From: Psammoneis japonica | Taxonomy: Eukaryota | Direction of reading: 5' to 3' | Length of the DNA: 64,000 bases | NCBI GenBank assembly: GCA_008632985.1 | Contig: QPGO01000008.1 | Location: 724,979-788,978, forward strand | Shown: piece by piece, positions 1 through 64,000 of the stretch | Numbering within the stretch: the stretch's first letter is position 1 | Layout: each line of letters starts with the position of its first letter | Notes under the pieces: model-generated | Told to the model about the DNA's origin: nothing | Database searches by the model: none | Seen by the model: the letters and a program-made list of their open reading frames with translations, nothing else | Program-made: the position numbers and the translations under genes

Positions 1-290
1 AGGATGAGAACCCATCAAGCAAGGGCACAGATTCCCAAGATGGGCCACGTGCGAACGAGCACGCTCCCCACTGCTCTGCGCGCGAAACACGATTGAGGTG
101 TCAAAAGGACCGGTTCGGACACCGGTTCTCATATTTTTCACGGAAGGAACTCTTTTTTCTCGATCCTCTTCCAACCAAAACGCCCCGATGCAAACATCGG
201 TCCCGGCGAACTTCCGTCAACATTGTCGTCATTAATTCATTCGTGCTGACTTCACAATGTTCCAAAAATATCCAAGAGAACGAAAACGAC

Positions 291-1227
291 ATGAAATCTG
301 TCCACGGTGGTACAAAGAATCCTTCACTTGTCAAGTCGCGGTTGGCAGGCGCAAACGCAGCATTTGCCAACCTCGCGATCTTGTTTTTCATTCTGGTCGT
401 GGCAGGAAATGAGTTTCGGTGGCTTTCTCGCGAGACAAGCCTACAATTCTGGACCGTTCTGCCTCTCATATTGCTCAAAATATGGATGTGCCATTGGCGA
501 CAATGGGACTGGTTTCTATGGTTGAAGCTCTTTTCCGTAATACCCTGTGCCGTTGTTGCTATCGACTTGTCTCGATTTGGAGACTGGGACCAGCAAATCA
601 TGCAGGTTGAATGGTTCACACTCCTTTCAATCAACATAATGGAGGCAGTCATCAAGGACCTTTGCTCGGACAATGCCAGAAGCATCTGGAGTCCAATGAA
701 TGCGTTTGTTGGAATTTTTCTGATACTCACAGAACTCTCAAGTCTACACACTATCCGCATCAGTGAGAACGAAACTCACGACTTTCTTTGGACTTTCGGA
801 ATTCCTTGGATACTTGGTAAGAGAACGAGGCGTATTGTTTTCAATCGGTGACATTCAGTACGTGCTTGCTGAACCATACCTTACTCCGCTCGCGACTCCG
901 TGAACAGCTTACACCATCTGGAACTGGACTCTAGTCTATAACAACTACCCTTACGCCATCGGGCGCCATACAGCGCTGTTGCTCGCACCGGTCGTTTTAA
1001 GTCTGAATCATGGATGGGACGTGTGGTTTGAAACAAGGGTGTACACGTTAGCATTTTACGCCTTGCTTCGGAGTACATTCTACTATCGCTTTCGCCAGCT
1101 GATGGACGTGTCTGACCCTTTCCCATCTAGGCAGAGCAAACGCAATATCCAAGCCCTCGTCTTTTGTTGCAATTTGATTTTGTTGAGCGCTCTAATCGTC
1201 ACGAAAGGTTGGCAGTATCGTAGCTAA
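291..1227 (+). CDS. Multi-pass membrane protein, DUF5692-like; 2 exons (291-816, 908-1227)
   Basis: GTAAG...CAG intron 817-907 joins the two ORFs in frame to give WILAYTIWNWTLVY. NIMEA and WFETRVYTL motifs resemble DUF5692. Hydrophobic segments. Confidence 0.7.
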
Positions 1228-1699
1228 TCTGTTTCTGATGGCGACAATTCCTTTGATCAAATGCTGAACGGATCCTCGTTTCAAGCATGGGAGTTAAAGA
1301 ACCCAATGTTAGGATAGTAAAGGACCCAGAATGCAATGTTGCTTCATGCTGCAGCCTCGTCTATCAGTGTTAACTAATTAAAGTATAGGTGTGCACGACC
1401 AAAATAGCAAGCGTCGTTTAGCGTTGTGAAGCTCCCGGCGTTGAACTTCCATGCCGGTCGATGGCTGCCAACCCTTGGTAACCACGGGAGAGTTTGAGGA
1501 CAAAACAACTTTGGAAAAGGTGGCACCTTGACTTTCTTGAACTCTTCATCACGGTGAAGCAGCCAACTAGATTGTTGGTCCTGGGCCACTCGATCTTTGA
1601 TTCTCTTCCAAAAAAAAAGGGTGTCAATCATGTCTTGCAGTCTTTGTTTGTCACTGTGCTTGCCAGCAGTTAGTTTTACATGAAAAATTGACTGACAAA

Positions 1700-2962
1700 A
1701 CCTGCAAAACACTGAACCTCAGGAGATTGTCTCAATTTGCTGAGGTGGCCAGATGATCACAAACACCATCAGCTGACTGTCAGCCAATTGCTGTCAACTC
1801 TCTCTCTCAGGTCCTGCAAGTGCCACATGCAACACTGTCAGATGACAACAGCCACACCACTCCTCCATCTTCCATGCCACTCACCCAAAGTGCAAAACAC
1901 AACAGCCACAGGTCTGAACTTGTGAGCATTTGCAAAGTGCAGTGAACAAACACAATTCTGATAAAATGTCCGCACCGCAACAAACCTGTGTCAAGATTCC
2001 TGGTGCACAAGACAATCCCTTCAATGCCAGATTTCGTTTTTGAGACAACAGCACCAGCCTGGCAGGGCTGGAGGGGAGCAGGCATTGCCATTTCTTGATC
2101 TGACACAACTTGATGAGCCACATGCCTGTTGCTGCTTGACAAGATGCCACCACAGGTCAGTTTCATCCCAGAAGATGCAATTGTCTCTTTTTGTGGTAAA
2201 TTCCTTGTGTGTGAGTGGCAGTGGTGCCAAATTGTTGATGACCCTTTGGGGAGTGCTGCAAGACAAGCCATCAAAGCACTCCTCAACACCACAGCAAAGA
2301 GCTGCAAGAGAACTGTTGCAAGGATCCCTTGACAAGCTGTCAGAGGCAGAGCCAGAACATGGGAAAAGAGCTGGCAAAATGCAGCCACTTTTGGAGCCGG
2401 TTGACGAGTGCAACAAACCCTCTCACAAAAACTTCTGAGATAAAATTCATTTGAAAAGGGAATGAAGCACCACAAAAAACCCTCAAATCCAAACTTGTGA
2501 GCTGTTGAGCATTTTTCAGTGGTTGCAAGGAGATCACTCATGATTCCTTCATCAGAACCAGTGGACCACAAAATGCAAACATCTGGGTTGCTGGCATGCC
2601 CAAAGTCAACTGGCGGCTTCAACCTGGGGAAAATTTGTTTGTGCAAAACAGTTTGCTGGCTCAATTGGCCACTGCAAGAATGAGGACATCAATTGTGTGC
2701 TGGAGTCCATTGACAAGAGCTTTCTTTTCATGGGTGATGAGAAATTGCTGGTCCAAATTGTGGTGCAAAACCTGGCCAATCAACTTTGCTTTGCACTCAG
2801 CTCACCTTGCATCATGAGTCATCAACAACATTGTGAACATTCTCCTGTCAATGGAAAATCAACAGGAGTGCTTTGAAGTGACACCAGAGCCCATTTTTGG
2901 GACATCTGACAGCAGTGTGATCAGGACAAGATGTGACACATTGCCAGGAAACTAAGTTTGGG
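1700..2962. mobile_element. Unclassified, highly degenerate transposon relic (left part of the sequence hit by the Gypsy insertion)
   Basis: TpA- and CpG-depleted. Only Tyr-free Cys/His-rich fragmentary ORFs. Lies directly outside the Gypsy 5' LTR. Confidence 0.45.
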
Positions 2963-2966
2963 TCAG

Positions 2967-3466
2967 GTGCAGCATGCAATGCTGACTGCTGGCAGATGCT
3001 GCATCCCCCATGACATCAAATTTTCAAAGTGAAGCCAGAGTCCAGGGGAAGTGCACACTGCAATTGCCCACACAAGCTTGCACTCACTCCAGTGAGTGGG
3101 AGCATTGGCACAATTGATGGTGTCAATTGTGAGTGATCCATGCAGAGAGGTTGTGCAGCAACTGACCATCAATGTGATGCCTTGGATGCATGAAGACTGT
3201 GTGTGTGAGGCATGTGCTGTGCAGTGCTCATCAAGTCCCAAGCTGAAATTGAAGCAATGCTTTTCATTCATGGATGAACACACTCACACATTTGCATGAA
3301 GAAGTGAGTGTGCAGCTTCCAAATGACCAAAGACATTTCTTGGCCAAATGAGCCAACTCAGAAACATTCTCACAGTTCTTGCAGTCAGCTCTGCAACCCA
3401 TCAACCCACACCCAATTTCAACCACCTGCTTGACACATGAGGCACAGTGTGACATTGCTCCAGCAC
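2967..3466 (+). repeat. Gypsy 5' LTR (approximate)
   Basis: Aligns along its length with 14308-14802, e.g. ATGCCTTGGATGCATGAAGACTG in both. Confidence 0.75.
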
Positions 3467-6400
3467 AAGTGTGTGTCAAGAAAATTTCTTGTGAGACAAC
3501 ACATGCCCCCAATGACAACACATGGTTGTTCAGACACAACCAGCCCTGTGATCACAAAAAAGAGGGTTGTTCCTCCTGTTCCCCTGCAGGAGCATCCTCC
3601 AAAGAAAGAGCTGACTAAAGGCAAGCACCAAAGGCACGAGCTGCACAACATGCCCAATCACAAAAACTGAAAACTGTCCAGTGTGCAAGTTGAGCATGCC
3701 ATGCTTCAGAACTGGAATGTGCAAAGAGTGGTTGCTCCATGCCGCCCACAACTCCAAGCAAAGTCATTCTTGGAAAAACATCATGACCAGGCTGGAAAAG
3801 TGCTTGTTGGCTCACATGCTCTCAGAGGGCAATGCTGTCACAATGTTCAACAACAAAGCATTCAAATGCACACTGCTGAAACAAGTGCCAATTGTGCTGA
3901 GTGCATGATGAAGGCAGTCACAGCAAGCATCTTCCCCATGTGATGACGGCGGCACTTCTTCAAAAATGTTGCTCAAGGTGTTTTGTGCAAAAGCCTCCAA
4001 GATGAAGATTCTGCACTGTGTCATGAGTCATGAGGGCAGCTGAGATCAATGGCTGCTCAAAGGATTTCCCTCCTGTTGCAGAAGGCAGGGATGATCTGAC
4101 ATTGTTGCCAGGTGATGAGCTTGTTGATTTGTTTGAGTGTGGAGTTTTCCAAGTGCATGGCAAAAGCACATGGTCCTGCTCCGTAACTTTGATCCACACT
4201 TGCTCTCACACACTTGCAGAGCTCATTTCATTTTGCAAACAGAATGAGCAAGTTGAAGCCACTGAAGGCAGATTTCTAAAGATGGCTTCTTCTTCAAAAA
4301 CCAATGTGCCAAAAAAGAAAGAAGTGGGGCAAAGGCAAGGATGACCCAGAGCTGCTTGTTGTGGGTCACAAGTGCAGCTCAAAATCATGCCCATTGCACA
4401 GCAAGAATTGTGGCCATTCAACAAATGATTGTCAATCTTTGCAGCATCAAGTCAAATGCACAAAGACTTCACATCCATCTGGGGCCAAAAAGAAAAACAA
4501 TCAAGAGGAGCTGAGTGCCATCATCAACCAGGCAGAGCTGAGAGAAAACACACAAAAGCCCAAGCACACCAAGATTCAAGACAAAAAAATCAAATCAATT
4601 CAAGCCACTGTTGCTTTTGAAGATTCTGATGATGAAGACAAAGGGCACCATGTGGTCTGAGAAGGAGGCCAGCACAACACCTCCAAAAGTTTGGCAGTTG
4701 TTTGAACAAATGTCTTGACACTGCACTTCAATTCCCTGGAAGTCATGCTGCAGGCCAACCCAGAAAATGGCAAAAACTCAAACAGCACATTGTGCCAACA
4801 TTGTTTGCTGCCTTGAAAACCAGCTGCACATGACAAAGGCAACAAAAGTTCAAAAAAGAATTGCTTGACAGTGGAGTGAGTGGCATGCCAGTTGATGCTC
4901 GCCACTGTGCAAAACTCCAACAGAGAAGTTCAGCCTCATTGAAAGCTGGAAAACTGTTGCAGGAGCACTCAAGACCAACCAATGTTGTCTTGTTTGCTTG
5001 GGTGAGCTTCCAGAGATGTCTGAGATGGCTGCTGTTGAATCCAAAGTCCATGCGGACAGGGGCAAATTGGGTGTTTGTGCGACACAAAAGTTGGCCAAGA
5101 CACCCTGGAAAATCTGGGCATTGATCTGGCATTTTTTCATCAGACCACATTGAATGGCCTCAAGCAAATGGGGAGATTCCATCACAACACCCAGATGTTG
5201 CATCCAATGACTCTTTTTGTGCAAGGAATCAACACTGTCAAACAGTGACAGTGAGAGAATCTTGGCCACTGAAAGTTTTGGCAACTTCAACAGGAAAAAC
5301 TGCTTTAGACTCTAAAAGAATGTGAGTTGTTGTTTGATGGCACACCGGGCAAGTGGAAAAGTGATCCTTGCCACATCCAGTCAAGTGCCAAACCACACTG
5401 TGCAAGACTGCAAAAAGTGCTGCACTTCTGCAAGCAGGTGCTGAAAGAAGATGAGGTGAAGCACCCTCCATGCAAGATCAGCACATTGAAGAGGGCAAGC
5501 TGCTCAGAGCAGGTGACACCATTGTTTGTTGTCCCAAAAAAGATCAAACAGCGCAGCTTGTCAACAACTTTTGTGAGCCAACAAACAAGAGAACAAAGCA
5601 GATCCCTTGCCCCTCCCACACATTCAGAGCTGCTCTTGAAACTTGAGGGTTTTCAGTGGAAAATGTTGCTTGATCTGAGTGCTGGCTGCCACCACATGAA
5701 GCATGGCACAGCATTTTGAAAGCTTTGCTCCTCAATTTTTCCATGGGAAAAATGTGAAATGCGGCAATGCCTGCCAACACATTTTTCAAGAGAAAATGTC
5801 TGTTTTTTTTTAGGATTTGTCATTTGTGCACATGTGCATGGATGACCTGCCAGTCATCACAAAAACACATTGGATGATGACCATCCCAAGAAGAAGTTGC
5901 GCACTGTGCTCAAGAGTCTAAAGGATGCTGGACTTGGAGTCAATGCCTCAAAGTGGTTGCCATTCTCTCAAGTGCACTCTCAGAGCATCTCTCAGAAATG
6001 AGGTCACTGGTGAAAACATTTCACCCTTGAGGAAAAAGGTTGAGAGGCCACAGAGCACATTGCCAAGCCAAAGACCAAGAAAAACTTTTGTCATTTGTTG
6101 GCATGGTGAACTGCCACTGCCAAGATCCATGGTTGCACACAGATCAGATGTTTCAGCGGCCCTTGCAAGACTTGCAGCAGGCAGGACCTCCAAGCGGGAG
6201 CAAACTTCCATTGAAAAGAAAGCACTCCAAACCATCAATCAAGTGATGTCAAAGGACACACTTCTTGTGCATCTTCATTTTGACAAGCTGTTCAAACTCA
6301 TGCTGATGCATCCAAATGTCAACTTGGAGAGCAGTGACATCTCAAGACAGCAAACCCACTGCACTTGCCTTTGCAGCAGGAAGCTTGACAATCCTCAACC

Positions 6401-6836
6401 AAAATTTTGCACAGCAATGAAACAAGAGTTGCCTGCGGCCATCAAGACTCTGAAAGAGCTCAGCAGGTCTGCTCTCCTTGGTCATTGCATTGTTGCATCT
6501 CTGATGGTCATAAAAACCTTGTGCACAAAGCACTCAACACCAAATGTGTCCATGTCAAAAGCTGCCACAATTTGGTTGCAGACCATTTCAGTGATCTCTC
6601 AACCTTGAACCTGTGTGGTCCAATGATTGCCAAAACATCCAAAGTGTGTGTCCTCTGCATGAGGAGGCCTTCATGAACAAAAGCAAAGGTGATCATGATG
6701 GATCCTGCTGGTTTCAAGAAAATCCAACACAAACAGCAGAAGGATGAGCACCTGTCTCAATGCTGGCATTTTGCACAGCTGCTCCATGCACTCAATTTGT
6801 GAGGGAGAAACATCTGACAGACAGTTGATTTGTTGT

Positions 6837-7081
6837 TGACAGAAAATGAAGATGACTGGGTGGAAGAAAACAATGACTCCTTGCTGCTGTCTAAATGGCA
6901 GATGAGTCTCCATGCAGAGACCGTTGCAGGAGTCAAAAGACTGGTGTCGTGATGTCGACACTGCTGTTGTTGTTCTTGTGAGCCAAGTGGCTCGAAAGCA
7001 AACTGCATCGCGCGATGTGCGCGGAACTAAGAGCACACACAATCATGTGTGACAAACTAAAATCTTGCTCAAATCCTGTCA
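6837..7081 (-). repeat. Copia-1 3' LTR (245 bp)
   Basis: Matches 11507-11755 with 23 substitutions and one 4-bp indel. Confidence 0.95.
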
Positions 7082-8217
7082 CTCCCCAGTTTGCTTGAGG
7101 GGTCAACAATGACAGATTCGAAGTCGGATTGGTTGAAAGCCTCGGGATCGAAGTTCCAAAACATTAGAGGACAAAGGAGGTTCCAGATTTGGCAGCAACC
7201 CCAATGCTTGCTGAGGATGTCAGCCGGGTTGCGGGAGCCTTCGACAAAATGAAACTCAAGGAAACTGGAGGCAATCACCTCACGCACACGATGGAACGAG
7301 AGGGCGGTGTGTCGCTTGTGTAACTTGGAGTGCGGGATGGCAGCACTGTCCACAACCGACTTGTTGTTTTCCAGGAAGATCATCATTCGCAGGCCACAGA
7401 GAGACACTGCTCCGGAACAGACACTGTCAACGGGCATGTCTGTGAGGTGTCCATCGGCAACAAGCCTTGCTTTGTGCCATCCGTCATGTTTGATTCGGAC
7501 GTGATCTCCCCATTCTCCCATTCAAGCATGATGTTGCAGCTTGAGCCTTTCCAAGAGGGATCATGGGGTGGCAATGGTCCTTCGTGCGATGCGGTGCATC
7601 GGAACTTCCAGAGGGTGGTGTCCTCGTCTTCTTGCTCAATGTGGTGCATGATGTCATTGCAGGCCAGGACTTCCTCATGTTTGTCATTGTTGATGGAGCA
7701 AATGAACTTGACCAGTTCAGGATTGTCTCCAATTTTCCAGTCATGGTCCTCAACGACTTTGATGATGCGGGCTCTGTGGCATTGTCCATCCTCTTGTGGC
7801 TTCATGAGGAAGGTGCATCCTGTGATGTCCTCGGGGTCAAAGACCAGCATTTTGGGCATCCTGATTGCCTCCCCATCTGGTGAAGCTGGCAAATCCTTGG
7901 AGTTGTGGTGGGATTTAATGACAGGTTCAGCAGATTTCTTGTCAGGAGGATCAAGATGCAGGTTTGGAGCAGACGGATCACGGGCGGAGTGCACATTGGA
8001 ATGGCAGAGAATCTTCTGAGTGTTGTCAGAAAGAATCTTGAATGTCATTTGGTGACCAACGTGCTTGGCGATGTGCGGGAGGCCGGCTTTAATGTCGATG
8101 GGAATGACGCATCCATCAACAGTGGTGATGCGCTGCAGACCGTTGGGGACCTTGATGGACCGATCGTTGACATTGTGTTTGTGCACCACTTGAGCTGGCC
8201 GCAAGAGTGTGTCATCT

Positions 8218-8548
8218 CAATGGGAATCATTTGGGTCCTGAGAGTCATCACGTAGAAATTGTGCAGGAGAGTCCAAAAAACAATTGTCATCAGTCTGTCC
8301 ATCCGTCCGTGTGCGAATGTCAACTTCTCGGGAAATCAATTGAAATGCCATCTGATTGACGGCATTTTGATTCACATGGTGAAGGCCAATGCCATCAATC
8401 AGATGGCATTTCAATTCAGTTCCCGAAAAGTCATTGGCTCTGATCACTCTCTCGCATGACATTGTGCACATTTCCACATGATTTTGTGTTTTTCCTTGTG
8501 TGAAAGATCAATTGTGACCCACGCGACATTTTCGAATGATTCCTGTTG
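8218..8548. mobile_element. MITE-like insertion in Copia-1 pol, with an internal long hairpin
   Basis: Interrupts the ILHQ-A-TGKG / THSCGQL motif. 16-bp terminal inverted repeats (CAATGGGAATCATTTG vs CAACAGGAATCATTCG). 43-bp inverted arms at 8324-8366 and 8388-8430. TSD not resolved. Confidence 0.65.
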
Positions 8549-10133
8549 CCCCTTTCCAGTGCAGGCTCACTGGTGAAGGATGGCAATGGCAGGGCCGCGT
8601 TGTGTGTGGATGACACCACCGGCAGTGACAATGGGAATGTCTGCTGGTTGATGATCATTGACACCTTGGACGTCAACGTCATTGGGCTTTGCGTCGGAGC
8701 GGACGGAAGGTGCAGATCCGGGCGGTTTCTCACCAGAACGGGCAGAAGGAGGCTGTTCAGGTGCCAGGAGATGTTGCAAGTCGCCGGGTGGCAGGGGCTT
8801 GTGCCTGGTGAGATGAGCCAGAATGGGGTCAGCATCGGCTGCATCAGCTGCAGCGTCGGATTGTGCGAAGGCTGATGCAAGATCGCAAGTGTTGGCGGAC
8901 AAGTTGACACTGCATCACTGCCAATGTGGAGGTTGTGCAGGTTGACCACCGTCAAGTCATGGCAGTTGCCGGTGTGGGCGGTGTGCGAGCCAAGAATGGC
9001 AGCCTTGGTGGACTGGGGCAAGGTGTCCCAAATGCGCTGATGGTCCGGCGGGATGCGACGCCATTGTTCCTTGGTGAGGGAATTGCCACGAGTTTGTGCA
9101 GCACAAGCTTGGATGATGTCAACATCACTGTCGATGTCAAAGAACACATCGTCATCAGGGTCGTCGGGGACTGGGTCGTGTTCACAGATGGCACGGCACG
9201 GAGCGCGAGGAGCCATCTTGGGGGCGAACGTGCTGTCGTGCTGTGCTGCAGCAGAAAGCAGGAGTCCACAGTGCTCTTCGTAAGAGAGCCCCTTTCCATT
9301 CTGCGTGCAGAACTGATCGGCCTGATTCTTCATGGAACGGAGTTCTTCGATGGGATGAATGGCATTCTCAAGCATGACACATTTCTGGCCAGCAGAGAAA
9401 TGGTCCGCACCCGGGACAAGAGCTTCGTGCTTGCGAAGCTGGTCCTGCCAGTGAAGTGTGAAGGCATGAGTGGATCCTTTTCAGGTGCCACTGCCAAGGC
9501 GAGCAGTGGTGAGGTACGTGAGAAGGGTTGAGGACTCCAGGGATGCGTGAGTGGAAGTGAGGGTGCACTTGGAGAGGTCACAACAGACCACTTGAGCATC
9601 AGAGGAGCCAACATGTTGATGAACAAGTGCCTTGCCTTTGTCATTCTGCAAGATCCGTTCAAACACTGCGAACATGCACTTCTGTTGTTCATCAAACAGG
9701 GCCTTGTCCTCAGCTGCAGAGGGCTTGTACGTCGGGTTGAGAGTGCATGCGATGTCTTGGGAGTGGGCCTGTGCGATGACGGAGGTGTGCCATGTGTGCC
9801 ACTGTTTGTCGGACTTGAGGAGCGCGAAGGCAAGTGGGTCACGTTTGATGCCTCGTTTAAAGTCACACACAGGATCATGTGGTTTGGGTGGCAACAAGCC
9901 AGGAGTGGGAGCAGATGGTGCTGCACCCATGGAGAAGGACGCCACACACTCAGGACTGAGATGACAGTTGGTGAACTCCTCTTGTGTGAACAATTGAGGG
10001 TCATTGCCAACATCCGCGCCGCCGTGCGCTTTTGCCGCATGCAGGCTAATCAACGCAGCCATCTGTGCTTTGTGACCATGTGGCAAAGGCATTTGATTGG
10101 TGCCGTCATTGTGTGCAAGGGCATCCAATTGCA

Positions 10134-10532
10134 GACACGTTCCAGCTCTAGGTGGGACCTCGCACTGCTGCACTGTGACATCAATGGTTTTTTGGATCGC
10201 GTCGCATGTCGCACACGTGCATTTCTGTGTGTCACATTCTACGAAATTGTTTCACATTTTCCCTGTTTTGCGAAGCCAAAGGCTTTCTATTTTCAACAGT
10301 TGTGAGAATGAAAATGCATTGGGTGCATTCTTTAATGTCTGTAGAATGCACCTGGGCAAACTGTCATTGATGCACTCCAAGCATGAAGGAGGAGACACGT
10401 TCGTAAAATTGCCTCTTTTTCTGTTGGCGATCATTCACATTTTCATTGCAGTGTGAAATTACTGCAGAGCTCACACGCAGAATTCTGCGGGCCCAATGTC
10501 ACACGGAGTCCCACCTGGGGCTGGAACCTGTC
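10134..10532. mobile_element. MITE inserted in Copia-1 gag
   Basis: 25-bp TIRs (GACACGTTCCAGCTCTAGGTGGGAC vs GACAGGTTCCAGCCCCAGGTGGGAC) flanked by TGCA on both sides. Removing 403 bp puts gag ORFs 10499-10681 and 9481-10173 in one frame. Confidence 0.85.
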
Positions 10533-10744
10533 TGCATCGGAGCAAAAGTGAAAAGGTCCTGATGCAAATCGGTTCCATCAATGTTGAGGGCGGAGCGCAA
10601 TGGACTGTCTGCGGCTTGATTCAGAACAGTGCCTGGAATGTGCTCGAGGCCATCAATTTGCTGTTGCCTGGTGAGAGCCATGTTGCAACTGGGTGGATGT
10701 CGGAACTGGCAAGAATCAAAGTGTGGGCTTGAAATGACTTGAAA

Positions 10745-10787
10745 CTTGACTTGAATCTTGACTTGAATCTTGACTTGATGTCTTGAA
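10745..10787. repeat. Short tandem repeat (CTTGACTTGAAT x~3.5) in the Copia-1 leader
   Basis: Seen directly; 12-bp period. Confidence 0.8.
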
Positions 10788-11506
10788 CCATCTCAAGAGT
10801 CAGAAGCCGCCGGGCTGTGATGTCCCGTTCGCAGTTAAGTGCCAAGCTTCCCATCCAGTCTGCAGAGTTGTGCCGGCATGTCCGAACTCACAGCTGGCGA
10901 TGCTTTGGGTTGCTTGAGAGCAGAGTGACGGGTTAAAAACCCCTGCTGACAAGCCATCCAGAGGTGGACAAGACCTCCGAACCGTTCTTGTTTTATGTTG
11001 GTTGGACAACCTGATCAGGCCGGCCAAATTTGGCGCTGTGGATGGACGAACAAACGTGGGAAATGCACCCTCGCCCCAATGCAGGCTGCAATCACAAACT
11101 GCTTCCTCTCACAGTTGTCCTCGTGGACCTTGTGGGACTGTAGAAGACCAGCAATCTGGTGCAGATGCAAGGCGGTAGACTTGGCGTGCGTGGAGCAGAG
11201 CCAGACTCAGGGGTTTGTGTCGTGTGCACGTGGACGCAAGCGGATGGATTGGCAGGATCCACTGTGAGGAATCCAGAATCTCGGATGTCTGAGAATTTGG
11301 GAATTCCTGGCCAAACAAACATCCGTTGAACAAACACATCCAACGATGGGAGGCATTGGATAAATCCAAACATGTAGATTTAATCCAGCACCCAGCAGTG
11401 AAGAAGGCAGATGTGTGCTTCCACCACCAATGGTGCACGTTGTCGAAAAATTTCTCGATGACGATGATGAACGCTCAATGGATGATGAAGAGCAAGGCTG
11501 TCAATC

Positions 11507-11755
11507 TGACAGAAAATGAAGATGACTGGGTGGAAGAAAACAACAACTCCTTGCTGCTGTCTGAATGGCAGATGAGTCTCCGTGCAGAGACTGTTGCAGG
11601 AGCTGAAAGACTGGTGTCGTGACGTCGGCACTGCTGTTGTTGTTCTTGTGAGCTGAGTGGCTCAAAAGCAAACTACATCGCGCGCACGACGTGCGTGGAA
11701 CTGAGGGCACACACAATTGTGTGTGATGAACTAAAATCTTGTTCAAATCCTGTCA
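11507..11755 (-). repeat. Copia-1 5' LTR (249 bp)
   Basis: Matches 6837-7081. Flanked by the TSD GTTGT. Confidence 0.95.
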
Positions 11756-13053
11756 GTTGTCAGGACAAAATTTGCACCCCCCAGAGTCATTGCAGAGAAG
11801 CAGCTGACTGAGTGGCACCATGTGCAGCTGCATCATCCAGGAGAGACACATGCAGGCCAGAAAGTGCTGCTGCCCAGCATTTTCTTCACTGGAGAGACAC
11901 AGCAGCACAAACTGCATGCTCCAAATTTCAGCTTGGTTTTGCCATGAGATCCCCTGAAATTTCTCAGGATTGCTGGGCAGTGGTCACAAATGCTGCTTTG
12001 TCATGTGTGCACTGCAGACATGAATGTAAACTCACACGTTGGGAATTCTCCATGCTTCCCCTTGCACAATTTGCCACTCAATGGACTCACACACCAAAAC
12101 CGTGTGACACCACAGCAGACAACACAAGCCAGAGTTCACTCAATGATGTGTCAACTTCTGTCAGCATGCTTCAGCTCACATTGTGTGTTTCATGCATTGC
12201 CATGCTTTGAAAGTCATGCTGCACTGTAAAAAAGCAAGTTGTTCTTGTGCATGATTTTTCCCTTTTTTTTAGATGCCACAACATCCCGTGCATCTGCTCT
12301 CCTCCTAGATCACCATGGGGCCACATGAAAGTTCATAAGATGTGACATGATTTTCATTGCTGAGCCTCTGCAAGGTCCTCTCATCACAAAAGCATCAATT
12401 GCAGTGACTGCCAAGTGCTCGAGTGGGATGGCTGGCTGGGCTGGCAGGCAAAAGCACACCCACCCAAACACAATCACTGCACAATTGCCGCACAATTCGC
12501 TTTTTTTGTTCCCCTCCCCTGGGCCCTTTCAGGTGTTCAGTGCCACAAAACTGCTCTTGTTTCCTGGGTGTTCCCCCAAAAAGGCATGGCAGCTCCTCCT
12601 TGCCTTGGTCATTTGGGTGAGATGTCCCCCAAAGAGGCAAAACCAAGCTGAGCTCCAAACACGCGACTCATGTCAAAGGACAAAAAGGCGCAATCTCAGA
12701 TGTGGGGGCTGCAGTGCAAAGAAAAAAGCAGCAGAAATTGTCCCATGGGAAACCACAAAATTTGCACCCCAGAGTCATTGCAGAAGCAGCTGACTGAGTG
12801 GAGCCATGTGCAGTTGTGCAGTCCAGAAGAGACAAACAAAAAGAAGTTGCTGTTGTGCCCGGCATTTTGACAACTGGTGCAACATGACAGCCATGTTGAA
12901 TCATGTCACAGAAGGTTTAAAAAAAAAGACACAATCTCAGATGTGAGGAGCTTCCCCAAAAGAGGCAGAAAATTGTTCCATGGGAAACCCTTTGAGAGCA
13001 GGTGTGGTTGGAGAGAACACACAGTCAAGAAGTGCAAAAATGAGACGTCTCAG

Positions 13054-13500
13054 TGCAGTGTGCATGCAGACAAAAGGTTGTTTTTGTCACGCCCTTTGTG
13101 ACATTTAAAGGCTGCAACACGTCGCCGTGACACATTGGCTCTCATTGGCAGCTGTGTGTTGCACTCCTCCCCATGTGTCACGCGTCCACACGGCTCTTTG
13201 CTGACGTGTGCTGACACTGCACGGTTTTGGCAGAACAGTGTGGGTGCGTGCGAAGGAACACACAGAACTGCACAGAGTTTTGCGCGTTCGACAGTGATCA
13301 ACGTTGCTGCAGACAACTCCCACTCAGGGTTTCGAACCCCTGGCCTCCTGCCTGATGGTTGCGATGAACCACTCCACTGTGAATTCACAACGCAGCATGC
13401 ATGCAGACAAAAGGTTGTTTTTGTCACGCCCTTTGTGACATTTAAAGGCTGCAACACGTCGCCGTGACACATTGACTCTCATCAGTGGCTGCATGTTGCA
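13054..13500 (-). mobile_element. TRIM-like miniature LTR element (447 bp) with an internal tRNA-like segment
   Basis: Two 110-bp direct repeats (13054-13163, 13391-13500) around 227 bp. PPT CATGGGGAGGAG on the minus strand directly before TGCAAC. Internal A-box-like and B-box-like (GGTTCGAAACC) motifs. Confidence 0.75.
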
Positions 13501-14307
13501 CTTTGCACTTGCGGGCAGGCCAATGGCTGTGGTTGTCCCAGTGGCTGAACAGTTTGAAATTGCCCAACTGACTGCCAAACATGCCAGCATCACAGCCCAC
13601 ATCATCAAACAGACCCTTGGTCATTTTTTTTCACCACCAAGAATGGCGGGCACATGATGCACAAACCGGCAGCCACACCAACTCAACAAGCATGACTCAG
13701 CTTCAGTGCAAATTTGCCATTGGTGAGCTGCAGCCAAAAAACACCTCACCGTGGCAACTCCACTTCAACCAAGGAACTGAGTTCATGGCTGAATTTTCAG
13801 TCAACTGGCTCAAGAAGAGGGCTGTGGTCTCCGAAAGAAACCCACAAGCAAGCAAAATCTGTGGGTGAGCACCACAGTGGAGTGTGCAAATCAGATGATC
13901 AGGAACATGGTGTGGCCATTCTCAGTTCAACACATGTGCAAGCCTTGTGCAGCTGGCAAGGCATTTGACAGAGATGTGATGTCACACACCACACATTGAG
14001 CCACCCAAGTGGAAATCTGCATGGGACAGAAAGCAAAGAGAAGCTTCTTGTTCACACGACAAACAACAAAAAACAAAATGCCGCTGAGAGACAAAACTGC
14101 TGATGTGCTCTGCAGCACAATTGGCACTCATCAAACAAGAACAAAAATCATCATGTGCAGGCCCTGCCAGAGTCATGCAAGTCAATGACAATGGCGCGCT
14201 GCACACACAAGATGGTGTGCCAACAGACAGGTGCAATCCAAGGCACAGCAGGCTGCATTGGTGCATCAGACCATGCTGGTGCTTCATGATCCATGTGACA
14301 GGGGAGC

Positions 14308-14802
14308 ACGCAACATGTGATGCTGACTTCTGGCAGATGCCAGCCACATCTCATGATGCGGAACTTCCAAAGTAAAGCCAGAGTCCTGGAAGAAGTTTGC
14401 ACTGTGACATGCCTGTGTGAGCTTGCACTCATTTTAGCAAGTGGAAGAAATGCTGTGATTGATGGCATCAGCTGCAAGTGCACTGCACAGAGAGGTTGTG
14501 CAGTGACTGGCCATTGACGTCATGCCTTGGATGCATGAAGACTGCACATGCAAGGCATGTGCTGTGCAGCATTTGCCAAGCCCCAAGCTGAATGTGGTGG
14601 AGCAATGCTTTTGCCGCAGTTCACAGGTGAGCATGCTCATGCAGCTGCATGAAGCGAACATGGCTTCCATGCAACCAAAGATTTCTTGGCCAAATGAGCC
14701 AGCTCAGAAATGTTCTCACAATTGCAGTCAACCACAGTCTGTCAACCTGCCCAATTTCAACCATGTGCCCATTGCATGAGGCACAGGAGATTGCCCCAAC
14801 AC
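14308..14802 (+). repeat. Gypsy 3' LTR (approximate)
   Basis: Follows the integrase C-terminus (GPARVMQVNDNG) and the PPT. Aligns with 2967-3466. Confidence 0.75.
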
Positions 14803-14806
14803 TCAG

Positions 14807-16375
14807 CAAAGACCCAAGCTTGGGGGATGTGCTCCAGAAGCCAATGCAGAATCAAGCTGTCCCACTTTGCTCATCCAACTTGGTGTCACTTCAGCTGCAG
14901 TGAATGACCACCATGGCAAGGCCATTTTTTGAGTGACAGGCACCTTCTTTTGCACTCCATTTTGAAAACAGCTTTTGCAAAATGCCCTTGCTCAACCTTT
15001 CTTGGATGCTCCCTCTTTGGAAGAACTTCACAAGATCAGCACGCAAAAGGACAAAGAGTTTGTGGGATGGCTTTTTGCATCAGGCCTGCCCTCCTTGCCA
15101 ACCCATTGAGCAGAGTGGCAAAGTGAAACCACCATGTGCTGGAGCTGCAGTTTCAAGGGTTTCTGGTCGGGAAGTCAGCTGACTCTTGTTTGTGGTGTGA
15201 AGATGTGAAGATGACCAAAGAAGACACTCTTGGCTCTGGACAAAATGGTGTGAGGATTGATGGGCAGTTGAATGTTGTTCTGTTGCAGCTGAAGCATGGG
15301 GCGGTGCTGGGTGCTGGCAGGCCCAACAGCAGCAGAAAGAATGAACAAACATCACAAGCAATTTTCTGGCTGCATGGCTGACCTTTCAAGGCACAGAAGC
15401 ACGCACAAGATTTCACAGTGGAAGGGTTGTTGGCTTTGTTGTGGTCATGTGCAACAACAAGCAATCACCCCATGCAGAGGCATGCTGCCTTTCAGCACAG
15501 TTGACGAGGAGGGAGGGAGGACAACCAATGTGGTGTGGAGCCAGCATCAAAAAGAATTCAAGCAGTCTCATTTCAACAAACCTGACAGGTTGGACCACGC
15601 AGATGGATCAATCTGGCAAGTTGTGACTGGGTTTGGTTGGTGCACCTGTCAAGCCAACAAGAAGAAAACAAGAAGCACCAGAGCAAGAGGTGTGCTGTGG
15701 AGGCAAGACACATGTGCCAATTCTCATCATCATCCTTGGCATCACAAACATTGGCCAATTTCAGCCAGCTTGAGCTCTCAGGAGAGTGGGGTCATGGCTG
15801 AGCAATTGCCACCATTCCATGAAGGGGGGTCAAAATCTAGGCTGGCATGCACCCTCAGCCAGTTCTTGAACCACCTGGGGAGCAAGAGCCATCGCAAATG
15901 GCGGTTTGCCAAACTGCTGGCTCTGTGACAGAGCAACTGCTGGGCTGGTGGAGAGCTGTGGTGCACCATGACCACCCCCAGCACACATTGTTGTGTTGTT
16001 GAGAATTGTCCTGTTGTGCTGGATTTAAAATTCATGACCAGCCACAAACTCCAAATTGGCAACATCTTCCTCAACCCTCCAAGCACACAGCATGCTGTTT
16101 TCTCCCCACGGGCACGCACACTCACACACAACACAAGCAAAGACATTGAGCTGCAATGTTGTCACCAGAATGCACAGAACTGAAATTGACCAGCTTTGCC
16201 ACTCAATTCCAAGGAATGCTGTTGCCACCAATCATGTGCAAGAAATGACAACAAATGATGATGTTTCAGCCTCAGAAAACTCCAATCAACCAACTCACCC
16301 ACTGATCAACTTTTTGAAAAACACAAAACGCTGTGCGGCACCGCGCGGGCGCTGCCACAACTTGCCAAAATGTCT
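14807..16375. mobile_element. Unclassified degenerate transposon relic (right part of the sequence hit by the Gypsy insertion)
   Basis: Same TpA/CpG-depleted composition. No intact ORF. Ends abruptly at ~16375. Confidence 0.45.
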
Positions 16376-16644
16376 GTTAAAACGCACATCCAGTACTGTA
16401 TGTACGGTAACATAACAGCAGTTAGACTGACCTGACTGTCTGGAGAGATCTGGCTTGCGCGTATAATTCTTAATATATGTATATTTTTTATATAATACTC
16501 GGAGGTGGCGTTTATTATGTGTAATTAAAACACGAATAAATTAAAAATGCGACCGGCCAACTTGCTTTGTACCTCGCTCATTTTTTTTCACCGCTCTTTA
16601 TTTTCTCACAATCTCACAACTCACAAATCTTTCACCAAATTAAC

Positions 16645-17843
16645 ATGACAGCAGCCAGCAAGGGTCTAGCGGTGCCACGAGTCCGTTTATCCACCCGAAC
16701 GTCGAGCGCGGAAGTTGACAAGAAAAAGGAAATGCTTGAGGCGTCCAGTTCTGCAGGCACCGCGACCATGGTCGACGCAGAGCAGCACATTGAAAACTCC
16801 ACTGTTCGCTCTCCGACCTCCGTGCCAAAGAGCCGTGATGCGAACCTTAAAGATTTTGTAAGATTCATGGGAAATTCAACCTCCATTTCCCAGGTAACGA
16901 TCGAACAGATCGAACGAGTGAGGATGATGCACGATCGTTTCGCCGATGGGGCTAGGTTCTCCTTCAACTACAACGTTCTCCTCCTCGTGGCTTCCGTCAT
17001 TGCTGGCCTCGGCTTGGTGTCGAATTCTTCAACTATCATTATCGCTTCGATGCTTGTGTCACCAATTATGGGACCGGTTGTTGCGATGGCCTATTCAACA
17101 ACCATTCGAGACTGGAAGCTTCTTCGGAAAGCGCTGGTCACTGAGACGGTCTCATTAATATTTTGCATTCTCTCTGGTGTGGTCATCGCCGCAATATGTG
17201 GACAAACCAGTCTAGGGGATCAATGGCCGACGTCGGAAATGACCTCTCGTGGCACCTGGGAAAACTTTTTGGTTGGACTTCCTGTGGCTTTCTTTAGTGG
17301 CCTCGGAGTTGCTGTATCGCTCTTGGATGACCAGACCAGCTCCCTTGTCGGTGTGGCAATATCCGCTAGTCTATTGCCACCCGCCGTCAATGCGGGAGTG
17401 ATTTGGATTGCCTATGCCTATTTCCATTCTGGCACATTGGTTCCGGAAAATGTGGTCATGGACCCAGAACTCCTTGAAGAATTCCGATCAATGGGGGTGA
17501 TTAGTCTTTCGTTAACCTTGGCAAATATCGCATTGATTTGGGTTTCATCCATGTTCATGTTTCGTTTGAAGGAGGTAAGACTTGTAGATTGCGAAACTAT
17601 TCTATTTCTTACGAGGCAGGAATTCAATCCAACTTCGTGTCTTTCGTTGAAACATCATAGGTACTACCAATCGAGAAAAAGGTATTTTGGAATGACCTCG
17701 GCGTAGCTCGGAGAATATATCAGAAACGAGCTTTTGTTGAGCAGGTGGATGCCGTTCTGAGTGGTGACATCGATTCAATCAATGATCTAGACGACGAAGT
17801 TGAGGTCACTTTGCCTGATAAAGCGACCGACAGCACCGTGTAG
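16645..17843 (+). CDS. DUF389 family membrane protein; 2 exons (16645-17574, 17661-17843)
   Basis: Motifs IIASMLVSPIMGP and LVGVAISASLLPPAVN. GT-AG intron 17575-17660 gives an in-frame exon ending in TAG. Confidence 0.9.
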
Positions 17844-18086
17844 TGCGGATGCGAAGGAACTACTATTGTGTTGGAAAACGTCTACCGTGCAGGCAGGCAA
17901 GCGTGCTGAACAAGCATCTGGCATGGCAACACAAGATAGGATACTTGTGTACGTGAGTGACTGTACAAAATAAATGGAACAATAGTATTTGAGTACGGCT
18001 TTTACTATAGATCTTTATGCATCTTGGGAATTTGAAGGCGAGGGTACCAAGAATTCAAGTCGAGATAGATCAATCGATTTTGCATT

Positions 18087-19020
18087 CTACACTTCTTCGG
18101 CGTACCCAGGGCGACGACCAGCATTGCCACTGCTTGGTGATTGAATTTCCAAATCGACGTCTTCCCCCCTACCGTGACGGGGTCGATGCTTCACCTTCTT
18201 CGTCGCATGATGTTGGCGGTCCACATCACTACTGCTTTGATCACCCTGCTGAGCCGACCTGGTCACGGTTTTAGATCCATCGGGGTGAATGACTTCCTTG
18301 GTCACAGAAAGCAGCTGCATTTCAGGACCTTCGCGGGTGTTGGTGTTCATTGGTGCACTTTCTTGGACCTCGTTCTGCGAAAACTCTTCCGACTTTTCAT
18401 CCCCAGAGGGTTCAGATTCAAAAGAGAATACAGCACTTTCTGGGGGTGGGGTGCAGCATACAATAATACCAGAGAGCAGGTAGAACACCATTGCAGCAAT
18501 AGCAATGTTTCCTCCCTCTTCCACAGAACATGACACCGAACCTCCAGCCGCGGCCTGGTCCATGGGGTTCTCCTTGCATCGGTCGTCATTGAAAATTATA
18601 AATGTTAAACCTTGGAAAAGGAAGGCTGTGAAGCAAACCATACCAGTCGTGCGCCACAGACACCTGCTCAACTTGAATATCAACATCGAAAGAAGAAGGA
18701 ACATAGCGAGTGCGCCATGATGGGAGCCAACACACCGAATGCCTTTGCCGATTTGTACGAAGCGGAGAGCGTCATACTGTCTTCGCCGGGAGGCTGAGCA
18801 TCAAGCAGGAGGTTCACTGACACACAAGTGCCAGTACGATACAATTCCCGAAAGAGTCCAAAGAAAGATACGCTGACGGAGCCAGTTGAACTCACTTCCG
18901 TTTCCTTGAGAAAAGTGCAAGATCCAACAGCCACGGCAGAAAGAACCATTCCAGTGAACGTGAAGATCCAGGCAATAACCCTGCCAATCAGAAGAGAAGA
19001 GCGCAAGTGAGTTTGAGCTA
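18087..19020 (-). pseudogene. Four-TM claudin-like membrane protein with a 1-nt frameshift near 18715 (pseudogene or assembly error); 5' exon unresolved
   Basis: Two overlapping ORFs (18680-19006, 18087-18704) form one protein with a C-F...FGLF...C pattern and four hydrophobic segments. No room for an intron at the join. Confidence 0.55.
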
Positions 19021-19983
19021 TAGGGCAAGGAGAGAAAATACCCGAACAAAGAAGGAGATTGCAAATCGCACCCCAAATCCAAAATGATTGAAGAATCGCA
19101 ATCCGATTCTTACCGACTAGCCCAATGGTTGAAAGGCACGGAAAAGGGAGGCATGGTTAAGGTTGTCTACTACACTAAGAAAACTAAGCAGAGCTATGGA
19201 GAGGCTGAGTTGCTGACAATAGCGAATATTGAATATGATGATTGCGATACTTTGGAATGCAAGATGATGCGAACCCTATCCACTATTCCTCATGGGAATT
19301 CAAATTGCACGACCACGAAACCGCGGATCATTCGCGTTTGTTCGCGGTTCGCGCCATCTTTTTCAATTTCCGATTTAGTCGACTCATCAAGCAAATCGCT
19401 TCCGGTTGAGTTATCCCAAACGTTGCTGTTCCACCGTATGGTAGGAAGCAACCGACAATGATATCATTATAAAACTGTCATTGGATCAATTAGTCTATCA
19501 GTTTGTCTATCTACAACAGAGAGGGATGGCACGTGACGAAGCTCGAGCTGGGGAGAATCCAACATCGAAGGAGCAAACTTCGGCATGGACAAGTTGCAGG
19601 AGTACAATGCCTTCGTATTTTAACCCTTCATTATGTCACGTCGGATGGAACAATCAATACACTGAGAGGCAATCTGCTCCCTACAAGTATAAGTTTGTGA
19701 GCCAGCCTTGATCGACTCGTGCGTCGGTCATCCCTCACAACAAACTTCATGAGTTAACAACAACGCAGTTTTCAGTGACAAAAATCGCCCTAAAAACTTG
19801 TTTCCGGGACATTTTGGTTGATTCTACACCAGTCTGTCTTCATCCTGAAGCTCCATTCTACTAAATGTGAAAACCCACTTCAAAGCGACTCTGCAGCAAA
19901 GAGATGTCCAAGTCATGTCGAGAGCGTGATGGCTCGCCCATTCAAAAATATGCTGTAGGATGCCGCTCACTTTTATTGTCTAT

Positions 19984-20670
19984 CTATCCTTCGTCTCCTT
20001 TGATACATGTCACAAGCCAGTCAAAACCTTCAAAAAGGCCTTTCCCTTGCAGAGCCGATGTTTCTTGAATCGACCACTGTCTGTTTCGAATCGCCGGCAG
20101 TCCGAGCGCCTCGCTGATTTGCTGTGCATTGAGCGCCCCTTTCTGATCCTGCTTGTTGGCAAATACAAGCAAAATAGCATCGTTCAATTCCTCTTCCTCC
20201 AACATGGCCGCCAACTCCCCTCGTGCTACAGCCATTCGCTCCGTATCAGCAGAGTCCACTACGAAAATAATTGCATCAGTATTCGGATAGTAACACCTCC
20301 AATACGGTCGAATCGACGTTTGACCGCCTAAATCCCACACTTGGAACTTCAAACCAAAGACAGTAAACAAGGTCAAAAATATTATGAGCAAGAACGGCGC
20401 GCAAGAGTTAATAGAGGACAACATACCGTTTCAGAATCTGGCAGCTAAAAAATTCGATGATGGATTGACCAAACATACCTTTATATTTTTGTACTGGAGA
20501 GTCTCCACATTAAATCCAATTGTTGGTATGGTCTGCACAGGTTCATCTGCCTCGTTCTGAAGCCGATAAAGAATCGTAGTCTTCCCGGCGTTATCAAGAC
20601 CCAAGATCAAAATTCGGACTTCTTTTGAGCCGAAGAGGCTTTCAAACATTTGACTGAACAGAATGCCCAT
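19984..20670 (-). CDS. ARL1: ADP-ribosylation factor-like GTPase 1; 2 exons (20670-20479, 20346-19984)
   Basis: MG start, [33 protein letters not shown] intron 20347-20478. Confidence 0.95.
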
Positions 20671-21408
20671 TTTCTTCTCGATATTGCTGATATCTATAGC
20701 TGAATCGGTTGGAAGGCGATCTAACGACTCGTTCAAATGCACAGTGTGATACTCTCAAGCTGCTTTAGGCCGCCGCTGGCTTGCGTCAGCGTCGTTGCGA
20801 CGGCACACGATACCGGTAACTTTTGGGTCACAGATCCCAACGCAACGGTCGCTCTCTCTTGCTGTGTGCCAATGACAGCGCAAATTGAAACTAAGATTCC
20901 ATGGTTGTATTGAAATCGTGCAGGGAAAAGGAATGACGCACGGGTGAATCTTGCCAAAAGTTCCCGTAGTGTACGAGCGTGGAAGACACGTACGTTTTTT
21001 GTACGTATGAAAATCGTATCTTCTTTCACAGAGCTCGGAGCTCATGCGACAAACAGGAGGGATTTCCTAATTTTTTCTGTGTAGTCTAGGAACCTAGGTA
21101 TCTCTTTTGTACCGGTAGCTAGAGACTAGAGAGAGTAGAGGACGTTGTCAAACACAATCGATGCGACGCATGACACTACACGACTTCCGCGCATTGTCAA
21201 CCTTTTCATAAATGAGCGAAATAAAAGAAAGGGAAACGATAATGGCTGACGCGATGGCAGCTTTCTTGTGCGTTTGTAGCTCTTGCTGGTGTGAAACGCT
21301 CTCTCTAGAAAATAGTTGCATTTCGAAAAATTGTATCATGTATCATCCCAAGGCGCTTTCGTAGGATTCCAGATGAAATCTCTTAGATGCTGACATCCTC
21401 CCTTTTAG

Positions 21409-21939
21409 CTATCGAGTTGACGTGGATGCCGCAGCAATTTTCACAGCTTCTTGATACAGCTCCATCAGCACATCAACAACATTCTTGAACATTACTGGGT
21501 CCTTGTATTTCTTGCAGTCCAGAGATATGCCCAAGAGCACGGGCGGACACGGTTCTGTGTTTGAAGTCCTGAGGCTTACAATGCGTTCTGTCACACGCCG
21601 AGCATACACATCCAACATTGTATCGTCCCGTTTCCCTAATAGGGTAGAAACTTGGTAATTGATGGAGTTATCAATGATACTCTCTTCTACATTGCAAGAA
21701 AGAAATGTACCGACTCGGCCATCCAACTGACTGACCCCCAACACGATGCGATCTCCAAAAAGCTGAACCCAGGCGTCGGTTGGAACATTCTGAACATCAA
21801 AAGATCGTGTCAATGTTGTTGGAAGAGACGACGGTGCTGGACGTAATACCGGTTTTTCTGATAAGCTTGAGGCTTTCATAGATGATGCGAGTGAGCCGTC
21901 AACGGCCGTGGCGTCGGGCTGATATCGATAAGACGCCAT
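21409..21939 (-). CDS. PSMG3: Proteasome assembly chaperone 3-like protein
   Basis: FGDRIVLGVSQLDGRVG, TLLGKRDD and VLLGISL motifs typical of PAC3. Confidence 0.75.
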   Translation of the reverse strand: MASYRYQPDATAVDGSLASSMKASSLSEKPVLRPAPSSLPTTLTRSFDVQNVPTDAWVQLFGDRIVLGVSQLDGRVGTFLSCNVEESIIDNSINYQVSTLLGKRDDTMLDVYARRVTERIVSLRTSNTEPCPPVLLGISLDCKKYKDPVMFKNVVDVLMELYQEAVKIAAASTSTR

Positions 21940-22251
21940 AGTGCGAGCTAGTCTTAGCTTTTGTGGGCGTTCATCGTTAGCTTGCGGCGTGCCGCGCGGT
22001 TGATGGCGGTTGCCGCGTTGGTGCAAGATGACTTCTTCGACTGAATTAGGAGCGCAGCCGTGGCCGTACCGCCAACCGCCAACACCCAACACCCTCCCGC
22101 AGCTCGACAATACTGTATATGGTAGGGGATGATAGGCCTCTACTAGAGTAGGTGTTAAGACAAGCTAGGGTCGTAACAAGCAACGACCTCAACGACAACA
22201 AGGAACAACGTCAGCAGGGAGTGGTGGAGTGTACTGGGCACAATTCAATCC

Positions 22252-24027
22252 ATGTCTTCTGAAGAGGAAGACAGAACGAGTGCTCCTGCAGTGGCTTCTG
22301 CTGCATCACCAAACGATGCAACTGTAGCCGAGACGCTCCAAGCGATAGAGCAGTTGACGACGGTGTTTGGTTTTGATTGGGACGCTGCTCAGCGGGCTGT
22401 AGAAACTGTGGGTGTCGATGTGACGACGGCGTACAATTACATTTTGGATGAAGGTCTTGGAACAGATCAAGGAGGTCCCATCATTCCCAAGTCGGACTGT
22501 CCTCACGTATTGAACCACGTTCTCGTCACACCTTCTGATTTGCCCTCGCCGAGATCAAAATGCACCTACAGAGAAGATTCTCCGAGTGGCAATGCCAAGG
22601 GTGAAATTAGCGAGGACGGGACGTGTCCTGGAGAAGAAAATTGGGTGTGTTTGCAGTGCGGTGTTGTTCGGTGCTCGCGCTACGTGAACGGCCACTGCTT
22701 GTCACACTGGGAAGAAACCAAACAAGAAGGAGACGTAGGGCATTGTGTTGCTGCCAGCTTGACGGATTTGTCAGTTTGGTGCCATGAATGCAGTGCCTAT
22801 TTGAGGCATGCCAATTTGGATCCACTGATAACGAGGCTTGAGGAGTTGAAGTTTGCGCCACCTTCCGAACAGCAAGAACCACCCGACGATCATGACGAGG
22901 AGCAACAGCGTCATTTTGACGATGAAAGCACGGGCTACAATGACATTGGCCGTGGTATGCCGGTGGATATTTCAGATTATGATACTCTCGAAGATGCACC
23001 TGCGAAAATAACCTATCCATTTGGTACCTTGCCGAAGAATCTCAAAGAAGTAGCTGAATTTATCCAGTCTGACAAGTGTCAATCGATCGTTGTTTTGGCC
23101 GGCGCTGGCATGAGCGTAAACTCAGGGATACCTGATTTTCGTTCACAAGGTGGATTCTATGAGACCTTGCGCCCGGAACTCTTGACAGCTACTGCCGAGG
23201 AACGTGAGCTTATTCGAAACGATCCAACGGCAGCTCTTACACAAACACTTTTTCTTCAAAACCAGTTTCCGTGTTTGGAGTTGAAGCGACCCTTCCTTTT
23301 GGGAACACGAGACGCGAAATGGAAGGCGACTCTAGCGCACCGTTTTGTTGAGATGCTTCATTCAAAGACGGGCAAATTGACCAGGCTGTATACGCAGAAC
23401 ATTGATGGGCTAGAGCGACAGTGCCACATGCTCCCACAAAGCAAGGTGATTCCCGTCCACGGCTCCATGAGCCGAGCTGAGTGTGCCATGTGCGGAGAAG
23501 ACGCCAACTTTGATAAGTTCTGCAACGACGTTGAGCGTCAAATCAAGGACATTACTGGACAGGATCCAAATGCACCGAGCGAATCGACTGAGATTTGCTG
23601 TGAAAGCTGCGGCTGTGCCGCTGTCAAACCGTCTATTGTCTTGTTTCGTGCGTCCCTCCCGACGGAATTTTTCCAGGCTTTACCAAACGATTTGCCCGGA
23701 GTCGACTTGTTGATTGTAGTGGGTACGTCATTGACGGTGGCTCCTGCAAACACGCTTGTCTTTCGCGTACCGCCCACTGCAATGAGGCTTTTGGTGAATC
23801 GCGATCCAGTGGGATCACGATTAGGTATCCAATACGGTGAAGAATCCGAGCGTGATGTATTCGCTCCTGGTGACTGTGACGAAGTTCTGTTGGATCTAAT
23901 GACAGAACTGGGATGGCTGAACGAGTTGGCTCCCCTTGCAAATGAATTACCCCATGACAGCTCCAGGCTTTTGCGCGAACGACTAGAATCGAACAAGTCG
24001 CGTGAGCAGAACGAACCAGTCGAGTAG
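22252..24027 (+). CDS. NAD-dependent deacetylase (class I sirtuin) with N-terminal UBA-like and ZnF-UBP domains
   Basis: CPH...WVCLQCG...CSRYVNGH...H...WCHECSAY (ZnF-UBP). GAGMSVNSGIPDFRS, YTQNIDGLE, HG, zinc-ribbon cysteines and GTSL (SIR2). Confidence 0.92.
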   Translation: MSSEEEDRTSAPAVASAASPNDATVAETLQAIEQLTTVFGFDWDAAQRAVETVGVDVTTAYNYILDEGLGTDQGGPIIPKSDCPHVLNHVLVTPSDLPSPRSKCTYREDSPSGNAKGEISEDGTCPGEENWVCLQCGVVRCSRYVNGHCLSHWEETKQEGDVGHCVAASLTDLSVWCHECSAYLRHANLDPLITRLEELKFAPPSEQQEPPDDHDEEQQRHFDDESTGYNDIGRGMPVDISDYDTLEDAPAKITYPFGTLPKNLKEVAEFIQSDKCQSIVVLAGAGMSVNSGIPDFRSQGGFYETLRPELLTATAEERELIRNDPTAALTQTLFLQNQFPCLELKRPFLLGTRDAKWKATLAHRFVEMLHSKTGKLTRLYTQNIDGLERQCHMLPQSKVIPVHGSMSRAECAMCGEDANFDKFCNDVERQIKDITGQDPNAPSESTEICCESCGCAAVKPSIVLFRASLPTEFFQALPNDLPGVDLLIVVGTSLTVAPANTLVFRVPPTAMRLLVNRDPVGSRLGIQYGEESERDVFAPGDCDEVLLDLMTELGWLNELAPLANELPHDSSRLLRERLESNKSREQNEPVE

Positions 24028-24093
24028 AAGAATTAGAAGAAATAAAATAAAATGAAAACAATTGTAAACTTTCTTCTTTCGGGATTTGCTTCT

Positions 24094-25803
24094 CTACGCC
24101 ATCATTTCCCGCGCAATATCAACAGCGTTCTTGCAACCATCATACACTCCAATCTTTGCGTTTTCCATGATTCGTTCATTCATGCTAACGATGAGCGGTG
24201 CATCAGGTTCGCGAAAGAGTTCCACGTATTGCAAAGCATCCTCTACTTCTCTGGCTTCCAAGGTCCCGTCTCCCAATTCTGACGCACGAAGCGCCGAGTA
24301 CGCCTCGTGGTCGCCCACGCGACGAATCATAAGTTTTGGAACGGGATAAAAGGCTAGTTCACTGGGCTTGCATGCCAAAATATCAGTGACACGGCACACA
24401 ATATCGGTTGTAGCCACCGCTGGGAAGTAGTCTTTGAAAGCAAAGAGAGTTACAGGCAAGTTGGGCTCTTTTCCCAGACGCAAGTTGTCGCAAAAGTCAT
24501 GGACGCCCTGGATGCTATCTACGACATCGTAACCAAGCCCAACTGAGTCAAGAGCTTTGATGAAGCCAACTCTCATGTGTTCATGGTCAGCAGCATTCAG
24601 GAACAGTTGCACCTCTCCCTCTTCGACCAGCGGTGCGAGTTCCTTAACCAGGTTTGTAACAAACTTGCGTTGCGCGCCGGCTCCTCCAACAGGAATCAAA
24701 AGACGCAGAGGTTTTCCTTTCTTGGCTCGTTCAATACGCGCGTTGCAATCATGTTCCACGTTGACCACCAAATCTCGCGGAATCCAGTGGCCTGCAAGCC
24801 GGATTTCATCTGCCGGGACACCCATTTTCAAAAGCTGGGCATAATTGGTCGGGCCCTGAACCAGGTTGAGTGCGCCGGGCACTACAATAAACCACTGCGC
24901 ATGGTTGTCAATAACGAGATTAATAACGTTCGTAAAGCCACAAGCCACCGCACACAAGCCCACTAAACAATGGGTAGCAATAATGGGCGTGTCCCGAGGC
25001 AATTCCATGAGGAGCGGTTTGGCCACTTCACCCATTTGATATGTCGCACGAAGTGAGTCAGCGTCACCACTTAGAGTGAGTGCACCCCAGAGTTTCTCAA
25101 TTGGCCCACCCAACTCAGAAGCCCAGCGTGATCCCTTGGAATATAATTTATCCATATCCTTGATAAGCTTAGCTTCGGGAGAATCAATGTTGAGAAAGTC
25201 ATGAAAGTATGTCTCAGAGCCCCTATCCAAACTCCAAGAACAAGCGGCGTAAGCAATACGATGATGGCCAAATCCCATACGAATAGTCCCTACTACGATT
25301 GGTTGCTTCTCCTTGACAGTTCCTCTCGTAGCTCTTCGAGTCGTCAACTTGTGAGGATACGAACCAACTTCACCCTGTTTGACGGTGACCTTGAGATTCT
25401 CCATAAAGGTGCTGTCTTGCTCGCCCAGCAAGACAGGTTCGGTGGAGGGCGTATGCCCGCCAGCGCTCATCCAGTTGGTAAACAAGAGCTTGACTCTGCT
25501 GCCAAACGAAGGTCCCTCCGGCTCCTGAACCCACTCGTCAACGTTCACCGCGTTGTTCTTTGTCAGCGACTGGAACGAACTGTTCACAAGGAGAACAGCC
25601 ACAGCTACCATCAAACCGATTATCGTAAAGATTAACGACAGTGGTATCAGGAAAGCTGAAAGCTCGACACCCTCCAAAACCTCGCTGGCATCGACATTTC
25701 GTACTCGGTCGACAAGCCATTCGGCATCCGACTTGAGTCCTTCGGTATCGCCACCGTACTTTCCAACTAGCACAGCGATAGCTAACGGAGCCACGCCTTT
25801 CAT
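24094..25803 (-). CDS. Membrane-anchored GT-B-fold glycosyltransferase-like protein (DUF6938-like)
   Basis: Intronless 569-aa ORF. IRMGFGHHR, IIATH, VGGAGAQ and KPSELAFYPVP motifs. N-terminal TM segment. Confidence 0.65.
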   Translation of the reverse strand: MKGVAPLAIAVLVGKYGGDTEGLKSDAEWLVDRVRNVDASEVLEGVELSAFLIPLSLIFTIIGLMVAVAVLLVNSSFQSLTKNNAVNVDEWVQEPEGPSFGSRVKLLFTNWMSAGGHTPSTEPVLLGEQDSTFMENLKVTVKQGEVGSYPHKLTTRRATRGTVKEKQPIVVGTIRMGFGHHRIAYAACSWSLDRGSETYFHDFLNIDSPEAKLIKDMDKLYSKGSRWASELGGPIEKLWGALTLSGDADSLRATYQMGEVAKPLLMELPRDTPIIATHCLVGLCAVACGFTNVINLVIDNHAQWFIVVPGALNLVQGPTNYAQLLKMGVPADEIRLAGHWIPRDLVVNVEHDCNARIERAKKGKPLRLLIPVGGAGAQRKFVTNLVKELAPLVEEGEVQLFLNAADHEHMRVGFIKALDSVGLGYDVVDSIQGVHDFCDNLRLGKEPNLPVTLFAFKDYFPAVATTDIVCRVTDILACKPSELAFYPVPKLMIRRVGDHEAYSALRASELGDGTLEAREVEDALQYVELFREPDAPLIVSMNERIMENAKIGVYDGCKNAVDIAREMMA

Positions 25804-27027
25804 GATTACCGATTATCTGTGTATCTACACTATCACCGCAAAAGCTACGGTCCTTGCTATTCGCTCTTCGACAGGTGTCAGTGGCGTTGCAGATTGCAGG
25901 TCGCAGGGTGCTATTGCTAGCTCTAGAGAAGTATCTTGCAGTAAGTGTGTCGAGTGTCGATGACGCAGATGCAACAAGAGGTGCTATGCAAAGCAAGATC
26001 GCGTGCGAGCGAGTGACGGACGGACTGCCCACGATCTCCCTTTCTATTCTATCTGCAAGTCGTCCGGATCGTTGTTGCCGTGGTGCTGCGGAGTTCATTC
26101 AGTCGCACTGGGTGCTGACTTTACGGCATGTGGGGCCCTGCTCTCTACCAGCTAGTGGCAGGAATTAAAACACTGTGGGTTCCCGTGACTGTTCCACATG
26201 AGAAATCCAGCATCCCCAACAAAATTGTTGTGGTGTTTTGTCGAAGTCAGCAGGCAAGGGTGTTGCCGACCAAGCCCCGCTCGAAAATCTCATTGCGACA
26301 AAACCAGCTGGCACACCTCTCACTCAATCTCTCTTGGCAATGATGTGCCAGAGACACATTGCATGACGCACACATGCCATTCTTGCCATGTCCGTGTCAG
26401 AAATGGGCCAAGGCAAGCATGCGTGCATCATTGCCAAAAGTCTGCAACACGCCGTTGTGCTGCTGGTGTGTCATCAAAACATCGGGCCAGTGGGAGAGAG
26501 CTCTGTTTCTCCCCCTGCTCATGCCAGCTGATGCACTCTCATTGCAGAGCTGACCTTGTCTGGGAGGCTTTCTGATCACAGACATCATCCAAAGAAAGAG
26601 CCTCATTGACTGAGATGTGTTTTTGAGCAGCACCCCCGTGCCTGCAAAGTCTTCCTCTCCATGGGCACCCCAAGCATGTCATGTCATTGCCAACCAAGCT
26701 CTAGACTCACCAGAGTTCAAAAAATCCAGTTCAACAAAACTCTGCTGGCTCTCTCTCTCTCTTCAATTGACTTTCCTTCTTGTGTCACTGTCTCTTCTTT
26801 GTGTGCACAAAAAAAGCAAGAGCAGTGTTGCTTTGCAAGGGTGGGAAGCAAGTTTCCATGCAGCCCCATTGTCTGTCCAACAATGCACAAGAAATCTTGT
26901 GCATGCTGCCTTGACCTTGTGATGGATTTCAAAGTGGAGGACACACATGTGCCGCTCCTCAATGGCCAACAGCGACCACGCAACAGGGCACCTCTAACAA
27001 CCAGACCTTTGCACACAGCTCCACAGT

Positions 27028-30000
27028 TGTCAGCAGACTGGCTGCTGTCTGCAGTCAGACTGTGTGCCAACAACAAGATGGGCTCTTTAGGCAGATGAGC
27101 AGATCTCTCTGAGATCAGCTTCTCTCACTCTTTCTCACTGGCACATGTGTCATCCACTGTCGCCAGTTTGCAGGGAGCTCTTTGGCTTGTTTCACTCTTG
27201 CCATTGGCACTCTGTCAGGTTGTGTCACCCTTTTGTTGCTTCCTCTGACTTTGATTGGGATGCAGAGTCAAAACAGGTCATTCAAGGCACTGGCACCTCC
27301 GCTTGTCTCAAGGACAACACCAGGTGCATCTGCCAAAATGCCACCATTGAAAAACTTTTTTGCTCCACAGGCTGTGGTGCAAGCTCTGCATGTGCATCTT
27401 TGTTTTTTTTAGAAGTCTTGCTTGATGGACATGCAGTTGAATTTGGGTCACAATTCATCTGTGTTGCAACTTCCACCATGATTTTTTGGGCTTGTGAGCT
27501 GAACAAGCATGCCACCATTTTTGATCCTGGAACAGAGTTTTTCACAGCGCCCAAGACAATTCTCTGGGCCACAGAATCACACCAAGCTCTGCATGTTTTT
27601 TTGGCAAAAAATCATCACACCGATCTCACCATGGCACATCCCACCCCAAAAAAGGGCACCGTTGACACCCTTGCCAAGATCTCCGTGGTGTTCAAACCAC
27701 ACACTCACCAATGAGATGCTTCCAAGCACCTGAACAGCTTGCGTGGTGGCTCTGTCATCAATCTGGATTAGTTCTTTGATGATGACAAACATGCATGATC
27801 AAAAGATGGTGTTGTTGATCTCTCAACTGAGCATGTCATTCAAGAGATGATCCTCCCAGAGACTGTGCACCCTGCAGATGAGCTTGCAGTCATGCAGTTG
27901 ATCGACAAGTGCCCTCTGCGCATCACCACTGGAACCGCGGACAACTCTCTTTCTTGCCTTTCTTGTCAGATGCTAGATCACAAGATCAGGACTGCTCTCA
28001 AGATCAAGCATGCAAAGGTGATCAATGCAATTGATCCCAGGAATGTTCATTTTGACCCCAATGTGAAGCACTCACATCAGGATTGGAGTGAGTTTGCTGA
28101 CACCCCACACCCACCAATGTGCGCACCCAAGACCTCTGCATCATCATCTGCCAGTTCAGGTGGACTCACAATCTCTGATTTGATCACTGCTTGGAACAAC
28201 AACCATGCTGCAATGGGCACACCAGCAACAGGAGCTCCCAGTGGATCTAAGACCCCCACTGTGACCTTGTCTTCCAAGCTCTTGTTCAGCCCGGATGCTT
28301 CACCTAAAGATGTCTGTGAATGATTTGACCACAAGGCCAAAGAGAAGGTGGTCCTCCAGAACTCTCTAGTCCAACACTCCAGCAGATTCATGCATCATTT
28401 GGATGGTGCAGACCAGCTTGTCCCACCCAAGAATGGCTCTCCATTTGTCATGACTTTGACCCCAGATCATGAGGCTTCATTCCAAGAAACCAAGCTTGTG
28501 CCATGGTCTCCTCACGGCATTTGTCAGCAGTGCATCAATTTTCAGCATCACGGCACTGACAGTGGCTGCAACATGCATCCCCTGTGGTGTTTCAAATGCA
28601 GCCAAGGTGATGACACAGGTTTCACCACCAGCAATGCCCCCCTGGCAACCATCTGCTGCAACACATGTGCTCAGGTTGCCTCTTGGCATTGCATGCATTG
28701 CACAAGCTCTTGTCACATCTGGACATGCTGTTCCTGAAGAACAGCAAGCTGTGCTGCATTGTGGCCACTTGCGCTGTGGTGGCAATGTTGTTGCTGCAAA
28801 GCCTTGAAACAGATTCTAGATTCTGTTTCAAGTTCATCCAGCTTTTTGCAGCCAATGAAGCAGCAGGTTCAGTTGACTTGTGCCCCAAGCAAGGCAACAA
28901 CCTCTCCATCAATGACTGCTTTGTGCTCTTCAAGGATTTTCTGCAGCCCTGTGCATTTGATTTTGATGATGATTTGTCGCTGGACAATGACAGTGGTGAG
29001 ATGACTGTTTTTGTCAAGAAGGCCAAGCACTCAAAGTTCTTGACCTGTGTCACCAAGAATGAACAAGCCTCTCCAGCTCTTCAGTGCAAGTGCACTGAGA
29101 AGCACTTTGTGGAAACACTTGGCTTGTTTCTCAGTCAAGCTGACAGTCCCCTTGCTCATGAGTCACCAGCCAGTTGAGTGCAGAACCCCTGCCAGTCCTG
29201 CAATTGCTGTCACACCCCATGCCACACAGCTGACATCAGCAGTCTTGATGCAGTTGATCCACCTGAAATGGAACCTGCTCCTGCTGATGATGTCCCTGAT
29301 GATGCTTTGGTCCCACGTGACAACACCTCAGAAACCCTTTGTGATGAATTGGAAGCCATGGGTGTCCCTGCCAAGGACAATGATCGTGTCCTTCATCACA
29401 CTTGCTCAGCTTTGGTGTTCAAGCTCAAGGCACCCCCAGCAGAAGCCACCAAACATCCATGTTTGGTGTGTGCACTGGCAACCATCTTTTTGATGATTGT
29501 CCCATTCTGCAGAGTGACCCTCTTGCATCAAGGATTTTCACATTTGCTTCTGTCAATCATTGAAACATGAAGCCACTCAGCATGCTGCTGCCTTCAATGG
29601 CACCCAAGGACTCTTGCCTGCTGGACAGAATGGGCAAGCCACCTCTCTTGCTAAATCTCAGCTGGAGGATTTTCAGTCGGGCCATCGCAGCCAGTTTTGG
29701 ACCAGGGACGCAGCCCGTCATCTCCTTTCTGAGACAAAACAGATGACCATGGGGGCAACTGTGAAAGAGGGACTCACCATTCCATTGCCTTTTTGGACCT
29801 GGGATGCAGCCTGTCATCTCCTTTCTGAGACAAAACAGATGACCATGGGGCAACTGTGAAAGAGGGGCTCACTGTTCCGTTGCCTTCCACTGACAAACCT
29901 CATTCTTCACAAGACAATTTCATCCAGAATTGCGTGAGACACCTGTCCTCCAATGTCACCTGATGTCAAGACTCTCACAAACAGGTGCTCCACGCAGTCA

Positions 30001-33000
30001 ACGGTGAATGGAAACAAGACTTCTTCACAGTGGATTGTTTCTTAAAATCCAAAGACCAAGGAACCTGCAAGCATGTTGTGAAACATTGCATGCAAAAAGC
30101 TCAAGACATCATCATCCATGGTCAGCTTGACAATGTCAAGTGTTTTGCCCATCCTTCAATCTTCCCAGAATTGAGTGAGACACTTGATGCAGCAATGTTG
30201 GAACTCAAAACTGCTGACCTCAAGCTTGGAAAAGAATTCAATGCAGTGGTGGGACACACAATTGATGCCCACAAAGAGAACCCAGAGCATGCCATGAAGA
30301 AACAACACAAGCTCATCCCCTGAGTGTGCCAAGATGTTCCCTTCAAGACACACCTTGAGGACAAGGCACCAGCCGCCCCAATCTCTTGAGGCTGACACCA
30401 AACGTGCACTTTGGCATCAACGTCTTGGCCATCCCAGTGATCACCACTTGCATGACACCCACAAACATGTCAAGGGTGTTCCCAAGCTTGCTCATGGTGA
30501 ATCTCCTTTGGACACTTGTCCTGCTTGCATTTGTGTGAAACAGAGACAAAGAGCCCTGCTGGCCCCAACTCCACACACACCGTGACCCAGGCCTGTCAAG
30601 GACCAACAGTGGATTTTGCTTTCTCCAGTGTCAAATTGAAGAATGAAGAATGTGCAATGGATTGTGCCAGCCTCAATGGAGAAACTTGTTGGATTCTCAT
30701 TTACAACCACCACACCCGTCATCTCCAATGTGCCTTGATTGAACATGACATCTTCTCCCCTCCTCCTCTCCCACCAAAAAAGAAGAGCATGTCCTGGAAC
30801 CAACCATGGCAGATGCATGAGCTGTTGCTGAGCTGTGTTTCCCTCACATTGATTTCTCTGTGCTTGACAATGTGGAATCTGAATTCCTCCTGACAATTGA
30901 CCATGCAACACACGGCACTTTCAACAGTTTTGTGATCTTGTCTCATGCCATCACACTGGAAGAGCAACCTCTGAACAGTTTTCCTTGCAACTGCCTCAAG
31001 AAACTGCCTGCATGGGACAAGTGGCATGCAGTGAATTCAAATGCTCAATCATTTTCATGCCATGGGCATGTTTGGTGCACCAATCAAGTGACCAAATGAT
31101 TCAATTGCACTCTGTCCCAATTGGCAGTGCAATGTCAAGATGGATGGCACTCTGTGTTCTTGCTGTTGCTGTGGTGGTTCCTCATGTGCTGCTCCTGCTT
31201 TGCACTGTCTTCAGTCTGCCCATTCCTCCTGCATGGAACAACTGATGCAACATGTGTTTTTTGCACCATCAGCTTTGATGGGATGCCGAGTGCACTCTGG
31301 TGATGTGCAGGATGCTTGTGCCCACTCACCTCATCCTTCAACACCAGTGTTTGTTCAGATTGATGAGGCTTGTGCCACATGGCAATTGCTTTGGTGTTGA
31401 CTTGGGAAGGTCTGTGGTGCTGCTGATCCTCCATGCCTTGCAACAAGGACACCCAGAATCTGGTGCACATTGGGAGAATCACATCAACAAGATTCTTGCA
31501 GATGCCAAACCATTGTTTCACAACACTGCCCATCACAAGTGCATCCATGCCTCCATGTTTGAAGGCAAGCAGATCCTCCTCCTCCATCAGGTTGATGATT
31601 TTCTGACAGCATGTGAAGAGGAATTGCACACCATCAAGATTTTGATGCCATTGGTGAAGTCCTCTGCCTCTGGGCAAAGACTTGATCTCTTTCAAGTGCC
31701 TTGGCCCATGCAATGAGTTCAATGGTGTGGACATCCACCAACATGATAACTCACATCAATTGCATGCTGTGCATGTCTTGATCAGGTCCTCACATCACAT
31801 GGTTGGCTTGTCCCCGCTGCTGATGAATTGGACACTGATTGTCATGCTGCTTCCCTCCCAGTTGAGTGTGTTTCGAAACTGTGCTCCGATGTTGGACCTG
31901 TAAATGCACTCCCAAACATGAGGAACTTGCTGAACTCCATGGTTTTGGCTGTCAAAACCTGCTTGGTGAGTTGTCAGGTGCCTGCGTGATTTGTCATCCT
32001 GACATTGGTCATGCCATCACTGCCCTGTCAATGCCCTGAAAGGCCTTGCGAAGTGTCTTCATCACAACAAGCATTGGGGTGTCAACTGCAAGACACCAAC
32101 CAAGGACACCACACAGCTGTTGCACTCTTTTGAATGATTGGAGTTGGACCCCACCCTTCTGGAGTTCCCTGTTGCAGATTCACCTGCTCAGTCACTTGGT
32201 TTCTTGGATGCAGCACATGGCAATGACCTCTGCAACTGTCGCTCCACTGTTGGTGGCTGTGAGTGCATGCTTGCTGGTGCCACCATTTTGCATCAGCGCA
32301 AGATGCAGATGGTTGCTGCAATGAGCTCTGCTCAGGTGGAGTTCCATGCAGCTGGCACTGCTGCCAATCATGCCCTGTGCCTCTGCTCAGTCCTTTGGGA
32401 ACTTGGTTTGCCCAGGATGGCCCCACCCTTTGTGTGTTGACAATGAGCCAGCCATCAAGATCATCAATGACCAGATCCCTGCAATGCATTCCCACCATGT
32501 TGATGTTCAGTGGTTCACAATTCAAGACTAAAATGAAGCCAGGCATGTTGTCACTTGACACACTCCTGGCACTGTCAACGTGACCTTGCCAAGGCTCTTG
32601 GATCCATGCTGCATGCACGCCATGCCATCGGATGATGGGACACTGTCAATGACACTCTGTTCTGCTCAACTGTGTCTTCTCTAGAGCTGCCCTGGGTTCC
32701 TTTTCTATCTGTTCTCTTTTTGAGTCATCTGGTTTGACCTGTGTTCCTTTGATTGTTGATTGTTTCCTGTCACACCCTCCTGTTTTTTCTGTCTTTGACC
32801 CACCACATTGGCTTCGGAGTTGACATGCTGCTGGATCAGGGGAGGGCATCAGCAGACTGACTGCTGTCCATGGTTAGACTGTGTGTGGATGACAGATGGA
32901 CTCTTTAGATGGACAAGCAGCACAGATCTCTTTGAGATCTGCTTCTCTCACTCTTTCTCACCAGCGCACGTGTCATCTGCTGTCACTGCTGGTTTGCAGG

Positions 33001-33044
33001 GAGCTCTTCAGCTTGTCACTCTCACCATCGGCATTCTTCTGTCA
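27028..33044 (+). mobile_element. Ty1/Copia (CoDi-like) LTR retrotransposon, degenerate
   Basis: LTRs 27028-27217 and 32847-33044. PPT AGGGGAGGG 32838-32846. TSD ACAGT/ACAGC. GAG-pre-integrase LWHQRLGHPS, RT ALQQGHPESG...QVDDF, RNase H FLDAAHGNDL...SS-VEFHAA. Confidence 0.92.
29695..29887 (+). repeat. 96-bp tandem duplication inside Copia-2
   Basis: TTTTGGACC...CATTGCC unit at 29695 and 29791. Confidence 0.9.
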
Positions 33045-33812
33045 ACAGCACCAACAGAGACCAAAGCTGACCCTTGTGCACAGCTCTGTGGCTCCAACAG
33101 AGACCAACACAGAAAATTGTGTGGTGGTTGGGCCTCTCCCCATCTCCTGCGGTGGTCAGCCAGCTGGTTCCCATGAGTCTTGTGATGGGTTCTTGGCCAG
33201 GAGACACAGAACAAGCAATGAGCAGCTCACAACTGCACCAAGCTCATTCTTGATTGTGAGCATTCTTTCATTGGCCTCACACATGAGCAATTGCCTTGTC
33301 ATCAAATTGGAGGATCTTGGTGCATTTGAGGCCACATTTTCGTCAAACACCACAAAGAGAAAAAAATGAGCACATGATGGTTCATGCAAGTGGTGGGTGC
33401 ATCGTTGTGCAGCAGGAATCTGCAACAAGACAAAGAGCAAGCATCCTTGACATGGGCACTGCATAATGACTCGAGCACTTCTTGGGTGCTTGGCTCATTG
33501 CAAGTCTTCCTTGGAGCGGCGCTCTCGAGCTGTGCCGTGAGTGACTACATCAGCATCGGTGTGACCGCTGATCTCATCATCGCAGGCAAATTTTCAAAAA
33601 TGCGTAGAACCCCACTGTACACTACACGGCGGATTCCTGATTCCAGTTTCACACCATGCAACAACAAGCAGTCTCAATGAGGCAACTCTCTCTAGCTAGC
33701 TAGAGGGTAATCACTACTAAAACGTTCAGAAACCAGAAGCACCCCCTAACCGAATAGACACTGCAGTCAGTTTTCAGTTTTACAAGAACAAATCAGAGGC
33801 ATCGCAGCAAGA

Positions 33813-35256
33813 ATGAATGAACACGAACGATTATGTGAGCTTCTTGCCAGAAGGGCCCCACGACTTCAAGACCTCTTGACATCAGAGGCTGAGAACATTG
33901 CAAACTGCGGCGATACCCTGTCTCACCTTATAGCAGAGAGTCTCCCCAATGTTTATGAAAATGACGACATTGCGCAGCTTTTACGAGATGAGCGTACTCT
34001 GCGCTTGTTTGTGGAAAAGGTTTCCGAAGCGACCATGAAACTCGGTATGCTCGGACAACAGCTTGGCTCTGCGGAAAATCGAACAGTCTGGTTGTCGCCG
34101 AATTGCATGGCCTGTAACACACCGTACGACAATGGTGGGTGCCAACACCCGGGGCAACCCACAGTAAGACGTATTGGTCTCGGTGATCCGTATGGTTGTG
34201 ACATTCTTCATCAGGCCGTCAAACTGTTGGCAGCTCTGGGACACTTGCTTGGGCACAACGATTGCCAAGAACTTGTCCGATTTGTGGTTCCCGAGCCTCC
34301 GGTAGGCACTAGTCCTGTGGCTTTTTGCCAGGCTGAAATGATGTCTGGCAGACAAGGTATTCTTTGTGTCATTCAGCTGTTTGCACTATTGGATAACGGC
34401 TCTAACGGATTCCCTAAAGCTGTCATGTACGCTTCTGGCTGTCTCTCTCTGGCCGTTTCTCGATGCCCTTCCAAAGCATTTGCCTTGATGGATCCGGAGC
34501 CCTTTTGTGAAGCCGTGTGCCGCTACCTTTCCAAAATTTTTGGTCTCATCAATAATAACCACTTGTATCGTGGAGGAAACCTTTGGTAGAGTCGCGCTCA
34601 CCAACATTTTGCCGCTCATGTATTGGATGGCGGACTGGCAGCAGTCACATATTCATATCCGTCAACGGCAGATTGCCGTTGCTTTGGTATCATCTGCCTT
34701 GAATGTGCTTCATAGCATTCATGCCGGGGAAGACGATGACCGCATTGATGTTCCGCCCAGCTATCACCAACTTCCAGAGCTACGGCCCGCCGTGAATTTC
34801 ATGTCGAGTATAATTGATCAAGACGGGAACAATCATCCCATGTCGTGGGTGGTAGCGGCCACGTTTGAAGTCTTGGGACGATGGTCCTTTCGGGGTATTC
34901 CCATTGGGACTGAAATGATGCCGACTACTGACACGGGTCATGATCCTGTGTCGTCTTGTATCGAGGAATACCTTCCTCGGCTCAGCGCACTCTCGCCGAC
35001 GGCCCGTCGTCTCGCCGAGCCAATCATGATAGCGCTGGCGTCGAATCAAACCCCGGCCTTGCCCCAACCAAGCATTTCCTTTCTTCGAAAGCCTCTGGAG
35101 AAAACGATTCTTCATTGTGCTCATTGTGGAAGTACCGAAAGAGTTTTTGCCTGTGGCGGTGGCTGCAAAGGACTCGCGCATTATTGCTCCCAGGACCACC
35201 AGCGCCGGCACTGGAAGATTCACAAGCATTTTTGCAAGGGGCAGAAATGGAATTAG
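33813..35256 (+). CDS. MYND zinc-finger protein with a reading-frame break at ~34510-34590
   Basis: Two overlapping ORFs. C-terminal CAHC...ACGGGC...YCSQDHQRRHWKIHKHFC. Confidence 0.7.
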
Positions 35257-36704
35257 ATCATGCATAGGGGGTGAGGGCGGCAAGGGGGCGACATGCTGTC
35301 ACTCAAACAGAATTGTATCTTTCATAGTTCCACGGTTTCTCCTGTCTTGATGACATCAACATCTAGTTGGCCATCTTAGAAAAGCTCTTTCTTTGGTGCT
35401 CAGTTCTTCGTCGTTCAGCTCGTTTTCCGTTTGAATGCGAACGCACTGCAAGACTCCAGGGTGTGCTGCACACTTTGTACTTGAGCACAAGCACTGCATA
35501 TCACTGTGTGACAGCTTGCACTCCAGCGACATGGCACCTTTTTTGTTTACATGTGGTTGTGTCAACAACTGGCAATGTGAGCAAACACCAACAAGAGGCA
35601 AGCAGTGCCACACTGCTGCTTGTCTCTCACAGACAGGTTTTTGGGTCCAGATGGACCGTTCTTTGCCACTGAAATCATTGTGCTTTAACCAGTTGAACTG
35701 TGGCCCAAATGCACAAATGGCCACAAACAGCAGCAGTTGACCAACAAAGAACTCCAACAGCTCTCTGTGAAGGAAACATCTGGAGCAGCAACAATCTCTG
35801 CAGAGAGCACACTGGCATCCATTCTCACCCTTGCTGTTCAGCCACAGTCCAGAGAGAAAACAGAAAGCACTCTTGAAACTGGCAAGGGAGCAGCCTGGAG
35901 CAAAGGCATGCAACATGGGACAAAGCATGCAAGAACCCAACCTGGCTTCATGCAACAAGTGTGGAAAATGTGAGGGCCAACAATGCCAGTTTGAAGAAAG
36001 ACAAGACCACCACAGCTTGTTTGGCAAGTTTGCCACACCATTTCACATTTGACACACTGTGCCAGCACATCTCTGCCCATCCATGACAATGCATGATGGA
36101 AAAAACAGAAAAAGAAAATGTCAATGAGCTTCTTTCTCTTGGCTGGAGCAGTTTGCACTTCTAAAAAATTAGAAAGTTGCAAAACAGCAACCCTCACTCT
36201 CTCAGCATTCATGGCAATTGCAAAGGCAGTGACCAGTGCAACAGGAAGATGTTGACTTTGGTGCTTCAGTGTTTGTGTGCTCTTTTCTTTTTTGCAATTG
36301 TCTTGCCCAAGCTGGGGGGAACCACAAGCCAAGCTCCGTGCTGCTTCAGCTCTTTTTGAAGGAGAAGAGTTGGGGCTGGTTGCCATTTCAACCTCTGATG
36401 CATCAGCAGCAGCACTGACCACACACCCATCTTTTGAATTCACAGGCAAAGTGGCCATGCTCCAAACACAGACTTGCAGCTGTGTCCGGAAACTGGCTGA
36501 GCAATTTGACATGCTCAGATTGTGCATGTTCAGGAGCAAAGCTTCCACACTCAACAGCAAAGCTTGCAGAGGAGGCACTGCAAATGTCTCATGCCTGAAG
36601 CACTGCACAACACCGCAAAAGTTTTTGCACACTTGACAGGGGGGCAAGAAATCATGCACACACATCTTTTCTGCTGGCCAAGCATTTGTGTGGATGCCGG
36701 CTCT

Positions 36705-36830
36705 CTCTCCCTGGGGAGACAATTTTGTGAAAGAGTCGTTGTTCCAGGGCCCATTGCAGCCAGAGCCTCTCCCTGGGGAGACAATTTTGTGAAAGAGTCA
36801 TTGTTCCAGGGCCCATTGCAGCCAGAGCCT
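36705..36830 (+). repeat. 62-bp tandem duplication
   Basis: Two copies differing by one CG/CA change. Confidence 0.9.
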
Positions 36831-39800
36831 GGGACAAATTTTTGCTGTGATCCTGTCACAAAATGCACAATTTTTATTTTACAACAAGTTTGCAGCACCA
36901 CGATCTCACACAGAAGCCTTGCTGGCATGTAAAAAAAACTCACCACAAAATTGTGCCAACAGAGAAAAAGCAGGCACCCACAACAGCAAATCAATGCTTG
37001 ACAAAAGCTCCCTCATTTGGTGTGCATTCCCATCTGTCAAGTGGGCAGCTGCTCAACAGGAGTTCACAGGTTTTTAAAAAGTGATGGGCCAATGGTTCTT
37101 TTCTTTAGTGGGCACACAGCACAACTTGACAGAGCTGCACATGGCATGCAGTGGAATCAGATGCAAACAGCCAAATCCAAAACCTCAAAATCTTGCCTTC
37201 TCTTGTCAGCAGCATTCTGGATTGTTGCATCAAAGAACAGTGTGCACAACTTTTTGCATGTGCCCAACCCTGCAGCACTGCAGAAGATGGGCCTGATGCC
37301 ACCAGAGAGATGTCACTGGAATCTGTTCAGGTGGAGCCAAAAACACCCCAATTTTAAAAATGACTTTGGTCAGAAGCAGCATTGGCAGCAAAACACATTG
37401 CTGTCTCTGCAGATGCTGATTGAGTGAACAAGAATGCAGCATGGGGCCCAGGAGTTGTGTGCAGCACACACTGCATTGTCCCCCCCCCCCCCCCTGCACC
37501 ACACAGCACACATGACTCTCTCTGCTCTGAAGCACTGGTGAAAACATTGATGTTCTTGTGCAGCTTTGCACTTAAAAGAAACTGGCAAAAATGAGTGTGA
37601 AAACCCTTGGTGCTTGGTTTGCTCTGGAGGACAGCAGGGCAGTCATTCAATGGACCATGATTGCCAGTGCATGCCAAGCTTGGGTGCTTCTTGGTGGCTT
37701 CATTGGACAACCTTGATGTTGAAAATGTTGCCATGCACAAATGATGCAAGATGCAACATTTGTCATTGGGTGGGACATCAAGATGTCCAAGCAAGTTCAT
37801 CACACAGGCTTGTGGAAAAGTGTCATTGTGGGGTGAGACTGTGCATCATCTGGGAGATGATGAACCAGAGGAGAGTCAGCTGGAGACTGGTTGGACTCCA
37901 GAGGGGAGCCAAGCATCATCACAGCACTGACCTCTGCATGCGCCATTTTGTTGCATCATTCTCTGGGATGGCAAGGGCTTTAGATCCATTGAGAAGAGAG
38001 GTCTGCAGCAATGGGGCTGTTGGACTGACTCAAAAAATGAGGGAAGTGTTTGCGCTTGCAGCGACAGTCTGACAAATGGCGCTCTGGATGTGTGACATGG
38101 GTTGCAAACTTCAAGTGCTTCTTGATGAACACAGTCATCTCCCTTTTGTTGTCTGATGAAGACTTGCACCAAAGATGTGGGCATGCACCACCAGCTGCAA
38201 AAACACCTTGAATTGATTGCAGCAACCCGCAAGAGAAAGGTCACCTTGACATGGGTGGCACTCAACACAACCAGCAGCCTTGTCACAGAAGGCAGAGTGC
38301 ACTTGAAAAGGGATTTTTTTCAAGGCTCTGCAGCCATCTGCACAGCATGAAGCACAAAGGTGGTGAAGCTTTCAGTTCTTGGAGAACATGACTGTGTGGG
38401 AGACAAGAGCTTGGAGATGGCATGAGCAGTGGTGCTGATGCAAAGCACACAAGTGTGCTGGGGAAAATCATCAGCAGACAAGTTGCCAATGGCAAATCTC
38501 CAATTTCCATCCATGGTTTTGCTTGAAATGCCACAAAGGATGGATGTGATGTCCACATGCCAAAGACTGATGTTGACAACTCTGATGCCATTGACAGATG
38601 CCATGCAAAGAGTCGTCATGTGACAGATGCTCAGTTCATGAATCAGAGGTTTGTGATCTGGGGTAGACTGCATCACAAGCAACAAGCCATCTGCCAGAAT
38701 GAGACAATCAGAGATGTTGTCAAGATGCCACAGATCACCACCTTCACAATGTGACAAGGAGCTCTTGGAGTGAAAACCTTGCAAGCAACCTTGTCGGCAA
38801 AGTGCTCCTCACAAACATCCTCAGAGGTGTGGGGAGCCCAGATTGAAGAGATGTTTGAACAACAAAGTTGCAGTGGGGGTCTTGGAGAGCAAAGAGCTGC
38901 CAGATGGAGGTGTCTTTGAGGCAGCACAGAGTTGTTGTTCAGTGCATCAACAAGATCCTTCATGTCAACAATGGCAGATGTGCAGCAGGAGTTGCTGGTG
39001 GAGCTTTGCAAGCATTCTTGGGTGGATGAGGGGTTGCAGAAAACTTGTTCCAATTGCAGTGTGATTGCTGCATGTTGGGGTCAAATTGAACATGCAAGAT
39101 GTTGACTATGATGACGACCTTTGTTTGACATGCCTGCAGAGTGAGTTTGATCTTAGAACCCAACATCTGTTGTCAAGGCAGGTGGGGTGGGCTGTCATTT
39201 GGCATTGGAGCTTGGACCTTGAAGAGAGCATGCTGCACAAAAGTCATGCAATGTTGGCAGAGTCTGACAAATCATTTGGTGTGCGATGGACTCCTTTGTG
39301 ATGGGCTTGCAAAGAAGTTGTGAAACATTGTCCTTGCTTTGGGTGTGTTTGTGGTCATCAAAAAATGGCTGCAAGTCAAAAGTCTTGCCAAAGCAAACAA
39401 CATTGACATGCACCCAAAGGCCTCCAGCTGAATTTTGCATGCACAGCAAACTGCTGGGCATCTAAAACAACAAGGGTGTCATGACATCTTTTCCTGTCTT
39501 GGATGGTGCCATGGTTGAGGTGCATGAAATTTTTGGTCATGAACAGCATGCAGAAGTGTGCATCATGGTTCTGTGGGGCCTGCGCGCCAATGAAAACACT
39601 TCCAGGATAAAAATGCAACAGGCTTGTTCCACTCTCAAACCAACAAATGCATCAAGGCACAAGTTGGTGCACAGAAGACATGCATTGCAACAAGGCCACA
39701 ACCTGACAGAGTGGCAACATTGGCAAGAACAACAAGCACATGGGACCTCCATGCAAGCTGGTGACAGTGATGACATGTGCACTGGCAAGAAAGAGTGAGA

Positions 39801-40834
39801 AGCAGACCTCAGACAGATCTGCTTGTCTGCCCAATCTAGATGCCTGACCATCATCCACACACTGTCTTGACATGTGAAGCAGGAGAGCAGGTCAACTGAC
39901 AGCTCCCTCATTTGTTGCATGTGTTTCTCTCTGTTGAGTGGGGAGCTGCTCAAAAGGAGCACTGCAAGTTTTAAGGGTGATGACAAGGTGCTGCTGGTGC
40001 TGAACTTTCTTCTTTGGCAGGTGCACAGTGCAACTCAATGGCTGTGAAGCATGTGGTGGCATCAGATGTGAGCAGCTGAGTCCAAAACCTCAGAATTTTG
40101 CCTTCTCTTGTCACCAGCATTCTGGAGGTGACAACCATGCCAAAGAAGAGTGTTTGCAACTTTTCATGTGTCTGACCCACCAACTGCCTCATGCTCTGAG
40201 TGGGTGGTTGAGTTCAGGCAGGTTGACAGACTGCAGCTGGTGATCGCAGTTGTGAGAACACATTTCTGAGTCACAGCTCATTTGGCTGGGAAATGTTTGG
40301 TCTTGTGAAAGCTGTGGCACCACTGTGCACTTCATGCAGCTGAATGAGTGTGTTCATCCATGAACAAAAAATGCCACTCCAAAGCACACTGCACTCAGTC
40401 TTCATGTGTCTCACAGTGCAGCAAGATGTTGATGGCCAGTCACTGCACAACATCTCTTTGTTGATCAACTGCAGTTGACACACTTGGCAACTCTGCCAGT
40501 GCCTCTGCTTGCTAAATTGAGTGAGTGTGAGCTCACATGGACATGCACAATGTGCACTTCTGCAACTCTGGCTTCATCTCTGACAAAGTTTGAGAAGTTC
40601 ATCATGGGATGATGCAGCTGGTGGTGTCTGCCAGCAGGCAGTGTCGCGTGTTCTTGCTGCACCACAGCTGCACAGCACCATGCACTAAAGACAACAGGTT
40701 GCTGCTGGAGAAGCTGCTGGAATCTGCTCAGGTGGAACAAGACACAGATTTTAAATGACACTGGTCAGAACAAGCAGGCAGCGGCAGCAGCAAAACAAGC
40801 TGCTGCCCCACCCTTTGCACACACAGCACTGATT

Positions 40835-40932
40835 GAGTGCCCCCATCAAGAAAATGGCATGGGGCCCTGGAGTTGTGTCGCTGAGAGCCCCCAACAAGAA
40901 AACAGCATGGGGCCTTGGAGTTGTGTGCCCAG
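40835..40932 (+). repeat. 48-bp diverged tandem duplication
   Basis: GCATGGGGCC(C/T)TGGAGTTGTGT repeated at 48-bp spacing. Confidence 0.8.
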
Positions 40933-41282
40933 AGTGATTTTCCACCCACAAAGCTCTCTGCATGGGGGCACTTGTTGTTGCGAACAAATTGCTGATGCTC
41001 GGACCCTGTCGGCAGTTCTTCTTGTGGCACTTGTTGTGTTGTGAAAAATTGCTGCTGGTGCTCTGACCCTGCCCATGGTTGTGGATTGAAAAGACACTCA
41101 GGAGTGACCAAGCTTGTCACAGGCAGCTGCTGGAAAGAGCAGTGCAATTTGATTTGATGTGATCAGAATCCCAAAGAATCGAGGGATTTTGGGATGTCTG
41201 CGATTGCTGCTTCAATCCTCCCCTGCTGCCCACCCGTGTGGCCGGCACCCACTGCACCCACCTCTGCCAGTGGCTCTTTAGG

Positions 41283-41368
41283 CTACTGCTAGAGTAGAGA
41301 GTAGAGTGCCGGTAGCTACTTCTACTCTCTGCTGCCGGTGCTGCTAGAGAGTAGAGAGAGAGAGTAGA
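41283..41368. repeat. TAGAG/CTCTA-rich low-complexity tract
   Basis: Repeated TAGAG(AG) and CTAC units. Confidence 0.75.
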
Positions 41369-42778
41369 GCCACGGCTTTCCGTCCCAGCTTCGTGATGCC
41401 ACGTGTAAAAATTAACCCCCCGTTTTTAACCAAATACCCACCTCGATCGACTAACAGTATACAGATACGAAGTTCAGCACACTTTTGGGGGCTTACAATG
41501 GGGGTGAACGTTAGTCACTAACCAATCACTAAATGTTGACTCTCGCACTTGCCCGTGTGATAAAGGTGCTCCACGAAAAGTTAGTTCTATTTTGAAACAC
41601 CAGATACCATGAACAATACATACCTGTTACATTCTCGCAAGACATCCGTTTAAAGAGTATGAGACCGATAATGCTCATATCTTGTGTATTTTGTGGCTCT
41701 AGCTGGGGTCAAAAGTCTAGCTAATTCTACCAAAATTTTGAGTCGAGTGGGTCATACGGGATTCAAGACACGTGACTCGCCGTACGATGAAGTGAAATTG
41801 ACCCGTTCTCGACACCGAGATTAGATGATAACATCATCACAAACCGATTTTATGGCAATGTTCTACTTTCTAATTTGTCTTTGACCTCGTGACAACTATA
41901 TCTGACCTCGTTCATGCCATAAATGGGTGAAGCAATCCACGAATGCTCACTCACATGCCACACTTTTCTATTTTCAGATTTGACATTTGTGTCTTTGCGG
42001 TCAATCTAGAGCACATGCAAGCACCAGGGAGGAGCTCTATTCACTGCCATTTATCATTCTATAGAATAAGAGCATCAGAACATTTTGTCAACCATGTTTG
42101 ACTGCTTTTTTCTTGAACCGTGCGCCAACTTCATTCTTCATTTTCACTCTCACCCGCCCAACTCTCTCCCATTCAAGAATGCTTGGCTGAATGCATTGCA
42201 GTTGCTTTGTCAAAGTCTTCAAAAATGCTCGTCTGGTCAATGCCATTGATCAAATGAGCTTGACGATGTGACGACGACGTTGGATTCGTCGATGTGCTCA
42301 CGCAACAAGAGTTGCCTGCAGCGGCAAGAAAGTTGAGTGAGACAACAAGTGGTGAGCCTTGGATGCATTGACAGCACCATTTTGATTTTCAATTTACTTG
42401 CCTTTTTATAAACTCGGACTTTAACTCAGTGGGTGCCGAATGTCCGGCAAATGGTGAGCTGATGCGTCGTCTGCATGCAACATGGCGTCACGAACGGGTG
42501 CAACGGCGTGTTTGCATAAAACTCAACTCGCCGCCCTTCTCTGATGGTCCCTTTACAACCCCAAATGAAAGACAGTGTAATGAACCTGCTGCAGTGATGG
42601 GACTAGAAACGACGATTGTTTGGACACCTTGTCTGCCGCGTCCACAGCATGTTGTCACCGCGGTGATGGTCTGCACGCTAATCCGGAGCGCGCCTGCCGT
42701 GCCAGTTTGAAGTTACTCGAGGCCTGGGCGGGTAGGGCCCTCTAGAGAGGAGTCTATCTCCGGCCGCGCCGCGGCTCC

Positions 42779-42938
42779 GTGGAGATTTGCTCTACTTAAG
42801 GATGTGTGACGTGTCATGCAATTTTATAATAATATAATGAACATATTATAAAAATGTCATGTCGCGTAGAATCTACGTAAAGTATACCACGTGCATTTAC
42901 TTATTGGGAGCAAATCTCCACCGGTGGAGATTTGCTCC
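42779..42938. mobile_element. Small MITE-like element with a 32-bp perfect palindrome at its right end
   Basis: GTGGAGATTTGCTC (42779-42792) is inverted at 42908-42921 and repeated again to 42938. AT-rich core. Confidence 0.6.
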
Positions 42939-43307
42939 AAGGGTGTGGTATTATTGGTCTATTTGCGATAGTAATTCATGATAACCTCCATTGTTAAAGG
43001 TTGAGATTTAGTTCCTCTCTATTCATAGATGTAGCTTGCAAAAAACCCGGTGTTAAAAGTCGACATTGAACTTTCTAAATTATTACAAAAAGGGTTCCCC
43101 GAGATTTTCGGCGAATGCGCGTTCCAAAACAAAATCGCGCGAATTTAATATTATACATATCTTAAATTACTTCATTTACTATATTTGTGACGTAAGGGAG
43201 CAAATCAGGAGTTAGGAGCGGTCTGTAACTGGTACGGGAAGCAGAGAGAAAGACTATGCGAGAGCACGCGATGGCGGTGCAGAGTGACGACTCAACCGTA
43301 CAGTAGC

Positions 43308-44603
43308 ATGTTTGACGGTATTCCCAAGGGTGCGGGTGTCCCCGTCGCTGCCGCAGCCATTGTTGCGTCATGGTTATATCTTCGTCGTCCCAGTAGAGGC
43401 AAGCTTGCGATCGAATCTCAGTACGAGCGACCAACGTTTCCTCTTGCCATTCGAATCATCGCGAAGCTCCCGACATTCCTAAGACGTCCTTTATTGATTA
43501 AAGGAACCGCTCCGGAACCGCCCCGGGATGGAGTCGACCTTATCAATGAAGAATACAATCCCTTCGAAATCACAGAAATTGTTAAAGGCAAGATTTGGAG
43601 AGTTCGGTATCATTATGCCAATGATCAAAAAGTCCAAGACGCTATTGAAGAATTGTTCGGCATTGACATGACTGATAAGAAGTCCATCTTGACTCGTATC
43701 GAAGACCCAAACACTCGAAAGAACGTCGAAGCTCACATGGATCGCACCGCGGAACTCAAAACAAAGTGTCAGGGTCTCACCATGGACGAGAAAAAACGAC
43801 ACGAGATTGAGGCTGGATGTCATGTCTCTCAAGACATGTTGGTAGCTCGTTTGTCTGACGATGAGAGCCTTTTGATTTACAATCCTTGCCGCATGCACAA
43901 ACCAATTATTGAATTCCTGAAAACTCTTGGGCAAGTAAAGTACATTGTATCTGGGAGCAGCGTGCATACCAACCAATTGCCACAAGCCGCAGCTGTGTTC
44001 GAGGATGCAAAGATTATCTGCGCTGGAGTAGCTGAAGTCAAGTGCATGAGCGTTGGGATGCGACAGGCCGATTTCTTATACACGGAGCATGACAATGGTC
44101 CACGGGGCTATTCAAAAATGGAAAAAGAGTTAGCGGAGCTCGGTGCAAAGTGTTTTCATGTTGTTGGAGATGTTTCGACGCAAGCGCTGGTGGTGATTGT
44201 AAAGGATCACTTGTTTGACACTGACTTGTCTTGCTATGGAAACGGAATGCGTCTTCTCTATTCTGACGATGACGAATGGAAGGAGCCGCCTCCTGATTTT
44301 GGCTTTCAACAGATACTATACTTTGCAACCATTGCAAATTCGTCAGTTCCTGGTTTCCTACCTGACTTTCGCGTCATGGCCATGGATCCATCCTCGGAGG
44401 CTGTGAAATTAGCCCTCGAGGAGCCAGATGCTGATTCATGTCACATCATGGCGGACTCACTTCGACAACTGCTTAAGCTCGATTTCGCCTACGTTGACAA
44501 TGTGCATTCGAGAAAGCACGGTTCTCTTCCAGCTTCGGAATTCAAAGAATTTGTGGAGCATGCTTGGAAGTGGCTAGATGGGAAGAGCCTTTTGGAAAAA
44601 TAG
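43308..44603 (+). CDS. Uncharacterised protein, DUF4336-like / metallo-beta-lactamase-like fold
   Basis: Long intronless ORF. MLVARLSDDESLLIYNP...LGQVKYIVSGSSVH pattern. N-terminal TM segment. Confidence 0.65.
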   Translation: MFDGIPKGAGVPVAAAAIVASWLYLRRPSRGKLAIESQYERPTFPLAIRIIAKLPTFLRRPLLIKGTAPEPPRDGVDLINEEYNPFEITEIVKGKIWRVRYHYANDQKVQDAIEELFGIDMTDKKSILTRIEDPNTRKNVEAHMDRTAELKTKCQGLTMDEKKRHEIEAGCHVSQDMLVARLSDDESLLIYNPCRMHKPIIEFLKTLGQVKYIVSGSSVHTNQLPQAAAVFEDAKIICAGVAEVKCMSVGMRQADFLYTEHDNGPRGYSKMEKELAELGAKCFHVVGDVSTQALVVIVKDHLFDTDLSCYGNGMRLLYSDDDEWKEPPPDFGFQQILYFATIANSSVPGFLPDFRVMAMDPSSEAVKLALEEPDADSCHIMADSLRQLLKLDFAYVDNVHSRKHGSLPASEFKEFVEHAWKWLDGKSLLEK

Positions 44604-45118
44604 CGATGCTACCGAGAGCTCAAGGAATGGGAGGGCCACAAGAATAAACCAAATCCTAAGGTAGAAAATGTCCTGCAGTAGTGGACTCATGAATCGTTTT
44701 ACAGTAAAATTTTGAAATAACAATGCATTTTGAAGTCAAGCCATTACGCACCAGATTACTCGTATTTGAGGGCTGGTGGGTTACATCCAGTCGCTTTCAC
44801 GCTATCACCTCCAAAATGCAGGCTGGACCAGTTGCTTGTCGCGTCGAAACACAGTGTGACGAACACTGGCTCCATCCAACGCAGCACGCTCTAATCTACA
44901 TAAGAGACAATTTTGGAGTAAGGTTAGAAGTAGCTACCCTGGCAAAAGGAAAATAAGTCTGGAAACACACAGCCTATTGAAGTGCCAACAAATCGGCCAT
45001 ATTCAGGTGCATCCCGCCCGCAATCTCAACAAGCACAACAAATGCACAGACGGCGCTGTGTAATTACACTATGGAATGTTTGTCACGGACTGGATGTCGG
45101 GGCCGCTGGAATAGAAAG

Positions 45119-46150
45119 TTAGAACATTAGAAGCACAATGGTGCTCGCAATGGTGCTAGCAGCACCGATCTCAGCAGCCATCTTGCTCACACCAGAACCA
45201 CCATATCCGACGCCAGCTTCAGGATCCCAGAATATGCTAGTTGCCTGGCGAGCTCCGGGATCAACGAAGGAAAAGGCGACGGACTGATCGGAGTCTCCTC
45301 TAGTCGGAGAGGTGGCCACAACCTGAACAGTGGCAGCTGGAACCGTTGAGTTCGTAGAAGTGTCCAAACGGCGTGAACCCGCCAGTATCAATCGCTTCGC
45401 TAAAGTTTCAATAATAAAGTCATCAGCCCATCATCTTCTTTGTCTTCGTACTCAACTTCTTCAGACCTGCTAGATTATTCAATCTCTGTCACAAGAGCGA
45501 CGTACGTGTCACTGCGCAAGGACGGGAAGTTATAAAGGCTGAAATCTGAAATCGATCTTCATCATCTTGCTTGCCGTCACTCCTTGTCCAATGTTACGGC
45601 TTGCAGCTGTCGTCGTATCAGCACAACTTATCGTGAACGTGAAAGTAACATATCCATCGGTGATGGAGGCATTGAAACTAGCGATGGTACCATCATCTTC
45701 AACATAAGAAAAGAAATCCCAGCTAGAAAGTGGTAACCTCTGGACGATCTGCAAACATATATCGATGAGCAAAATGGTACGCTGATTTCATGGTCGGGAG
45801 AAAATGCAAGCGATTATTATGGAAGGAGATAGAACGGAGTTCTGAAAGTCAACCTACCTGGTTGCTTTCCCAGTCCAAAGCCTCGTCAGAAACACAATCT
45901 ACGATTTCGTCAAATAAGATCTTAAAACTCATTCTCGGTTCCGTTTCTTTCTCTTCGGTCTCGATGTCTTCCTCGTACACCACCTTGACTTTGATAGCGC
46001 TGCCAGCAGCCTTATGGTACCTTGAATGTGTTTTCATATTCGATCCCCGTCCCTTCGCCATCATCTTCAATTTCGGATTCGCATTCAAACGAAATATCAA
46101 ATGGGTCTGTAAAACGAAATACAAAAGCATAGGAGTGAGACACCATTCCA
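45119..46150 (-). pseudogene. Fragmented gene for a secreted or surface protein with a C-terminal hydrophobic tail
   Basis: Three protein-like ORF pieces in different frames (SFKILFDEIVD; VTFTFTIS...MKIDF; IFWDPEAGVGY) separated by stops and frameshifts. Confidence 0.55.
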
Positions 46151-46272
46151 TCTCGGCGAAAATTGCCGTTTACTGCTTAGAAACTTACTAATTTTGATCT
46201 CGCATTCCCTCTCCGATGCATCCTCTTTTTTGTCCAAATGCCGCCTCGTTTCGTCACTAGATGGAAGGCTGT

Positions 46273-47787
46273 CTACACAATGCCCTTTTCATATATAGGC
46301 GACCCACTCTCTAAGAATCGATGGAAGCCGAAGCGACGCAAATTCAACGTTTGAAAGGTCCCATGCTCTAAAAGCTCAGACGACGCCCGTCCAGCGGCGG
46401 GACTCTGTTGAAGCCCGTGACCGGTGAAGCCATTGCACATGAGAACGTTTTGCATTTCTGGATGGAAATCAATAATTGCATTTTCTTGGAATACCCAACA
46501 TGGAGATGAACATTAGACAGAATGCTTCATGACAACCAGAGGAGAAGATCCATGATAATACTTACGGTCCACTGTATTGAATTCGTACAGTCCTGCCCAA
46601 CTAGACTTTACTTTGATTTCGCCAAAAGCTGGAACTCGATGATTCAAAGCAGGCCAAATGATTTCTTCAAAGAGATTGTGATCGACACTTTCCATTTCAA
46701 ATTGGTCGTGACAATCAACATCGACATGAGGCTTGGGAGAAACGCCACAAAGAAAGCGACCACTGTCTTGTCGTCCCTCAGAACGAAAGTACACCAGAGA
46801 TGACGGATCAACCGTAAGAGGAGCAATTGAAGGCACTATCTTGTCACGTGAAGCGCAATGAAAAAAGAAAATACACCGTTTTCGCGGTTTCACGGGTAGA
46901 GGATGTCGGAGAGGTTGATCAGGTCCAGCCAACAATGTCATTACCAATTCAGCTCGTGCGCCAGCGGCATTAACAACAAAATCGACACTATACTGCTGCA
47001 TCTGTTTTGAGCTGTCCGCCAGGAGCTGGACGCCAACGGATGTAACACGGCCTCCTTGGTCACGTTCGCTACAAGTTGGTTCGCCGTGGACATATTGAAC
47101 CCCCATTTCCTTGTTCTTGTCCCTCAAGCCTTTGACAAAAACCCACGGATCGAACCATCCTTCTCCTTTTTCGCCATACGAGCCCAACAGAATATCCTCC
47201 GTGGTAAGCCATGGAAACTTATCCGCAAGTTCGAGAGGGCTCAGCAATCTGATGTCCTTGCACCCCATTTCGTGTTGGAGCGAGTTGTTTTCTCGCATTT
47301 GACGGACGCCCTCCTCCGTCGATGCCAAGAAAAGGTATCCATGCTCCTGAAATTGTACATCCACAGCGTCTTCATTGCTACAACTCAGTAGCGTTTTTGC
47401 ATTTCGCAAAAAGTCTCGTCCATAGAGTGACATTTGAATGTTTTCCTTCAGAGAGAACTGTTGTCGAATGCCACCGGCCGACAACGTACAGGACGCCCGT
47501 GAATAAGTTGGATCGCGTTCTACGACGACTACTCCACGCCCATCGTTACCGCGAGCTTTGGCCAAGTGAAATGCGGTTGAGGATCCAATAGGTCCTCCCC
47601 CGACGATGAGTGTGTTGGTGCTTATGGTGCGGGTATTCAGATGGAGTGCGGTGTTGGTGCTTATCCGTGCTCTCTGCAATGGCCAAAAGCCGTTTACTCG
47701 AAAAGCTTTACCAACAGTTCGAATAGGCTTATGAAGCAGCTGTTTGGGGAAATAATAAGCATGGCTTCGCTTTAGGTGGTGTGCCAT
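46273..47787 (-). CDS. FOXRED1: FAD-dependent oxidoreductase, FOXRED1-like; 2 exons (47787-46566, 46484-46273)
   Basis: IVGGGPIG, LSAGGIRQQFSLKENI, EGWFDP and GFTGHGLQQSPA. Intron 46485-46565 restores DQNAIIDFHP. Confidence 0.9.
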
Positions 47788-48014
47788 CAGTCTCCGCTCA
47801 ACTACATGAACATGGTCGATGTGAACTGATCGTCAAATTCCAAAATGTCAAATCGATCGATCAAATCGAATCGCGCGCACGACAGCACGCACGCACGTAC
47901 AGTAGAGCTGACGTCATCATAGAATGCGCGAACGAACGCACGAACTCTGGCTGAACGCGCAACGGAGCAACGAGGAAAAAAACGAAGAAAGCGACGATCT
48001 GAATTGATTCGACC

Positions 48015-48416
48015 ATGACAGCGGCGCCGCTCCCTCTCTTCCGCTCCCTCCTTCGAGAGGCAAAAAGAGTGAATGATTATAATTTCAGATCTTATGCTGT
48101 TCGACGAGTAAAATTGGGCTTTGAAGAGAGTCGCAATCTCCAAGGGTACGTCCGTGGTCGAAAACGTGAAGGACGAATTGTGAACTTTCATGTTTCACTA
48201 TTGTAATTTTCTCAGGGGACATTACTAGTTTGTGCTGCCGTTCTACTGTCGAAAATGTGCTAACTCGTCCCTTTGTTCATGTTCGTTTTACTTGGATATC
48301 TTTATAGGGAAGAAGCGGCCGCCGCACTGGAGAACGGAGAGCAACAGCTTGCCATGCTCAAGAGACAAGCAACTCTCGGACAGATGTATCCAAGCGGACG
48401 GAGTGTTATGGAGTAG
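48015..48416 (+). CDS. LYRM4: LYR-motif protein 4 (ISD11); 2 exons (48015-48145, 48308-48416)
   Basis: LFRSLLRE...DYNFRSYAVRR...F, then LKRQATLGQMY after a GT-AG intron. Confidence 0.9.
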
Positions 48417-48669
48417 CAACGAAAGATTGCGTAACTCGTAATTATGGAGAACGACGCGAAGAGAAGGGGGGGTTAATTCTTTCTTTGAAAGAGTTGGCTT
48501 GTTGTAATGTTGCAAGTCTTGACAATGCTGTAGACCACCTAGATAGACTCGGGATCAATTAAACTCAGGTTTTAGATGATTCAAAGGTCATGAAATGCAG
48601 TAGTTAGGTCCAATAATACCGTAGACTGGCTATGTTGAATCATCCCAATCGTTCCCCTACTTTACAAGT

Positions 48670-49119
48670 TTACCTCTTGAAAATATCCTTGGTCTCCTCC
48701 AGATCCTTCCGAAATCGTTTCTGCTGTCTCCTCTTTCGTTCCCTTTGCAATCCTTCCAATCCTCCATGCCTTTCCCTTGCCCGCTTCCGGATTTCACTTC
48801 GATCATACAACTTCATGGGAGTCCAGCTCTTGTGACGAGGGTTTATCTTTTCTTCATAAGCACAAACGGCCAGAGTACCCTCGGGCAAGCAATACATTTG
48901 CATTGCTTCGCTTTTAGATACATGGTCCGATGCACCTATTTCAAAGTCTTCTAGCACAACGTGTGCTTCCTTTCCACCACCCTTTCCGTCCTTCTCCGCC
49001 TTTCCTTCCTCGCGCTTCTTGGCTTCATTCTGTAGTTTCTCTTGATGCTGCTTCTTGAGTTCCAACGCCCTCTTCCTATTCCTTTCGATCAGCTTCTTCT
49101 CCTCCTCCGTGAGCGCCAT
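48670..49119 (-). CDS. XPA C-terminal domain-like protein
   Basis: IERNRKRALE N-terminal motif. SKSEAMQMYCL...NPRHKSWTPMKLY...HGGLEGL. XPA zinc finger not seen. Confidence 0.8.
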   Translation of the reverse strand: MALTEEEKKLIERNRKRALELKKQHQEKLQNEAKKREEGKAEKDGKGGGKEAHVVLEDFEIGASDHVSKSEAMQMYCLPEGTLAVCAYEEKINPRHKSWTPMKLYDRSEIRKRARERHGGLEGLQRERKRRQQKRFRKDLEETKDIFKR

Positions 49120-49634
49120 CCTATTGCTGTGTTAGCGCCTTGTTGTTCTTATCTGACCCCGAGAAAAACACGTAGGCCACTCGTACCGCAGCAAAGTAGG
49201 CTCCGAGTTTAGCAAAGAAAAAGATATTCGTCTTTAGTTGGGAATATCCGCCAGAAGAACCGCCTGAGCTACCACCTGGATTCAAAACAAACATGAGAGA
49301 GAGAGAGAGAAGGAGAGAGAGTGCGTTCGTAACAGTGTCGTTGTGTGTAGGGCCCTATTTATTGCTTGTTCTTGCTGTGTTGTGTGTTGTGTCGTTGTTG
49401 GTTGTTGGATGTTGAATGCGGCGCCGTAACGTGACGGCGTACGGACGACGACCGCTGTGACCACACACGATCGCGCGAAACGCGCACACGCAACGGAAAG
49501 GATGCTATATATGTAAACTAATAAATATAATGTATGACGTCACACAATTCAAAAAATCTCGCATGACGAGCGCGCCATCTTCTTCAAACCGTCAGATTTT
49601 TTGCTCGAGCAAACGGTGATTTTTGGTTTTCGCC

Positions 49635-52076
49635 ATGACGACAACGACATCAGCGACGGACGGCTTGGCTGAAGAGTCGTTGCGAGGTACCAAGATGGAA
49701 GAAGCTCTGGCTCATCTACAACCTATTCGAGATCTAGCGAAGAATTGGGACATTGACATTGCACACTTGTAAGTCGATTTGTTTGCATCAAAACCACGGC
49801 ACATCCAGACATACCGCATACCGATGCCTTCCTATGAAGTTCACTGATGCTGCTGTTGTGTTTTACGCTTCTATAGTTTGGAGGACTGTCTCGAAGAGCT
49901 GATCGGTGACTTTGAGGGCTCTGACGAAATTCAACTAGGCAATAACTCCGATGGACCACCACCGAACTTTACTCAAGCGGCACTGCTCTTACAGAATTCA
50001 TCTCATGTGTACAGTCGCAAGGTGGAATACCTCCACTCTCTCGTCTACACGGCTCTCAACGAACTCATTTCGTCCTCTGGTCAGAAGCAGAAAAAGTCCA
50101 ACCGTACCGGTACGCTGGACGCTTCCGTCGAAGAGTTTTTGGACTTTGACCCCAATTCAGAATTCCTCTTGCTAGATGATGTTCTTCCGACAGATAACTC
50201 GGTCGGAGGGAATAAGATCAATCTCAGCGAAGAAGAAATGGGCTTTGCGGACACTTCGCCTCTAACTTATCTTCCTGATGGTCATACAAATGACACTACG
50301 ACGCGCCTCTCATTGGGAGGATTGTCTGTGACTCGGTTAGACCGAAGCTCGTTGGCATCAACTCTTGGCGACCATACGACACCGGCCAATCGTGCTGCAC
50401 TTATGGGGTCAATCTTAAACGATGGATCCGACACGGGAGGTGGAAACCTGCGCCTTTTGAGTGGTCGATGTGATTTAAATGAAAATGGTGTCCTTCTTCT
50501 GCCAGGTGCAGGACTTGTAGGAAGCACCAAGGCACGAACCAGTCTTCCTGATGCTGATGACAACGATGCTTCTTTTGCAGACAATACCGGCGTTGACCAT
50601 CAGGATGATGATCCACTTCCATTCGATAATGACAATGACGGCGATGACCATGAAAACGATGGTGCGGGATTTGATTTCGCAGCAGGCGACGACGCGACTG
50701 AACACGTTGAAAGTATGGATGAGGGATCAACCACCGTTCGCCTAGCGGGTGGTCGGCGAAATGCTCCCGAGCCTGAACGGCCGGATCCATGGAAACTACT
50801 AGATCCACATGATCCTGGCACCTCTAAGCCTCGTCCCATCCGTATCGGTACCACCTACCGCCTTCCCGAGGGCTTCGACGAACCTCCTTCACAATCCGTC
50901 ACGGGTGCAAGTACGAAGCGACGAGCAAACCTTTCCTCTGTATACCAGCAGCAACCACGCAATCTACCGGAACGAATCTGTATTGCGTCCCAAACATTTG
51001 AGTCGGTCATGGCGCACCGCAGAAGAGTGGCTGCGGGTATCGATGGAGAGAAGGACGATCGAGATTCTCCTGTTGTTCCGTTGAAAGGATTAGTATTCGG
51101 TGAGGAGTTTGCATACATCGCAAAGGCGCAGGCCAAGCGAAAGGCTACCGAGAGACGCGAGCGTCGTAAGCTGTTAGCTACCAACCCAGAATCTGTTCCA
51201 ACGCACGAAGCAGATGCTCTTCTAGGCCTCGATGACAATGCAGGTCTGGGCGATATGGATGACGATTTTGGAGGCGACGACAACGACCATGACTTTGGAG
51301 GTTTTGACGACGACGGTGGCGATGTTGTGGGTAATGCGGGGATTTCCAACATAGACGCTGCATTTTCCAGTGTTCCGGATGGTGATGGACTAGGTTTGTA
51401 AATTGCGGCTTTCTCGTTGAAAAGACTCGTTTGACTTCCCCGGGCTTACAACATGTTTCACTTCATCAACCTTCTTGTAGACAATTCAAATGTTGATGTA
51501 GAAACCTTCGAGGCACTCTGCAGGGCACACATTCAAGCATTTGTCAAAGGCGCTGAGAAATATGCCGCGGAGACGAATCTGTCCAAGCGAGTAGGAAGCT
51601 GGCAACAACGGCTGGCGCCTATTCTCGAGGAAGAAGAGCAGAGACCGGTCTTTGACATCCAGAAATATGGGAACCAGATAATCGTCGATATGGAACAGGA
51701 GATTTCTAAAGCAAAGCTACAAGGAAAACTTTCGTCGTCACAGCAGGTAAGAACCGTTCTATCTATTTTGAGTTTCGGCATCTATATGTGTACTTGGTAT
51801 GACTTTATTTGGGAAGCTGACACCGGTATTTCAATCGCTCTTTCGTAGGATGCAAACACTGTTGATTTCCGTACCATCACAAAGAACTGTGAGCAATATG
51901 AAGTGTGTCGAATATTCGTGGTCTCGTTGATGCTTTCCAACTCAGGAAACGTTGTTCTGGATCACGACGGCGATGCGGATCAACTGCGCCTCGAGCTAGT
52001 CAACTCTAGTGTCGACTCCCCGATGGAAACTTATCTGGCGCCAAGCGCCATGGAGGAAGCTGCCGTTGCCTCCTGA
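49635..52076 (+). CDS. NCAPH2: Condensin II kleisin subunit H2; 4 exons (49635-49768, 49877-51393, 51481-51746, 51849-52076)
   Basis: LQPIRDLAKNWDIDIA, NFTQAALLLQNSSHVYSRKVEYL, WKLLDPH, FDIQKYG and VCRIF..SLMLSN.GNV. Three in-frame GT-AG introns. Confidence 0.92.
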
Positions 52077-52292
52077 GTAGCCGTTGCTTTGGGGTGGGGG
52101 GTTATCATTTTATATTTATGGGGTAATAAGTAATAAGCAGAGGAGGGTGTGTGCTTTGAATCCAGTGCGACTTAGGAAAGCTATGTTATGTGGATATCGT
52201 AGGGTAATGTTGCGTAACATCATTGAACATTGGAAATATCGACCGATCTCTACTCCGCCATTGGATATTATATACTCGTGTACCAAAAGACT

Positions 52293-53822
52293 CTAATTTA
52301 TGAAGAATTCGTCTGTCTCTGGGTTTGAATGGATGGTGCTTCCGTCTGCATCTCTGTATTTATGCCACGTATCTTTCAAGATAGTCCTGTCACGTCTTTT
52401 AGTTTTTTTGTCAGAATCATCGGCGGAACTAGGATCATCTTCCGTCCCCCCCTCTCTTATCTCTGCATGATGCTCAAATGCTTCAACTTGACTCTGCAGC
52501 TCCTGTACTTGTCTCATCAAGCCTTTAATTTGATTATTGATATCGTTCTCCGAGTGTTTCACAGGCTTTCGTGTTTGTCTCTTTCGTCTGAGCACTGCAT
52601 TACTACTTGACGTCTGGGACGTGTCTGAAAAAGCTCGATAGGTACGAGGCACTTTTGCGTTTTGAATTTTCTCCGCATTGCACACCTGGCATATTCGATG
52701 TTTGGCTTTAGGTCCGACGTCTTGCATATGGCGTATTTCTTCACTAGACAACAGACATCCGCATTTTGAACACCTTATTCCGCCATTAGCTTGCTTGGAC
52801 GCGTCTTGCTCCTCCAGAATATTGTCTTCAAAGTCTTGTATTTCTTGATCCAGTTGAGAGAGCAATTTTGCTTGGCGTTCTCGATACTTGGCTCCCCGTC
52901 GCCATTGCATCGCTTTTAGCTTAGCCTCCCGATCGCTTGTAAGCGCTTTGCGAAACACCTCACTCTGTTGCAAATACCCCTCTTCCCCTTCAAACACCTT
53001 TTTGTGGAGTTCTTCCGATGTTGAGGTGGCATTGAATCGAGGTTGCTTCATGAGATCCTCTATTGTTGGATTTTTATTGGCAGGGGTGGAATACATGGAG
53101 TCTGGAACATTCGGCGAAGGCTCCAACAGCCTTTCTGTCAAGCGTTTGTAGTCATTTGTTTTGGAGGCTTGCGGAATGCTGAGAGATCCATCCGGATTCA
53201 ACCAATCACGACTATGAAGGTAATCATCCGTGTCAAGAAACACGCCATCGCTGTCCACCTGAAACCCATCCGAAAGCTCCGCGGAGGAGCCCTGATTACC
53301 GGCGACTGTGTTGTACTTGAATTCATGTTCGACAGCTTTTTTCACATTTACGTCATTATTGAAATTTTCTATTGAATGCTCTTGTTCTGGTAGAAGGTTC
53401 CGCTTTGACATACTGATGAGCTGTTGCTGTGCTTCGAAAGAAGAAAAATCTTCCAAGTCGGGTACTGAAACTCTGTCCAGAGATCCTGACTCGTCATCCC
53501 CTTGAATCGATGCACTCTGAAGCAAGTCCTGAACTGCATTTTGTATCCTAGCCTGACTTTCTATCATATTGTTTTCGTCATCATCGTCCTGGGATCTTTT
53601 GGCGTTAAAAACGCAAAATGGCAATGAACATTGTCGAAAGATACCAACGTCTCTGAAGCAACGTGCTGCTGGAATCAGGCCTCGTATTCTCTGTGTTTGA
53701 AGCGTAAACGAAACCACAAACAATACTCTTGTATTCAAGCAAGCCAATAGAATCAAAATCGAGATCGTTGACACCAAACGAAAGATACTACGTTGCACAC
53801 TTGCGGCTCCAAGGCCCGTCAT
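52293..53822 (-). CDS. Uncharacterised protein with a signal peptide, CxxC-CxxC pair, coiled coil and WW-like C-terminus
   Basis: 509-aa ORF. Hydrophobic N-terminus ending VVSF (possible plastid bipartite signal). CSKC...CQVC. Confidence 0.65.
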   Translation of the reverse strand: MTGLGAASVQRSIFRLVSTISILILLACLNTRVLFVVSFTLQTQRIRGLIPAARCFRDVGIFRQCSLPFCVFNAKRSQDDDDENNMIESQARIQNAVQDLLQSASIQGDDESGSLDRVSVPDLEDFSSFEAQQQLISMSKRNLLPEQEHSIENFNNDVNVKKAVEHEFKYNTVAGNQGSSAELSDGFQVDSDGVFLDTDDYLHSRDWLNPDGSLSIPQASKTNDYKRLTERLLEPSPNVPDSMYSTPANKNPTIEDLMKQPRFNATSTSEELHKKVFEGEEGYLQQSEVFRKALTSDREAKLKAMQWRRGAKYRERQAKLLSQLDQEIQDFEDNILEEQDASKQANGGIRCSKCGCLLSSEEIRHMQDVGPKAKHRICQVCNAEKIQNAKVPRTYRAFSDTSQTSSSNAVLRRKRQTRKPVKHSENDINNQIKGLMRQVQELQSQVEAFEHHAEIREGGTEDDPSSADDSDKKTKRRDRTILKDTWHKYRDADGSTIHSNPETDEFFIN

Positions 53823-54178
53823 CGTGTCCCCTGATTTTCAGCCTGTTCGCTATAGCCATTTCTGGGGCGCGCGCTGTCGCGCGTAGGCCATTCTTCCGTC
53901 AATGACGTGGACGACCAATCAAAACGCAGAAATCGATTTTGGCATCCCCGGACCATCAAGTTGGAACGTTGCGGTTCTGTTGATTGTTGGCTCAACACGG
54001 GCTTCTCAAATCGATGCCTTCCTTCGTCATCTCTGTCGTGCTTGACATCTTGATGGCATTCGCTTTCTGCAAACAAGATCAACAAAGCATAGAGAAGTAG
54101 GACAACATCAGTCTGCATTCAGAAAAATTGATTTTATTCCGTCGATACCTGAAATGATTTGTGAATGTCACATAAAAG

Positions 54179-56725
54179 ATGATGGATACTGTTCAAGCAC
54201 AATATGAAGAAGCACTTCCGACGCTGTCGCCACCAAGAGCAATCCAACGAATCTCTCTCCTCTGCGGGTATATGTTGCTTGTAGGGTGCCTCTTTATGGC
54301 TGCAGGCTTCCAGCAGAATGACAGTGGCAACACGGTTTGGGAAGAGTTGAAACATACTGCACAGCCTCATTCATCTGTAGAAAAGGATAGCTACAAGGAC
54401 GGACGAGTCAGAACGTACGTCACGACGTGGCACGAAGAAGAAAACAATACTGACACAAAAGAGTGGGATCGGTTAGGGAAGTGGTGGAAGGAGGGACAAA
54501 AGCAAAGCCATGGCCGTGTCAGACCTGAGGTACAAGAGGAGGTGCCAGGATCGTTTCCGGTTCTGAAGCGAAATCCTTTAAATACGGCGCCGTTAGCAAC
54601 TTTAGAGGCGACTAATAATTCCAGCCACTCACAAGGGAAGACTAACATTCAGATTTACGGATGGGTTCCAGAGCTGTATCCCATGTACACGGATCTTCCA
54701 CATTGTGGGATTTCATATCTGCCCGATAGCGTCAAGAGTGACAATGACTTGAGGTTGTGCGATCCTGATTGGGTGCTTGGAGAATATTGGCTGGAGCAAA
54801 TAGCAATGTCCTTGAAGAATTTCTCAGACACCTATGGTGTGGAAGCATATAAAGCACGGATCCAACAAAATAGACAATGGGATGTCGTGGTGGTGCCTCA
54901 GCCAGACGAAAGATCCTCTGACCCACCACAATCCAAAGATGCGACAACTTTGACTCCTCCTTCCAATCGCTCTGGCAAGGACAGTCACGAAGGAAATTCC
55001 TCGAGATACTTACGCACGACGGCAGAAGAAAGGCACAAAGGAAATGAAAATTCTTATGGTTTATCAGGAATGACCACCGTATTCCAGCAATCCATTATTG
55101 AGGTAGCAAAACATTTCCAAGGAAGAAATATCAAGTTGGAGAAAGTTGATGGGACCACAGCCGCGTCGTCACTTCAGATAGCTCATGGTGCATCAGCGCT
55201 AACCGACGCTTTCTTTGTCATCCCACCCGTGCAGCTTGGGGTTGCTACTGTGCGCAAGGTGAGTTACTACTTCTAGCTTGCACAATCCTATACTGTTTCA
55301 TTAGAATGTGTTTTGATTGGACCTGCTCACTCGAATATCTTTTATTTCAAGATGAACTTGCCGGGTGTGTTGAGTGAAGGGACGTATTATACCTACGAAG
55401 ACGAGGATGACATGGTCAATGATGCAGCCCAGTTATTTGCTCGTAGTTTGCACGATGCGTGGTGGGAAATGACAACGCCGTGCGCTCCATTGGACCAGGA
55501 TGATGTGGAATGTTTCCGAGGACGAGAGTATGGTATTTTAATCTTCTTGTCAGTTCAAGATCGCGTTTGCTTTATTTCAACCGGAGCAGGAATCGCCTCC
55601 GTGCTACCATGGTGGAGGTTGGAACATATTGTTTCCAACATGAAACCCGATTTACGGCACGGTGCATACGGAGATGCCCTCTTGAGAGCGGTGGACGATT
55701 TGTCTATCATGCTGCAAGAAGGCCCACCCACCGTGTCGGATCGTTTGCGTGACTTCATCTATCGGTTTGGTGTTGTCATTGCCTTTGCCGTCTTTACTTT
55801 CTTCTTTGGAGCGTGGGGAGAACTACGCGATCGAAGAAAACGATGTCAATATGCCGAAACAAGAAGTCGACTTAACAAGGCAGAACGAGAAAAGGCTCGG
55901 ATGCTGCAACGTGATTTTCATACAAGTACCTGCCCTATCTGCCTTGAAACCTTTCCTGTCTGGAGTGACAAAACCGATGACGAACAAACACAAGACACGG
56001 TAGATGACGTGCACGGAGGCGCATTGGTGGGTGAAGGAAAGGAAGTTAATCAGAGCAAATCAATGAGACGTGTCGACAGTTATGGCATTCCCGTGCTTGG
56101 CAATGATGGACTACCGGTCAAAATGCTACGGTGTGGCCATATTTTCGATGAGTCGTGCTGGAAATGCTGGGTCAACTCGGGCCACGGCAATCCCTGCAAC
56201 TGTCCTGTATGTAGACAAGATGTAGGGAAGTCTTCTACTAGTGCCACTGGAAGCTTGTCAAGAACAACGACGTCGAGAAGACGACATCGACAAGGCCAAC
56301 AGGCGGAAGATCAAAGTCCTTTCGCTCCACTTCAGAACCGTCGACGTCGACGTTCATTGATGGCGGCATACTACAATCAGGATGGCGTGCCAATACCGAC
56401 ATCCATGCATCCGAATTACGACTCTGTATCGCAATCCCGCAATGCCCATGTGTCCGTCGAAGCACCCCCCTTGTCTTATTCGCCCTCCCTCGATGACCGG
56501 GACGAAGTTACAGAGGATGGGGGAGAGCCACAGTCGTCATATCCTTTGTGGAGCTTCTTAGACCGAAGAAGAGCAGCGCGTCGCGAGGCATCACCCTTTT
56601 TCGGCGTTGCCACGCGCAGCAACTCTGATGGAGTGCGAGAAACGGACAGCCTGTTGGTTCGAGATTCCTCTCACAGCAGTAGCCGCCTTCTCATCAATGA
56701 CGATAGTGACAATGATTTTTCTTAA
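54179..56725 (+). CDS. TPM/MOLO-1-like domain membrane protein with a C-terminal RING finger; 2 exons (54179-55258, 55352-56725)
   Basis: [28 protein letters not shown] helix and CPIC...CGHIF..C..CW...CPVCR. In-frame intron 55259-55351. Confidence 0.8.
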
Positions 56726-56938
56726 ACGAATTGCCAAGCAGCACCTTTGGACTAATGGAGATCAAATCGATTTATCCCGGTTAATGCTAACGAAGTAAAG
56801 TGATAATAAAGCATAATGAATCTTTAGAATAGTCTAAACTTGAGTACGAATCGCACTTTTGTCTCATACCGCCAGCGTGCCCTGCTAACAATAGAGAAAT
56901 CTCTAGAAATCTTTTGTGAGAGTGTCTTTTTCCTCCTT

Positions 56939-58118
56939 TCACCTCCCTCGCATGTCAAAGAAAAACGGATGTTCCAAGGCATCCTGAGCAGTGATCCGCC
57001 GAGCAGGATCGTATTGTAGCATTTTCGAAAGCAGATCAACTCCATTCTGATCCAAGGTCGGTACCAAACTGGCAAGCCCAGCACGCGGCGGCGGGTAAGG
57101 CGGCAGATCAGGCGTGTACTCTGGCAAGTCTACAATCCCTGGGTAAGCTGCTACCGTGGGTGTACCAAGTAAGCGAAATATACGATCCAGCTGGTCTCCC
57201 TCGGATGTGCCAGCGACAAGCGGTCTGGGCAGCAATGTGAGCAGATGACCTTGAAATAGTTCAACAATAGGTTGACATACATCTTGTCATGATTAAACAC
57301 ACCTCCCGTTTGCCATTTCTGCAAAGATACACCCCACACTCCAGATATCCACTGGAGTGCTGTACTTTCGGCTCCCCATGAGAACATCTGGAGCTCGATA
57401 CCACAAGGTAACGACTTCGTGAGTGTAGGATCTGACTGGAATTCCAAACGCTCGTGCCAAACCAAAGTCGGCAAGCTTCAGTTGTCCCTCTCTATTGATA
57501 ACTGTTGTAAATGTGAGGATTAGGAGAATTCGACAGGAATGGTATGAGAATCGAAACGAGCAGCAAGCAAGACACATCATCGAAGCTCAAGCTTCACGAG
57601 AAGCGAGTCAGAAAGCAAAAAACTCACGAAGATTCTGCAGGTATGAAAAAGAAAAACAAAGCAGCAGTAGAAATTTAGAAAAAGATGAAAAACTAGCAAT
57701 AAAAAGTCAGAACGACTTGGATACTTACAGGTGGTTTCAAGTCACGATGCAACACCCTGTGATGGTGACAATACGCTACCCCAGTCAAAAGCTGGAAGAG
57801 GAACGACTTGAGAATAGGTAAATCCAATCCAGAGTCGCAAACATCCAAGTACTTCTTCAAGTCTTGATCTAGAAACTCAAAAACCAGCGTCAACTTGCGC
57901 TCTGTATGGACTACATCGTAGAGACGCACAATATTTGGGTGCTGCAATTCTTTGAGAAGCGATATTTCTCGAATGGCGGTCGACGGTATGCCCTCGTCCT
58001 CGGCTTCCAATCTGATCTTTTTCAGAGCAATTACTTCCCCAGTAACGCGGTCCTTTGCTTTGTAAACAACACCATAGGTACCCTCCCCAATCTTTTCCAT
58101 CTTCTGATATCGTTCCAT
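56939..58118 (-). CDS. CDKA1: PSTAIRE cyclin-dependent kinase; 4 exons (58118-57729, 57634-57628, 57501-57303, 57224-56939)
   Basis: [30 protein letters not shown] and VVTLWYRAP. Three GT-AG introns, including a 7-nt micro-exon. Confidence 0.95.
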
Positions 58119-58723
58119 GTTTGGTTAGTAGCAAAATTTAGCTTGCAACTCAACTGTGACACGAAAATGTGGGTGGCTCCAGATGTCACGCCACTTATCA
58201 AAAAAAGATTTGCGTCTTGTTGCTTATCACGTCTATAGTAGGGCCTACAGTACCGACAACCGCAACTTGTTAGGAATAAAGCTGAGGATAAGCCTTGCGC
58301 ACAAGTCCCGTCACTTCTTGTTTAGCGACGGTTCATTCTTCGTCGCAAACAGCGAGAGGCGAGAGAACGCTCGCTTTGCCTTGATCGTGATCGGGCGGAT
58401 GGATATCTTGTGAACCGTTGAATTTCAAAAATGGCGTGCAGGCGTGAGTTCGTACGATCATACTAATGTAACATGTAGAAATGATAAAAAGAATCAGAGG
58501 CAGGATTTCCACGAAGCGTCTGACCCCCATCCTGAATCCGCCTCCCTCCGCCCGACCTGCTTTTCCCGAATTTTCTGCTTTCATACATGTTCTACCGTAG
58601 GGCCCTACCGGCATCATATCCGGCATTGCTCTCTTCAATCGAACCCAGACCCACTTTGAGACGGACACCAGGTCGTTCTGAAGCAGCAAGTTCATACTTT
58701 ACGCTTCAAAAGCAAGCATCAAG

Positions 58724-60814
58724 ATGTCGGAAGTTAAAAAGAAGGAGAGTGGCGATGAAGGCGCGACTCGGAATGTGCTTTCTGCACGAGATTTGGAATG
58801 GGCCGTGAATTCAGCAGAGCTAGAAGAAGAGCACGCCAAGGAGAATGGGCAGATTGTTCGCACGCGCTTCCCTCCAGAACCCAATGGCTATCTTCATATC
58901 GGACATGCAAAGTCCATGAATATGAATTTCAGCTTGGCCTTTGAAAAGCTCGGAGTCCCGAAGGAGAATCGCCGCACGATTTTTCGATACGATGATACCA
59001 ACCCCGACGCGGAAGAAGGAGAATACATTGAATCGCTCCGTCGTGACTTGGAGTGGCTGGGATGGGAGCCAGAACGCACCACCTATTCGTCTGATAATTT
59101 TCAGAAACTACATGATCTAGCTGTGGAACTTATCAAGAAGGGACTCGCCTACGTTTGCGACATGAACAAAAACGAAATGGAGGCGCAGCGAGAGTTGGCT
59201 CAGAAACGAGCTGCCCTTCGATCTACCGGCAAGGATCCAGACGCGGAGGCCCCCATTCCGTCTCCTGATATCTTACCCGGTCGTAACCGTGACACACCAG
59301 TGGAACGGAACCTGGATTTGTTTTCCAAGATGAAGATGGGACTCTTTGACGAGGGAACGTACACGTTACGACTCAAAATGGATCTCGAGTCGACTAATCC
59401 CAACATGTATGATCTTGTGGCTTATCGGATCAAGTATACGCCTCATCCACATGCTGGCGAAGGGTGGTGTATTTATCCAGCCTATGACTTTACGCACGGC
59501 ATCTGTGATTCGCTCGAGCACATTGATTACTCCATTTGTACGTTGGAGTTTGAAACAAGACGAGAGCCATATTACTGGATCTTGTGGGCTCTTGACCTTT
59601 ATCGTCCAAAGGTGTATGAAATGTCCAGACTCAACATCCAGTACACGGTACTCAGCAAGAGGCGGTTGCTCAAGCTGGTGAACAACAACTACGTAAGAGG
59701 CTGGGATGATCCTCGCATGCCAACCATTTCAGGGTTGCGGAGACGCGGTTACACCAAGGAAATCATCAATGGCTTTTGCAACGATGTTGGAGCCACGAGA
59801 GCCATGAATGTGGTTGAAATGGACAAGCTCCACCAGACCGCGCGACTCCAGTTGAGCGCCACCTCGAGACGAGCCATGGCGGCCTTGGATCCGATCAAGG
59901 TGACCATTTCCAACTTTGACGAAGCAACCACCAACGAGGATGGAACCAAGGCGGAACTCACATTTGAGGTCCAGAACAGTCCCACGGATGCTTCACTTGG
60001 AAGTCACACCGTGACTCTCACTCCTGTTGTCTTTATTGATAGCTCTGACTTTCGACTCGAAGACTCGAGTAACTACTACGGCCTTGCGCCCAACAAGGCG
60101 GTGGGACTCAAGTTTCATGGTGGCAACTTGATTTGCGACGAGGTAGTTAAAGATGCCGATCGCGTTAGTGAGCTCACGTGTCGTCTGGATACTTCCAAGG
60201 ATCGGCCGCGTCCCAAGACCTACATTACGTGGGTGCCGTCGGATGGTGTAGCCGCCGAGGTACGGGTGTACAATAATCTCTTCACCATCCCCGAACCGAC
60301 CGATACATGGGAGGACGAGATTAATCCTGAAAGTGAGATTGTTTATCCCAACGCCATTGTTGATCCGTCTGTTCGCGAGGTAGTTGATGCCACGAAGATA
60401 GACAAGTGGAAGTCAAACGTGGCGCTTCAGTTTGAGCGAGTCGGTTACTTTGTTGTGGATTTGGACACCACGTACGACGCCGCCTCTAACACGGGCAAGC
60501 TCGTCTTCAACAGGACGGTTTCTCTCAAGGAAGAAGTTACCAAGAAAGCAATGTCGGCCGAAGAAGAGGCGAAACTCGAAGCACGCCGTGCGCGAGCCAA
60601 GAAGGATTTAGCAGCCAAGGAACTACGCATGAAGATTGATCCAAAAGATCTGTTCCAGGTGGCCGAGGAGTACAAGGGCAAATACAGCAAATTCAAGGAA
60701 GATGGACTCCCTACCCATTTGGTTGATGGTACCGAGTTAAGCAAAAGCGCAATGAAGAAGCTAGAGAAGGAGAGGCAGAAGCACATCAAGGCCCTTGCCA
60801 AATGGAAAAAGTAG
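58724..60814 (+). CDS. QARS1: Glutaminyl-tRNA synthetase
   Basis: TRFPPEPNGYLHIGHAK, SICTLEF, VLSKR, GWDDPRMPT, QFERVGYF and FNRTVSLKE. Confidence 0.95.
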   Translation: MSEVKKKESGDEGATRNVLSARDLEWAVNSAELEEEHAKENGQIVRTRFPPEPNGYLHIGHAKSMNMNFSLAFEKLGVPKENRRTIFRYDDTNPDAEEGEYIESLRRDLEWLGWEPERTTYSSDNFQKLHDLAVELIKKGLAYVCDMNKNEMEAQRELAQKRAALRSTGKDPDAEAPIPSPDILPGRNRDTPVERNLDLFSKMKMGLFDEGTYTLRLKMDLESTNPNMYDLVAYRIKYTPHPHAGEGWCIYPAYDFTHGICDSLEHIDYSICTLEFETRREPYYWILWALDLYRPKVYEMSRLNIQYTVLSKRRLLKLVNNNYVRGWDDPRMPTISGLRRRGYTKEIINGFCNDVGATRAMNVVEMDKLHQTARLQLSATSRRAMAALDPIKVTISNFDEATTNEDGTKAELTFEVQNSPTDASLGSHTVTLTPVVFIDSSDFRLEDSSNYYGLAPNKAVGLKFHGGNLICDEVVKDADRVSELTCRLDTSKDRPRPKTYITWVPSDGVAAEVRVYNNLFTIPEPTDTWEDEINPESEIVYPNAIVDPSVREVVDATKIDKWKSNVALQFERVGYFVVDLDTTYDAASNTGKLVFNRTVSLKEEVTKKAMSAEEEAKLEARRARAKKDLAAKELRMKIDPKDLFQVAEEYKGKYSKFKEDGLPTHLVDGTELSKSAMKKLEKERQKHIKALAKWKK

Positions 60815-61183
60815 ATATTAAGACGATGCCGAAAGCGCGGCTTTTCTGGGTACGACGTGGTTCAAAGATACTTTAGTAGTTACAATCGTTTTTGAGACAG
60901 CATGATTCTAAAGTAAACCTTTGTCTTTTTTTCTTCCCCTTGGAACACAGCAAGTCGGCTTCTCTTCAACAGACCGGTGGACGGCTCTCTCTACAGGCTG
61001 TTGGTCCACTCTGCCGTAAACTGGCGTTGCATAGGTAGGATAATCAACGCCGTGTTCATATACACAGAGAGACCGTTACACTTCAACCACAGACAGAAAA
61101 TGGCTGCCCCGGAGATCATAGGGGTTGTTCTCCACCAAAAGTTCACTTGAAGTTTTTCAGGACGGATAGGATGTCCGCAGCCG

Positions 61184-62296
61184 TCACAGTACCGTTGGAG
61201 GAGGGATGCTCAATATTTTCTTTTTGACACATGTCGGCCGCGATGGGTTCTGGAGCGGCTGCGGCTGAAACCATTGACAGGGATGCATTGGTAGCCGATG
61301 GGAGGGAAGCAAAGGTGGGCGCGTGCTTCCGTTGGGATAGTGAGTCATGGCATGAGTACTCGTAGATGCTATGTAACGAGCATGGAGACCATTGAATGCA
61401 GATGTCGGTGCAACTGCAGGTTGCACCCAGCTGTTGCCCTGCCTGTAGTGTGAGCCAAATGCAGGCACGACAGGCATGGGGTACCGGTAGGTTTGAGCGG
61501 GTGGATGCTGAAGCGTCGTCGAAGGCACGATAGGCTTGGGCCGGACGGGTGCAAACGTCGTCGTAGCCGAGGGCATAGTGGTCGTGGACGCAGGTACGTT
61601 AGAAACTGGCGTGGCGACTTTCGGTGGTGGTGGGGCCGAGGCCTTTATCTCCTTTTGGCGAAGAGTAAAGGTTTTCATTTCGCCGTCGTAACGAGCACGA
61701 TCGGCAACTGACTTCTTCTTGTATTCCTCCCGAAGCTCGGGAGAAATGTTCTTCCACCGATGTGAAATATCCTTCATGAGAGATGGAAGCATGTGCTGTT
61801 TGCTACCGTTTGCGTTGTTACTGGTGACGCCGCCGTCAACAAGCCGGCGATACTCGTCCTTGCAAAAAAGAGTGTAGGCGCTACGAGGCCTCTTGGGTTC
61901 CCCCTTGGCTCTTGTGCCCTTTCTCTTCTTCTTCTTCTTGCTCGAGTTAGCAGCTTTTTGTTTCGACGGCTTTGCGCTCGGCGGGATCGGCGCGGGAATA
62001 GTAATGCCGACGCCCATGTACTGTAAATGCGTTTGAACGCCGTTTGCACTGGCATTCGCGTTGACTCGTTCTTGGTGAGTTGCCATGGAGAGATCCGCCG
62101 TAGATCCTCCTGTAGAAACTGGATAAAAAGAAGGATGCACGTTCCATCCCTGTTCATTCGATTGACTCGAGGTAGTGACGAGCGGCACACCTTGTTTATG
62201 CAACGAGGCGACTGGCGGTGGTGGTTGAGCGATGTGTGCCGATGTGGGTTTTGTAGAGACCTTCATGGTTGACCGAGCGACAGCAACAAATGACAA
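61184..62296 (-). CDS. HMG-box protein
   Basis: PKRPRSAYTLF...ISHRWKNIS...Y...DRARYDGEM, with low-complexity flanks. Confidence 0.85.
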   Translation of the reverse strand: MSFVAVARSTMKVSTKPTSAHIAQPPPPVASLHKQGVPLVTTSSQSNEQGWNVHPSFYPVSTGGSTADLSMATHQERVNANASANGVQTHLQYMGVGITIPAPIPPSAKPSKQKAANSSKKKKKRKGTRAKGEPKRPRSAYTLFCKDEYRRLVDGGVTSNNANGSKQHMLPSLMKDISHRWKNISPELREEYKKKSVADRARYDGEMKTFTLRQKEIKASAPPPPKVATPVSNVPASTTTMPSATTTFAPVRPKPIVPSTTLQHPPAQTYRYPMPVVPAFGSHYRQGNSWVQPAVAPTSAFNGLHARYIASTSTHAMTHYPNGSTRPPLLPSHRLPMHPCQWFQPQPLQNPSRPTCVKKKILSIPPPTVL

Positions 62297-62618
62297 TGGC
62301 GTGATTTCGTGCGGATCTCAAATTAAGCAAATGACTCTTTTTGCTGTCGGCGGAGAATGACAATGTCTCGGATGATCGAGTCGAACGAAACAAGAAATTC
62401 AAAAATGGCGCGAAGCGAATTTTCTCGCTTCATTTCCGGGTGCCTTGGTACAATTGGAACGTACGACATGCAGGCAAAATCGGCAGACGCGATAATGAAA
62501 CATGAAACGACAATGACACGGGCTGTGTGTTAGCGTTTTCAGTTTGCTTTTGTGATTGCAATACATAAGCATCTTTGCTCATATTATCACACTAAAGTAC
62601 GTTCGTCTCATTTGCAGT

Positions 62619-63569
62619 ATGGATCAGAGCGCCACCTCTTTTCGTGAAGAAGAAGAACGCGACCTTCGAGCAGCACTCCAGTTTACGGTAGACAAAATTT
62701 GTGCCTCCGACGGCAATGATGCTGACGACGATTCACCTTCTGGAGGAACCGCCATGAGTCGATCGGCCGTCAAGGCTTTGACAGAGCTTGCCTTTCAGTA
62801 CGCAACTACCAGTTTATCGAATGATTTGGTTTGGTTTTCGCGGCACGCCAATCGACGCACAATCACTGTGGACGACGTGAAACTTGTAGCAAGGAAAAAC
62901 CCCAACCACTTGCTCTCGCAATTAGAAAGCTTTGCAGAACAACGAAAAGTCGCAAGAGGTGTTCATACAATGGAAGCGGTGGAAAAAGAGCGTAATCATA
63001 GCAAATCACCCAAGAAACCGCAACGGAAAGCTGCCGCAAACAAGACGAAAAAAGCTACTTCTGGTCGTAAGAAAGCACCGAGTTTGAATGAGCTGCGACG
63101 GAAGGAGGCGAGAGAGCGCATAATGAACGAAATAAACGGAAGTGATTCATCCGACAACTCCATGATGGAAATAAAGCCGCAAGAAATTGATACGCCAAGC
63201 AGTGAAAGTGACTCGTCCGGTCTACCTATGCCAATCGGTAAGAAAAAGAAAGACAAGAACACATTTTCGCTACAACGAGACCCGATCCTCGACAACAGCA
63301 GCAGCAGTGACGACGATGACCTTTTGAAGGGCAGAGAGTCACACCGGAGCTTGAAACGACTCAAACTAGGGAAAAGCCAAGAGACGGATTCTCGCATGAA
63401 GTCTGCCTCCGCTTCAACCTCAGCTCTGCTCAAACACGATGATCTATCCGACACTGAGAGCGACGACTCTAGCATTCGAGGAATTGCCGGCAACGACAAG
63501 GAAAACACGATCAAGTCACAGAATAGTGTAGAAGTACTTGAGGTTCAAAGCCAAGACTTTGAATACTAG
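62619..63569 (+). CDS. CENPS: CENP-S/MHF1 histone-fold protein with a long disordered C-terminal tail
   Basis: LRAALQFTVDKIC...LSNDLVWFSRHANRRTITVDDVKLVARKN. Confidence 0.85.
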   Translation: MDQSATSFREEEERDLRAALQFTVDKICASDGNDADDDSPSGGTAMSRSAVKALTELAFQYATTSLSNDLVWFSRHANRRTITVDDVKLVARKNPNHLLSQLESFAEQRKVARGVHTMEAVEKERNHSKSPKKPQRKAAANKTKKATSGRKKAPSLNELRRKEARERIMNEINGSDSSDNSMMEIKPQEIDTPSSESDSSGLPMPIGKKKKDKNTFSLQRDPILDNSSSSDDDDLLKGRESHRSLKRLKLGKSQETDSRMKSASASTSALLKHDDLSDTESDDSSIRGIAGNDKENTIKSQNSVEVLEVQSQDFEY

Positions 63570-64000
63570 TTGATCCGAACACGAGACGTACTGGAATGTT
63601 CGTTTGAGTGAGTCGCCCAACTCATCTAGAGTAGAGCATAGAGGAACAGCCAGCATCAATCTTGTAGTAACGATTACGTTTTTGAGTGAGACGTAATGGC
63701 ATGCTGCGTGACCGTAGAAAGAGGTAGGTAGGGACTTGAGCAATCTTGATCCTCATAGAAACCGCGCAACTCCTTTGGCCGCCCTAATGGAAAGAGCCAC
63801 GTTTATAAATACAACGTAATTCCGAACCTGAGCCGCTCTGTACGTTGGTTTGAATGAGCACAACTCCTCTAGAGTACTGTACGGGTAGAGTATAGAGCTA
63901 CATTCAGTGGCAGAAAGTAGCACAGTCCTGACGGAGCGACAGAAGAGGATTCGGCCATTTCACCGTAATTATCATTGCGGAGAGAAATAGCAAGACATAA

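Follow-up and report, generated by a model that had tools for sequence, protein, structure and literature searches.

The stretch of the genome of the diatom Psammoneis japonica analysed here (the window; 64,000 nucleotides) raises the question of how three blocks of transposon DNA came to lose nearly all of their TA dinucleotides. In the pooled blocks (1.7-16.3, 26.2-33.5 and 35.5-41.2 kb; 27,603 bp), 97 TA remain (observed/expected ratio, o/e, 0.05) where 1064 are expected at the o/e found outside the blocks, and the Poisson probability of 97 or fewer computes to 0; CG is also scarce (374, o/e 0.23, with 1642 expected), while TG (3116, 1.88) and CA (3183, 1.78) are abundant. The remaining 36,397 bp hold 1453 TA (0.59), 2087 CG (1.00), 2621 TG (1.17) and 2563 CA (1.12). 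The block deficits of 967 TA and 1268 CG (about 2234 together) are matched by a TG plus CA surplus of 2365, and the G+C content of the blocks (48.8%) is similar to that of the remainder (47.9%). In 1-kb steps, TA o/e is 0.01-0.17 at 2-16, 27-33 and 36-41 kb, compared to 0.40-0.79 in steps wholly outside the blocks; in 100-bp bins the block borders are sharp, near positions 1700, 16300, 26200, 33500, 35500 and 41200. Within the window, TA loss is confined to the transposon blocks, and the adjacent host genes are unaffected. Translated in six frames, the blocks yield 0.07% Tyr, 6.3% Cys and 5.4% His, compared to 2.24%, 3.5% and 3.3% elsewhere, and TAA and TAG stops vanish. These counts bear out the descriptive part of the original prediction, which had noted three TA-poor transposon blocks (its borders agree to within 100-200 bp), about 20 TA in block 2 (the count is 21), nearly Tyr-free and Cys/His-rich reading frames, and genes and intergenic DNA that keep their TA (o/e 0.59 outside the blocks).

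The blocks consist of nested LTR retrotransposons of the diatom; their parts, and the host genes that serve as internal controls, are as follows.

1700..16300, unstranded: block 1, TA- and CG-depleted LTR nest; sub-parts with TA o/e 0.03-0.10 and CG o/e 0.08-0.63; borders from 100-bp bins
2967..3447, plus strand: 5' LTR of the outer element A, paired with 14308-14786
6837..11755, plus strand: element B, younger and nested, an LTR element whose family is very high-copy; called from LTRs, ends, target-site duplication and depth
12674..14007, unstranded: high-copy repeat within element A, summed depth 27,000-38,000
14308..14786, plus strand: 3' LTR of the outer element A, paired with 2967-3447
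16301..26199, unstranded: internal control, host genes DUF389, PAC3, SIR2+zf-UBP and DUF6937/6938 (Pfam); TA o/e 0.45-0.71, CG o/e 0.77-1.11
26200..33500, unstranded: block 2, TA- and CG-depleted; 21 TA (o/e 0.04) and 67 CG (0.15); borders from 100-bp bins
27028..33044, plus strand: element C, degenerate Ty1/copia LTR retrotransposon, from its LTR pair, flanks and copia matches
30394..30582, plus strand: GAG-pre-integrase remnant of element C (PF13976, E 1.2e-7, 31.8 bits, cut-off 28.4)
31402..31713, plus strand: reverse-transcriptase fragment of element C, used as search query; 281 homologues at E<=0.001
33501..35499, unstranded: internal control, 2-kb gene island between blocks 2 and 3 (MYND finger, PF01753); TA and CG kept in 100-bp bins
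35500..41200, unstranded: block 3, TA- and CG-depleted nest of LTR fragments; 22 TA (o/e 0.06) and 28 CG (0.08)
37094-37261 and 40003-40171, unstranded: LTR-like pair in block 3, with 12 CA/TG discordant sites
39703-39862, minus strand: piece of block 3 resembling the LTR of element C, from repeat comparison
40185-40580, minus strand: piece of block 3 resembling the LTR of element A, from repeat comparison

The LTRs of element A are 70.7% identical as nucleotides and 91.3% identical in purine/pyrimidine code; they differ by 91 transitions and 21 transversions, with 29 CA-versus-TG discordant dinucleotides. Element B is bounded by LTRs at 6837-7081 and 11506-11755 with the ends TGACAG...CTGTCA, and is flanked by a 5-bp target-site duplication (GTTGT at 6832-6836 and 11756-11760); its summed contig depth reaches 7,000-90,000, compared to about 60 for unique DNA, and a search of it for Pfam domains found none. 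The high-copy repeat within element A contains internal direct repeats (13051-13167 and 13388-13504) that are 100% identical in purine/pyrimidine code. Element C, with LTRs at 27028-27217 and 32847-33044 and the flanks ACAGT and ACAGC, was classified as Ty1/copia on the basis of its LTR pair, target-site duplication, GAG-pre-integrase domain and, by way of homologues, RVT_2-type reverse transcriptase; when 123 copia homologues were compared to the window (tblastn), they matched only on the plus strand of 30039-32654. Relatives of the reverse-transcriptase fragment carry PF07727, and those with named sources come from Nitzschia, Cylindrotheca and Fragilaria; where the family consensus has ..IY..LLLRQVDD.., the window has ..IH..LLLHQVDD.. 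instead. The fragment itself yielded no Pfam match at E<=10 and no word-indexed homologue, while HMMER and an alignment profile did find homologues; PF07727 gave no score on the mutated sequence of element C. Six-frame read-through translations of blocks 2 and 3 (12 frames, stops as X) matched 0 Pfam families, and the 25 ORFs of at least 150 amino acids inside the blocks gave no family above its cut-off (a WHIM1 match below cut-off was judged to be chance); a search of 150 from another 154 ORFs of 75 amino acids or more, four short block-2 ORFs being left out, gave PF13976 only. Since no recognisable transposon protein remains in blocks 1 and 3, the elements there were called from LTR pairs, target-site duplication and copy number alone.

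The direction of the change, from TA to TG or CA, is settled by Tyr codons, LTR discordance, the TA found in other genomic copies, and metagenome relatives. Among 290 codons with a clear consensus of copia homologues, none of the 18 consensus Tyr codons is kept (nine are now TGY for Cys, four CAY for His and five other; two of the 18 columns, 31950 and 31951, derive from matches that overlap in different frames), and only 3 of 18 Arg codons are kept (6 His, 4 Cys, 3 Gln), compared to 181 of 254 codons for all remaining residues (Fisher p 8e-10 for Tyr loss and 6e-6 for Arg loss). Where the homologues lead to the expectation of an A-initial codon, the A was lost in 13 of 13 cases after T (nine are now G) and kept in 18 of 18 where C precedes and in 9 of 12 where a purine precedes; the TA effect ignores the reading frame. 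The four LTR pairs together show 184 transitions and 39 transversions; 112 of these transitions make up 56 dinucleotides that read CA in one LTR and TG in the other, a number near the roughly 50 to be expected had each LTR been changed independently on a random strand, and 189 sites are concordant as TG/TG or CA/CA. LTR-pair identity rises from 69-89% overall to 91-98% when transitions are disregarded. Because the two LTRs within an element differ chiefly in CA-versus-TG pairs, the changes postdate integration. In the younger element B, all 24 substitutions between the LTRs are transitions (sites: 5 CA/TG, 3 TA/TG, 4 CG/TG, 2 CA/CG). Seven of the nine variant places listed for the repeat within element A (13189-13376) are TA in other copies and TG or CA here, and the other two are CG in other copies and CA here; of 942 variant places 40 were listed, and at those that lie in element B it is mostly at non-TA sites that the window departs from nearly all other copies. 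The change is best read as one made in chromosomal DNA, in place and heritable, and it is seen here as footprints rather than as de novo events.

An explanation without any mutational process, by intrinsic composition, selection, or an artefact of assembly, polishing or sequencing, is barely credible given the replacement of conserved Tyr by Cys or His and of Arg by His, Cys or Gln, the discordant LTRs, the relatives with normal TA, the TA at these sites in other genomic copies, and the same polarised loss in independent metagenome assemblies. Contigs from read run X1 contain 98% of sampled words of 26-34 kb and show 0 differences to the low-copy, TA-free parts of block 1 at a single-copy depth of about 60; the reads thus agree with the assembly, as the original prediction required, yet the assembly may itself have been built from this run, the sole read set found, and its agreement with the window is no independent confirmation. 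The contigs of X2, which look RNA-derived, are absent from most of block 1.

It is also conceivable that the transposon RNA, sense and antisense, was edited from A to I by an ADAR- or ADAT-like enzyme and then reverse-transcribed, with copies arriving already mutated. The elements are retrotransposons, and RNA editors prefer U before the edited A (Mettrop et al., bioRxiv 2026, 10.64898/2026.01.13.699255); however, the two LTRs of an element share one template and are identical at integration, and yet they show 56 CA/TG differences, the young pair of element B retains TA/TG intermediates, and the outcome is strand-symmetric without runs. In the chlorarachniophyte Bigelowiella natans, a matching process hit DNA viruses, and its mutations appeared de novo in clonal lines, according to the same preprint. 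Editing of RNA is therefore very improbable.

The related copies in metagenomes were collected with an eight-row alignment profile, which yielded 80 loci related to the copia family, 60 of them polarisable; the family-majority state served as no more than a proxy for the ancestor. TA o/e ranges from 0.22 to 0.84 in these loci, and the median of 0.64 shows that TA poverty is no inherent trait of the family, as the original prediction required. In a few copies 63-82% of the family-majority TA sites have gone to TG or CA, compared to 5-20% in most copies. Locus L052 has lost 106 of 130 majority-TA sites (64 to TG, 42 to CA) and 28 of 120 CG, with two reverse changes, and L076 and L062 have lost 44 of 60 and 49 of 70 TA sites; L011, which is similar to L052 in overall divergence, has lost just 22 of 128. 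Such uneven loss among similarly diverged copies fits episodic targeting, and some environmental copies of the related element family have undergone the same polarised loss. Tyr-poor homologues made up 8 of 150 and 5 of 100 matches listed, and the six that were looked up are ENA or JGI metagenome contigs; seven proteins from the named diatoms Nitzschia inconspicua, Cylindrotheca closterium and Fragilaria crotonensis included no Tyr-free copy (Tyr 3.2-6.3%).

The metagenome copies also reveal sequence context. A>G rates are 46% in TAC, 38% in TAT, 24% in TAA and 23% in TAG, and 1-10% in every non-TA context. The 97 TA left in the blocks comprise 60 YTAR, 24 RTAR, 11 YTAY and 2 RTAY sites, where the remainder of the window has 256, 382, 385 and 430, respectively; the gain of YTGY+RCAR in the blocks is twice that of YCAY+RTGR, in agreement with the motif prediction, and YTAY sites in metagenome copies went to TG 65 times and to CA 25 times. 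At RTAR sites the predicted CA bias is absent in a small sample (a CA/TG split of 10 against 9). The favoured motif is 5'-T-A-Y-3', with Y-TA-R sites largely resistant. This context bears on error-prone repair of the polymerase-eta type (A>G at WA), which the original prediction had listed as a candidate, and on other replication or repair biases of heterochromatin that would operate without a dedicated editor. A bias of this kind could be region-specific, limited to transitions and strand-symmetric, but it fits poorly: AA is not depleted (o/e 1.16 in the blocks vs. 1.14 in the remainder), A>G reaches 3-6% in AAN contexts vs. 23-46% in TAN, and RTAY has nearly disappeared (2 left, vs. 430 in 1.3 times as much DNA), which argues for an activity that reads its site. 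Repair or replication bias is accordingly quite improbable.

Both strands were changed alike. Symmetric contexts yielded TG 52 times and CA 53 times; the metagenome copies showed no sense-strand (transcription-strand) bias, and none of eight copies had an excess of same-strand runs. Decay of methylated CpG accounts for the half of the footprint that consists of CG>TG/CA, for the change of Arg to His, Cys or Gln, and for the CG/TG and CA/CG intermediates in the LTR pair of element B; it has no means of removing TA and leaves over the deficit of 967 TA, and in element B TA loss has run ahead of CG loss (TA o/e 0.10, CG o/e still 0.63). CpG decay is a co-occurring process and does not explain the loss of TA. 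CG loss is alike in hypermutated metagenome copies (88 of 773) and control copies (208 of 2079), and the TpA process is thus independent of CpG decay. A single dual A/C deaminase for both losses was rejected as the main model, the losses being uncoupled in element B and in the metagenome copies. What the original prediction had proposed at its core, a second process that acts on both strands apart from CpG decay and turns TpA into TpG or CpA, is upheld by LTRs, codons and metagenome copies, and the polarised spectrum has the strong TA>TG/CA excess, in codons and metagenome copies, that it called for.

The preferred reading, with a probability of roughly 0.6, is a locally targeted mutator that acts on TpA in LTR retrotransposons after their insertion, accompanied by separate CpG decay. 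The retrotransposons would integrate and then be mutated in place, at the DNA level, from TpA to TpG or CpA, an A:T>G:C transition in a dinucleotide that is its own complement; either strand would be hit with equal chance, site by site, until TA is nearly gone, with a preference for 5'-T-A-Y-3' and with most Y-TA-R sites spared. CpG decay (CG>TG/CA, by deamination of 5-methylcytosine in methylated diatom transposons) would run in parallel as a slower, separate process, and the two would jointly destroy the coding capacity of the elements. From this pattern we infer a role in genome defence, and targeting by chromatin state or foreignness rather than by repetition as such. The restriction to repeats that was originally proposed is not supported: much of the depleted DNA is single-copy by contig depth at a likeness of at least 80%, although old copies may have diverged past this threshold, the depletion extends 0.5-1.5 kb past the recognisable LTR elements, and the main target in B. 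natans is single-copy (10.64898/2026.01.13.699255).

By analogy, the mutator could be a TadA/ADAT2-type adenine deaminase that acts on DNA (A>I, read as G) and is guided to silenced or foreign chromatin, as suggested for B. natans; it is the most likely candidate, though somewhat short of even odds. Enzymes that convert A to I (TadA and ADAT2/3 on tRNA A34, ADAR on double-stranded RNA, the ADAT-based mRNA editing of fungi, and TadA-derived adenine base editors on DNA) likewise produce A>G and prefer a 5' U or T; the natural ones act on RNA, whereas the change here is in chromosomal DNA after integration. The natural substrate of TadA presents U33-A34-C35 in the loop U-A-C-G; the strict need for a 5' T seen here and the ranking TAC > TAT > TAA and TAG may resemble that context, with TAC likewise the best. 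In substrates of eukaryotic ADAT2/3, G, A or C follows A34, and the T-A-Y preference is therefore no clean match to ADAT2/3. Against a deaminase, an enzyme working on single-stranded DNA might leave strand-coordinated runs or a transcription-strand bias, and neither is present. The 64-kb window contains no effector gene.

TA reads the same on both strands, so that A>G on one of them equals T>C on the other, and sequence cannot tell an attacked A from an attacked T. A 5-methylpyrimidine dioxygenase of the TET/JBP type might oxidise thymine in silenced DNA to 5hmU or 5fU, which would mispair with G, as 5-formyluracil does, and lead to T>C; the motif then becomes 5'-R-T-A-3', all results reported here are equally compatible, and both processes in the blocks would strike the pyrimidine on the 5' side of a YpR step that is its own complement, C in CpG and T in TpA. 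Attack on T is nevertheless unlikely; such strictness about the 5' neighbour is a more typical trait of deaminases that act on nucleic acids, and we know of no thymine modification in diatoms. In dinoflagellates, a dedicated enzyme produces 5hmU that is tied to transposon silencing (PMC11572971, in its accessible text), but the base-resolution 5hmU map of Breviolum minutum, as far as its accessible text goes, has no sequence motif (PMC11071213).

Two other systems resemble the proposed TpA mutator in part. RIP in ascomycete fungi is also limited to transitions, affects both strands of integrated repeats and transposons within sharp borders, and ruins ORFs; its direction is the opposite, with C>T changes that turn CpA into TpA, enrich AT and TA and create stops, whereas here TA is destroyed and G+C is unchanged. 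RIP depends on duplication and on a premeiotic stage; element B is high-copy, yet most of the depleted DNA is single-copy at a likeness of at least 80%, with older copies perhaps too diverged to be recognised. APOBEC3 and AID also inactivate retroelements by clustered transitions, but they convert C>U (G>A) in TC, CC or WRC contexts on single-stranded cDNA before integration and in strand-coordinated runs, in contrast to the post-integration A:T>G:C changes at TpA, free of strand runs, in the blocks.

A much closer counterpart exists. The TpA signature has already been described in one 2026 preprint on one rhizarian alga, B. natans (10.64898/2026.01.13.699255), and the view that no such pathway had been described has to be given up; the restriction to repeats is not supported, a specific attack on A cannot be told from one on T, polymerase eta fits poorly, and the central inference of a second process stands. 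The preprint describes TpA>TpG/CpA hypermutation in viral DNA that has integrated, and suggests an ADAT2-like deaminase; in mutation-accumulation lines, de novo TpA>TpG/CpA changes arose in viral insertions at about 6e-7 per site per generation, and TpA-poor, CpA+TpG-rich clusters were enriched in RT and DDE domains. A process of this type would be episodic, with activity limited to some lineages or copies and a rate about 1000-fold over background. Both cases share A:T>G:C transitions at TpA only, yielding TpG or CpA, and a TpA-poor, CpA+TpG-rich footprint that is sharply local to foreign or mobile DNA in a host genome with normal TA. They differ in host (a stramenopile diatom here, a rhizarian chlorarachniophyte there), in target (LTR retrotransposons, one from a family of hundreds of copies, rather than viruses), in extent (near saturation at o/e 0.05, compared to 0.45 in a B. 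natans NCLDV insert), and in the kind of evidence (footprints alone, compared to de novo events). Strong CpG decay accompanies the signature in the diatom, while the accessible main text of the preprint is silent on CpG; the T-A-Y preference and Y-TA-R resistance are resolved here, and the accessible text of the preprint gives no flanking context.

The literature searched, with most subscription journals outside its reach, contained no report of TpA loss in diatom transposons. Saturated LTR retrotransposons in a diatom and the environmental copies shift the signature from a one-species curiosity towards a possibly widespread algal defence, and DNA editing as a defence may be widespread in marine algae. 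A more far-reaching proposal is speculative and rather doubtful at present: diatoms and chlorarachniophytes might share an ancient chromatin-guided editor, likely a TadA/ADAT2-derived adenine deaminase reading T-A-Y, that would constitute an 'A-RIP' defence across SAR lineages, removing TpA from silenced mobile and viral DNA independently of copy number and cytosine methylation, active in natural populations, and able to alter the nucleotide make-up of algal genomes rich in transposons. The enzyme could be traced through deaminase and dioxygenase genes that are common to B. natans and signature-positive diatoms and absent from signature-negative relatives; any candidate must account for the T-A-Y motif, treat both strands equally, leave no processive runs and work independently of CpG decay. 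A natural TpA-specific A>G activity on DNA would interest base-editing research. For the elements themselves, dating by LTR divergence will be badly inflated in diatoms, and hypermutated copies escape similarity searches; scoring by purine and pyrimidine only restores an LTR identity of 91-98%.

The three transposon blocks of the window (block 1, ~1700-16300; block 2, 26200-33500; block 3, 35500-41200) have been altered by a local, strand-symmetric mutator that converts TpA to TpG or CpA site by site after integration, with a preference for T-A-Y and uncoupled from CpG decay. In 1-kb windows, the observed/expected ratio (o/e) of TA was 0.01-0.17 across 2-16, 27-33 and 36-41 kb and 0.40-0.79 wholly outside the blocks; 100-bp bins placed abrupt borders near 1700, 16300, 26200, 33500, 35500 and 41200. 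Pooled, the blocks (27,603 bp) contained 97 TA (o/e 0.05), 374 CG (0.23), 3116 TG (1.88) and 3183 CA (1.78), and the non-block DNA (36,397 bp) contained 1453 TA (0.59), 2087 CG (1.00), 2621 TG (1.17) and 2563 CA (1.12), at the same base composition. At non-block o/e the blocks would hold 1064 TA and 1642 CG; the combined TA and CG shortfall of 2234 matches the TG and CA surplus of 2365. Tyr accounted for 0.07% of residues in six-frame translations of the blocks vs. 2.24% elsewhere in the window, and every particular of the TA loss noticed in the original prediction was borne out. In the older blocks GC o/e was raised (1.13-1.32 vs. 1.03) and AT o/e lowered (0.80-0.94 vs. 0.95), which would fit gains by TAC>TGC and GTA>GCA together with losses of TAT and ATA.

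Self-comparison of the window identified four LTR-like direct-repeat pairs; these elements, the genes and other features are listed by position.

817-907: short canonical intron of the first gene (DUF5692 match), 91 nt, GT start and AG end (1-nt ambiguity)
1700-2966, 14787-16300, 26200-27027 and 33045-33500: TA-free stretches outside recognisable LTR elements
2967-3447 and 14308-14786: LTRs of element A, an LTR retrotransposon enclosing element B
6837-11755: element B, an LTR retrotransposon nested in element A, with ends TGACAG...CTGTCA; its 5-bp target-site duplication (GTTGT) is perfect
22177-24024, + strand: sirtuin with a fused zf-UBP finger, in the gap separating blocks 1 and 2, TA and CG normal
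24097-25812, - strand: DUF6937/DUF6938 protein, between blocks 1 and 2, TA and CG normal
27028-33044: element C, an LTR retrotransposon in block 2 with flanks ACAGT and ACAGC and a GAG-pre-integrase domain above the Pfam cut-off
29695-29888: tandem duplication inside an element, ~97 nt twice, 92% identity, copies differing by transitions
36704-36830: tandem duplication inside an element, 62 nt twice, 98% identity, copies differing by transitions
58682-60811: glutaminyl-tRNA synthetase, best matches at 79-80% identity to unnamed proteins, best named match Seminavis robusta (76%), named matches seen all diatom, which marks the window as diatom DNA

Element C is a Ty1/copia element; its reverse-transcriptase (RT) fragment has 281 homologues. 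Relatives carry PF07727, and the named ones belong to Nitzschia inconspicua, Cylindrotheca closterium and Fragilaria crotonensis. A Pfam search of the ORFs in blocks 1 and 3 found no recognisable transposon protein. Scored in purine/pyrimidine code, the segment 8321-8433 is 90% identical to its reverse complement and may be a palindrome masked by transitions. No link between the sirtuin/zf-UBP and DUF6937/DUF6938 genes and hypermutation is evident.

The direction of change was read from 123 homologues of normal Tyr content aligned to the window by tblastn, which matched only 30039-32654 on the + strand; 290 codons covered by at least five proteins with at least 60% agreement were used. None of the 18 consensus Tyr codons was retained (two of these columns derive from overlapping matches in different frames), nine being now TGY (Cys), four CAY (His) and five other codons; consensus Arg codons survived in three of 18 cases, with six replaced by His, four by Cys and three by Gln. 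The remaining residues were retained at 181 of 254 positions (Fisher p = 8e-10 for Tyr, 6e-6 for Arg). In A-initial codons preceded by T, the A was gone in 13 of 13, with G in its place in nine; it survived in all 18 codons preceded by C and in 9 of 12 preceded by a purine. The loss of A after T and its retention after C, together with the replaced Tyr and Arg codons, therefore indicate changes from TA to TG/CA and from CG to TG/CA; TA loss is independent of reading frame.

A scan of metagenome contigs recovered 80 related copia loci, many of them belonging to one family at 82-86% identity. Their TA o/e ranged from 0.22 to 0.84 and was at least 0.55 in 66 of the 80; since the median is 0.64, the family is not TA-poor by nature, and the equally TA-poor family copies that would have spoken against the original prediction were not seen. 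In the 60 loci with at least 800 usable positions (the other 20 were dropped), the state shared by most of the remaining copies was used to polarise each copy. Most copies had lost 5-20% of their majority-TA sites; locus L052 had lost 106 of 130 (64 to TG, 42 to CA) and 28 of 120 CG, with two reverse changes, and losses were similarly counted at 44/60 in L076, 49/70 in L062 and 19/29 in L063. Locus L011, equal to L052 in overall divergence, had lost only 22 of 128; the same hypermutation thus affects some environmental copies and spares others. The DNA carrying the hypermutated copies is probably of diatom origin. Metagenome proteins also include Tyr-free, His/Cys-rich RT fragments; eight copia fragments with no Tyr and an excess of His/Cys (P0122, P0135, P0170, P0184, P0237, P0311, P0323, P0362), the first five encoded on short metagenome contigs of ENA or JGI, are likely further hypermutated environmental copies.

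In six hypermutated metagenome copies, A>G change reached 46% in TAC, 38% in TAT, 24% in TAA and 23% in TAG; the polarised spectrum thus agrees with the TpA-directed change of the original prediction, at 23-46% in TAN vs. 1-10% in non-TA contexts. The survivors in the window give the T-A-Y preference independently: the 97 TA left in the blocks comprise 60 YTAR, 24 RTAR, 11 YTAY and 2 RTAY, and the non-block TA comprise 256, 382, 385 and 430 in the same order. These counts fit a two-rate model in which, per strand, A is hit ~4 times faster before a pyrimidine. As this model predicts, the gain of YTGY and RCAR is ~2 times that of YCAY and RTGR, and YTAY sites went to TG in 65 cases vs. CA in 25; the predicted bias was absent at RTAR sites in the small metagenome sample (9 vs. 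10). Symmetric contexts yielded TG and CA equally (52 vs. 53), and the order of outcomes showed no excess of same-strand runs along any of eight copies.

A strict 5' T and a TAC optimum fit the substrate context of TadA, which is U-A-C, and a TadA/ADAT2-type deaminase is favoured; we give a probability of roughly 40% to such an adenine deaminase as the enzyme, which would act on DNA. Polymerase-eta-type mutagenesis at WA, a candidate of the original prediction, fits poorly, AA being unaffected. Attack on the T of TpA, for example by oxidation to 5hmU or 5fU that mispairs with G, accommodates all the data equally well because TA is self-complementary; it is considered unlikely. Mapping of 5hmU in a dinoflagellate is reported to show no sequence motif (PMC11071213). 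The process named in the original prediction is supported; its choice of A as the target fits the sequence data no better than attack on T.

The TA process does not track CpG decay. CG loss in the hypermutated metagenome copies (88/773) was no higher than in controls (208/2079), and in element B TA loss runs ahead of CG loss (o/e 0.10 vs. 0.63). Where block 2 begins on the left, 26200-26500 has no TA in 300 bp with 11 CG left, and the TA-free zone extends ~300 bp past the CG-poor zone; the TA process either outpaces CpG decay or reaches further.

An element integrates with two identical LTRs. Between the partners of the four pairs there are now 184 transitions and 39 transversions, and pair identity rises from 69-89% to 91-98% in purine/pyrimidine code. 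Of these transitions, 112 fall in 56 CA-vs.-TG dinucleotides, with 189 concordant TG/TG or CA/CA sites; the 56 compare with ~50 expected if ~40% of present TG/CA is derived (from o/e), independently per LTR and on a random strand. In the young pair of element B, 24 of 24 substitutions are transitions, and the sites fall into 3 TA/TG, 4 CG/TG, 2 CA/CG, 6 CG/CG, 1 TA/TA and 5 CA/TG; most of the last arose from TA, since the CG classes predict fewer than one from CG. The discordance and the TA/TG intermediates therefore show that the process hits integrated DNA, and they rule out edited RNA copied back by reverse transcription as the principal source. The core of the original prediction, a TpA to TpG/CpA mutator in the transposon blocks, is supported by this discordance and by codon polarity.

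The original prediction knew of no described pathway for this; a preprint on Bigelowiella natans describes TpA-directed hypermutation (10.64898/2026.01.13.699255). According to its main text, mutation-accumulation lines gained 231 de novo mutations in two viral insertions; A>G or T>C changes make up 230, and these 230 are all at TpA; the genome has 124 clusters poor in TpA and rich in CpA and TpG, and TpA-depleted coding sequences are enriched in RT and DDE domains. The authors also propose an ADAT2-like deaminase, on other grounds; the main text mentions neither diatoms, CpG nor flanking context (10.64898/2026.01.13.699255). Our literature search found no report of TpA loss in diatoms. The diatom process belongs to this very recently described kind, which reduces its novelty. 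Fungal RIP has a different chemistry and direction, CpG decay a different target, and ADAR or APOBEC editing a different substrate, timing and strand pattern. The present analysis contributes a distant second host lineage, retrotransposons as saturated targets, evidence that the changes follow integration, a longer motif, and occurrence of the signature in part of the environmental copies from a related element family.

We infer that the process is a genome defence and that chromatin state, rather than repetition, guides it. A large part of the depleted DNA is single-copy in X1 at 80% likeness (X1 is a read-derived contig set from the same sample and may be the source of the assembly), TA depletion extends 0.5-1.5 kb past recognisable elements, and the main B. 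natans target, as the preprint's text describes it, is single-copy (10.64898/2026.01.13.699255). The TA-free DNA beyond the LTR elements, which is not repeated elsewhere in the window and is at single-copy depth wherever measured, could be older transposon debris or mutator spill-over into flanks.

At 80% likeness, 12,016 X1 contigs aligned to 1-20000, with depth ~60 on unique DNA and zero differences in contigs matching low-copy TA-free parts. Summed contig depth was 7,000-90,000 at 6671-12006 (element B region) and in the 12674-14007 repeat; against ~60, both belong to extremely abundant families, although element B is without a recognisable protein domain. Variant places comprised 816 transitions vs. 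126 transversions (942 in all), and the polarised places are among the 40 listed of these. Within 13189-13376, seven of the nine listed places are TA in other copies and TG/CA in the window, and two are CG vs. CA; at listed places in element B the window departs from nearly all copies, mostly at non-TA sites. The second read-derived set, X2, behaves like RNA-derived contigs, because one contig spans 1-815 and 907-1341 unbroken and omits the GT...AG stretch of 91 nt. Another X2 contig (226 nt, depth 162) lies on 13159-13384 with 10 differences, including TA where the window has TG/CA; should X2 be RNA, some copy of this high-copy repeat in the genome has kept TA and is expressed.

Follow-up and report, generated by a model that had tools for sequence, protein, structure and literature searches.

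The 64,000-nucleotide stretch of DNA analysed here (the window) carries a dead Gypsy reverse transcriptase (RT) that has very probably been rewritten by TA- and CG-specific transitions acting on the integrated DNA. The analysis demonstrated the pattern of these changes and their direction, their action on both strands, their timing after integration and their confinement to transposon blocks, with the adjacent genes spared. The RT is part of an old, dead Ty3/Gypsy LTR retrotransposon at 2969-14802, which a younger LTR element (6837-11755) interrupts. The parts are as follows:

1560..16050, no strand: block almost without TA and CG, from dinucleotide counts
2969..3466, + strand: upstream (5') LTR of the older, Gypsy element; it shares 70.7% identity with its 3' counterpart over 515 columns
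5072..5287, + strand: remnant preceding the RT, covering the end of the protease and the linker; P0007 matches it from residue 48 onward
5288..6150, + strand: dead RT, with GCHHM at 5684-5698, CMDD at 5835-5846 and MVNCH at 6103-6117
~5528-6005, + strand: part of the dead RT equivalent to Pfam RVT_1
6151..6550, + strand: dead RNase H of the same pol (RT_RNaseH_2, E = 0.01; 12 relatives at E <= 1e-3, best 6.9e-8; profile alignment)
6837..11755, + strand: younger LTR element nested inside the Gypsy pol, with LTRs at 6837-7081 and 11507-11755 and TG..CA ends
11768..13862, + strand: what is left of the old Gypsy integrase, namely its zinc-binding part and core, on the downstream side of the nested element
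14310..14802, + strand: 3' LTR of the old Gypsy element, a direct repeat of 2969-3466

The pol domains in the window follow the order RT, RNase H and integrase with LTRs on both flanks, an arrangement that, together with Ty3-related nearest proteins, the element has in common with Ty3/Gypsy (Metaviridae). P0007, a natural Ty3/Gypsy pol that among solved structures is closest to Ty3 Gag-Pol (E = 5.8e-87), matched 5072-5953 with E = 6e-19 (tblastn), and the domains found in the Gypsy relatives are protease, RVT_1, RT_RNaseH, Integrase_H2C2 and rve. Integrase matches were obtained at 11768-11881, 12631-12834, 12924-12992 and 13749-13862 (P0004, P0005 and P0007, tblastn). Judged by such similarity, the Gypsy assignment of the RT holds. 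A profile of 120 natural Gypsy pols, aligned with frameshifts allowed, gave a score of 557 on 5288-6550, compared to 30-43 for the controls (the reverse complement, the reversed sequence, 10 shuffles and five other TA/CG-poor stretches of the window), by which measure this stretch is, well beyond chance, a reverse transcriptase.

Unlike a working Ty3/Gypsy element, the copy in the window is dead: the catalytic YxDD is not intact but reads CMDD, the alignment path through pol takes about 14 frame changes, the RT contains several frameshifts and three stops, and a second element is nested in pol. As it stands, the RT sequence is too damaged for Pfam. RVT_1 was not found at E <= 0.01 in 111 stop-free plus-strand pieces of 1400-16200, the sole relevant match at E <= 10 among nine pieces was to RT_RNaseH_2 (16.3 bits, under the cut-off), and gag_pre-integrs was the one match in 121 further pieces (the minus strand of the first TA/CG-poor block and both strands of the second and third). 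A search of 5309-5716 against solved structures (phmmer) returned no matches, and a word-indexed protein search at longer lengths returned none among 182 candidates. At a likeness of at least 88%, the RT region is now single copy (contigs of one run). The nested element, whose two LTRs are 89% identical, is flanked by duplicated GTTGT at 6832-6836 and 11756-11760 and belongs to a very abundant family (summed depth of 6,500-75,000 versus about 60, in one sequencing run).

Three TA/CG-poor blocks were observed in the window, at about 1560-16050, 26300-33500 and 35500-41000, with ordinary genes between them; the ORFs adjoining the blocks match ordinary eukaryotic families. When the blocks were pooled with the nested element left out, TA and CG stood at 0.05 and 0.13 of expectation, compared to 0.60 and 1.01 in the neighbouring gene DNA, while TG rose to 1.95 and CA to 1.81, AA, TT, GA and TC were as in gene DNA, and G+C was not lowered. 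The block holding the RT is 14.5 kb long, and 5000-6900 contains just six TA and nine CG. Its edges are sharp, with TA dense until 1479 and again from 16378, and block edges were resolved to about 100-350 bases. The TA-poor block extends past the old LTRs on both sides and across the nested element, which is of another family. This element has TA at 0.10 but CG still at 0.63 of expectation, and the loss of TA is thus separate from the loss of CG. Strand-coherent tracts of TG or CA were not found by a runs test in five mutated parts (z from -0.46 to 1.23) and three normal parts (z from -1.15 to -0.44).

The sequence-only reading had claimed that a Gypsy YIDD motif was turned codon by codon into CMDD, and its description of the DNA proved accurate. 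Positions 5823-5864 read TTT GTG CAC ATG TGC ATG GAT GAC CTG CCA GTC ATC ACA AAA, translating in frame 0 to FVHMCMDDLPVITK, and the accompanying GCHHM (frame 2) and MVNCH (frame 1) are present, where P0007 reads GYYHI and MVNYY; the location of the three motifs in three different frames indicates frameshifts between them. The ancestral motif which it had predicted, FVRTYIDDLLVITK, is almost literally found in relatives, since P0007 carries YVRAYIDDLLVITK where the window reads FVHMCMDDLPVITK. At the fourth column of the motif the 120 relatives have Ala in 78 and Thr in 29 cases, and both GCG and ACG are converted to ATG by CG changes alone. That intact relatives carry Cys, His or Met at these positions, which that reading had named as the observation that would refute it, does not hold for the 120 natural relatives, which are 70-81% identical to one another and, as one close family, are not independent. 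Tyr occupies the columns under the C and H of GCHHM, the C of CMDD and the H of MVNCH in all 120 of them, and the column under the C of MVNCH contains 115 Tyr and 5 Phe. Likewise, the two columns with Met in the window are Ile in 115 and 114 of 120 relatives, the column with His is Arg in 117 and that with Pro is Leu in 118. In Ty3, which is functional but distant, the second position of GYYHI is occupied by His (read by eye), and that one His of the window may therefore be native; some of the window's His or Cys residues may be so more generally, given that two of 14 conserved Tyr columns hold His in Ty3.

None of these 14 Tyr columns, conserved in the 120 relatives, is retained in the window, compared to 142 of 255 other conserved columns (p = 1.8e-5). 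The residues found instead are five Cys (TGY), five His (CAY), two Phe, one Trp and one Glu; Ty3, a distant working RT, retains Tyr at seven of the 14 and has Cys at none (counted by eye). Over 403 aligned codons the window has no Tyr, whereas the consensus has 20. Conserved Arg columns are retained in six of 19 cases, five of these six as AGR codons without CG, and CAN or TGN codons stand at ten of the 13 columns where Arg was lost. Nine replacement types predicted by the sequence-only reading (Y to C or H, I to M or T, R to H, C or Q, L to P and V to A) together account for 32 of 127 mismatches at conserved columns; the R>W that it also predicted was not seen. Reversal of TA and CG changes explains only 47 of these 127 mismatches, indicating that much ordinary divergence lies on top; the ancestral residues were inferred from relatives only 29-35% identical to the present window sequence.

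The further claim, that protein conservation fixes the direction as TA to TG/CA, is supported by the absence of Tyr from all 14 columns and the presence of TGY or CAY at ten. Single transitions restored or damaged the consensus residue in 23 versus 51 cases for the TA class and 20 versus 48 for the CG class, compared to 28 versus 175 for all other transitions, from which the TA/CG classes differ with p = 2.4e-4. At codon level, TA and CG reversals only (532 sites) increased the profile score from 832 to 1199, while all other transitions (677 sites) increased it from 832 to 1070. Rule classes were compared on the true alignment instead of a permuted-column control, because permuted columns start from a collapsed score and leave room for inflated gains. 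A>G in ApA context also appeared restorative (12 restoring versus 38 damaging). ApA was rejected as a second target because AA and TT levels are equal in mutated (1.16 and 1.17) and gene DNA (1.13 and 1.16), and the signal was attributed to common conservative replacements.

In the TA class, the restoring changes counted on the sense strand are 12 T>C and 11 A>G; for the CG class the counts are 12 G>A and 8 C>T. The outer LTRs differ by 34 CA/TG doublets, which make up 68 of 135 mismatched columns; leaving aside the TA/CG classes, about 63 of 497 aligned columns differ. Between the inner LTRs, five CA/TG doublets, three TA/TG, four CG/TG and two CG/CA make up 19 of 28 mismatched columns, and nine of 254 aligned columns differ outside these classes. 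The CA/TG doublets of the LTRs and the equal hits on both strands therefore indicate that the process acted on integrated DNA. A rough estimate from small counts of LTR dinucleotides suggests that 60-85% of TA sites were altered per copy after insertion, at about 50-100 times the background rate.

Once integrated, the element's DNA was very probably altered by two transition processes, each specific to one dinucleotide and each hitting both strands. One is ordinary decay of methylated cytosine, CpG to TpG/CpA; the other is a much rarer change of TpA to TpG/CpA (A:T to G:C at TpA), gone almost to completion. TA begins every Tyr codon and CG begins four of six Arg codons, so that Tyr became Cys or His and Arg became His, Gln or Cys; ATA-Ile to Met/Thr and CTA-Leu to Pro follow from the same changes, YIDD to CMDD included. 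The CG at 0.13, the excess of TG and CA, the replacement of CGN Arg codons with CAN or TGN and the survival of AGR Arg codons resemble CpG decay at 5-methylcytosine. However, CpG decay explains only half of the rewriting and cannot remove TA or tyrosine codons, and, unlike in plain CpG decay, the nested element lost TA and kept most of its CG. For the TpA changes, the most likely agent, at somewhat less than an even chance, would be a DNA adenine deaminase with a 5'-T preference that is directed to silenced or repeated DNA, as has been proposed for Bigelowiella natans (Mettrop et al., bioRxiv 2026, 10.64898/2026.01.13.699255). That the changes represent a diatom genome defence against transposons, operating by TpA-specific A:T to G:C change on integrated DNA roughly two orders of magnitude above background, has in our estimate somewhat less than an even chance.

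The closest precedent comes from B. natans, where NCLDV and virophage DNA integrated in the genome is hypermutated at TpA. According to the preprint, 230 of 231 de novo mutations in mutation-accumulation lines were A>G or T>C, all such changes fell on TpA in two integrated viral regions, and TpA-poor coding sequences were enriched for reverse-transcriptase and DDE-endonuclease (transposase-type) domains (10.64898/2026.01.13.699255). B. natans and the window have in common the change of TpA to TpG/CpA on either strand, limited to foreign or repeat-like DNA with the neighbouring genome unaffected. The two differ in host, B. natans being a chlorarachniophyte (Rhizaria) while the host of the window looks like a diatom (Stramenopiles), and in target, integrated NCLDV and virophage DNA in the former and LTR retrotransposons in the latter. 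They also differ in extent, the near-complete erasure in the window (TA at 0.05) contrasting with the 0.45 given there for the NCLDV region, and, unlike in B. natans, TA erasure in the window comes atop strong CpG loss. Moreover, the process in the window is deduced from sequence comparison, whereas that in B. natans was measured in mutation-accumulation lines. Among the literature matches listed, only the Bigelowiella preprint describes the TpA to TpG/CpA signature, and a report of TpA erasure in transposable elements of a diatom was not found in the literature searched, as judged by title and abstract. This preprint of 2026, which concerns an unrelated alga, is so far the sole report of the targeted TA to TG/CA pattern in that literature. 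RIP in Neurospora and other ascomycetes is similar in its dinucleotide-specific transitions, sharp blocks, action on integrated DNA and inactivation of transposons. RIP converts CpA to TpA, by which TA is enriched and G+C lowered (10.64898/2026.01.13.699255); the blocks in the window are the opposite, with TpA nearly absent, CpA nearly doubled and G+C not lowered.

Other explanations were weighed against these data. Methylated transposons commonly undergo CpG decay, TA is already low in the window's gene DNA (0.60 of expectation) and the element is old (about 63 of 497 outer-LTR columns differ once the TA/CG classes are set aside), all of which would suit neutral decay combined with methylation decay and a general TA shortage, with no special process. 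We regard this as very improbable, given a TA of 0.05 inside sharp borders where other dinucleotides, AA and TT among them, keep their gene-DNA levels, a TA change about 50-100 times background (rough, from small counts), no surviving Tyr in 403 aligned codons where the consensus has 20, and a nested element which is young (nine of 254 LTR columns outside the TA/CG classes) and yet has TA at 0.10. Equally improbable in our view is ADAR-like A-to-I editing of the RNA with a 5'-U preference before reverse transcription, by which the copy would have integrated already rewritten. Retroelement RNA is a natural source of double-stranded RNA, and ADAR enzymes prefer sites where U precedes the edited A, according to the preprint (10.64898/2026.01.13.699255). 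However, RNA editing predicts A>G only on the sense strand, whereas the TA class shows 12 T>C and 11 A>G; LTRs made from one cDNA would be identical at integration, whereas 34 CA/TG doublets were observed; and the TA-poor block runs past both LTRs and through a nested element of another family. Strand symmetry and the post-integration LTR doublets argue strongly against RNA editing.

A chemical route, in which a modified base at TpA (for example N6-methyladenine, or a modified thymine such as 5-hydroxymethyluracil) would be miscoding or misrepaired in silenced DNA, is unlikely, but less so than the preceding two. The chemistry of such modified TpA would be analogous to that of 5-methylcytosine at CpG. 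Because TA, like CG, reads the same on both strands, a maintenance-type modification would account for the strands being hit equally and for the block-wise confinement that parallels the CG loss. Against this, TA loss in the nested element is far ahead of CG loss, suggesting that the two are not simply coupled, and eukaryotic adenine methylation is, to our knowledge, at ApT and not TpA. Some long-read base callers systematically miscall methylated motifs, and modified transposon bases might have been misread in assembly or base calling, TA and CG appearing as TG/CA. The stretch is contained in one sequencing run, probably of the source sample, which offers no independent check on such an artefact, and no RNA run is listed as containing it; contigs from that run match 4752-6865 with no differences, in records up to 315 kb, and for the same reason are not independent support. 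Misreading is nevertheless the least probable explanation of all: pol also contains frameshifts, stops and many other replacements, misreads would not give opposite-strand doublets between two LTRs, other genomic copies of the repeat at 13159-13384 read TA where the window copy has TG or CA, and the same signature was measured as real mutations in another alga by an independent laboratory (10.64898/2026.01.13.699255).

Loss of TAA and TAG stops fills the TA-free blocks with long false ORFs, 76 of at least 90 aa within 17 kb, and these, together with transposon domains lying below family-scan thresholds, bias the repeat and gene annotation of such genomes. Protein conservation here gives the direction, TA to TG/CA, of an unusual local mutation process that acts on both strands and kills transposons. 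If the process is enzymatic, its agent would be a DNA adenine editor of natural origin that strictly prefers TpA, and this would add a second lineage using mutation as genome defence, in the direction opposite to RIP. Should the rhizarian Bigelowiella have the same system, the defence would be an old one within the SAR supergroup, its effects mirroring those of fungal RIP.

The sequence-only reading held that the YIDD motif of a Gypsy reverse transcriptase (RT) had become CMDD through changes at TA and CG. Direct reading and translation bore out the DNA from 5823 and two nearby motifs as described:

5684-5698: GCHHM motif
5823-5864: TTT GTG CAC ATG TGC ATG GAT GAC CTG CCA GTC ATC ACA AAA, translated as FVHMCMDDLPVITK (CMDD stretch)
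6103-6117: MVNCH motif

The three motifs lie in three different reading frames, indicating that frameshifts between them break the gene. The unaltered RT sequence is damaged beyond the reach of the usual scans. RVT_1 was absent at E ≤ 0.01 from 111 stop-free plus-strand pieces of 1400-16200 in a family scan, and among nine pieces at E ≤ 10 the sole relevant match was RT_RNaseH_2 on 5922-6605 (E = 0.01, 16.3 bits, cut-off 29.8). No match was found by phmmer against solved structures or in a word-indexed protein search. With 5922-6605 as query, a full phmmer run over 1.84 billion representatives gave 12 proteins at E ≤ 1e-3 (best 6.9e-8), of which 11 contain RT_RNaseH and 7 also RVT_1, with Integrase_H2C2 and rve in some. 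One of these, P0007, a natural Gypsy pol protein of 1004 aa, matched the window over 5072-5953 (tblastn, E = 6e-19) as well as integrase remnants at 12751-13862. P0007 has 3008 relatives at E ≤ 1e-20, and a protease, RT, RNase H, integrase architecture was seen among the 120 of them listed; in a comparison with solved structures, Ty3 Gag-Pol (E = 5.8e-87) and Ty3 RT (E = 3.4e-73) came first, with foamy-virus and caulimovirus enzymes ranking behind. When a profile of the 120 relatives, which form one close family, was aligned to the DNA with frameshifts permitted, window 5288-6550 matched profile positions 134-548 with a score of 557, and still 429 with the frameshift penalty doubled. Given that the controls (reverse complement, reversed sequence, 10 shuffles and five further TA/CG-poor parts of the window) scored 30-43, the Gypsy RT assignment is sound.

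Contrary to what would refute the reading, Cys, His and Met are not native to the relatives at the altered motif positions, where the 120 proteins carry Tyr, Ile and Arg. The columns of the C and H of GCHHM are both Tyr in 120/120 relatives, and its Met column has Ile in 115 relatives, with Val in the remaining 5; for MVNCH, Tyr occupies the C column in 115 relatives (Phe in the other 5) and the H column in all 120. The corresponding sequences are LDLNMGYYHIEL and YVRAYIDDLLVITKGDW in P0007 and IGMVNYYRDAW in a second protein, P0006. Because Ty3 has His at the column of the second GCHHM His, that residue could be native.

Residues in the 120 relatives at the columns of FVHMCMDDLP
F: Y 69, F 43
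V: V 107
H: R 117
first M: A 78, T 29
C: Y 120
second M: I 114
first D: D 120
second D: D 120
L: L 104
P: L 118

At 269 aligned columns with one residue in at least 80% of the 120 relatives, the window is identical to the relatives at 142. None of the 14 conserved Tyr columns is kept (5 Cys as TGY, 5 His as CAY, 2 Phe, 1 Trp as TGG and 1 Glu), compared to 142 of the 255 others (Fisher p = 1.8e-5), and Tyr is missing from all 403 aligned window codons, compared to 20 in the consensus. Ty3, taken as a natural baseline with the alignment read by eye, has 7 Tyr, 2 Phe, 2 His and no Cys at the same 14 columns. Conserved Arg is kept at 6 of 19 columns, five of them AGR codons, which have no CG, and 10 of the 13 lost columns are CAN (His, Gln) or TGN (Cys). 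Only 4 of 20 conserved Ile columns are kept; three of the six Ile-to-Val cases are preceded by T and thus represent TA steps across the codon border.

Single transitions regaining the consensus residue (restoring) were counted against those harming a matching residue (damaging), giving 23 to 51 for the TA class, 20 to 48 for the CG class and 28 to 175 for all other transitions (p = 2.4e-4). Reversal was also scored codon by codon against the relatives' profile, with no reverted sequence built. This codon-level equivalent of the proposed revert-and-score check favoured the reading: with TA and CG reversals alone (532 candidate sites), the summed profile score rose from 832 to 1199, a gain of 0.69 per site, versus a rise to 1070 (677 sites, 0.35 per site) for all other transitions. 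By context, the gain per site was 0.72 for TA, 0.62 for CG, 0.55 for AA, 0.27 for GA, 0.23 for CC and 0.21 for CT. The high AA gain reflects Phe/Leu, Asn/Ser and Ile/Val pairs, all frequent natural replacements, and ApA was dropped as a target because AA and TT occur as often in mutated as in normal DNA. TA/CG reversal accounts for only 47 of the 127 mismatches at conserved columns; the element is old and divergent.

Self-comparison and alignment gave two LTR pairs:

2969-3466 and 14310-14802: outer LTRs of the old Gypsy element, 70.7% identical
6837-7081 and 11507-11755: inner LTRs of a nested element, 89% identical

The inner LTRs (245-249 bases) have TG..CA ends and the 5-base target duplication GTTGT on either side, indicating that a younger LTR element (6837-11755) separates RNase H from integrase within the old pol. 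Neither strand of it gave a protein domain; it is G-rich on the plus strand (8501-10000), with TG (566) exceeding CA (426). An 84-base direct repeat (11765-11848 and 12755-12834, 84.5% identical) lies inside the integrase remnant, and both copies match the zinc-binding part of the relatives' integrases, so that this part is duplicated. A short unit at 13055-13502, edged by 111-base direct repeats (13055-13165 and 13392-13502, 92% identical), retains many CG.

Both LTRs of one element are identical at integration. The outer LTRs now differ at 135 of 497 aligned columns, 68 of which make up 34 adjacent CA/TG doublets, each the mark of one ancestral TA (or CG) that was altered on one strand in one LTR and on the other strand in its partner. 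The inner LTRs differ at 28 of 254 columns (5 doublets, 3 TA/TG, 4 CG/TG, 2 CG/CA and 9 other columns), with one TA/TA pair beside three TA/TG and five CA/TG. A rough hand estimate from these small counts is that 60-85% of TA sites changed per copy since insertion; with a background of ~1.8% per site, TA sites changed, by an equally rough estimate, ~50-100 times as fast as background and ~2-5 times as fast as CG sites. On the sense strand, the restoring TA-class changes in pol comprise 12 T>C and 11 A>G, and no strand-coherent TG or CA tracts were detected by a runs test. Editing of sense RNA before integration is excluded by the doublets, the equal strand split and the lack of coherent tracts; together these place the process on integrated double-stranded DNA, acting on both strands alike, site by site.

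The depletion is confined to three blocks (approximate limits):

1560-16050: first TA/CG-poor block
26300-33500: second TA/CG-poor block
35500-41000: third TA/CG-poor block

Observed/expected dinucleotide ratios
Three blocks pooled, nested element excluded: TA 0.05, CG 0.13, TG 1.95, CA 1.81
Nested element: TA 0.10, CG 0.63, TG 1.59, CA 1.64
Gene DNA between blocks: TA 0.60, CG 1.01, TG 1.16, CA 1.10

The remaining dinucleotides are at the same levels in blocks and gene DNA, and the borders of the first block are sharp, TA being dense up to 1479 and again from 16378. In the nested element, TA loss, a process separate from CG loss, has gone further than the latter. Since TAA and TAG vanish along with TA, long open frames crowd the mutated blocks in all six frames (76 stop-to-stop ORFs of at least 90 aa in window 1-17000), which would mislead gene callers. 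The second block holds a dead Copia-type remnant (gag_pre-integrs, 30298-30582, E = 1.7e-7) and LTR-like direct repeats (27030-27213 and 32849-33037, 77% identical). No domain match was found in the third block, which has a short tandem duplication (36705-36830) and, at 40185-40370, a stretch 71-75% identical to both old Gypsy LTRs in reverse orientation, perhaps a solo LTR.

Genes for ordinary eukaryotic proteins lie between the blocks, among them those for Arf, Sir2, a class I Glu/Gln tRNA synthetase, condensin II CAP-H2, XPA and CENP-S. For one such protein, the best Atlas cluster contains eukaryotes only, Bacillariophyta being the phylum seen most often; the host looks like a diatom, this cluster alone being weak evidence. 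An intact 572-aa ORF with DUF6937 and DUF6938 lies at 24097-25812 (minus strand); its family is mainly bacterial in the Atlas clusters, apart from one cluster that is eukaryotic and diatom-rich, and an old gene transfer is possible.

Contigs of one public sequencing run showed 0 differences over 4752-6865 at single-copy depth (~60-100); this run is probably the source sample, and the agreement is therefore not independent. Summed depth reached 6,500-75,000 for the nested element and 12923-13924, versus ~60, placing both in very abundant families. Compared to other copies, 286 of 310 variant places are transitions, and 23 of the best-supported 40 of these 310 are TA/CG versus TG/CA differences. 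At seven places within 13189-13282, other genomic copies have TA where TG or CA stands here.

This signature matches the TpA mutation of Bigelowiella natans described in a preprint by Mettrop et al. (10.64898/2026.01.13.699255), which reports mutation-accumulation lines in which the mutation rate of two integrated viral regions is ~1000 times that of the remaining genome, 230 of 231 changes being A>G or T>C, all those on TpA, and TpA-poor coding sequences enriched in reverse-transcriptase and DDE-endonuclease (transposase-type) domains. Its authors propose a DNA adenine deaminase of the ADAT2-like type. For the window, the analysis shows the pattern of change, its direction, strand symmetry, timing and confinement; an enzyme and a targeting signal are inferred. 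This case differs from B. natans in its apparently diatom host, in having LTR retrotransposons as targets and in near-complete erasure superimposed on CpG decay. Fungal RIP runs in the opposite direction, creating TpA. Full-text literature searches, judged in part by title and abstract, gave no description of this signature in diatoms among the papers listed, with only Mettrop et al. relevant. The observed RT sequence is confirmed, and the relatives' columns, substitution counts and LTR doublets support its interpretation as the protein-level trace of two processes in transposon DNA: a hypermutation that erases TpA at the DNA level, and CpG decay.

Follow-up and report, generated by a model that had tools for sequence, protein, structure and literature searches.

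The retrotransposon Copia-1 and the transposon island around it in the diatom Psammoneis japonica have probably been worn down by two dinucleotide-specific transition processes, acting in chromosomal DNA after integration. Both processes would work in place and on both strands, with an abrupt end at the edges of the island. The first would be the ordinary decay of CpG to TpG or CpA through 5-methylcytosine deamination, at ~20 times the background rate. The second would convert TpA to TpG or CpA, that is, A-to-G on either strand, at ~100–110 times background per TA step, which is an indirect estimate for this genome. Since both would end in TG or CA, they would leave once-identical LTRs with transition differences alone, and a site with TG in one LTR and CA in the other (a TG/CA doublet) would form where both copies changed on opposite strands. 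The window analysed here is a stretch of 64,000 nt (assembly GCA_008632985.1, contig QPGO01000008.1, positions 724,979–788,978, forward strand), and coordinates of its features are given in Table 1.

Copia-1 and its two LTRs

Copia-1 lies on the minus strand, as its protein matches are on that strand. In tblastn searches its pieces matched residues 101–439, 522–643, 1060–1256, 1383–1423 and 1801–1871 of the homologue P0141, in which the RVT_2 domain occupies residues 1367–1577; the match jumps from 1423 to 1801, indicating the loss of most of the reverse transcriptase (~1424–1800) and of a large part of the integrase region. PF07727 is present in the homologues P0141, P0140, P0263 and P0017, which Copia-1 matches piecewise at 40–65% identity, and a Pfam search of six Copia-1 ORFs returned no family. 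The LTRs with TG...CA ends, the GTTGT duplication and the Copia-type (RVT_2) relatives are features of Ty1/Copia membership, and the intact reverse transcriptase and integrase of an autonomous element are missing. Judged from its sequence, Copia-1 is a dead, non-autonomous, internally deleted Ty1/Copia derivative and a member by descent. Because GTTGT flanks both sides, the LTR pair represents one insertion event, and the element sits nested within an older transposon.

Table 1. Positions of features in the window (position 1 is its first nucleotide; dinucleotide values are observed/expected)
Feature	Position	Strand	Remarks
Left target-site duplication, GTTGT	6832–6836		Same letters as 11756–11760
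Left LTR of Copia-1, 245 bp, TG...CA ends	6837–7081	-	3′ LTR in the element's sense; adjoined by a GGGGAG purine run on the sense strand
Copia-1 internal region, degraded gag-pol	7082–11506	-	tblastn of intact homologues
Right LTR of Copia-1, 249 bp, TG...CA ends	11507–11755	-	5′ LTR in the element's sense
Right target-site duplication, GTTGT	11756–11760		Same letters as 6832–6836
TA-versus-TG sites, n = 3	6893, 7005, 7029
CG-versus-TG/CA sites, n = 6	6912, 6922, 6953, 6994, 7016, 7022
TG-versus-CA doublets, n = 5	6874–5, 6934–5, 6984–5, 7044–5, 7053–4
Remaining transitions, n = 4	6933, 6958, 7032, 7068
Island 1, host of Copia-1	1600–16350		Outside Copia-1: TpA 0.03–0.04, CpG 0.07–0.21, TpG/CpA 1.75–2.0
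Degenerate direct repeat	2967–3466	+	Pairs with 14308–14802
Partner repeat	14308–14802	+	Pairs with 2967–3466
Island 2	26200–33500		TpA 0.05, CpG 0.13
Island 3	35600–41200		TpA 0.06, CpG 0.08

Global alignment of the two LTRs (6837–7081, 245 bp, against 11507–11755, 249 bp) gave 23 substitutions, of which 23 were transitions and none was a transversion; the alignment also has a single 4-bp indel, where the right LTR carries CGCA following position 7012. These counts and the four classes of sites in Table 1 reproduce exactly those made by hand in the initial annotation. The chance that 23 of 23 substitutions are transitions is P = 9e-5 if two-thirds of substitutions are transitions, and P = 6e-3 at 80%. 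Of the 23 changes, 19 fall in CG, TA, TG or CA steps; these steps cover 126 of the 245 aligned positions. This pattern is unusual but not unique, because LTR-like pairs in related environmental elements showed transition:transversion counts of 101:66, 68:33, 36:22, 45:35, 19:1, 12:1 and 11:5, and the same seven pairs carried 0–3 TG/CA doublets each. When the LTR was written as a degenerate pattern, with Y or R at each pyrimidine–purine step, no match was found in the metagenome contigs.

It had been argued in the initial annotation that a TG/CA doublet requires a CG or TA changed on opposite strands, and this argument holds. Its further claim, that the changes arose in chromosomal DNA after integration, is supported because the left and right LTRs, although products of a single insertion, are not alike, because both strands are affected in an interspersed manner and because depletion has gone further in the older host element than in Copia-1 nested inside it. 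Tests for strand tracts, as left by a processive activity, found none, and TG and CA were randomly interspersed (runs tests, z = -0.46 to 1.04).

Loss of TA and CG in the islands and in related elements

Four old island segments were depleted only in TA (observed/expected 0.03–0.06) and CG (0.07–0.21), with TG and CA raised to 1.75–2.0, the other 12 dinucleotides at 0.79–1.33 and GC content unchanged. The corresponding values for genes in the window were 0.57–0.60 for TA, 0.96–1.03 for CG and 1.1–1.2 for TG/CA, and Copia-1 was intermediate, with TA at 0.10 and CG at 0.63; TG/CA across the islands including Copia-1 was 1.6–2.0. CpG loss increases with the age of the element, CpG being 0.63 in Copia-1 and 0.07–0.21 in the older host element, against ~1.0 in genes. 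The longest TA-free run was 1403 bp. Island edges are sharp, within 100–200 bp; no more than ~100 bp separate the right edge of island 1 from an intact promoter region rich in TA, and at the left edge of island 2 (26201–26600) TA is already gone and CG is partly retained.

The two direct repeats of island 1 are 70.7% identical as nucleotides and 90.8% identical as purine/pyrimidine, with 29 TG/CA doublets between them, and they probably formed the LTR pair of the older host that Copia-1 entered. Island 2 holds an LTR-like pair (27028–27213 and 32847–33037) with 77% nucleotide and 93% purine/pyrimidine identity and 11 TG/CA doublets. In purine/pyrimidine coding, island 3 matches the repeats of the other two islands in inverted orientation. 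So coded, matches among the islands reach 87–93% identity, and related repeat families are common to them. A Pfam search of nine island ORFs gave no family, and intact Copia polyproteins matched Copia-1 only and none of the other islands; the islands outside Copia-1 are thus called putative transposons from their repeat structure alone.

A comparison with homologues gives the losses a direction; fifteen long homologues carry 2.9–5.3% Tyr and 0.2–2.7% Cys. Against intact homologues, conserved Tyr (TAY) has become Cys or His, and Arg (CGN) has become Cys, His or Trp. None of five conserved Tyr columns is kept in Copia-1 (four became TGY and one TGG) and three of eight conserved Arg are kept, the changed ones being CAY, TGY or TGG, and Trp (4/4), His (6/6), Lys (8/8) and Pro (9/9) are all retained. 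A single transition suffices to explain 42 changes; 10 of these had an ancestral TA and 17 an ancestral CG. On the sense strand of Copia-1 the former comprised 6 A-to-G and 4 T-to-C and the latter 13 G-to-A versus 4 C-to-T, and CA steps numbered 566 versus 426 for TG. The Copia family is not natively TA-poor, because TpA is 0.45–0.97 in 76 of 79 related environmental Copia loci; in 10 of the 79, CpG is <0.35 with TpA of at least 0.45.

Whether the two losses are separable was examined in Copia-1 and in 13 of the 79 loci, 14 sequences in all. Three loci had lost half or more of their conserved Tyr columns and kept most Arg (L078, 1/25 Tyr and 27/29 Arg; L064, 0/10 and 13/15; L055, 12/26 and 29/31), two had the reverse pattern (L008, 28/30 Tyr and 23/38 Arg; L010, 22/23 and 17/29), and six undepleted loci retained both. 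Hence TA loss and CG loss can happen separately. The direction was away from TA, with Tyr changed to TGY or CAY in Copia-1, L078, L064 and L055 and retained in the control loci; in L078 there were 11 Tyr-to-His and 5 Tyr-to-Cys changes.

The loss of TA favours a purine before or a pyrimidine after the step, so that ATA/TAT is lost fastest and TTAA is nearly immune; in Copia-1, TA survival was 0 for ATAT and ATAC and 0.94 for TTAA. CpG loss is faster in AT-flanked contexts, and among CG contexts ACGA decays fastest. The intermediate locus L055 showed no flank preference among its surviving TA sites, and the motif may therefore be peculiar to a single lineage. The data did not support a strict rule by which one flank decides the base of TA that mutates: Cys was the main replacement for Tyr in Copia-1 and L055 and His in L078, and trinucleotide enrichments were weak.

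Ancestry of the changed sites and alternative origins

Indirect support for TA, besides CG, as an ancestral target comes from the Tyr-to-Cys/His changes relative to homologues and from island TpA of 0.03–0.10 versus 0.6 in genes. At LTR sites 6893, 7005 and 7029 we infer a direction away from TA. For the five TG/CA doublets, a model expects 3.75 derived from TA and 0.92 derived from CG where 5 were observed, and by this model estimate about three of the five would derive from TA; reading all of them as CG has a posterior of 8% under flat priors. None of the five lies in the purine-TA-pyrimidine context that a strict TA flank rule would want. Some of the TA loss of Copia-1 could precede its insertion.

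Cytosine methylation alone is the strongest competitor, though an unlikely one. The 23 LTR differences all allow a C-to-T or G-to-A reading, and would be 5-methylcytosine deamination at CpG (16), CHG (5) and CHH (2) sites. The three TA/TG sites read CTA versus CTG and would be CHG sites at which TA is new, made from CTG; two other transitions lie in CCG, and something else would account for the element's low TpA. The doublets, if read as CG, fall in ACGA (3) and CCGA (2), the first being the context that decays fastest, and CpG-only decay is common among relatives, as in the 10 loci above. However, the single-hit rate of CG in the LTRs predicts 0.75 doublets where 5 were observed (P = 0.001), and context-specific CG rates raise the expectation only to 0.92. 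Moreover, deamination of methylcytosine gives no account of the island TpA values, of TA-free runs of up to 1403 bp or of Tyr-to-Cys/His changes, and surviving TA sites are TTA as often as CTA, although CHG deamination is unable to make TTA. Plant-like CG/CHG/CHH methylation was dropped as the main explanation given the dinucleotide table.

A second alternative, less probable again, concerns a RIP-like process triggered by homology, in which a premeiotic or sexual-stage scan would mutate both repeats, with TA and CG as targets replacing the fungal CpA. The islands do share repeat families once transitions are ignored, their edges are sharp as in RIP, and diatom DNMT4 reportedly clusters with the RID enzyme of fungi (PMC9998398). 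Yet RIP makes TpA and the islands lose it, and the same-strand tracts are absent. This alternative concerns the trigger only and is otherwise compatible with the two-process explanation.

Long-read miscalls at modified sites typically read A as G and C as T. In an unpolished assembly, modified bases in silenced DNA could thus yield TG or CA randomly and only within modified domains, but we consider such an artefact very unlikely, as reading frames of genes in the window are long and intact (696, 591 and 569 aa), the island repeats differ by transversions and indels too, and the TA-free Copia contigs L078 and L064 arise independently in two environmental assemblies. Least credible of all is editing of the transcript or cDNA by an enzyme resembling ADAR or APOBEC, later fixed through reverse transcription, which fits the excess of CA over TG and of G-to-A over C-to-T on the Copia-1 sense strand but is unable to make two LTRs of one insertion differ, and sits poorly with A-to-G and T-to-C both occurring at ancestral TA on that strand, with both Tyr-to-His and Tyr-to-Cys in L078 and with an older host more depleted than its nested guest.

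For the two-process explanation, methylation would presumably drive the CpG loss, and targeting would track silent chromatin rather than sequence homology. Tentatively, the TpA loss might be enzymatic deamination of adenine on DNA, as opposed to a modified-base or some other route. A bolder and rather doubtful proposal is that a dedicated diatom defence deaminates chromosomal adenine at TA, preferring TA-pyrimidine/purine-TA and sparing TTAA, in silent transposon domains and without needing cytosine methylation, and that this is the same system as in the chlorarachniophyte B. natans, old and widespread in SAR. If that were true, most old transposon copies would escape similarity searches and LTR clocks would be unusable.

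Consequences for dating and comparison with known systems

Current dating of LTR insertions in diatoms assumes a single, constant substitution rate (bioRxiv 10.1101/2025.10.24.684338). LTR divergence in Copia-1 is 0.094 overall versus 0.034 for the 119 positions that belong to no CG/TA/TG/CA step, so that constant-rate dating here would inflate the age ~2.8-fold, which bears out the initial expectation that LTR dating overestimates the age of this element. Old copies retain ~70% nucleotide identity, yet 91% of their positions are unchanged as purine/pyrimidine, and they are therefore easily overlooked. Moreover, TA-free DNA is without TAA and TAG stops, and the spurious long ORFs that result in each of the six frames may mislead gene callers. 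The flank preference constrains any enzyme candidate, and the TpA loss has been shown to be separable from CpG decay.

RIP of ascomycete fungi changes C to T mostly at CpA, which enriches TpA and lowers GC. The islands resemble it in the transition-only, sharply bounded decay of repeats and in an inflated apparent age, and differ from it in that TpA is removed, GC is unchanged and strand tracts are absent. Editing by APOBEC3 or ADAR acts on one cDNA strand or on RNA and affects both LTRs alike. The likeness here is in deamination-type transitions with a neighbour preference, ADAR preferring U before the edited A (bioRxiv 10.64898/2026.01.13.699255); in contrast, the Copia-1 LTRs differ at 23 sites and both strands are affected.

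CoDi elements, the Copia elements of diatoms, are related in that the protein pieces of Copia-1 match diatom-type Copia polyproteins with RVT_2, although Copia-1 is without most of the reverse transcriptase. The available text of the CoDi paper (Maumus et al. 2009, PMC2806351) contains no occurrence of RIP, deamination, hypermutation or dinucleotide. DNMT5-dependent CpG methylation of transposons has been described in a diatom (Hoguin et al. 2023, PMC9998398), and 5-methylcytosine decay agrees with our observations in changing CpG to TpG/CpA in transposons only and more strongly in older copies, but is unable to explain the TpA loss. Our literature search found no report of TpA-directed hypermutation in diatoms, and for 5-hydroxymethyluracil in diatoms the matches listed were all on dinoflagellates.

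TpA-directed hypermutation has been described once so far, in a 2026 preprint on B. natans, where de novo TpA-to-TpG/CpA mutations were seen in mutation-accumulation lines (Mettrop et al. 2026, bioRxiv 10.64898/2026.01.13.699255). As reported there, the changes were exclusively A/T-to-G/C transitions at TpA, which yield TpG or CpA according to the strand affected, and were confined to foreign or repeat DNA with long-term TpA loss and CpA and TpG gain; reverse-transcriptase and DDE domains were enriched among TpA-poor coding sequences. The islands show the same repeat-confined loss of TpA with a matching gain of TpG and CpA. There are differences: that host is a chlorarachniophyte (Rhizaria) and this one a diatom, its giant-virus and virophage integrations keep 3.3% and 9.2% TpA whereas the LTR retrotransposon islands here are almost TA-free, and the available text of the preprint describes neither a flank motif nor a CpG component. 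Mutations were watched arising in B. natans, and in P. japonica they are read from sequence. The diatom islands, as its end state, would add a second major lineage to the hosts of TpA hypermutation and retrotransposons to its targets.

Substitutions in the LTR pair and depletion in the islands

We aligned the two LTRs of Copia-1, a deleted Ty1/Copia retrotransposon, end to end and found 23 substitutions, all of them transitions, and one 4-bp indel. Because GTTGT adjoins both sequences, and each starts with TG and ends with CA, they are the LTRs of a single insertion. Three differences are TA/TG sites, six oppose CG to TG or CA, five are doublets with TG in one LTR and CA in the other, and four sites carry other transitions, which reproduces exactly the site classes and the transition count that the initial annotation had reported. 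If transitions are assumed to make up two thirds of changes, the probability of 23 in 23 is 9e-5. The direction of change at individual LTR sites we infer. The sole indel is a CGCA unit within a CGCGCG run and has the appearance of slippage within a short CG repeat.

Table. Window positions of the features discussed
Feature	Position	Partner	Strand
Copia-1 LTRs	6837-7081	11507-11755	
CGCA indel between LTRs	7012/7013	11683-11686	
Copia-1 ORF	7383-8216		
Old transposon segment	2001-6836		
Old transposon segment	11756-16000		
Old transposon segment	26501-33000		
Old transposon segment	35501-41000		
Left edge of island 2	26201-26600		
Host gene between islands	22252-24027		+
Host gene between islands	24094-25803		-
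Glutaminyl-tRNA synthetase gene	58724-60814		
Degenerate direct repeat bracketing Copia-1, ~500 bp	2967-3466	14308-14802	
Second repeat pair	27028-27213	32847-33037	
Purine/pyrimidine-coded inter-repeat match	3026-3175	40426-40580	
Purine/pyrimidine-coded inter-repeat match	14619-14783	40185-40365	
Purine/pyrimidine-coded inter-repeat match	32876-33045	39703-39867	
Purine/pyrimidine-coded inter-repeat match	37006-37261	39901-40171	

The LTR differences sample a much larger pattern that covers the three transposon islands of the window (about 1600-16350, 26200-33500 and 35600-41200). In a dinucleotide scan (observed/expected), the four old island segments gave TpA of 0.03–0.06, CpG of 0.07–0.21 and TpG and CpA each of 1.75–2.00, with the other twelve dinucleotides at 0.79–1.33 and GC content unchanged. 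Genes of the same window gave 0.57–0.60 for TpA and 0.96–1.03 for CpG, and Copia-1 was intermediate between old islands and genes (TpA 0.10, CpG 0.63). The longest TA-free stretch is 1403 bp. The islands end abruptly: TA per 200 bp climbs from 0 to 11 at position 41200 and, at 16400, from 3 to 23, and an intact TA-rich promoter region lies ~100 bp outside an island edge. An assembly artefact is unlikely to have produced such DNA, given the intact genes in the window and the independent TA-free contigs from environmental metagenomes. The glutaminyl-tRNA synthetase gene shares 70–80% identity with proteins from named sources that are all diatoms (Seminavis, Odontella, Cyclotella, Thalassiosira, Nitzschia). 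A diatom is thus the host.

The left edge of island 2 contains no TA (0 per 200 bp) but retains part of its CG (7 and 4 per 200 bp), which points either to a longer reach of the TA process than of the CG process or to a fragment of younger age. Host genes between the islands, among them those for a Sir2-family deacetylase that carries an N-terminal zf-UBP finger and for a DUF6937/DUF6938 protein, have normal dinucleotide content even though island 2 is ~400 bp or less away. Moreover, because TAA and TAG are impossible in TA-free DNA, long meaningless ORFs arise: overlapping ORFs of 180–350 aa occupy all six frames of the three islands, lack Tyr, contain 7–10% Cys and are His-rich. No Pfam match was found in the ORFs scanned from Copia-1 and the islands, and such spurious ORFs are a trap for gene callers.

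Ancestral TA and CG, and the separation of their losses

Copia-1 is coded on the minus strand. Its ORF has 18 relatives; one of them comes from the diatom Attheya and one carries RVT_2. A library-wide search gave 1528 relatives, of which 15 are 825–1913 aa long; RVT_2 is present in the three of these that were scanned. Copia-1 matches P0141, an intact Copia-type homologue of 1881 aa, only piecewise (residues 101–439, 522–643, 1060–1256, 1383–1423 and 1801–1871), thus the reverse transcriptase is mostly deleted, as is much of the integrase region. Intact homologues contain 2.9–5.3% Tyr and 0.2–2.7% Cys. At the 133 columns where 8 or more homologues align and 60% or more of them agree, Tyr was retained in Copia-1 at none of 5 (TGC or TGT at four, TGG at one) and Arg at 3 of 8, the others reading CAT, CAC, TGC, TGT or TGG, and retention was complete for Trp (4/4), His (6/6), Asn (5/5), Lys (8/8), Ser (8/8), Pro (9/9) and Ala (5/5). 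Looser thresholds gave 312 columns with 89 differences from consensus, comprising 42 that a single transition can explain, 29 that require a transversion and 18 with two or more changes; the ancestral dinucleotide was TA at 10 and CG at 17 of the 42. Hence TA and CG were both ancestral, and both changed to TG or CA.

A metagenome scan with alignment of a conserved segment yielded 79 related Copia loci. Because 76 of them have TpA of 0.45–0.97, the family is not natively TA-poor; the three depleted loci are L078 (0.02), L064 (0.05) and L055 (0.31), and in ten of the 79 CpG falls below 0.35 while TpA is normal. Retention of conserved residues was scored in Copia-1 and in 13 of the 79 loci.

Table. 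Conserved residues kept in Copia-1 and in environmental Copia loci
Locus	Tyr kept	Arg kept
Copia-1	1/6	4/9
L078	1/25	27/29
L064	0/10	13/15
L055	12/26	29/31
L008	28/30	23/38
L010	22/23	17/29
L062	33/34	37/45
L005	34/36	44/45

Six undepleted loci retained 76–89% of Tyr and 81–96% of Arg, and L005 kept its Arg despite an overall CpG of only 0.23. Tyr and Arg were both lost in Copia-1. Since retention of the two residues differs by locus, TA loss and CG loss are separate processes that coincide in this genome. Only 3 and 4 TA dinucleotides are present in L078 (2766 bp) and L064 (1319 bp), respectively, with their Arg codons kept, and both contigs are independent examples of TA-only hypermutation. 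LTR-like pairs in the environmental loci had transition:transversion counts of 101:66, 68:33, 36:22, 45:35, 19:1, 12:1 and 11:5 with 0–3 doublets each, spectra that are ordinary or CpG-dominated; several exact terminal repeats among them are probably assembly overlaps.

Change in place on both strands and its sequence context

Copia-1 is nested in an older element, and the degenerate repeat that brackets it probably represents the LTRs of this host, which would be ~6.9 kb long without Copia-1. The two copies are 70.7% identical as nucleotides and 90.8% when scored as purine/pyrimidine, with 29 TG/CA doublets, and the second repeat pair showed 77% versus 93% with 11 doublets. The two elements form an age series, depletion being stronger in the host than in the nested Copia-1. 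In every island TG and CA are randomly interspersed (runs-test z −0.46 to 1.04, genes being no different), so the islands lack the long single-strand tracts that RIP or cDNA editing leaves behind. At ancestral TA sites the Copia-1 sense strand carries both A-to-G (6) and T-to-C (4), which rules out editing of sense RNA alone or of minus-strand cDNA alone. Both-strand hits, random interspersion and the greater depletion of host than guest all support the proposal that change occurred in genomic DNA after integration. The Copia-1 sense strand also holds 566 CA versus 426 TG and, at ancestral CG, 13 G-to-A versus 4 C-to-T, excesses that may reflect a transcription- or cDNA-linked asymmetry. Two-letter purine/pyrimidine alignment revealed repeat families common to the three islands at 87–89% identity, without blastn match in ordinary coding, and such recoding is a practical route to hypermutated copies.

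Context survival was calculated as 4-mer density relative to the same 4-mer in genes. Survival in Copia-1 and in old islands, respectively, was 0 and 0 for ATAT and ATAC, 0.04 and 0.02 for ATAG, 0.07 and 0.05 for ATAA, 0.36 and 0.36 for CTAA, and 0.94 and 0.30 for TTAA. Surviving sites are pyrimidine-TA-purine; the target is TA with a 5′ purine or a 3′ pyrimidine, and decay is quicker with A/T than with G/C flanks. TTAA is spared despite being AT-rich, which makes duplex melting an unlikely explanation of TA loss and a sequence-reading enzyme a more likely one. The flank preference was absent in L055. CG decayed fastest at ACGA and TCGA (survival 0.44–0.46 in Copia-1) and slowest at ACGT, CCGG, CCGC and GCGC.

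Doublet ancestry, dating and known systems

With CG sites treated as homogeneous, the 6 conserved and 6 single-hit LTR sites give a loss probability of 0.33 per copy, and 0.75 visible CG-derived doublets would be expected (P = 0.001 for five or more). A model with Copia-1 context-specific losses and genic 4-mer densities as ancestral proxy expects 4.67 doublets, 3.75 from TA and 0.92 from CG, versus 5 observed. The contexts favour CG, opposite to the counts, since as CG sites the doublets read ACGA (3) and CCGA (2). Counts and contexts combined put the probability of a TA ancestor at 0.59 in three of the doublets and at 0.76 in the other two, ~3.3 of five from TA; under a flat prior the mean is 3.2, with 8% probability of none from TA.

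LTR divergence is 0.094 overall and 4/119 (0.034) outside CG/TA/TG/CA steps, all four being transitions. Dating is thus inflated 2.8-fold, as expected from the earlier suggestion that LTR age would be overestimated; diatom LTR insertions have been dated with one constant rate in a 2025 preprint (bioRxiv 10.1101/2025.10.24.684338). Losses of ~1.9 per TA step and ~0.35 per CG step, against a background of 0.017 per lineage, are ~110-fold and ~20-fold above background, assuming gene-like starting densities and that all loss followed insertion.

Island-wide conversion of TA and CG, both into TG/CA, underlies the LTR pattern, and the initial annotation's interpretation is supported; an enzyme and a targeting signal would lie behind this conversion. 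The CpG half belongs to established biology, since loss of CpG from methylated transposons is ordinary. Diatom transposons are methylated through DNMT5 (PMC9998398). Our literature search found no report of TpA-type hypermutation in diatoms, and the CoDi paper (PMC2806351) has no mention of RIP, deamination, hypermutation or dinucleotide. In mutation-accumulation lines of Bigelowiella natans, the mutation rate of two viral integrations is ~1000-fold that of the remaining genome, nearly all changes being A-to-G or T-to-C at TpA, and an ADAT2-like DNA adenine deaminase was proposed by the authors (bioRxiv 10.64898/2026.01.13.699255, accessible part). That TpA process matches the TpA loss in the diatom islands. 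The same part of the preprint reports no flank motif and mentions neither diatoms nor CpG. Judged against these portions of the literature, the TpA half is a further instance of a phenomenon described only this year; lineage and target class are both new, and the diatom case adds a flank preference and evidence that TpA loss is independent from CpG decay.

Follow-up and report, generated by a model that had tools for sequence, protein, structure and literature searches.

Conversion of TpA to TpG/CpA after insertion, with same-strand micro-clusters, in transposons of the diatom Psammoneis japonica

A TRIM-like element within a TA-erased repeat block

The window analyzed here is a 64,000-nucleotide stretch of contig QPGO01000008.1 of the diatom Psammoneis japonica. 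Among named homologues, those closest to a housekeeping frame in it are diatom proteins. Its Pfam-annotated genes fall outside several repeat blocks that have been nearly emptied of TA. The genic DNA has a TA O/E of 0.60 and a CG O/E of 1.01, while the repeat blocks have 0.06 and 0.23, with TG and CA at about 1.8. The boundaries between the two are sharp to about 250 bp. In the block that holds the elements described here (Table 1), the TA count per 250 bp is 0–5 inside vs. 18 just outside, the TA O/E is 0.01–0.17 vs. about 0.6 in genes, and there is a sharp genic edge near 16250. Further TA-erased, low-CpG blocks lie at 26250–33500 and 35500–41250; they contain short tandem duplications and the repeats at 27030–27200/32850–33020.

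The original prediction took the nested LTR element for a younger Copia-1 that keeps many CpGs and few TAs, and its host for an older Gypsy lacking both. The compositions agree with this: TA and CG O/E are 0.05–0.18 and 0.60–0.70 in the nested element, and 0.02–0.07 and 0.07–0.15 in the host DNA around it. The labels fare differently. A Pfam scan of 63 ORFs over 1.8–16.2 kb gave no retroelement family match in the nested-element ORFs, and the Copia designation is unsupported. The Gypsy label of the host rests on a weak RT_RNaseH_2 match (E 0.01) and on relatives, 66–70% identical, with the gene order RT-RNaseH-integrase. The nested element also contains an inverted repeat with 53-bp arms and a 3-nt loop at 8323–8431.

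The short element at 13054–13500 is one of many. Its internal 23-mer has 218 exact matches across the genome, and 95 of 105 copies with intact ends are surrounded by a 4-bp target duplication. The window copy has no matching 4-bp duplication between its flanks at 13050–13053 and 13501–13504; it may be a recombinant or have suffered a flanking deletion. With short direct terminal repeats, TG..CA ends, a target duplication and no coding capacity, the element has the characteristics of a TRIM. There is a purine tract on the minus strand beside the left repeat, and no primer-binding site was identified in the element. On the minus strand of the interior (13327–13378), a palindrome resembling a B box and a stretch resembling an A box are spaced as in a tRNA gene, which suggests a tRNA-derived Pol III promoter; ARAGORN found 0 tRNA genes in the window stretch holding the element and in five TA-rich loci.

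The 447 bp contain 2 TA vs. 25.2 expected and 22 CG vs. 30.6 expected, both expectations being calculated from base composition. Of 29 sites of TA origin, 27 are converted, and 2 of 23 CpGs are lost (13231 and 13375). The terminal repeats are as had been predicted: two 110-bp direct repeats sharing four CpGs, differing by exactly four TG/CA doublets, and retaining one TA each, in TTTAAA. The ten positions that differ between them are accounted for by the doublets (13059/13396, 13146/13483, 13149/13486 and 13155/13492) and two single transitions (13054/13391 and 13138/13475). The TA-bearing ancestor that had been reconstructed for the doublets has a natural counterpart in copy L122, which is nearly intact and holds 35 TA. 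Compared with L122, each window repeat has 11 differences, every one of them A>G or T>C, and 10 of them at TA. L122 has TA at doublets 2–4, near the 3′ end, in both of its repeats and at doublet 1 in one. Doublet 1 is also TA in L121, L123 and L132; across the copies its states are TA 1, TG 10, CA 67 and CG 2. For doublets 2–4, the corresponding counts are 8/4/4 for TA and 0/1/1 for CG. The prediction that the start of the element is a converted TA-rich run did not survive, because 13059 alone shows TA in any of the copies, and even the TA-richest ones have none at the remaining TG/CA steps of the terminus. The TTTAAA site keeps its TA in 70 of 85 copies on the left and 81 of 88 at its partner. 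At the eight repeat CpG sites, CG is the majority state throughout, and TA occurs at none in the copies aligned.

Table 1. Positions of the features discussed, numbered within the window.
Feature	Position	Strand	Remarks
TA-erased repeat block	1750..16250	.	Holds short element, nested element and older Gypsy-like host
Nested LTR element (earlier "Copia-1")	6837..11755	-	245-bp LTRs, 5-bp target duplication
TRIM-like non-coding element, 447 bp	13054..13500	-	TG..CA ends; strand inferred from purine tract
Left terminal repeat, 110 bp	13054..13163	.	10/11 TA converted, 4/4 CpG kept, 1 co-mutated neighbor
Right terminal repeat, 110 bp	13391..13500	.	10/11 TA converted, 4/4 CpG kept, 1 co-mutated neighbor
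TG/CA doublet 1	13059..13060, partner 13396..13397	.	Sole TA-derived step of terminal run
TG/CA doublets 2–4	13146, 13149, 13155 (13146..13156); partners 13483, 13486, 13492	.	
Resistant TTTAAA site	13104..13109, partner 13441..13446	.	Single TA left in each repeat
Four CpGs common to both repeats	13090, 13120, 13123, 13126 (13090..13127); partners 13427, 13457, 13460, 13463		
TAA>TGG micro-cluster	13136..13138	+	Converted TA, next A also changed
Converted TA at 13388, T>C 3 nt away at 13391	13388..13391	-	Both changes on the same strand
Polypurine-tract-like stretch adjoining left repeat	13164..13173	-	Read from sequence; role inferred from LTR anatomy

Origin of the doublets and relation of TA loss to CpG loss

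Since TG and CA are the products of both TA and CG, the origin of a doublet has to be decided from other copies of the element. The set used comprises 91 of the first 100 anchor matches listed; the nine omitted are places already present in a set of 30 copies picked earlier by likeness to the window, which was itself left out for measuring loss rates. Over these 91 copies, the 29 TA-origin sites are TA 423, TG 1177, CA 868 and CG 19 (CG 19/2487). The 23 CpG sites are CG 1770, TG 114, CA 93 and TA 0 (0/1977), and sites of stable TG or CA have TA in 3/5815. These site-state counts, with the TA found in intact copies, rule out a CpG origin; the doublets come from TA, as had been proposed. The TG/CA excess in TA-erased repeats cannot be read as CpG decay.

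The two terminal repeats of an LTR element are identical at insertion. Paired repeats in the copies show a TG-vs.-CA difference in 363 instances at TA sites, compared with a single instance at CG sites; hence, conversion took place after insertion and separately in each repeat. The choice of strand is nearly independent between partners (0.632 vs. 0.595), which at most sites rules out partly converted masters as the main source, and the invariant TG/CA steps may have been inherited from such masters. Dating of TA-converted elements by LTR divergence would badly overestimate their age. Both strands were edited inside every copy, the per-copy TG fraction running from 0.42 to 0.76 without overdispersion. 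It is clear from these observations that the conversion starts from TA, follows insertion and operates on both strands. Nearly all short-element copies, including the near-intact ones, lie in flanks that are already TA-erased (L031–L120). Therefore, the short element lands in domains where conversion has already taken place and undergoes it later itself.

We also considered whether the pattern could be passive or an artefact, produced by CpG decay, variants inherited from masters, editing during reverse transcription, or sequencing error. TG and CA do arise from CpG decay as well, and there are subfamily indels among the short-element copies. Nevertheless, we find such an origin scarcely credible given the TA of the intact copies, the near independence of strand choice in paired repeats, and the editing of both strands in every copy, unlike single-pass cDNA editing. 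Editing of cDNA by APOBEC-type enzymes yields strand-biased long tracts, whereas here the TG fraction is not overdispersed and strand concordance is at chance. As for sequencing error, the contigs of run X1, possibly from the source sample and so no independent support, are letter-identical to the assembly over TA-erased stretches, matching 12000–13080 and 14707–17500 with no differences. Run X1 departs from the assembly by one C>T and by one doublet at 13917–13918, which is CA in the assembly and TG at full depth in X1. The doublet is a haplotype or isolate difference and hints at recent separate conversions.

Coverage was sufficient in 84 of the 91 copies; there the mean loss is 82% for TA and 10% for CpG, against 0.23% transversions. 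The search anchor contains two of the CpGs, which by construction cannot vary; counting only the others gives a CpG loss of 207/1795 (11.5%). In every one of the 84 copies the TA loss is higher than the CpG loss, in line with the prediction that TA conversion is the faster process. The TA:CpG hazard ratio is near 15 with the anchor CpGs left out, and 23 when taken site-wise on 120 copies, some of them picked by similarity. We regard a 15–23-fold excess in the short element as firmly established.

Whether TA loss also runs independently of CpG loss, as predicted, has a mixed answer. Across the short-element copies the two losses are correlated (Spearman 0.45, p 2e-5), and CpGs are lost at 4/245 sites in the 11 least-converted copies vs. 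190/1653 in the remainder. In a young Gypsy family (21 loci), CpG loss is 84/657 (12.8%) in TA-converted tracts vs. 10/319 (3.1%) in TA-intact tracts (p 4e-7), a 4-fold elevation. These relations are what would be expected if both losses were outputs of one heterochromatin state and differed in rate only. The nested element behaves otherwise. It was followed in 31 copies, of which 30 were selected for their similarity to the window copy and one came from a second search. TA loss is bimodal: 26 of the 31 have lost 67–93% of their TA, while five have lost 17–27% of TA but 15–42% of CpG, the latter at independent sites. The TA sites were largely defined by those same five copies, so their TA loss is an underestimate. 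The correlation of TA with CpG loss is not significant (rho 0.22, p 0.24). With CpG lost and most TA kept in five copies, TA erasure looks separately switched, and a single coupled process, which moreover supplies no chemistry for TA, appears improbable to us. The simplest reading is that the two losses occupy overlapping domains, with TA conversion having its own on/off state. TA loss is ahead of CpG loss in the short element, as predicted; the five nested copies show that its lead is not universal. One local domain has CpG decay and little TA conversion: at L163 and L123 (G000:C160, about 67–72 kb), a TA-rich short copy adjoins, or is contained in, a copy of the nested element that is likewise TA-rich but from which 42% of the CpGs are gone.

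The CpG loss itself probably reflects decay of methylated cytosine, a second and slower process in the overlapping domains. Such decay cannot yield TG/CA from TA. The slower CG>TG/CA loss would fit the DNMT5a-dependent CG methylation of transposons described for Phaeodactylum (PMC9998398).

The boundaries of conversion can also fall inside an element. In young 5.3-kb Gypsy copies, a few hundred bases suffice for the TA count per 250 bp to drop from about 20 to about 3, while CpG counts do not change. In the reverse-transcriptase region, roughly 1 kb of intact TA forms an island in seven of eight full-length copies chosen for their TA-rich parts; other copies are converted throughout. TA conversion is confined to domains. 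The island is at about 4500–5500 in L233–L239 and at 330–1100 in L209. CpG is better kept there too, and the LTRs, gag end and integrase of the same copies are converted. Copy number is unsupported as the cause of the protected island, since first-look candidates, a rough proxy, numbered 101 for the protected and 112 for the converted part.

Sequence context and same-strand micro-clusters

The TA steps that survive lie mostly between a pyrimidine and a purine, TTTAAA being the commonest residual context, and ATAT, ATAC and GTAC are nearly gone. After the edited A, C or T is favored over A or G (share 0.57 and 0.52 vs. 0.31 and 0.35). Each conversion event is a micro-cluster: on the same strand, adenines lying within 1–3 nt of the converted one mutate to G as well. 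At 13136–13138, the second A is mutated in 42 of 82 copies with TG, 1 of 24 with CA and 0 of 13 with TA. This TAA>TGG change occurs independently in the two repeats (7 copies in both, 33 and 14 in one only, 59 in neither; p 1.0). At 13391, the base with which the right repeat begins, T>C is found in 41/94 copies given CA, 2/17 given TG and 0/8 given TA.

The same pattern is seen generally. In the short element, A>G at +1 is found in 104/655 cases where the TA converted on the same strand, 31/1061 where it converted on the opposite strand and 0/743 where the TA is intact (column-matched OR 12.6), with ORs of 7.4 at −2 and 3.7 at +2. The Gypsy family has 45/685, 7/975 and 4/991 (OR 11.6), with ORs of 3.5 at −2 and 6.0 at +2, and 17/736 vs. 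0/610 at +3. In the nested element, the effect is weak (OR 2.8 at +1 and 2.3 at −2), and its CpG control is also positive at +1 (OR 5.7, z 2.4). Column sign tests over offsets −3 to +3 give 39:5, 58:28 and 90:16 in the three families; over offsets 5–8 they are null at 13:22, 37:49 and 50:44. Neighboring G/C bases near a converted TA show no effect. TATA goes to TGTG or CACA, that is, by way of one strand, in 136/161 vs. 58.5% under permutation. TGG does not stem from a second hit on TGA already formed, because TGA of non-TA origin is stable, mutating in 4/830.

The clusters are short. In the short element, strand concordance does not depart from chance over 5–336 nt, nor does it in the nested element at distances of 5 nt and more. 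Long strand-coordinated tracts were looked for and not found in these two, and the Gypsy family has one weak bin, at 13–30 nt, that is slightly concordant (0.523 vs. 0.502, z 3.6). TA pairs three bases apart have a bias toward opposite strands (273 vs. 230 expected and 123 vs. 95 expected in two families). Such opposite-strand pairs were seen at 13143–13150 and 13480–13487 of the window and at L199–L221, yet lone +3 adenines co-mutate on the same strand.

Sharp domains, a single dinucleotide, both strands, and clusters of 1–3 nt are together better explained by an enzyme that strikes many times on a small scale than by spontaneous decay. A targeted, enzymatic cause is accordingly very likely in our judgment. 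The original prediction also had an enzyme in mind, reasoning that the faster process should be the enzymatic one. That reasoning is unsupported by rate alone; the support comes from the edges, the context preference and the micro-clusters. Given this footprint, the candidate chemistries are narrowed to those of an enzyme working on a patch of 1–3 nt. Within that constraint, the best fit appears to be an adenine deaminase on locally opened DNA, which we advance tentatively, at somewhat short of even odds. A host enzyme would mutate TpA steps in marked repeat domains after an element has inserted, changing the adenine of TA to G on either strand (equivalently T to C on the other). It would do so through many small independent hits with no long strand-coordinated tracts. 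Each hit would expose about 1–3 nt to either side on one strand, and nearby adenines would sometimes be changed. A TadA/ADAT-type or similar deaminase might convert A to inosine at a locally opened, flexible TA step, with the inosine then read as G. The opposite-strand bias of TA pairs three bases apart is unexplained by the deaminase model. Also weighing against it are the lack of a preference for CA over AA away from TA sites in the Gypsy family (31/2623 vs. 32/2344), the +1 signal of the nested-element CpG control, the slightly concordant bin at 13–30 nt, and the B. natans changes described below, all of which were reported on TpA.

A>G and T>C are symmetric in sequence, and two other chemistries therefore stand beside the deaminase. 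The first is short-patch repair, in which TpA carries a lesion or mark that is cut out, and the gap is filled by a Y-family polymerase (eta- or iota-like) that places G opposite T. This would account for the same-strand clusters and the A>G-only spectrum, and for a neighbor effect that peaks at +1 and is weaker by +3. Five Y-family polymerase loci are present in the genome, including Pol eta-like and Rev1-like frames. Pol eta in somatic hypermutation likewise favors A>G after T. On the other hand, it mutates WA, AA as well as TA (PMC7884765), and makes longer repair patches. In the Gypsy family away from TA sites, isolated AA is nearly spared, at 32/2344 (1.4%), in the same tracts where about 90% of TA is lost, which rules out a classical Pol eta WA spectrum. 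Long strand-coordinated patches were not seen, neighbors on the 5′ side (−2) are also changed (OR 7.4, 2.3 and 3.5), and a TA-specific trigger would still be required. We rate polymerase refill as a doubtful alternative. The second chemistry has the thymine of TpA oxidized or otherwise marked enzymatically in repeats, and T>C results from its mispairing with G. Dinoflagellates are known to have modified thymine in repeats. A search for the TET/JBP family, run with no positive control, found no match in the genome, and near-complete conversion would demand a strongly miscoding adduct. This chemistry seems to us unlikely, and more so than refill.

Known systems and candidate genes

A TpA mutator has been described once before, in a 2026 preprint, acting on viral inserts of an unrelated alga. 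New here are its action on diatom transposons, the near completeness of the conversion, and the same-strand micro-clusters. In published work on diatoms, covering few subscription papers, we found no report of TpA hypermutation. The earlier case is Bigelowiella natans, in which integrated sequences of NCLDV and virophage origin undergo TpA>TpG/CpA (Mettrop et al., bioRxiv 10.64898/2026.01.13.699255). The preprint gives the rate in viral inserts as about 6e-7 per site and generation, roughly 1000 times the background; 11 of 15 lines show the process, for which an ADAT2-type deaminase is proposed as the candidate. Its main text does not contain "diatom", "CpG" or "tandem", and describes RIP as C>T.

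The two systems have in common TpA>TpG/CpA on both strands, as A>G/T>C. Both strike foreign or mobile DNA and spare genes, viral inserts in B. natans and repeats in the diatom (TA O/E 0.06 vs. 0.60 genic). In B. natans, the activity is present in some lines and absent from others; in the diatom, TA loss is bimodal between copies of the nested element and patchy within Gypsy copies. The B. natans observations come from mutation-accumulation lines with silent viral inserts, the large one single-copy, in which TpA is still abundant, whereas the diatom targets are multicopy retroelements near saturation (O/E 0.02–0.1). The diatom data go beyond those of B. natans in the co-mutation of neighbors, the context preference, the fronts within elements and the measured relation to CpG decay. 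The main text of the preprint places all changes on TpA with no neighbor changes (bioRxiv 10.64898/2026.01.13.699255); in the diatom, by contrast, neighboring non-TpA adenines co-mutate.

Fungal RIP, like the diatom process, acts on repeats once they have inserted and densely marks both strands with transitions at one type of dinucleotide. RIP makes TpA from CpA, depends on a RID/DNMT4-like methyltransferase and takes place in the premeiotic phase. It thus creates TpA by C>T, whereas the diatom process destroys TpA and never leaves TA at CG sites. RIP is also duplication-dependent, while in the diatom one rough test, the Gypsy family counts given above, is of similar size for protected and converted parts. 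The diatom transposon case suggests a widespread putative genome defense, opposite in direction to fungal RIP. We offer as a speculative possibility a dedicated mutator for diatom genome defense that naturally edits adenine in double-stranded chromosomal DNA. This mutator would open TpA in chromatin-marked transposons, treat a one-strand patch of 1–3 nt per hit, and be switched on at individual loci separately from CpG methylation; diatoms and rhizarian algae would have it in common as an ancient "reverse RIP". A natural adenine editor of double-stranded DNA, if it exists, would be relevant to the base-editing field.

The genome contains TadA/ADAT-family genes, which are candidates, although such genes are expected in any eukaryote. 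One complete TadA-like frame (L222) appears by eye, in E. coli numbering, to have the aspartate typical of RNA-acting TadA, which speaks against the deaminase reading. No natural TadA/ADAT2 member is known to act on chromosomal repeats. TadA/ADAT2 and TadA-derived base editors are alike in producing A>G via inosine after a 5′ T/U, in preferring a following C, and in editing bystander adenines (PMC10586758, PMC10354150). They differ in needing single-stranded or loop DNA and in their wider editing window. The C or T that follows the edited A in the diatom goes in the same direction as the natural TadA substrate U-A-C-G (PMC10586758), and deamination of A in DNA by ADAT2 has been described (PMC10354150).

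There are 27 matches to C5 DNA-methyltransferases in the genome; five full-length frames were confirmed, and several are broken. That number is above expectation for a diatom. Two of the matches, L243 and L244, adjoin TA-erased blocks. Finally, on the minus strand of L225 (319–1791), a zinc-dependent deaminase domain is fused in frame to a 2-oxoglutarate/Fe(II) dioxygenase. The fusion probably serves base salvage, and the pairing is an odd one in view of the two candidate chemistries.

What the first reader, a model, noticed from the sequence alone, without database searches (positions are those of the whole stretch)
26200..33500. Surviving TAs are mostly YTAR, which points to a TAY-preferring mutator
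Of the roughly 20 TAs I can find in block 2, about three-quarters are CTAG, TTAG, CTAA or TTAA. TAC/TAT and their complements GTA/ATA are nearly gone. Block 1 shows a similar but weaker trend. YTAR is the only class with no TA-pyrimidine on either strand, suggesting a 5'-TAY preference reminiscent of the UAC(G) substrate of TadA. Poly-A runs persist, which fits a WA (pol-eta) signature less well.
Basis: partly seen in the sequence, partly recalled or inferred. Interest (0 to 1): 0.75.

Follow-up and report, generated by a model that had tools for sequence, protein, structure and literature searches.

The report
Flank rule of TA-erasing transposon mutator
In this diatom, inserted retrotransposon copies have their TA steps rewritten to TG or CA on both strands, fastest when the A is followed by T or C, a fingerprint that points to a still unidentified enzyme editing adenine in chromosomal DNA.

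Summary
Confirmed. Block 2, a decayed copia-like element in a diatom genome, keeps 21 TA steps where about 293 are expected; 16 of 21 are YTAR (null 17%, p 6e-9). Survival alone cannot tell A>G in TAY from A>G in RTA, so I polarised changes in 26 copies of a young copia family against a little-mutated natural copy. Relative A>G hazard by the next base: T 4.4, C 3.8, G 1.6, A 1; 115 of 131 asymmetric sites go the TAY way; an unrelated pair repeats it (93 of 123). TA loss acts after insertion, on both strands, before CpG decay, almost only as transitions (740 of 743), with AA>AG about 50-fold rarer: pol-eta fits poorly. The TadA likeness is partial: no TACG bonus, hairpins not favoured, no strand clustering, and a roughly symmetric outer-flank effect suggests duplex DNA. 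Best reading: a chromatin-targeted DNA adenine deaminase; enzyme unknown. Precedent: a Bigelowiella preprint whose main text gives no flank rule. This scan noted the erasure and the YTAR rule before on other DNA of this genome.

The parts
26200..33500 (.). Block 2: TA- and CG-depleted island, 21 TA left, 16 YTAR; sharp borders against genic DNA
27030..27213 (+). 5' LTR-like repeat (aligned core) of the decayed copia-like element
   Evidence: 77% to 32849-33037; 31 of 33 mismatches are transitions, 10 TG/CA swaps
32849..33037 (+). 3' LTR-like repeat (aligned core)
   Evidence: related repeats in 29 fetched loci
30409..30543 (+). GAG-pre-integrase remnant
   Evidence: PF13976 E 3.2e-5, below the curated cut-off
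30935..32665 (+). Broken RT-RNase H region of a Ty1/copia element
   Evidence: 64-66% DNA identity over 1.5-1.9 kb to many copies; relative L010 has RVT_2 (E 9e-7, below cut-off) and SH3_retrovirus (E 1e-9) hits; frames broken by stops and shifts
26200..27029 (.). TA-erased DNA left of the LTR, origin unknown
   Evidence: no match among the fetched loci for 26100-26850
33040..33500 (.). TA-erased DNA right of the LTR, origin unknown
   Evidence: no match among the fetched loci from 33100 on
1900..16000 (.). Block 1: TA-erased island, 53 TA, 28 YTAR
6837..11755 (-). Younger copia element inside block 1 (repeats 6837-7081 and 11507-11755, 89%): TA erased while CG is largely kept
   Evidence: tblastn to copia polyproteins; 23 of 23 LTR mismatches are transitions
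35300..41000 (.). Block 3: TA- and CG-erased island, 28 TA, 17 YTAR; holds an inverted piece related to the block 2 LTR

Best explanation
Shown: a nuclear process mutates TpA to TpG or CpA in repeat DNA after insertion. It hits either strand, site by site, over patches of one to several kb, runs well ahead of CpG decay, and yields almost only A:T>G:C. Its rate rises about 4-fold when the edited A is followed by T or C (G 1.6, A 1), about 1.6-fold when A precedes the T, and 2-2.5-fold with an outer-flank effect that acts on both strands about alike (RRTAYY hot, YYTARR cold). YTAR is the only class with a slow A on both strands, so it is what remains in old relics such as block 2. Because TAT and TAC are the tyrosine codons, copies lose Tyr (to Cys or His) and die with long open frames. 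Inferred, not shown: the lesion is deoxyinosine made by a zinc deaminase (TadA/ADAT2-like by its motif) that is brought to silenced chromatin and works distributively on duplex or briefly opened DNA over many cell cycles; inosine is then copied as G.
For: Series of copies with TA loss from 0 to 94% and TG about equal to CA; L109 has lost 69% of TA, 3.8% of CG, 0.3% of other A/T. Hot windows: TA>TG 740 of 1934, transversions 3, AA>AG 22 of 2884, GA>GG 13 of 3674. Competing-risk fit on 280 of 282 TA sites, 26 copies: +1 C 3.8 (2.7-6.1), G 1.6 (1.1-2.4), T 4.4 (3.5-6.9), 60 site bootstraps; +1 Y/R 3.2 against -2 R/Y 1.3. Replicated in pair L121/L123 (YTAR survival 19 of 50, others 19 of 245) and in five more families. 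Direction is the same in all three codon phases (YTAY TG share 0.72, 0.71, 0.73). Copies choose TG or CA independently (median agreement 0.56 over 165 pairs). Mutated copies L103, L106, L108 sit between matching 5-base duplications, and L103, L105, L108 have TA-normal flanks. Direct measurement of TpA-only A>G hypermutation exists in Bigelowiella natans (bioRxiv 10.64898/2026.01.13.699255). A TadA-8e variant shows a YAY > YAR hierarchy (PMC12528748) and ABE8e genomic off-targets fall at TA (PMC13225742). No AAG/MPG glycosylase match in G000 (not proof of absence).
Against: No enzyme found: the PF00383, PF14437 and PF02137 searches gave a housekeeping-looking set. 5' specificity is far stricter than ABE7.10 (TA 24.5% against GA 6.3%, PMC8065034). 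No TACG bonus and no hairpin preference. The two-base fit predicts 55% YTAR among survivors at 7% survival; block 2 has 76% and only one TTAA. Symmetric classes are not always even: TTAA 16 TG to 75 CA on 15 sites, RTAY 31 to 52 sites, strand term 0.78 in the main family and 1.07 in the others. In the older family, CTAC (4 TG, 35 CA; 3 sites) and CTAT (17, 35; 4 sites) went against the rule. The symmetric outer effect is approximate (free model better by 2.7 and 8.4 log-likelihood units). An EndoV gene is present. Sequence alone cannot tell a lesion on A from one on the paired T.
Confidence: 0.6

Rival explanations
1. A base modification at TpA in silenced DNA (a methylated adenine that is then deaminated, or a modified thymine such as O4-methyl-T or an oxidised T that pairs with G) is miscopied; the flank rule is that of a base-flipping writer acting on duplex DNA.
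For: The outer-flank effect is about symmetric and changes are not strand-clustered, as for a duplex enzyme; G000 has many C5-methyltransferase matches, 29 places, including three intact-looking paralogues I read as DNMT4-like; diatom DNMT4 is related to RID and of unknown function (PMC9998398).
Against: I know no such chemistry for TpA (recalled); no dependence on nearby CpG (0.89, 1.17, 1.04); ApT, the usual eukaryotic 6mA site (recalled), is not depleted (0.89).
Confidence: 0.14
2. An adenine DNA glycosylase (PabI-like, recalled to cut the A of GTAC) removes the A at TpA, and REV1 inserts C opposite the abasic site, giving A>G.
For: Acts on duplex DNA and gives the right change; REV1 inserts only dCMP and bypasses abasic sites (PMC6423074); five Y-family polymerase loci are in G000 (not assigned to subfamilies).
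Against: Abasic sites give mixed outcomes, but 740 of 743 changes at TA are transitions; GTAC is not the hottest context (survival 0.38 against 0.25 for ATAT); no such glycosylase was searched for.
Confidence: 0.09
3. Error-prone resynthesis by pol eta or pol iota, triggered by repair of deaminated 5mC, puts G opposite T at TA.
For: CG decay is 5-fold higher in TA-hot windows (85 of 2984 against 30 of 5681), AA>AG is slightly raised there (0.76% against 0.30%); Y-family polymerases are present.
Against: Pol eta errs at template TW, so at AA as well as TA, and a fourth of its in vitro errors are at C/G (PMC6423074); here AA>AG is about 50-fold below TA>TG and transversions are absent; TA loss far exceeds and precedes CG loss; patch synthesis would give same-strand neighbours, and none are seen (208 of 419 within 10 bases, 209.6 expected).
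Confidence: 0.06
4. The ADAR-like deaminase of diatoms (L200) edits the DNA strand of RNA-DNA hybrids or the duplex at transposons.
For: ADAR fold acts on duplexes; G000 has this gene besides an ADAT1-like one; an ADAR-like is listed for Bigelowiella natans and three diatoms (PMC11946409 Table S8; for Bigelowiella only in the less reliable initial tree).
Against: ADAR 5' preference is U=A>C>G (PMC11120146), which would edit AA; the gene is conserved across centric and pennate diatoms with no evidence that all of them erase TA.
Confidence: 0.07
5. Editing happens during the retrotransposition cycle (on the RNA or cDNA), or the pattern is selection or composition.
For: All families I polarised are copia elements; loss peaks in the 5' leader of the main family.
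Against: Both strands are hit about equally (1489 TG, 1266 CA); the two ends of one element differ widely (L104: 13 of 16 lost in the first 400 bases, 1 of 9 in the last bin); loss grows with age; codon phase is irrelevant; repeated methyltransferase gene copies are erased too.
Confidence: 0.04

Closest known systems
TpA hypermutation of integrated NCLDV and virophage DNA in Bigelowiella natans (Mettrop et al., bioRxiv 10.64898/2026.01.13.699255)
   Same: A:T>G:C transitions restricted to TpA, giving TpG or CpA by strand, regional, on foreign or mobile DNA, deaminase proposed but not shown.
TadA and TadA-derived adenine base editors (UAC(G)A; ABE8e-YA YAY > YAR)
   Same: A>G at TA with pyrimidine preferred at +1; clean transitions.
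   Different: Here 5' T is nearly absolute (CA, GA, AA below 1% where TA is 38%), no G bonus at +2, no loop preference, no strand clustering; TadA acts on a tRNA loop and editors on displaced single strands.
Repeat-induced point mutation (RIP) of ascomycetes, RID/DNMT4 (mechanism recalled; relation of diatom DNMT4 to RID from PMC9998398)
   Same: Repeat-directed, dinucleotide-specific, both-strand transition mutagenesis that kills transposons.
   Different: Opposite chemistry (CpA>TpA there, TpA>CpA/TpG here); dependence on sex or on pairing of repeats was not tested.
Pol eta WA mutagenesis in somatic hypermutation
   Same: A>G enriched at TA.
   Different: AA is spared here, no transversions, no same-strand tracts.
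ADAR and protist ADAR-like deaminases
   Same: Duplex substrate, 5' U favoured; a gene of this kind is in the genome.
   Different: ADAR also accepts 5' A and acts on RNA; activity of the protist proteins on DNA is unknown.

Membership tests
Bigelowiella-type TpA hypermutation | Changes restricted to TpA, to TpG or CpA | tested here: met
   740 of 1934 at TA against 22 of 2884 at AA and 13 of 3674 at GA
Bigelowiella-type TpA hypermutation | Confined to mobile or foreign DNA, genes spared | tested here: met
   exception to note: repeated methyltransferase gene copies are hit
Bigelowiella-type TpA hypermutation | Ongoing rate about 1000-fold above background, on in only some lineages | not testable with these tools
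   needs mutation-accumulation lines; copies of similar background divergence differ from 0 to 69% TA loss
Bigelowiella-type TpA hypermutation | Same enzyme | not testable with these tools
   enzyme unknown in both organisms
TadA/ADAT2-type adenine deaminase footprint | 5' T(U) and 3' pyrimidine around the edited A | tested here: met
TadA/ADAT2-type adenine deaminase footprint | UACG(A) extension, G at +2 | tested here: not met
   TACG factor 0.97; at +2 pyrimidines, not G, are favoured
TadA/ADAT2-type adenine deaminase footprint | Loop or single-stranded substrate | tested here: not met
   hairpin factor 0.61 (33 of 215 sites); no strand coordination, though lightly mutated stretches gave only 43 pairs within 100 bases
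TadA/ADAT2-type adenine deaminase footprint | Inosine intermediate and a deaminase that makes it | not testable with these tools
   ADAT2-like (L136) and TadA-like (L133) genes are present, activity unknown
Pol eta WA signature | AA mutated as well as TA, mixed substitution types | tested here: not met
   against PMC6423074
RIP | C>T at CpA or CpN | tested here: not met
   CA/TG is enriched 1.6-fold in the blocks, TA depleted
RIP | Triggered by repeat pairing in the sexual cycle | not tested
   no cross data
ADAR-type editing | 5' U and A accepted alike | tested here: not met
   AA about 50-fold below TA against PMC11120146
Ty1/copia LTR retrotransposon (block 2) | Terminal direct repeats, integrase before RT-RNase H | tested here: met
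   repeats, pre-integrase remnant upstream of the RT region, copia domains in relative L010; the Pfam scores for block 2 itself and for L010's RT lie below the cut-offs

The most novel reading that the evidence does not exclude
Diatoms carry a natural adenine deaminase that works on double-stranded chromosomal DNA at TpA (best at RRTAYY), is steered to transposons starting at their 5' leader, and disables them by erasing tyrosine codons: an A-to-G counterpart of RIP, shared with Rhizaria, and a source of an unengineered double-strand adenine editor.
Probability: 0.35. Interest if true: 0.92.

Novelty: new variant of a known kind. Interest (0 to 1): 0.66.

Why it matters
Targeted A-to-G mutation of chromosomal DNA has, in my searches, one direct report (a 2026 preprint on a chlorarachniophyte) and no identified enzyme. 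A polarised flank rule gives a fingerprint that candidate enzymes can be screened against in vitro, and it can be compared at once with the 231 published Bigelowiella mutations to ask whether two distant algal lineages share one machine. It also matters for practice: transposon ages, GC content and apparent intactness (long frames without Tyr) in such genomes are distorted by this process. If the enzyme acts on duplex DNA it would be of direct use for base editing.

Tried and rejected
A>G in RTA as the rule behind YTAR survival: rejected by direction. Codon-level selection: rejected. Assembly artefact: rejected. CpG proximity, TACG, hairpin loops and strand clustering as drivers: not found. 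My first reading that the active lineage has a TA-poor 5' leader was wrong: it came from a mask that dropped sites mutated in most copies; unmasked, the leader is the hottest part, and the refit without the mask gave similar hazards (against 45). A 5'-to-3' gradient in five other families could not be judged, as the fetched stretches lack most 5' ends. Search for a deaminase fused to a chromatin reader: none seen in 12 PF00383, 6 PF14437 and 5 PF02137 matches, nor beside the seven of 29 methyltransferase places whose frames I read; other deaminase families were not searched, and intron-rich genes can be missed. Iyer et al. (PMC3239186, passages) names stramenopile deaminases with tudor or Rossmann domains; not looked for specifically. 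Breadth in other organisms: the 120 best of 1807 outside relatives of a Tyr-poor copy all have normal Tyr (2.9% or more, median 3.8%), which is uninformative because ranking favours intact proteins. No RNA holder listed. No TA-normal close relative of block 2 itself was found (best 83% over 296 bases, 73% over 785; all 30 fetched loci TA-poor), so the rule is measured in other families and carried over.
Full report
Setting. The window is G000:C7:724979-788978 of a 91.4-Mb, 597-contig genome. The nearest atlas cluster of a window gene is eukaryotic, commonest Bacillariophyta, and named homologues of another G000 gene are all diatoms; I call it a diatom and go no further. Three islands have lost TA: 1900-16000 (53 TA), 26200-33500 (21) and 35300-41000 (28), against about 40 per kb in genic DNA; TA is at 0.09 and CG at 0.24 of the genic rate, CA/TG at 1.6. 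Block 2 is mostly a decayed copia-like element with repeats at 27030-27213 and 32849-33037.

Observation. 16 of the 21 TAs are YTAR, against 15-17% in genic DNA and TA-normal copia copies (p 6e-9 or less); block 1 gives 28 of 53, block 3 17 of 28. TAC, TAT, GTA and ATA are at 1, 1, 1 and 2 against about 80 each; A/T runs persist. Public contigs agree with the window over block 2 except for 2 substitutions and 1 insertion.

Why survival is not enough. An xTAy site is lost by A>G on either strand. 'A>G when a pyrimidine follows' and 'A>G when a purine precedes the T' both leave YTAR. They differ in outcome: TAY predicts YTAY>TG and RTAR>CA, RTA the reverse. Block 2 has no TA-normal relative, so I used other families of the same genome.

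A time series. An RVT_2 search (150 scored of 804 candidates) gave a young copia family; 43 matches were listed and I fetched 30 stretches. Against the little-mutated copy L091, TA loss runs from 0 to 94%, with TG and CA about equal. L109 has lost 69% of TA, 3.8% of CG and 0.3% of other A/T; the oldest copies have lost about 90% of TA and 53-61% of CG. TA loss therefore precedes CpG decay; the copia in block 1, TA-free with CG kept, is the same intermediate. Outcomes are independent between copies (median agreement 0.56 over 165 pairs; L107/L110 share 63 of 63 by descent, so L107 was dropped; the 5' part of L116, shared with L098, was dropped). In 18 young copies, windows with at least half of TA lost show TA>TG in 740 of 1934 adenines, 3 transversions, AA>AG 22 of 2884, GA>GG 13 of 3674, CA>CG 20 (denominator pooled in my table), CG>TG 85 of 2984 against 30 of 5681 in cold windows.

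Flank rule. A competing-risk fit with a free exposure per copy and window, on 280 of 282 TA sites in 26 copies (4614 observations in windows with at least one change), gives hazards by the base after the A of C 3.8, G 1.6, T 4.4 relative to A (60 site bootstraps: 2.7-6.1, 1.1-2.4, 3.5-6.9); by the base before the T, A 1 and the others about 0.6; Y/R at +1 is 3.2, R/Y at -2 only 1.3. The earlier masked fit on 215 sites agreed. 115 of 131 asymmetric sites with a majority go the TAY way. In the six oldest copies survival is RTAY 3 of 377, YTAY 33 of 460, RTAR 18 of 115, YTAR 52 of 183. An unrelated pair, TA-normal L121 and TA-poor L123, gives YTAR survival 19 of 50 against 19 of 245 and 93 of 123 events in the TAY direction. 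Five further families (20, 10, 10, 4 and 3 copies, no intact reference) give TG shares of 0.61-0.78 for YTAY, 0.23-0.45 for RTAR and 0.47-0.56 for the palindromic tetramers. Codon phase does not matter. Direction alone ranks C 4.4 > T 3.0 > G 1.5 > A 1 in the main family and C 2.4 > T 1.6 > G 1.1 in the others, where the choice of sites flattens it.

Results against a simple rule. In the older family (17 copies) CTAC and CTAT went the other way on 3 and 4 sites and TTAA was 104 TG to 22 CA. In the main family TTAA is 16 to 75 and the strand term 0.78 (1.07 in the others). The two-base fit predicts 55% YTAR at block 2's survival, against 76% seen, and more TTAA than block 2 has; new TAs arising in an old relic and unknown ancestral composition may account for this, untested.

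Clues to the substrate. The outer positions carry a 2-2.5-fold effect (pyrimidine at +2, purine at -3) that is about the same for both strands: it barely moves direction, and a symmetric model costs 2.7 or 8.4 log-likelihood units for 3 parameters on pseudo-replicated data. Neighbouring changes are not on the same strand more than expected (208 of 419 within 10 bases, 209.6 expected; 400 of 754, 384.9; 334 of 682, 330.9; lightly mutated stretches 21 of 43 within 100 bases, 20.7). TACG (0.97), hairpin loops (0.61) and nearby CpG (0.89-1.17) do not raise the rate. I infer a distributive agent on duplex or briefly opened DNA acting over many rounds. Loss peaks 600-1600 bases from the 5' end (0.59-0.71) and falls to 0.06-0.13 over the last 1.2 kb; heavily mutated copies can have TA-normal flanks, so targeting starts inside the element. 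Since TAT and TAC are the Tyr codons and the change makes no new stop, dead copies keep frames above 1300 codons with Tyr at 0.3-1.1% against 3.2%.

Candidates. G000 holds dCMP deaminase, a TadA-like gene (L133), an ADAT2-like gene (L136), guanine-deaminase-like and RibD-like genes (labels from my reading of motifs), an ADAT1-like gene (L199) and a deaminase-only ADAR-like gene (L200) conserved across diatoms. Five Y-family polymerase loci and EndoV are present; AAG/MPG gave no match. None is shown to be the agent.

Comparison with print. Mettrop et al. (bioRxiv 10.64898/2026.01.13.699255; I read parts 1-3 of 5, abstract to conclusion, plus a term search; supplement closed) measured 230 of 231 changes as A:T>G:C, all at TpA, in integrated viral DNA of Bigelowiella and proposed ADAT2; the main text gives no flank rule and does not mention diatoms. 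ABEmax RNA edits favour UACGA (PMC8052359, passages); ABE8e DNA off-targets favour TA (PMC13225742, passages); ABE7.10 separates TA from GA only about 3- to 4-fold with a small +1 effect (PMC8065034, passages); ABE8e-YA shows YAY > YAR (PMC12528748, passages). Pol eta errs at template TW with a fourth of errors at C/G (PMC6423074, one section and passages). ADAR1 5' preference is U=A>C>G (PMC11120146, passages). Diatom DNMT4 is RID-related (PMC9998398, passages); protist ADAR-likes are listed in PMC11946409 (passages and supplement part 3). PabI, RIP chemistry and 6mA at ApT are recalled. Two searches for TpA loss in diatom or algal transposons (25 of 35 and 15 of 70 listings seen) showed only the preprint; subscription journals are mostly not covered.

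Earlier notes of this scan report the same erasure and the YTAR/TAY reading on other pieces of this genome; my reading was on record before I saw them, and they are not independent support. Two word look-ups for a candidate enzyme found nothing.

Verdict. The observation and the TAY direction hold. The process works like an adenine-directed RIP and leaves a TadA-like core motif, but it fails two TadA features and has no identified enzyme. New variant of a recently described kind; interest 0.66.

Noticed in passing
L195 (G000:C301:35000-37500), L196 and L197 (G000:C297): At least four copies, 91-96% alike, of a C5-methyltransferase gene that I read as DNMT4-like are themselves TA-erased with CG largely kept, while paralogues L189, L190, L194 are normal. 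A repeated host-type gene is hit, or the gene travels in a mobile element.
   Followed up: partly
L200:572-2288 (G000:C79): Deaminase-only ADAR-like gene with a conserved N-terminal motif, found across centric and pennate diatoms; function unknown.
   Followed up: partly
L091-L119 family, first 1.9 kb: TA loss peaks in the non-coding 5' leader and declines towards the 3' LTR; even 98-99% identical copies are already mutated there.
   Followed up: partly
L098 and L116: Share the upstream flank and 95% of 5' TA outcomes but lie on different contigs: alleles, a recombinant or an assembly chimera.
   Followed up: no
L140:1315-1773 (G000:C151): A decayed, TA-poor copy of a guanine-deaminase-like gene at the edge of a TA-erased island.
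   Followed up: no
L131-L132 (G000:C41 and C317): dCMP deaminase gene with two deaminase domains in tandem, present at two places.
   Followed up: no
window 22177-24027 (+) and 24094-25812 (-): Convergent genes for a zf-UBP plus Sir2 protein and a DUF6937/DUF6938 protein whose other atlas neighbours are mostly bacterial.
   Followed up: no
window 33750-35256 (+): MYND-finger gene with normal TA content wedged between TA-erased blocks 2 and 3, showing how sharp the borders are.
   Followed up: no
G000, PF02245 search: No AAG/MPG glycosylase match, while EndoV is present; would favour survival of deoxyinosine if the absence is real.
   Followed up: partly
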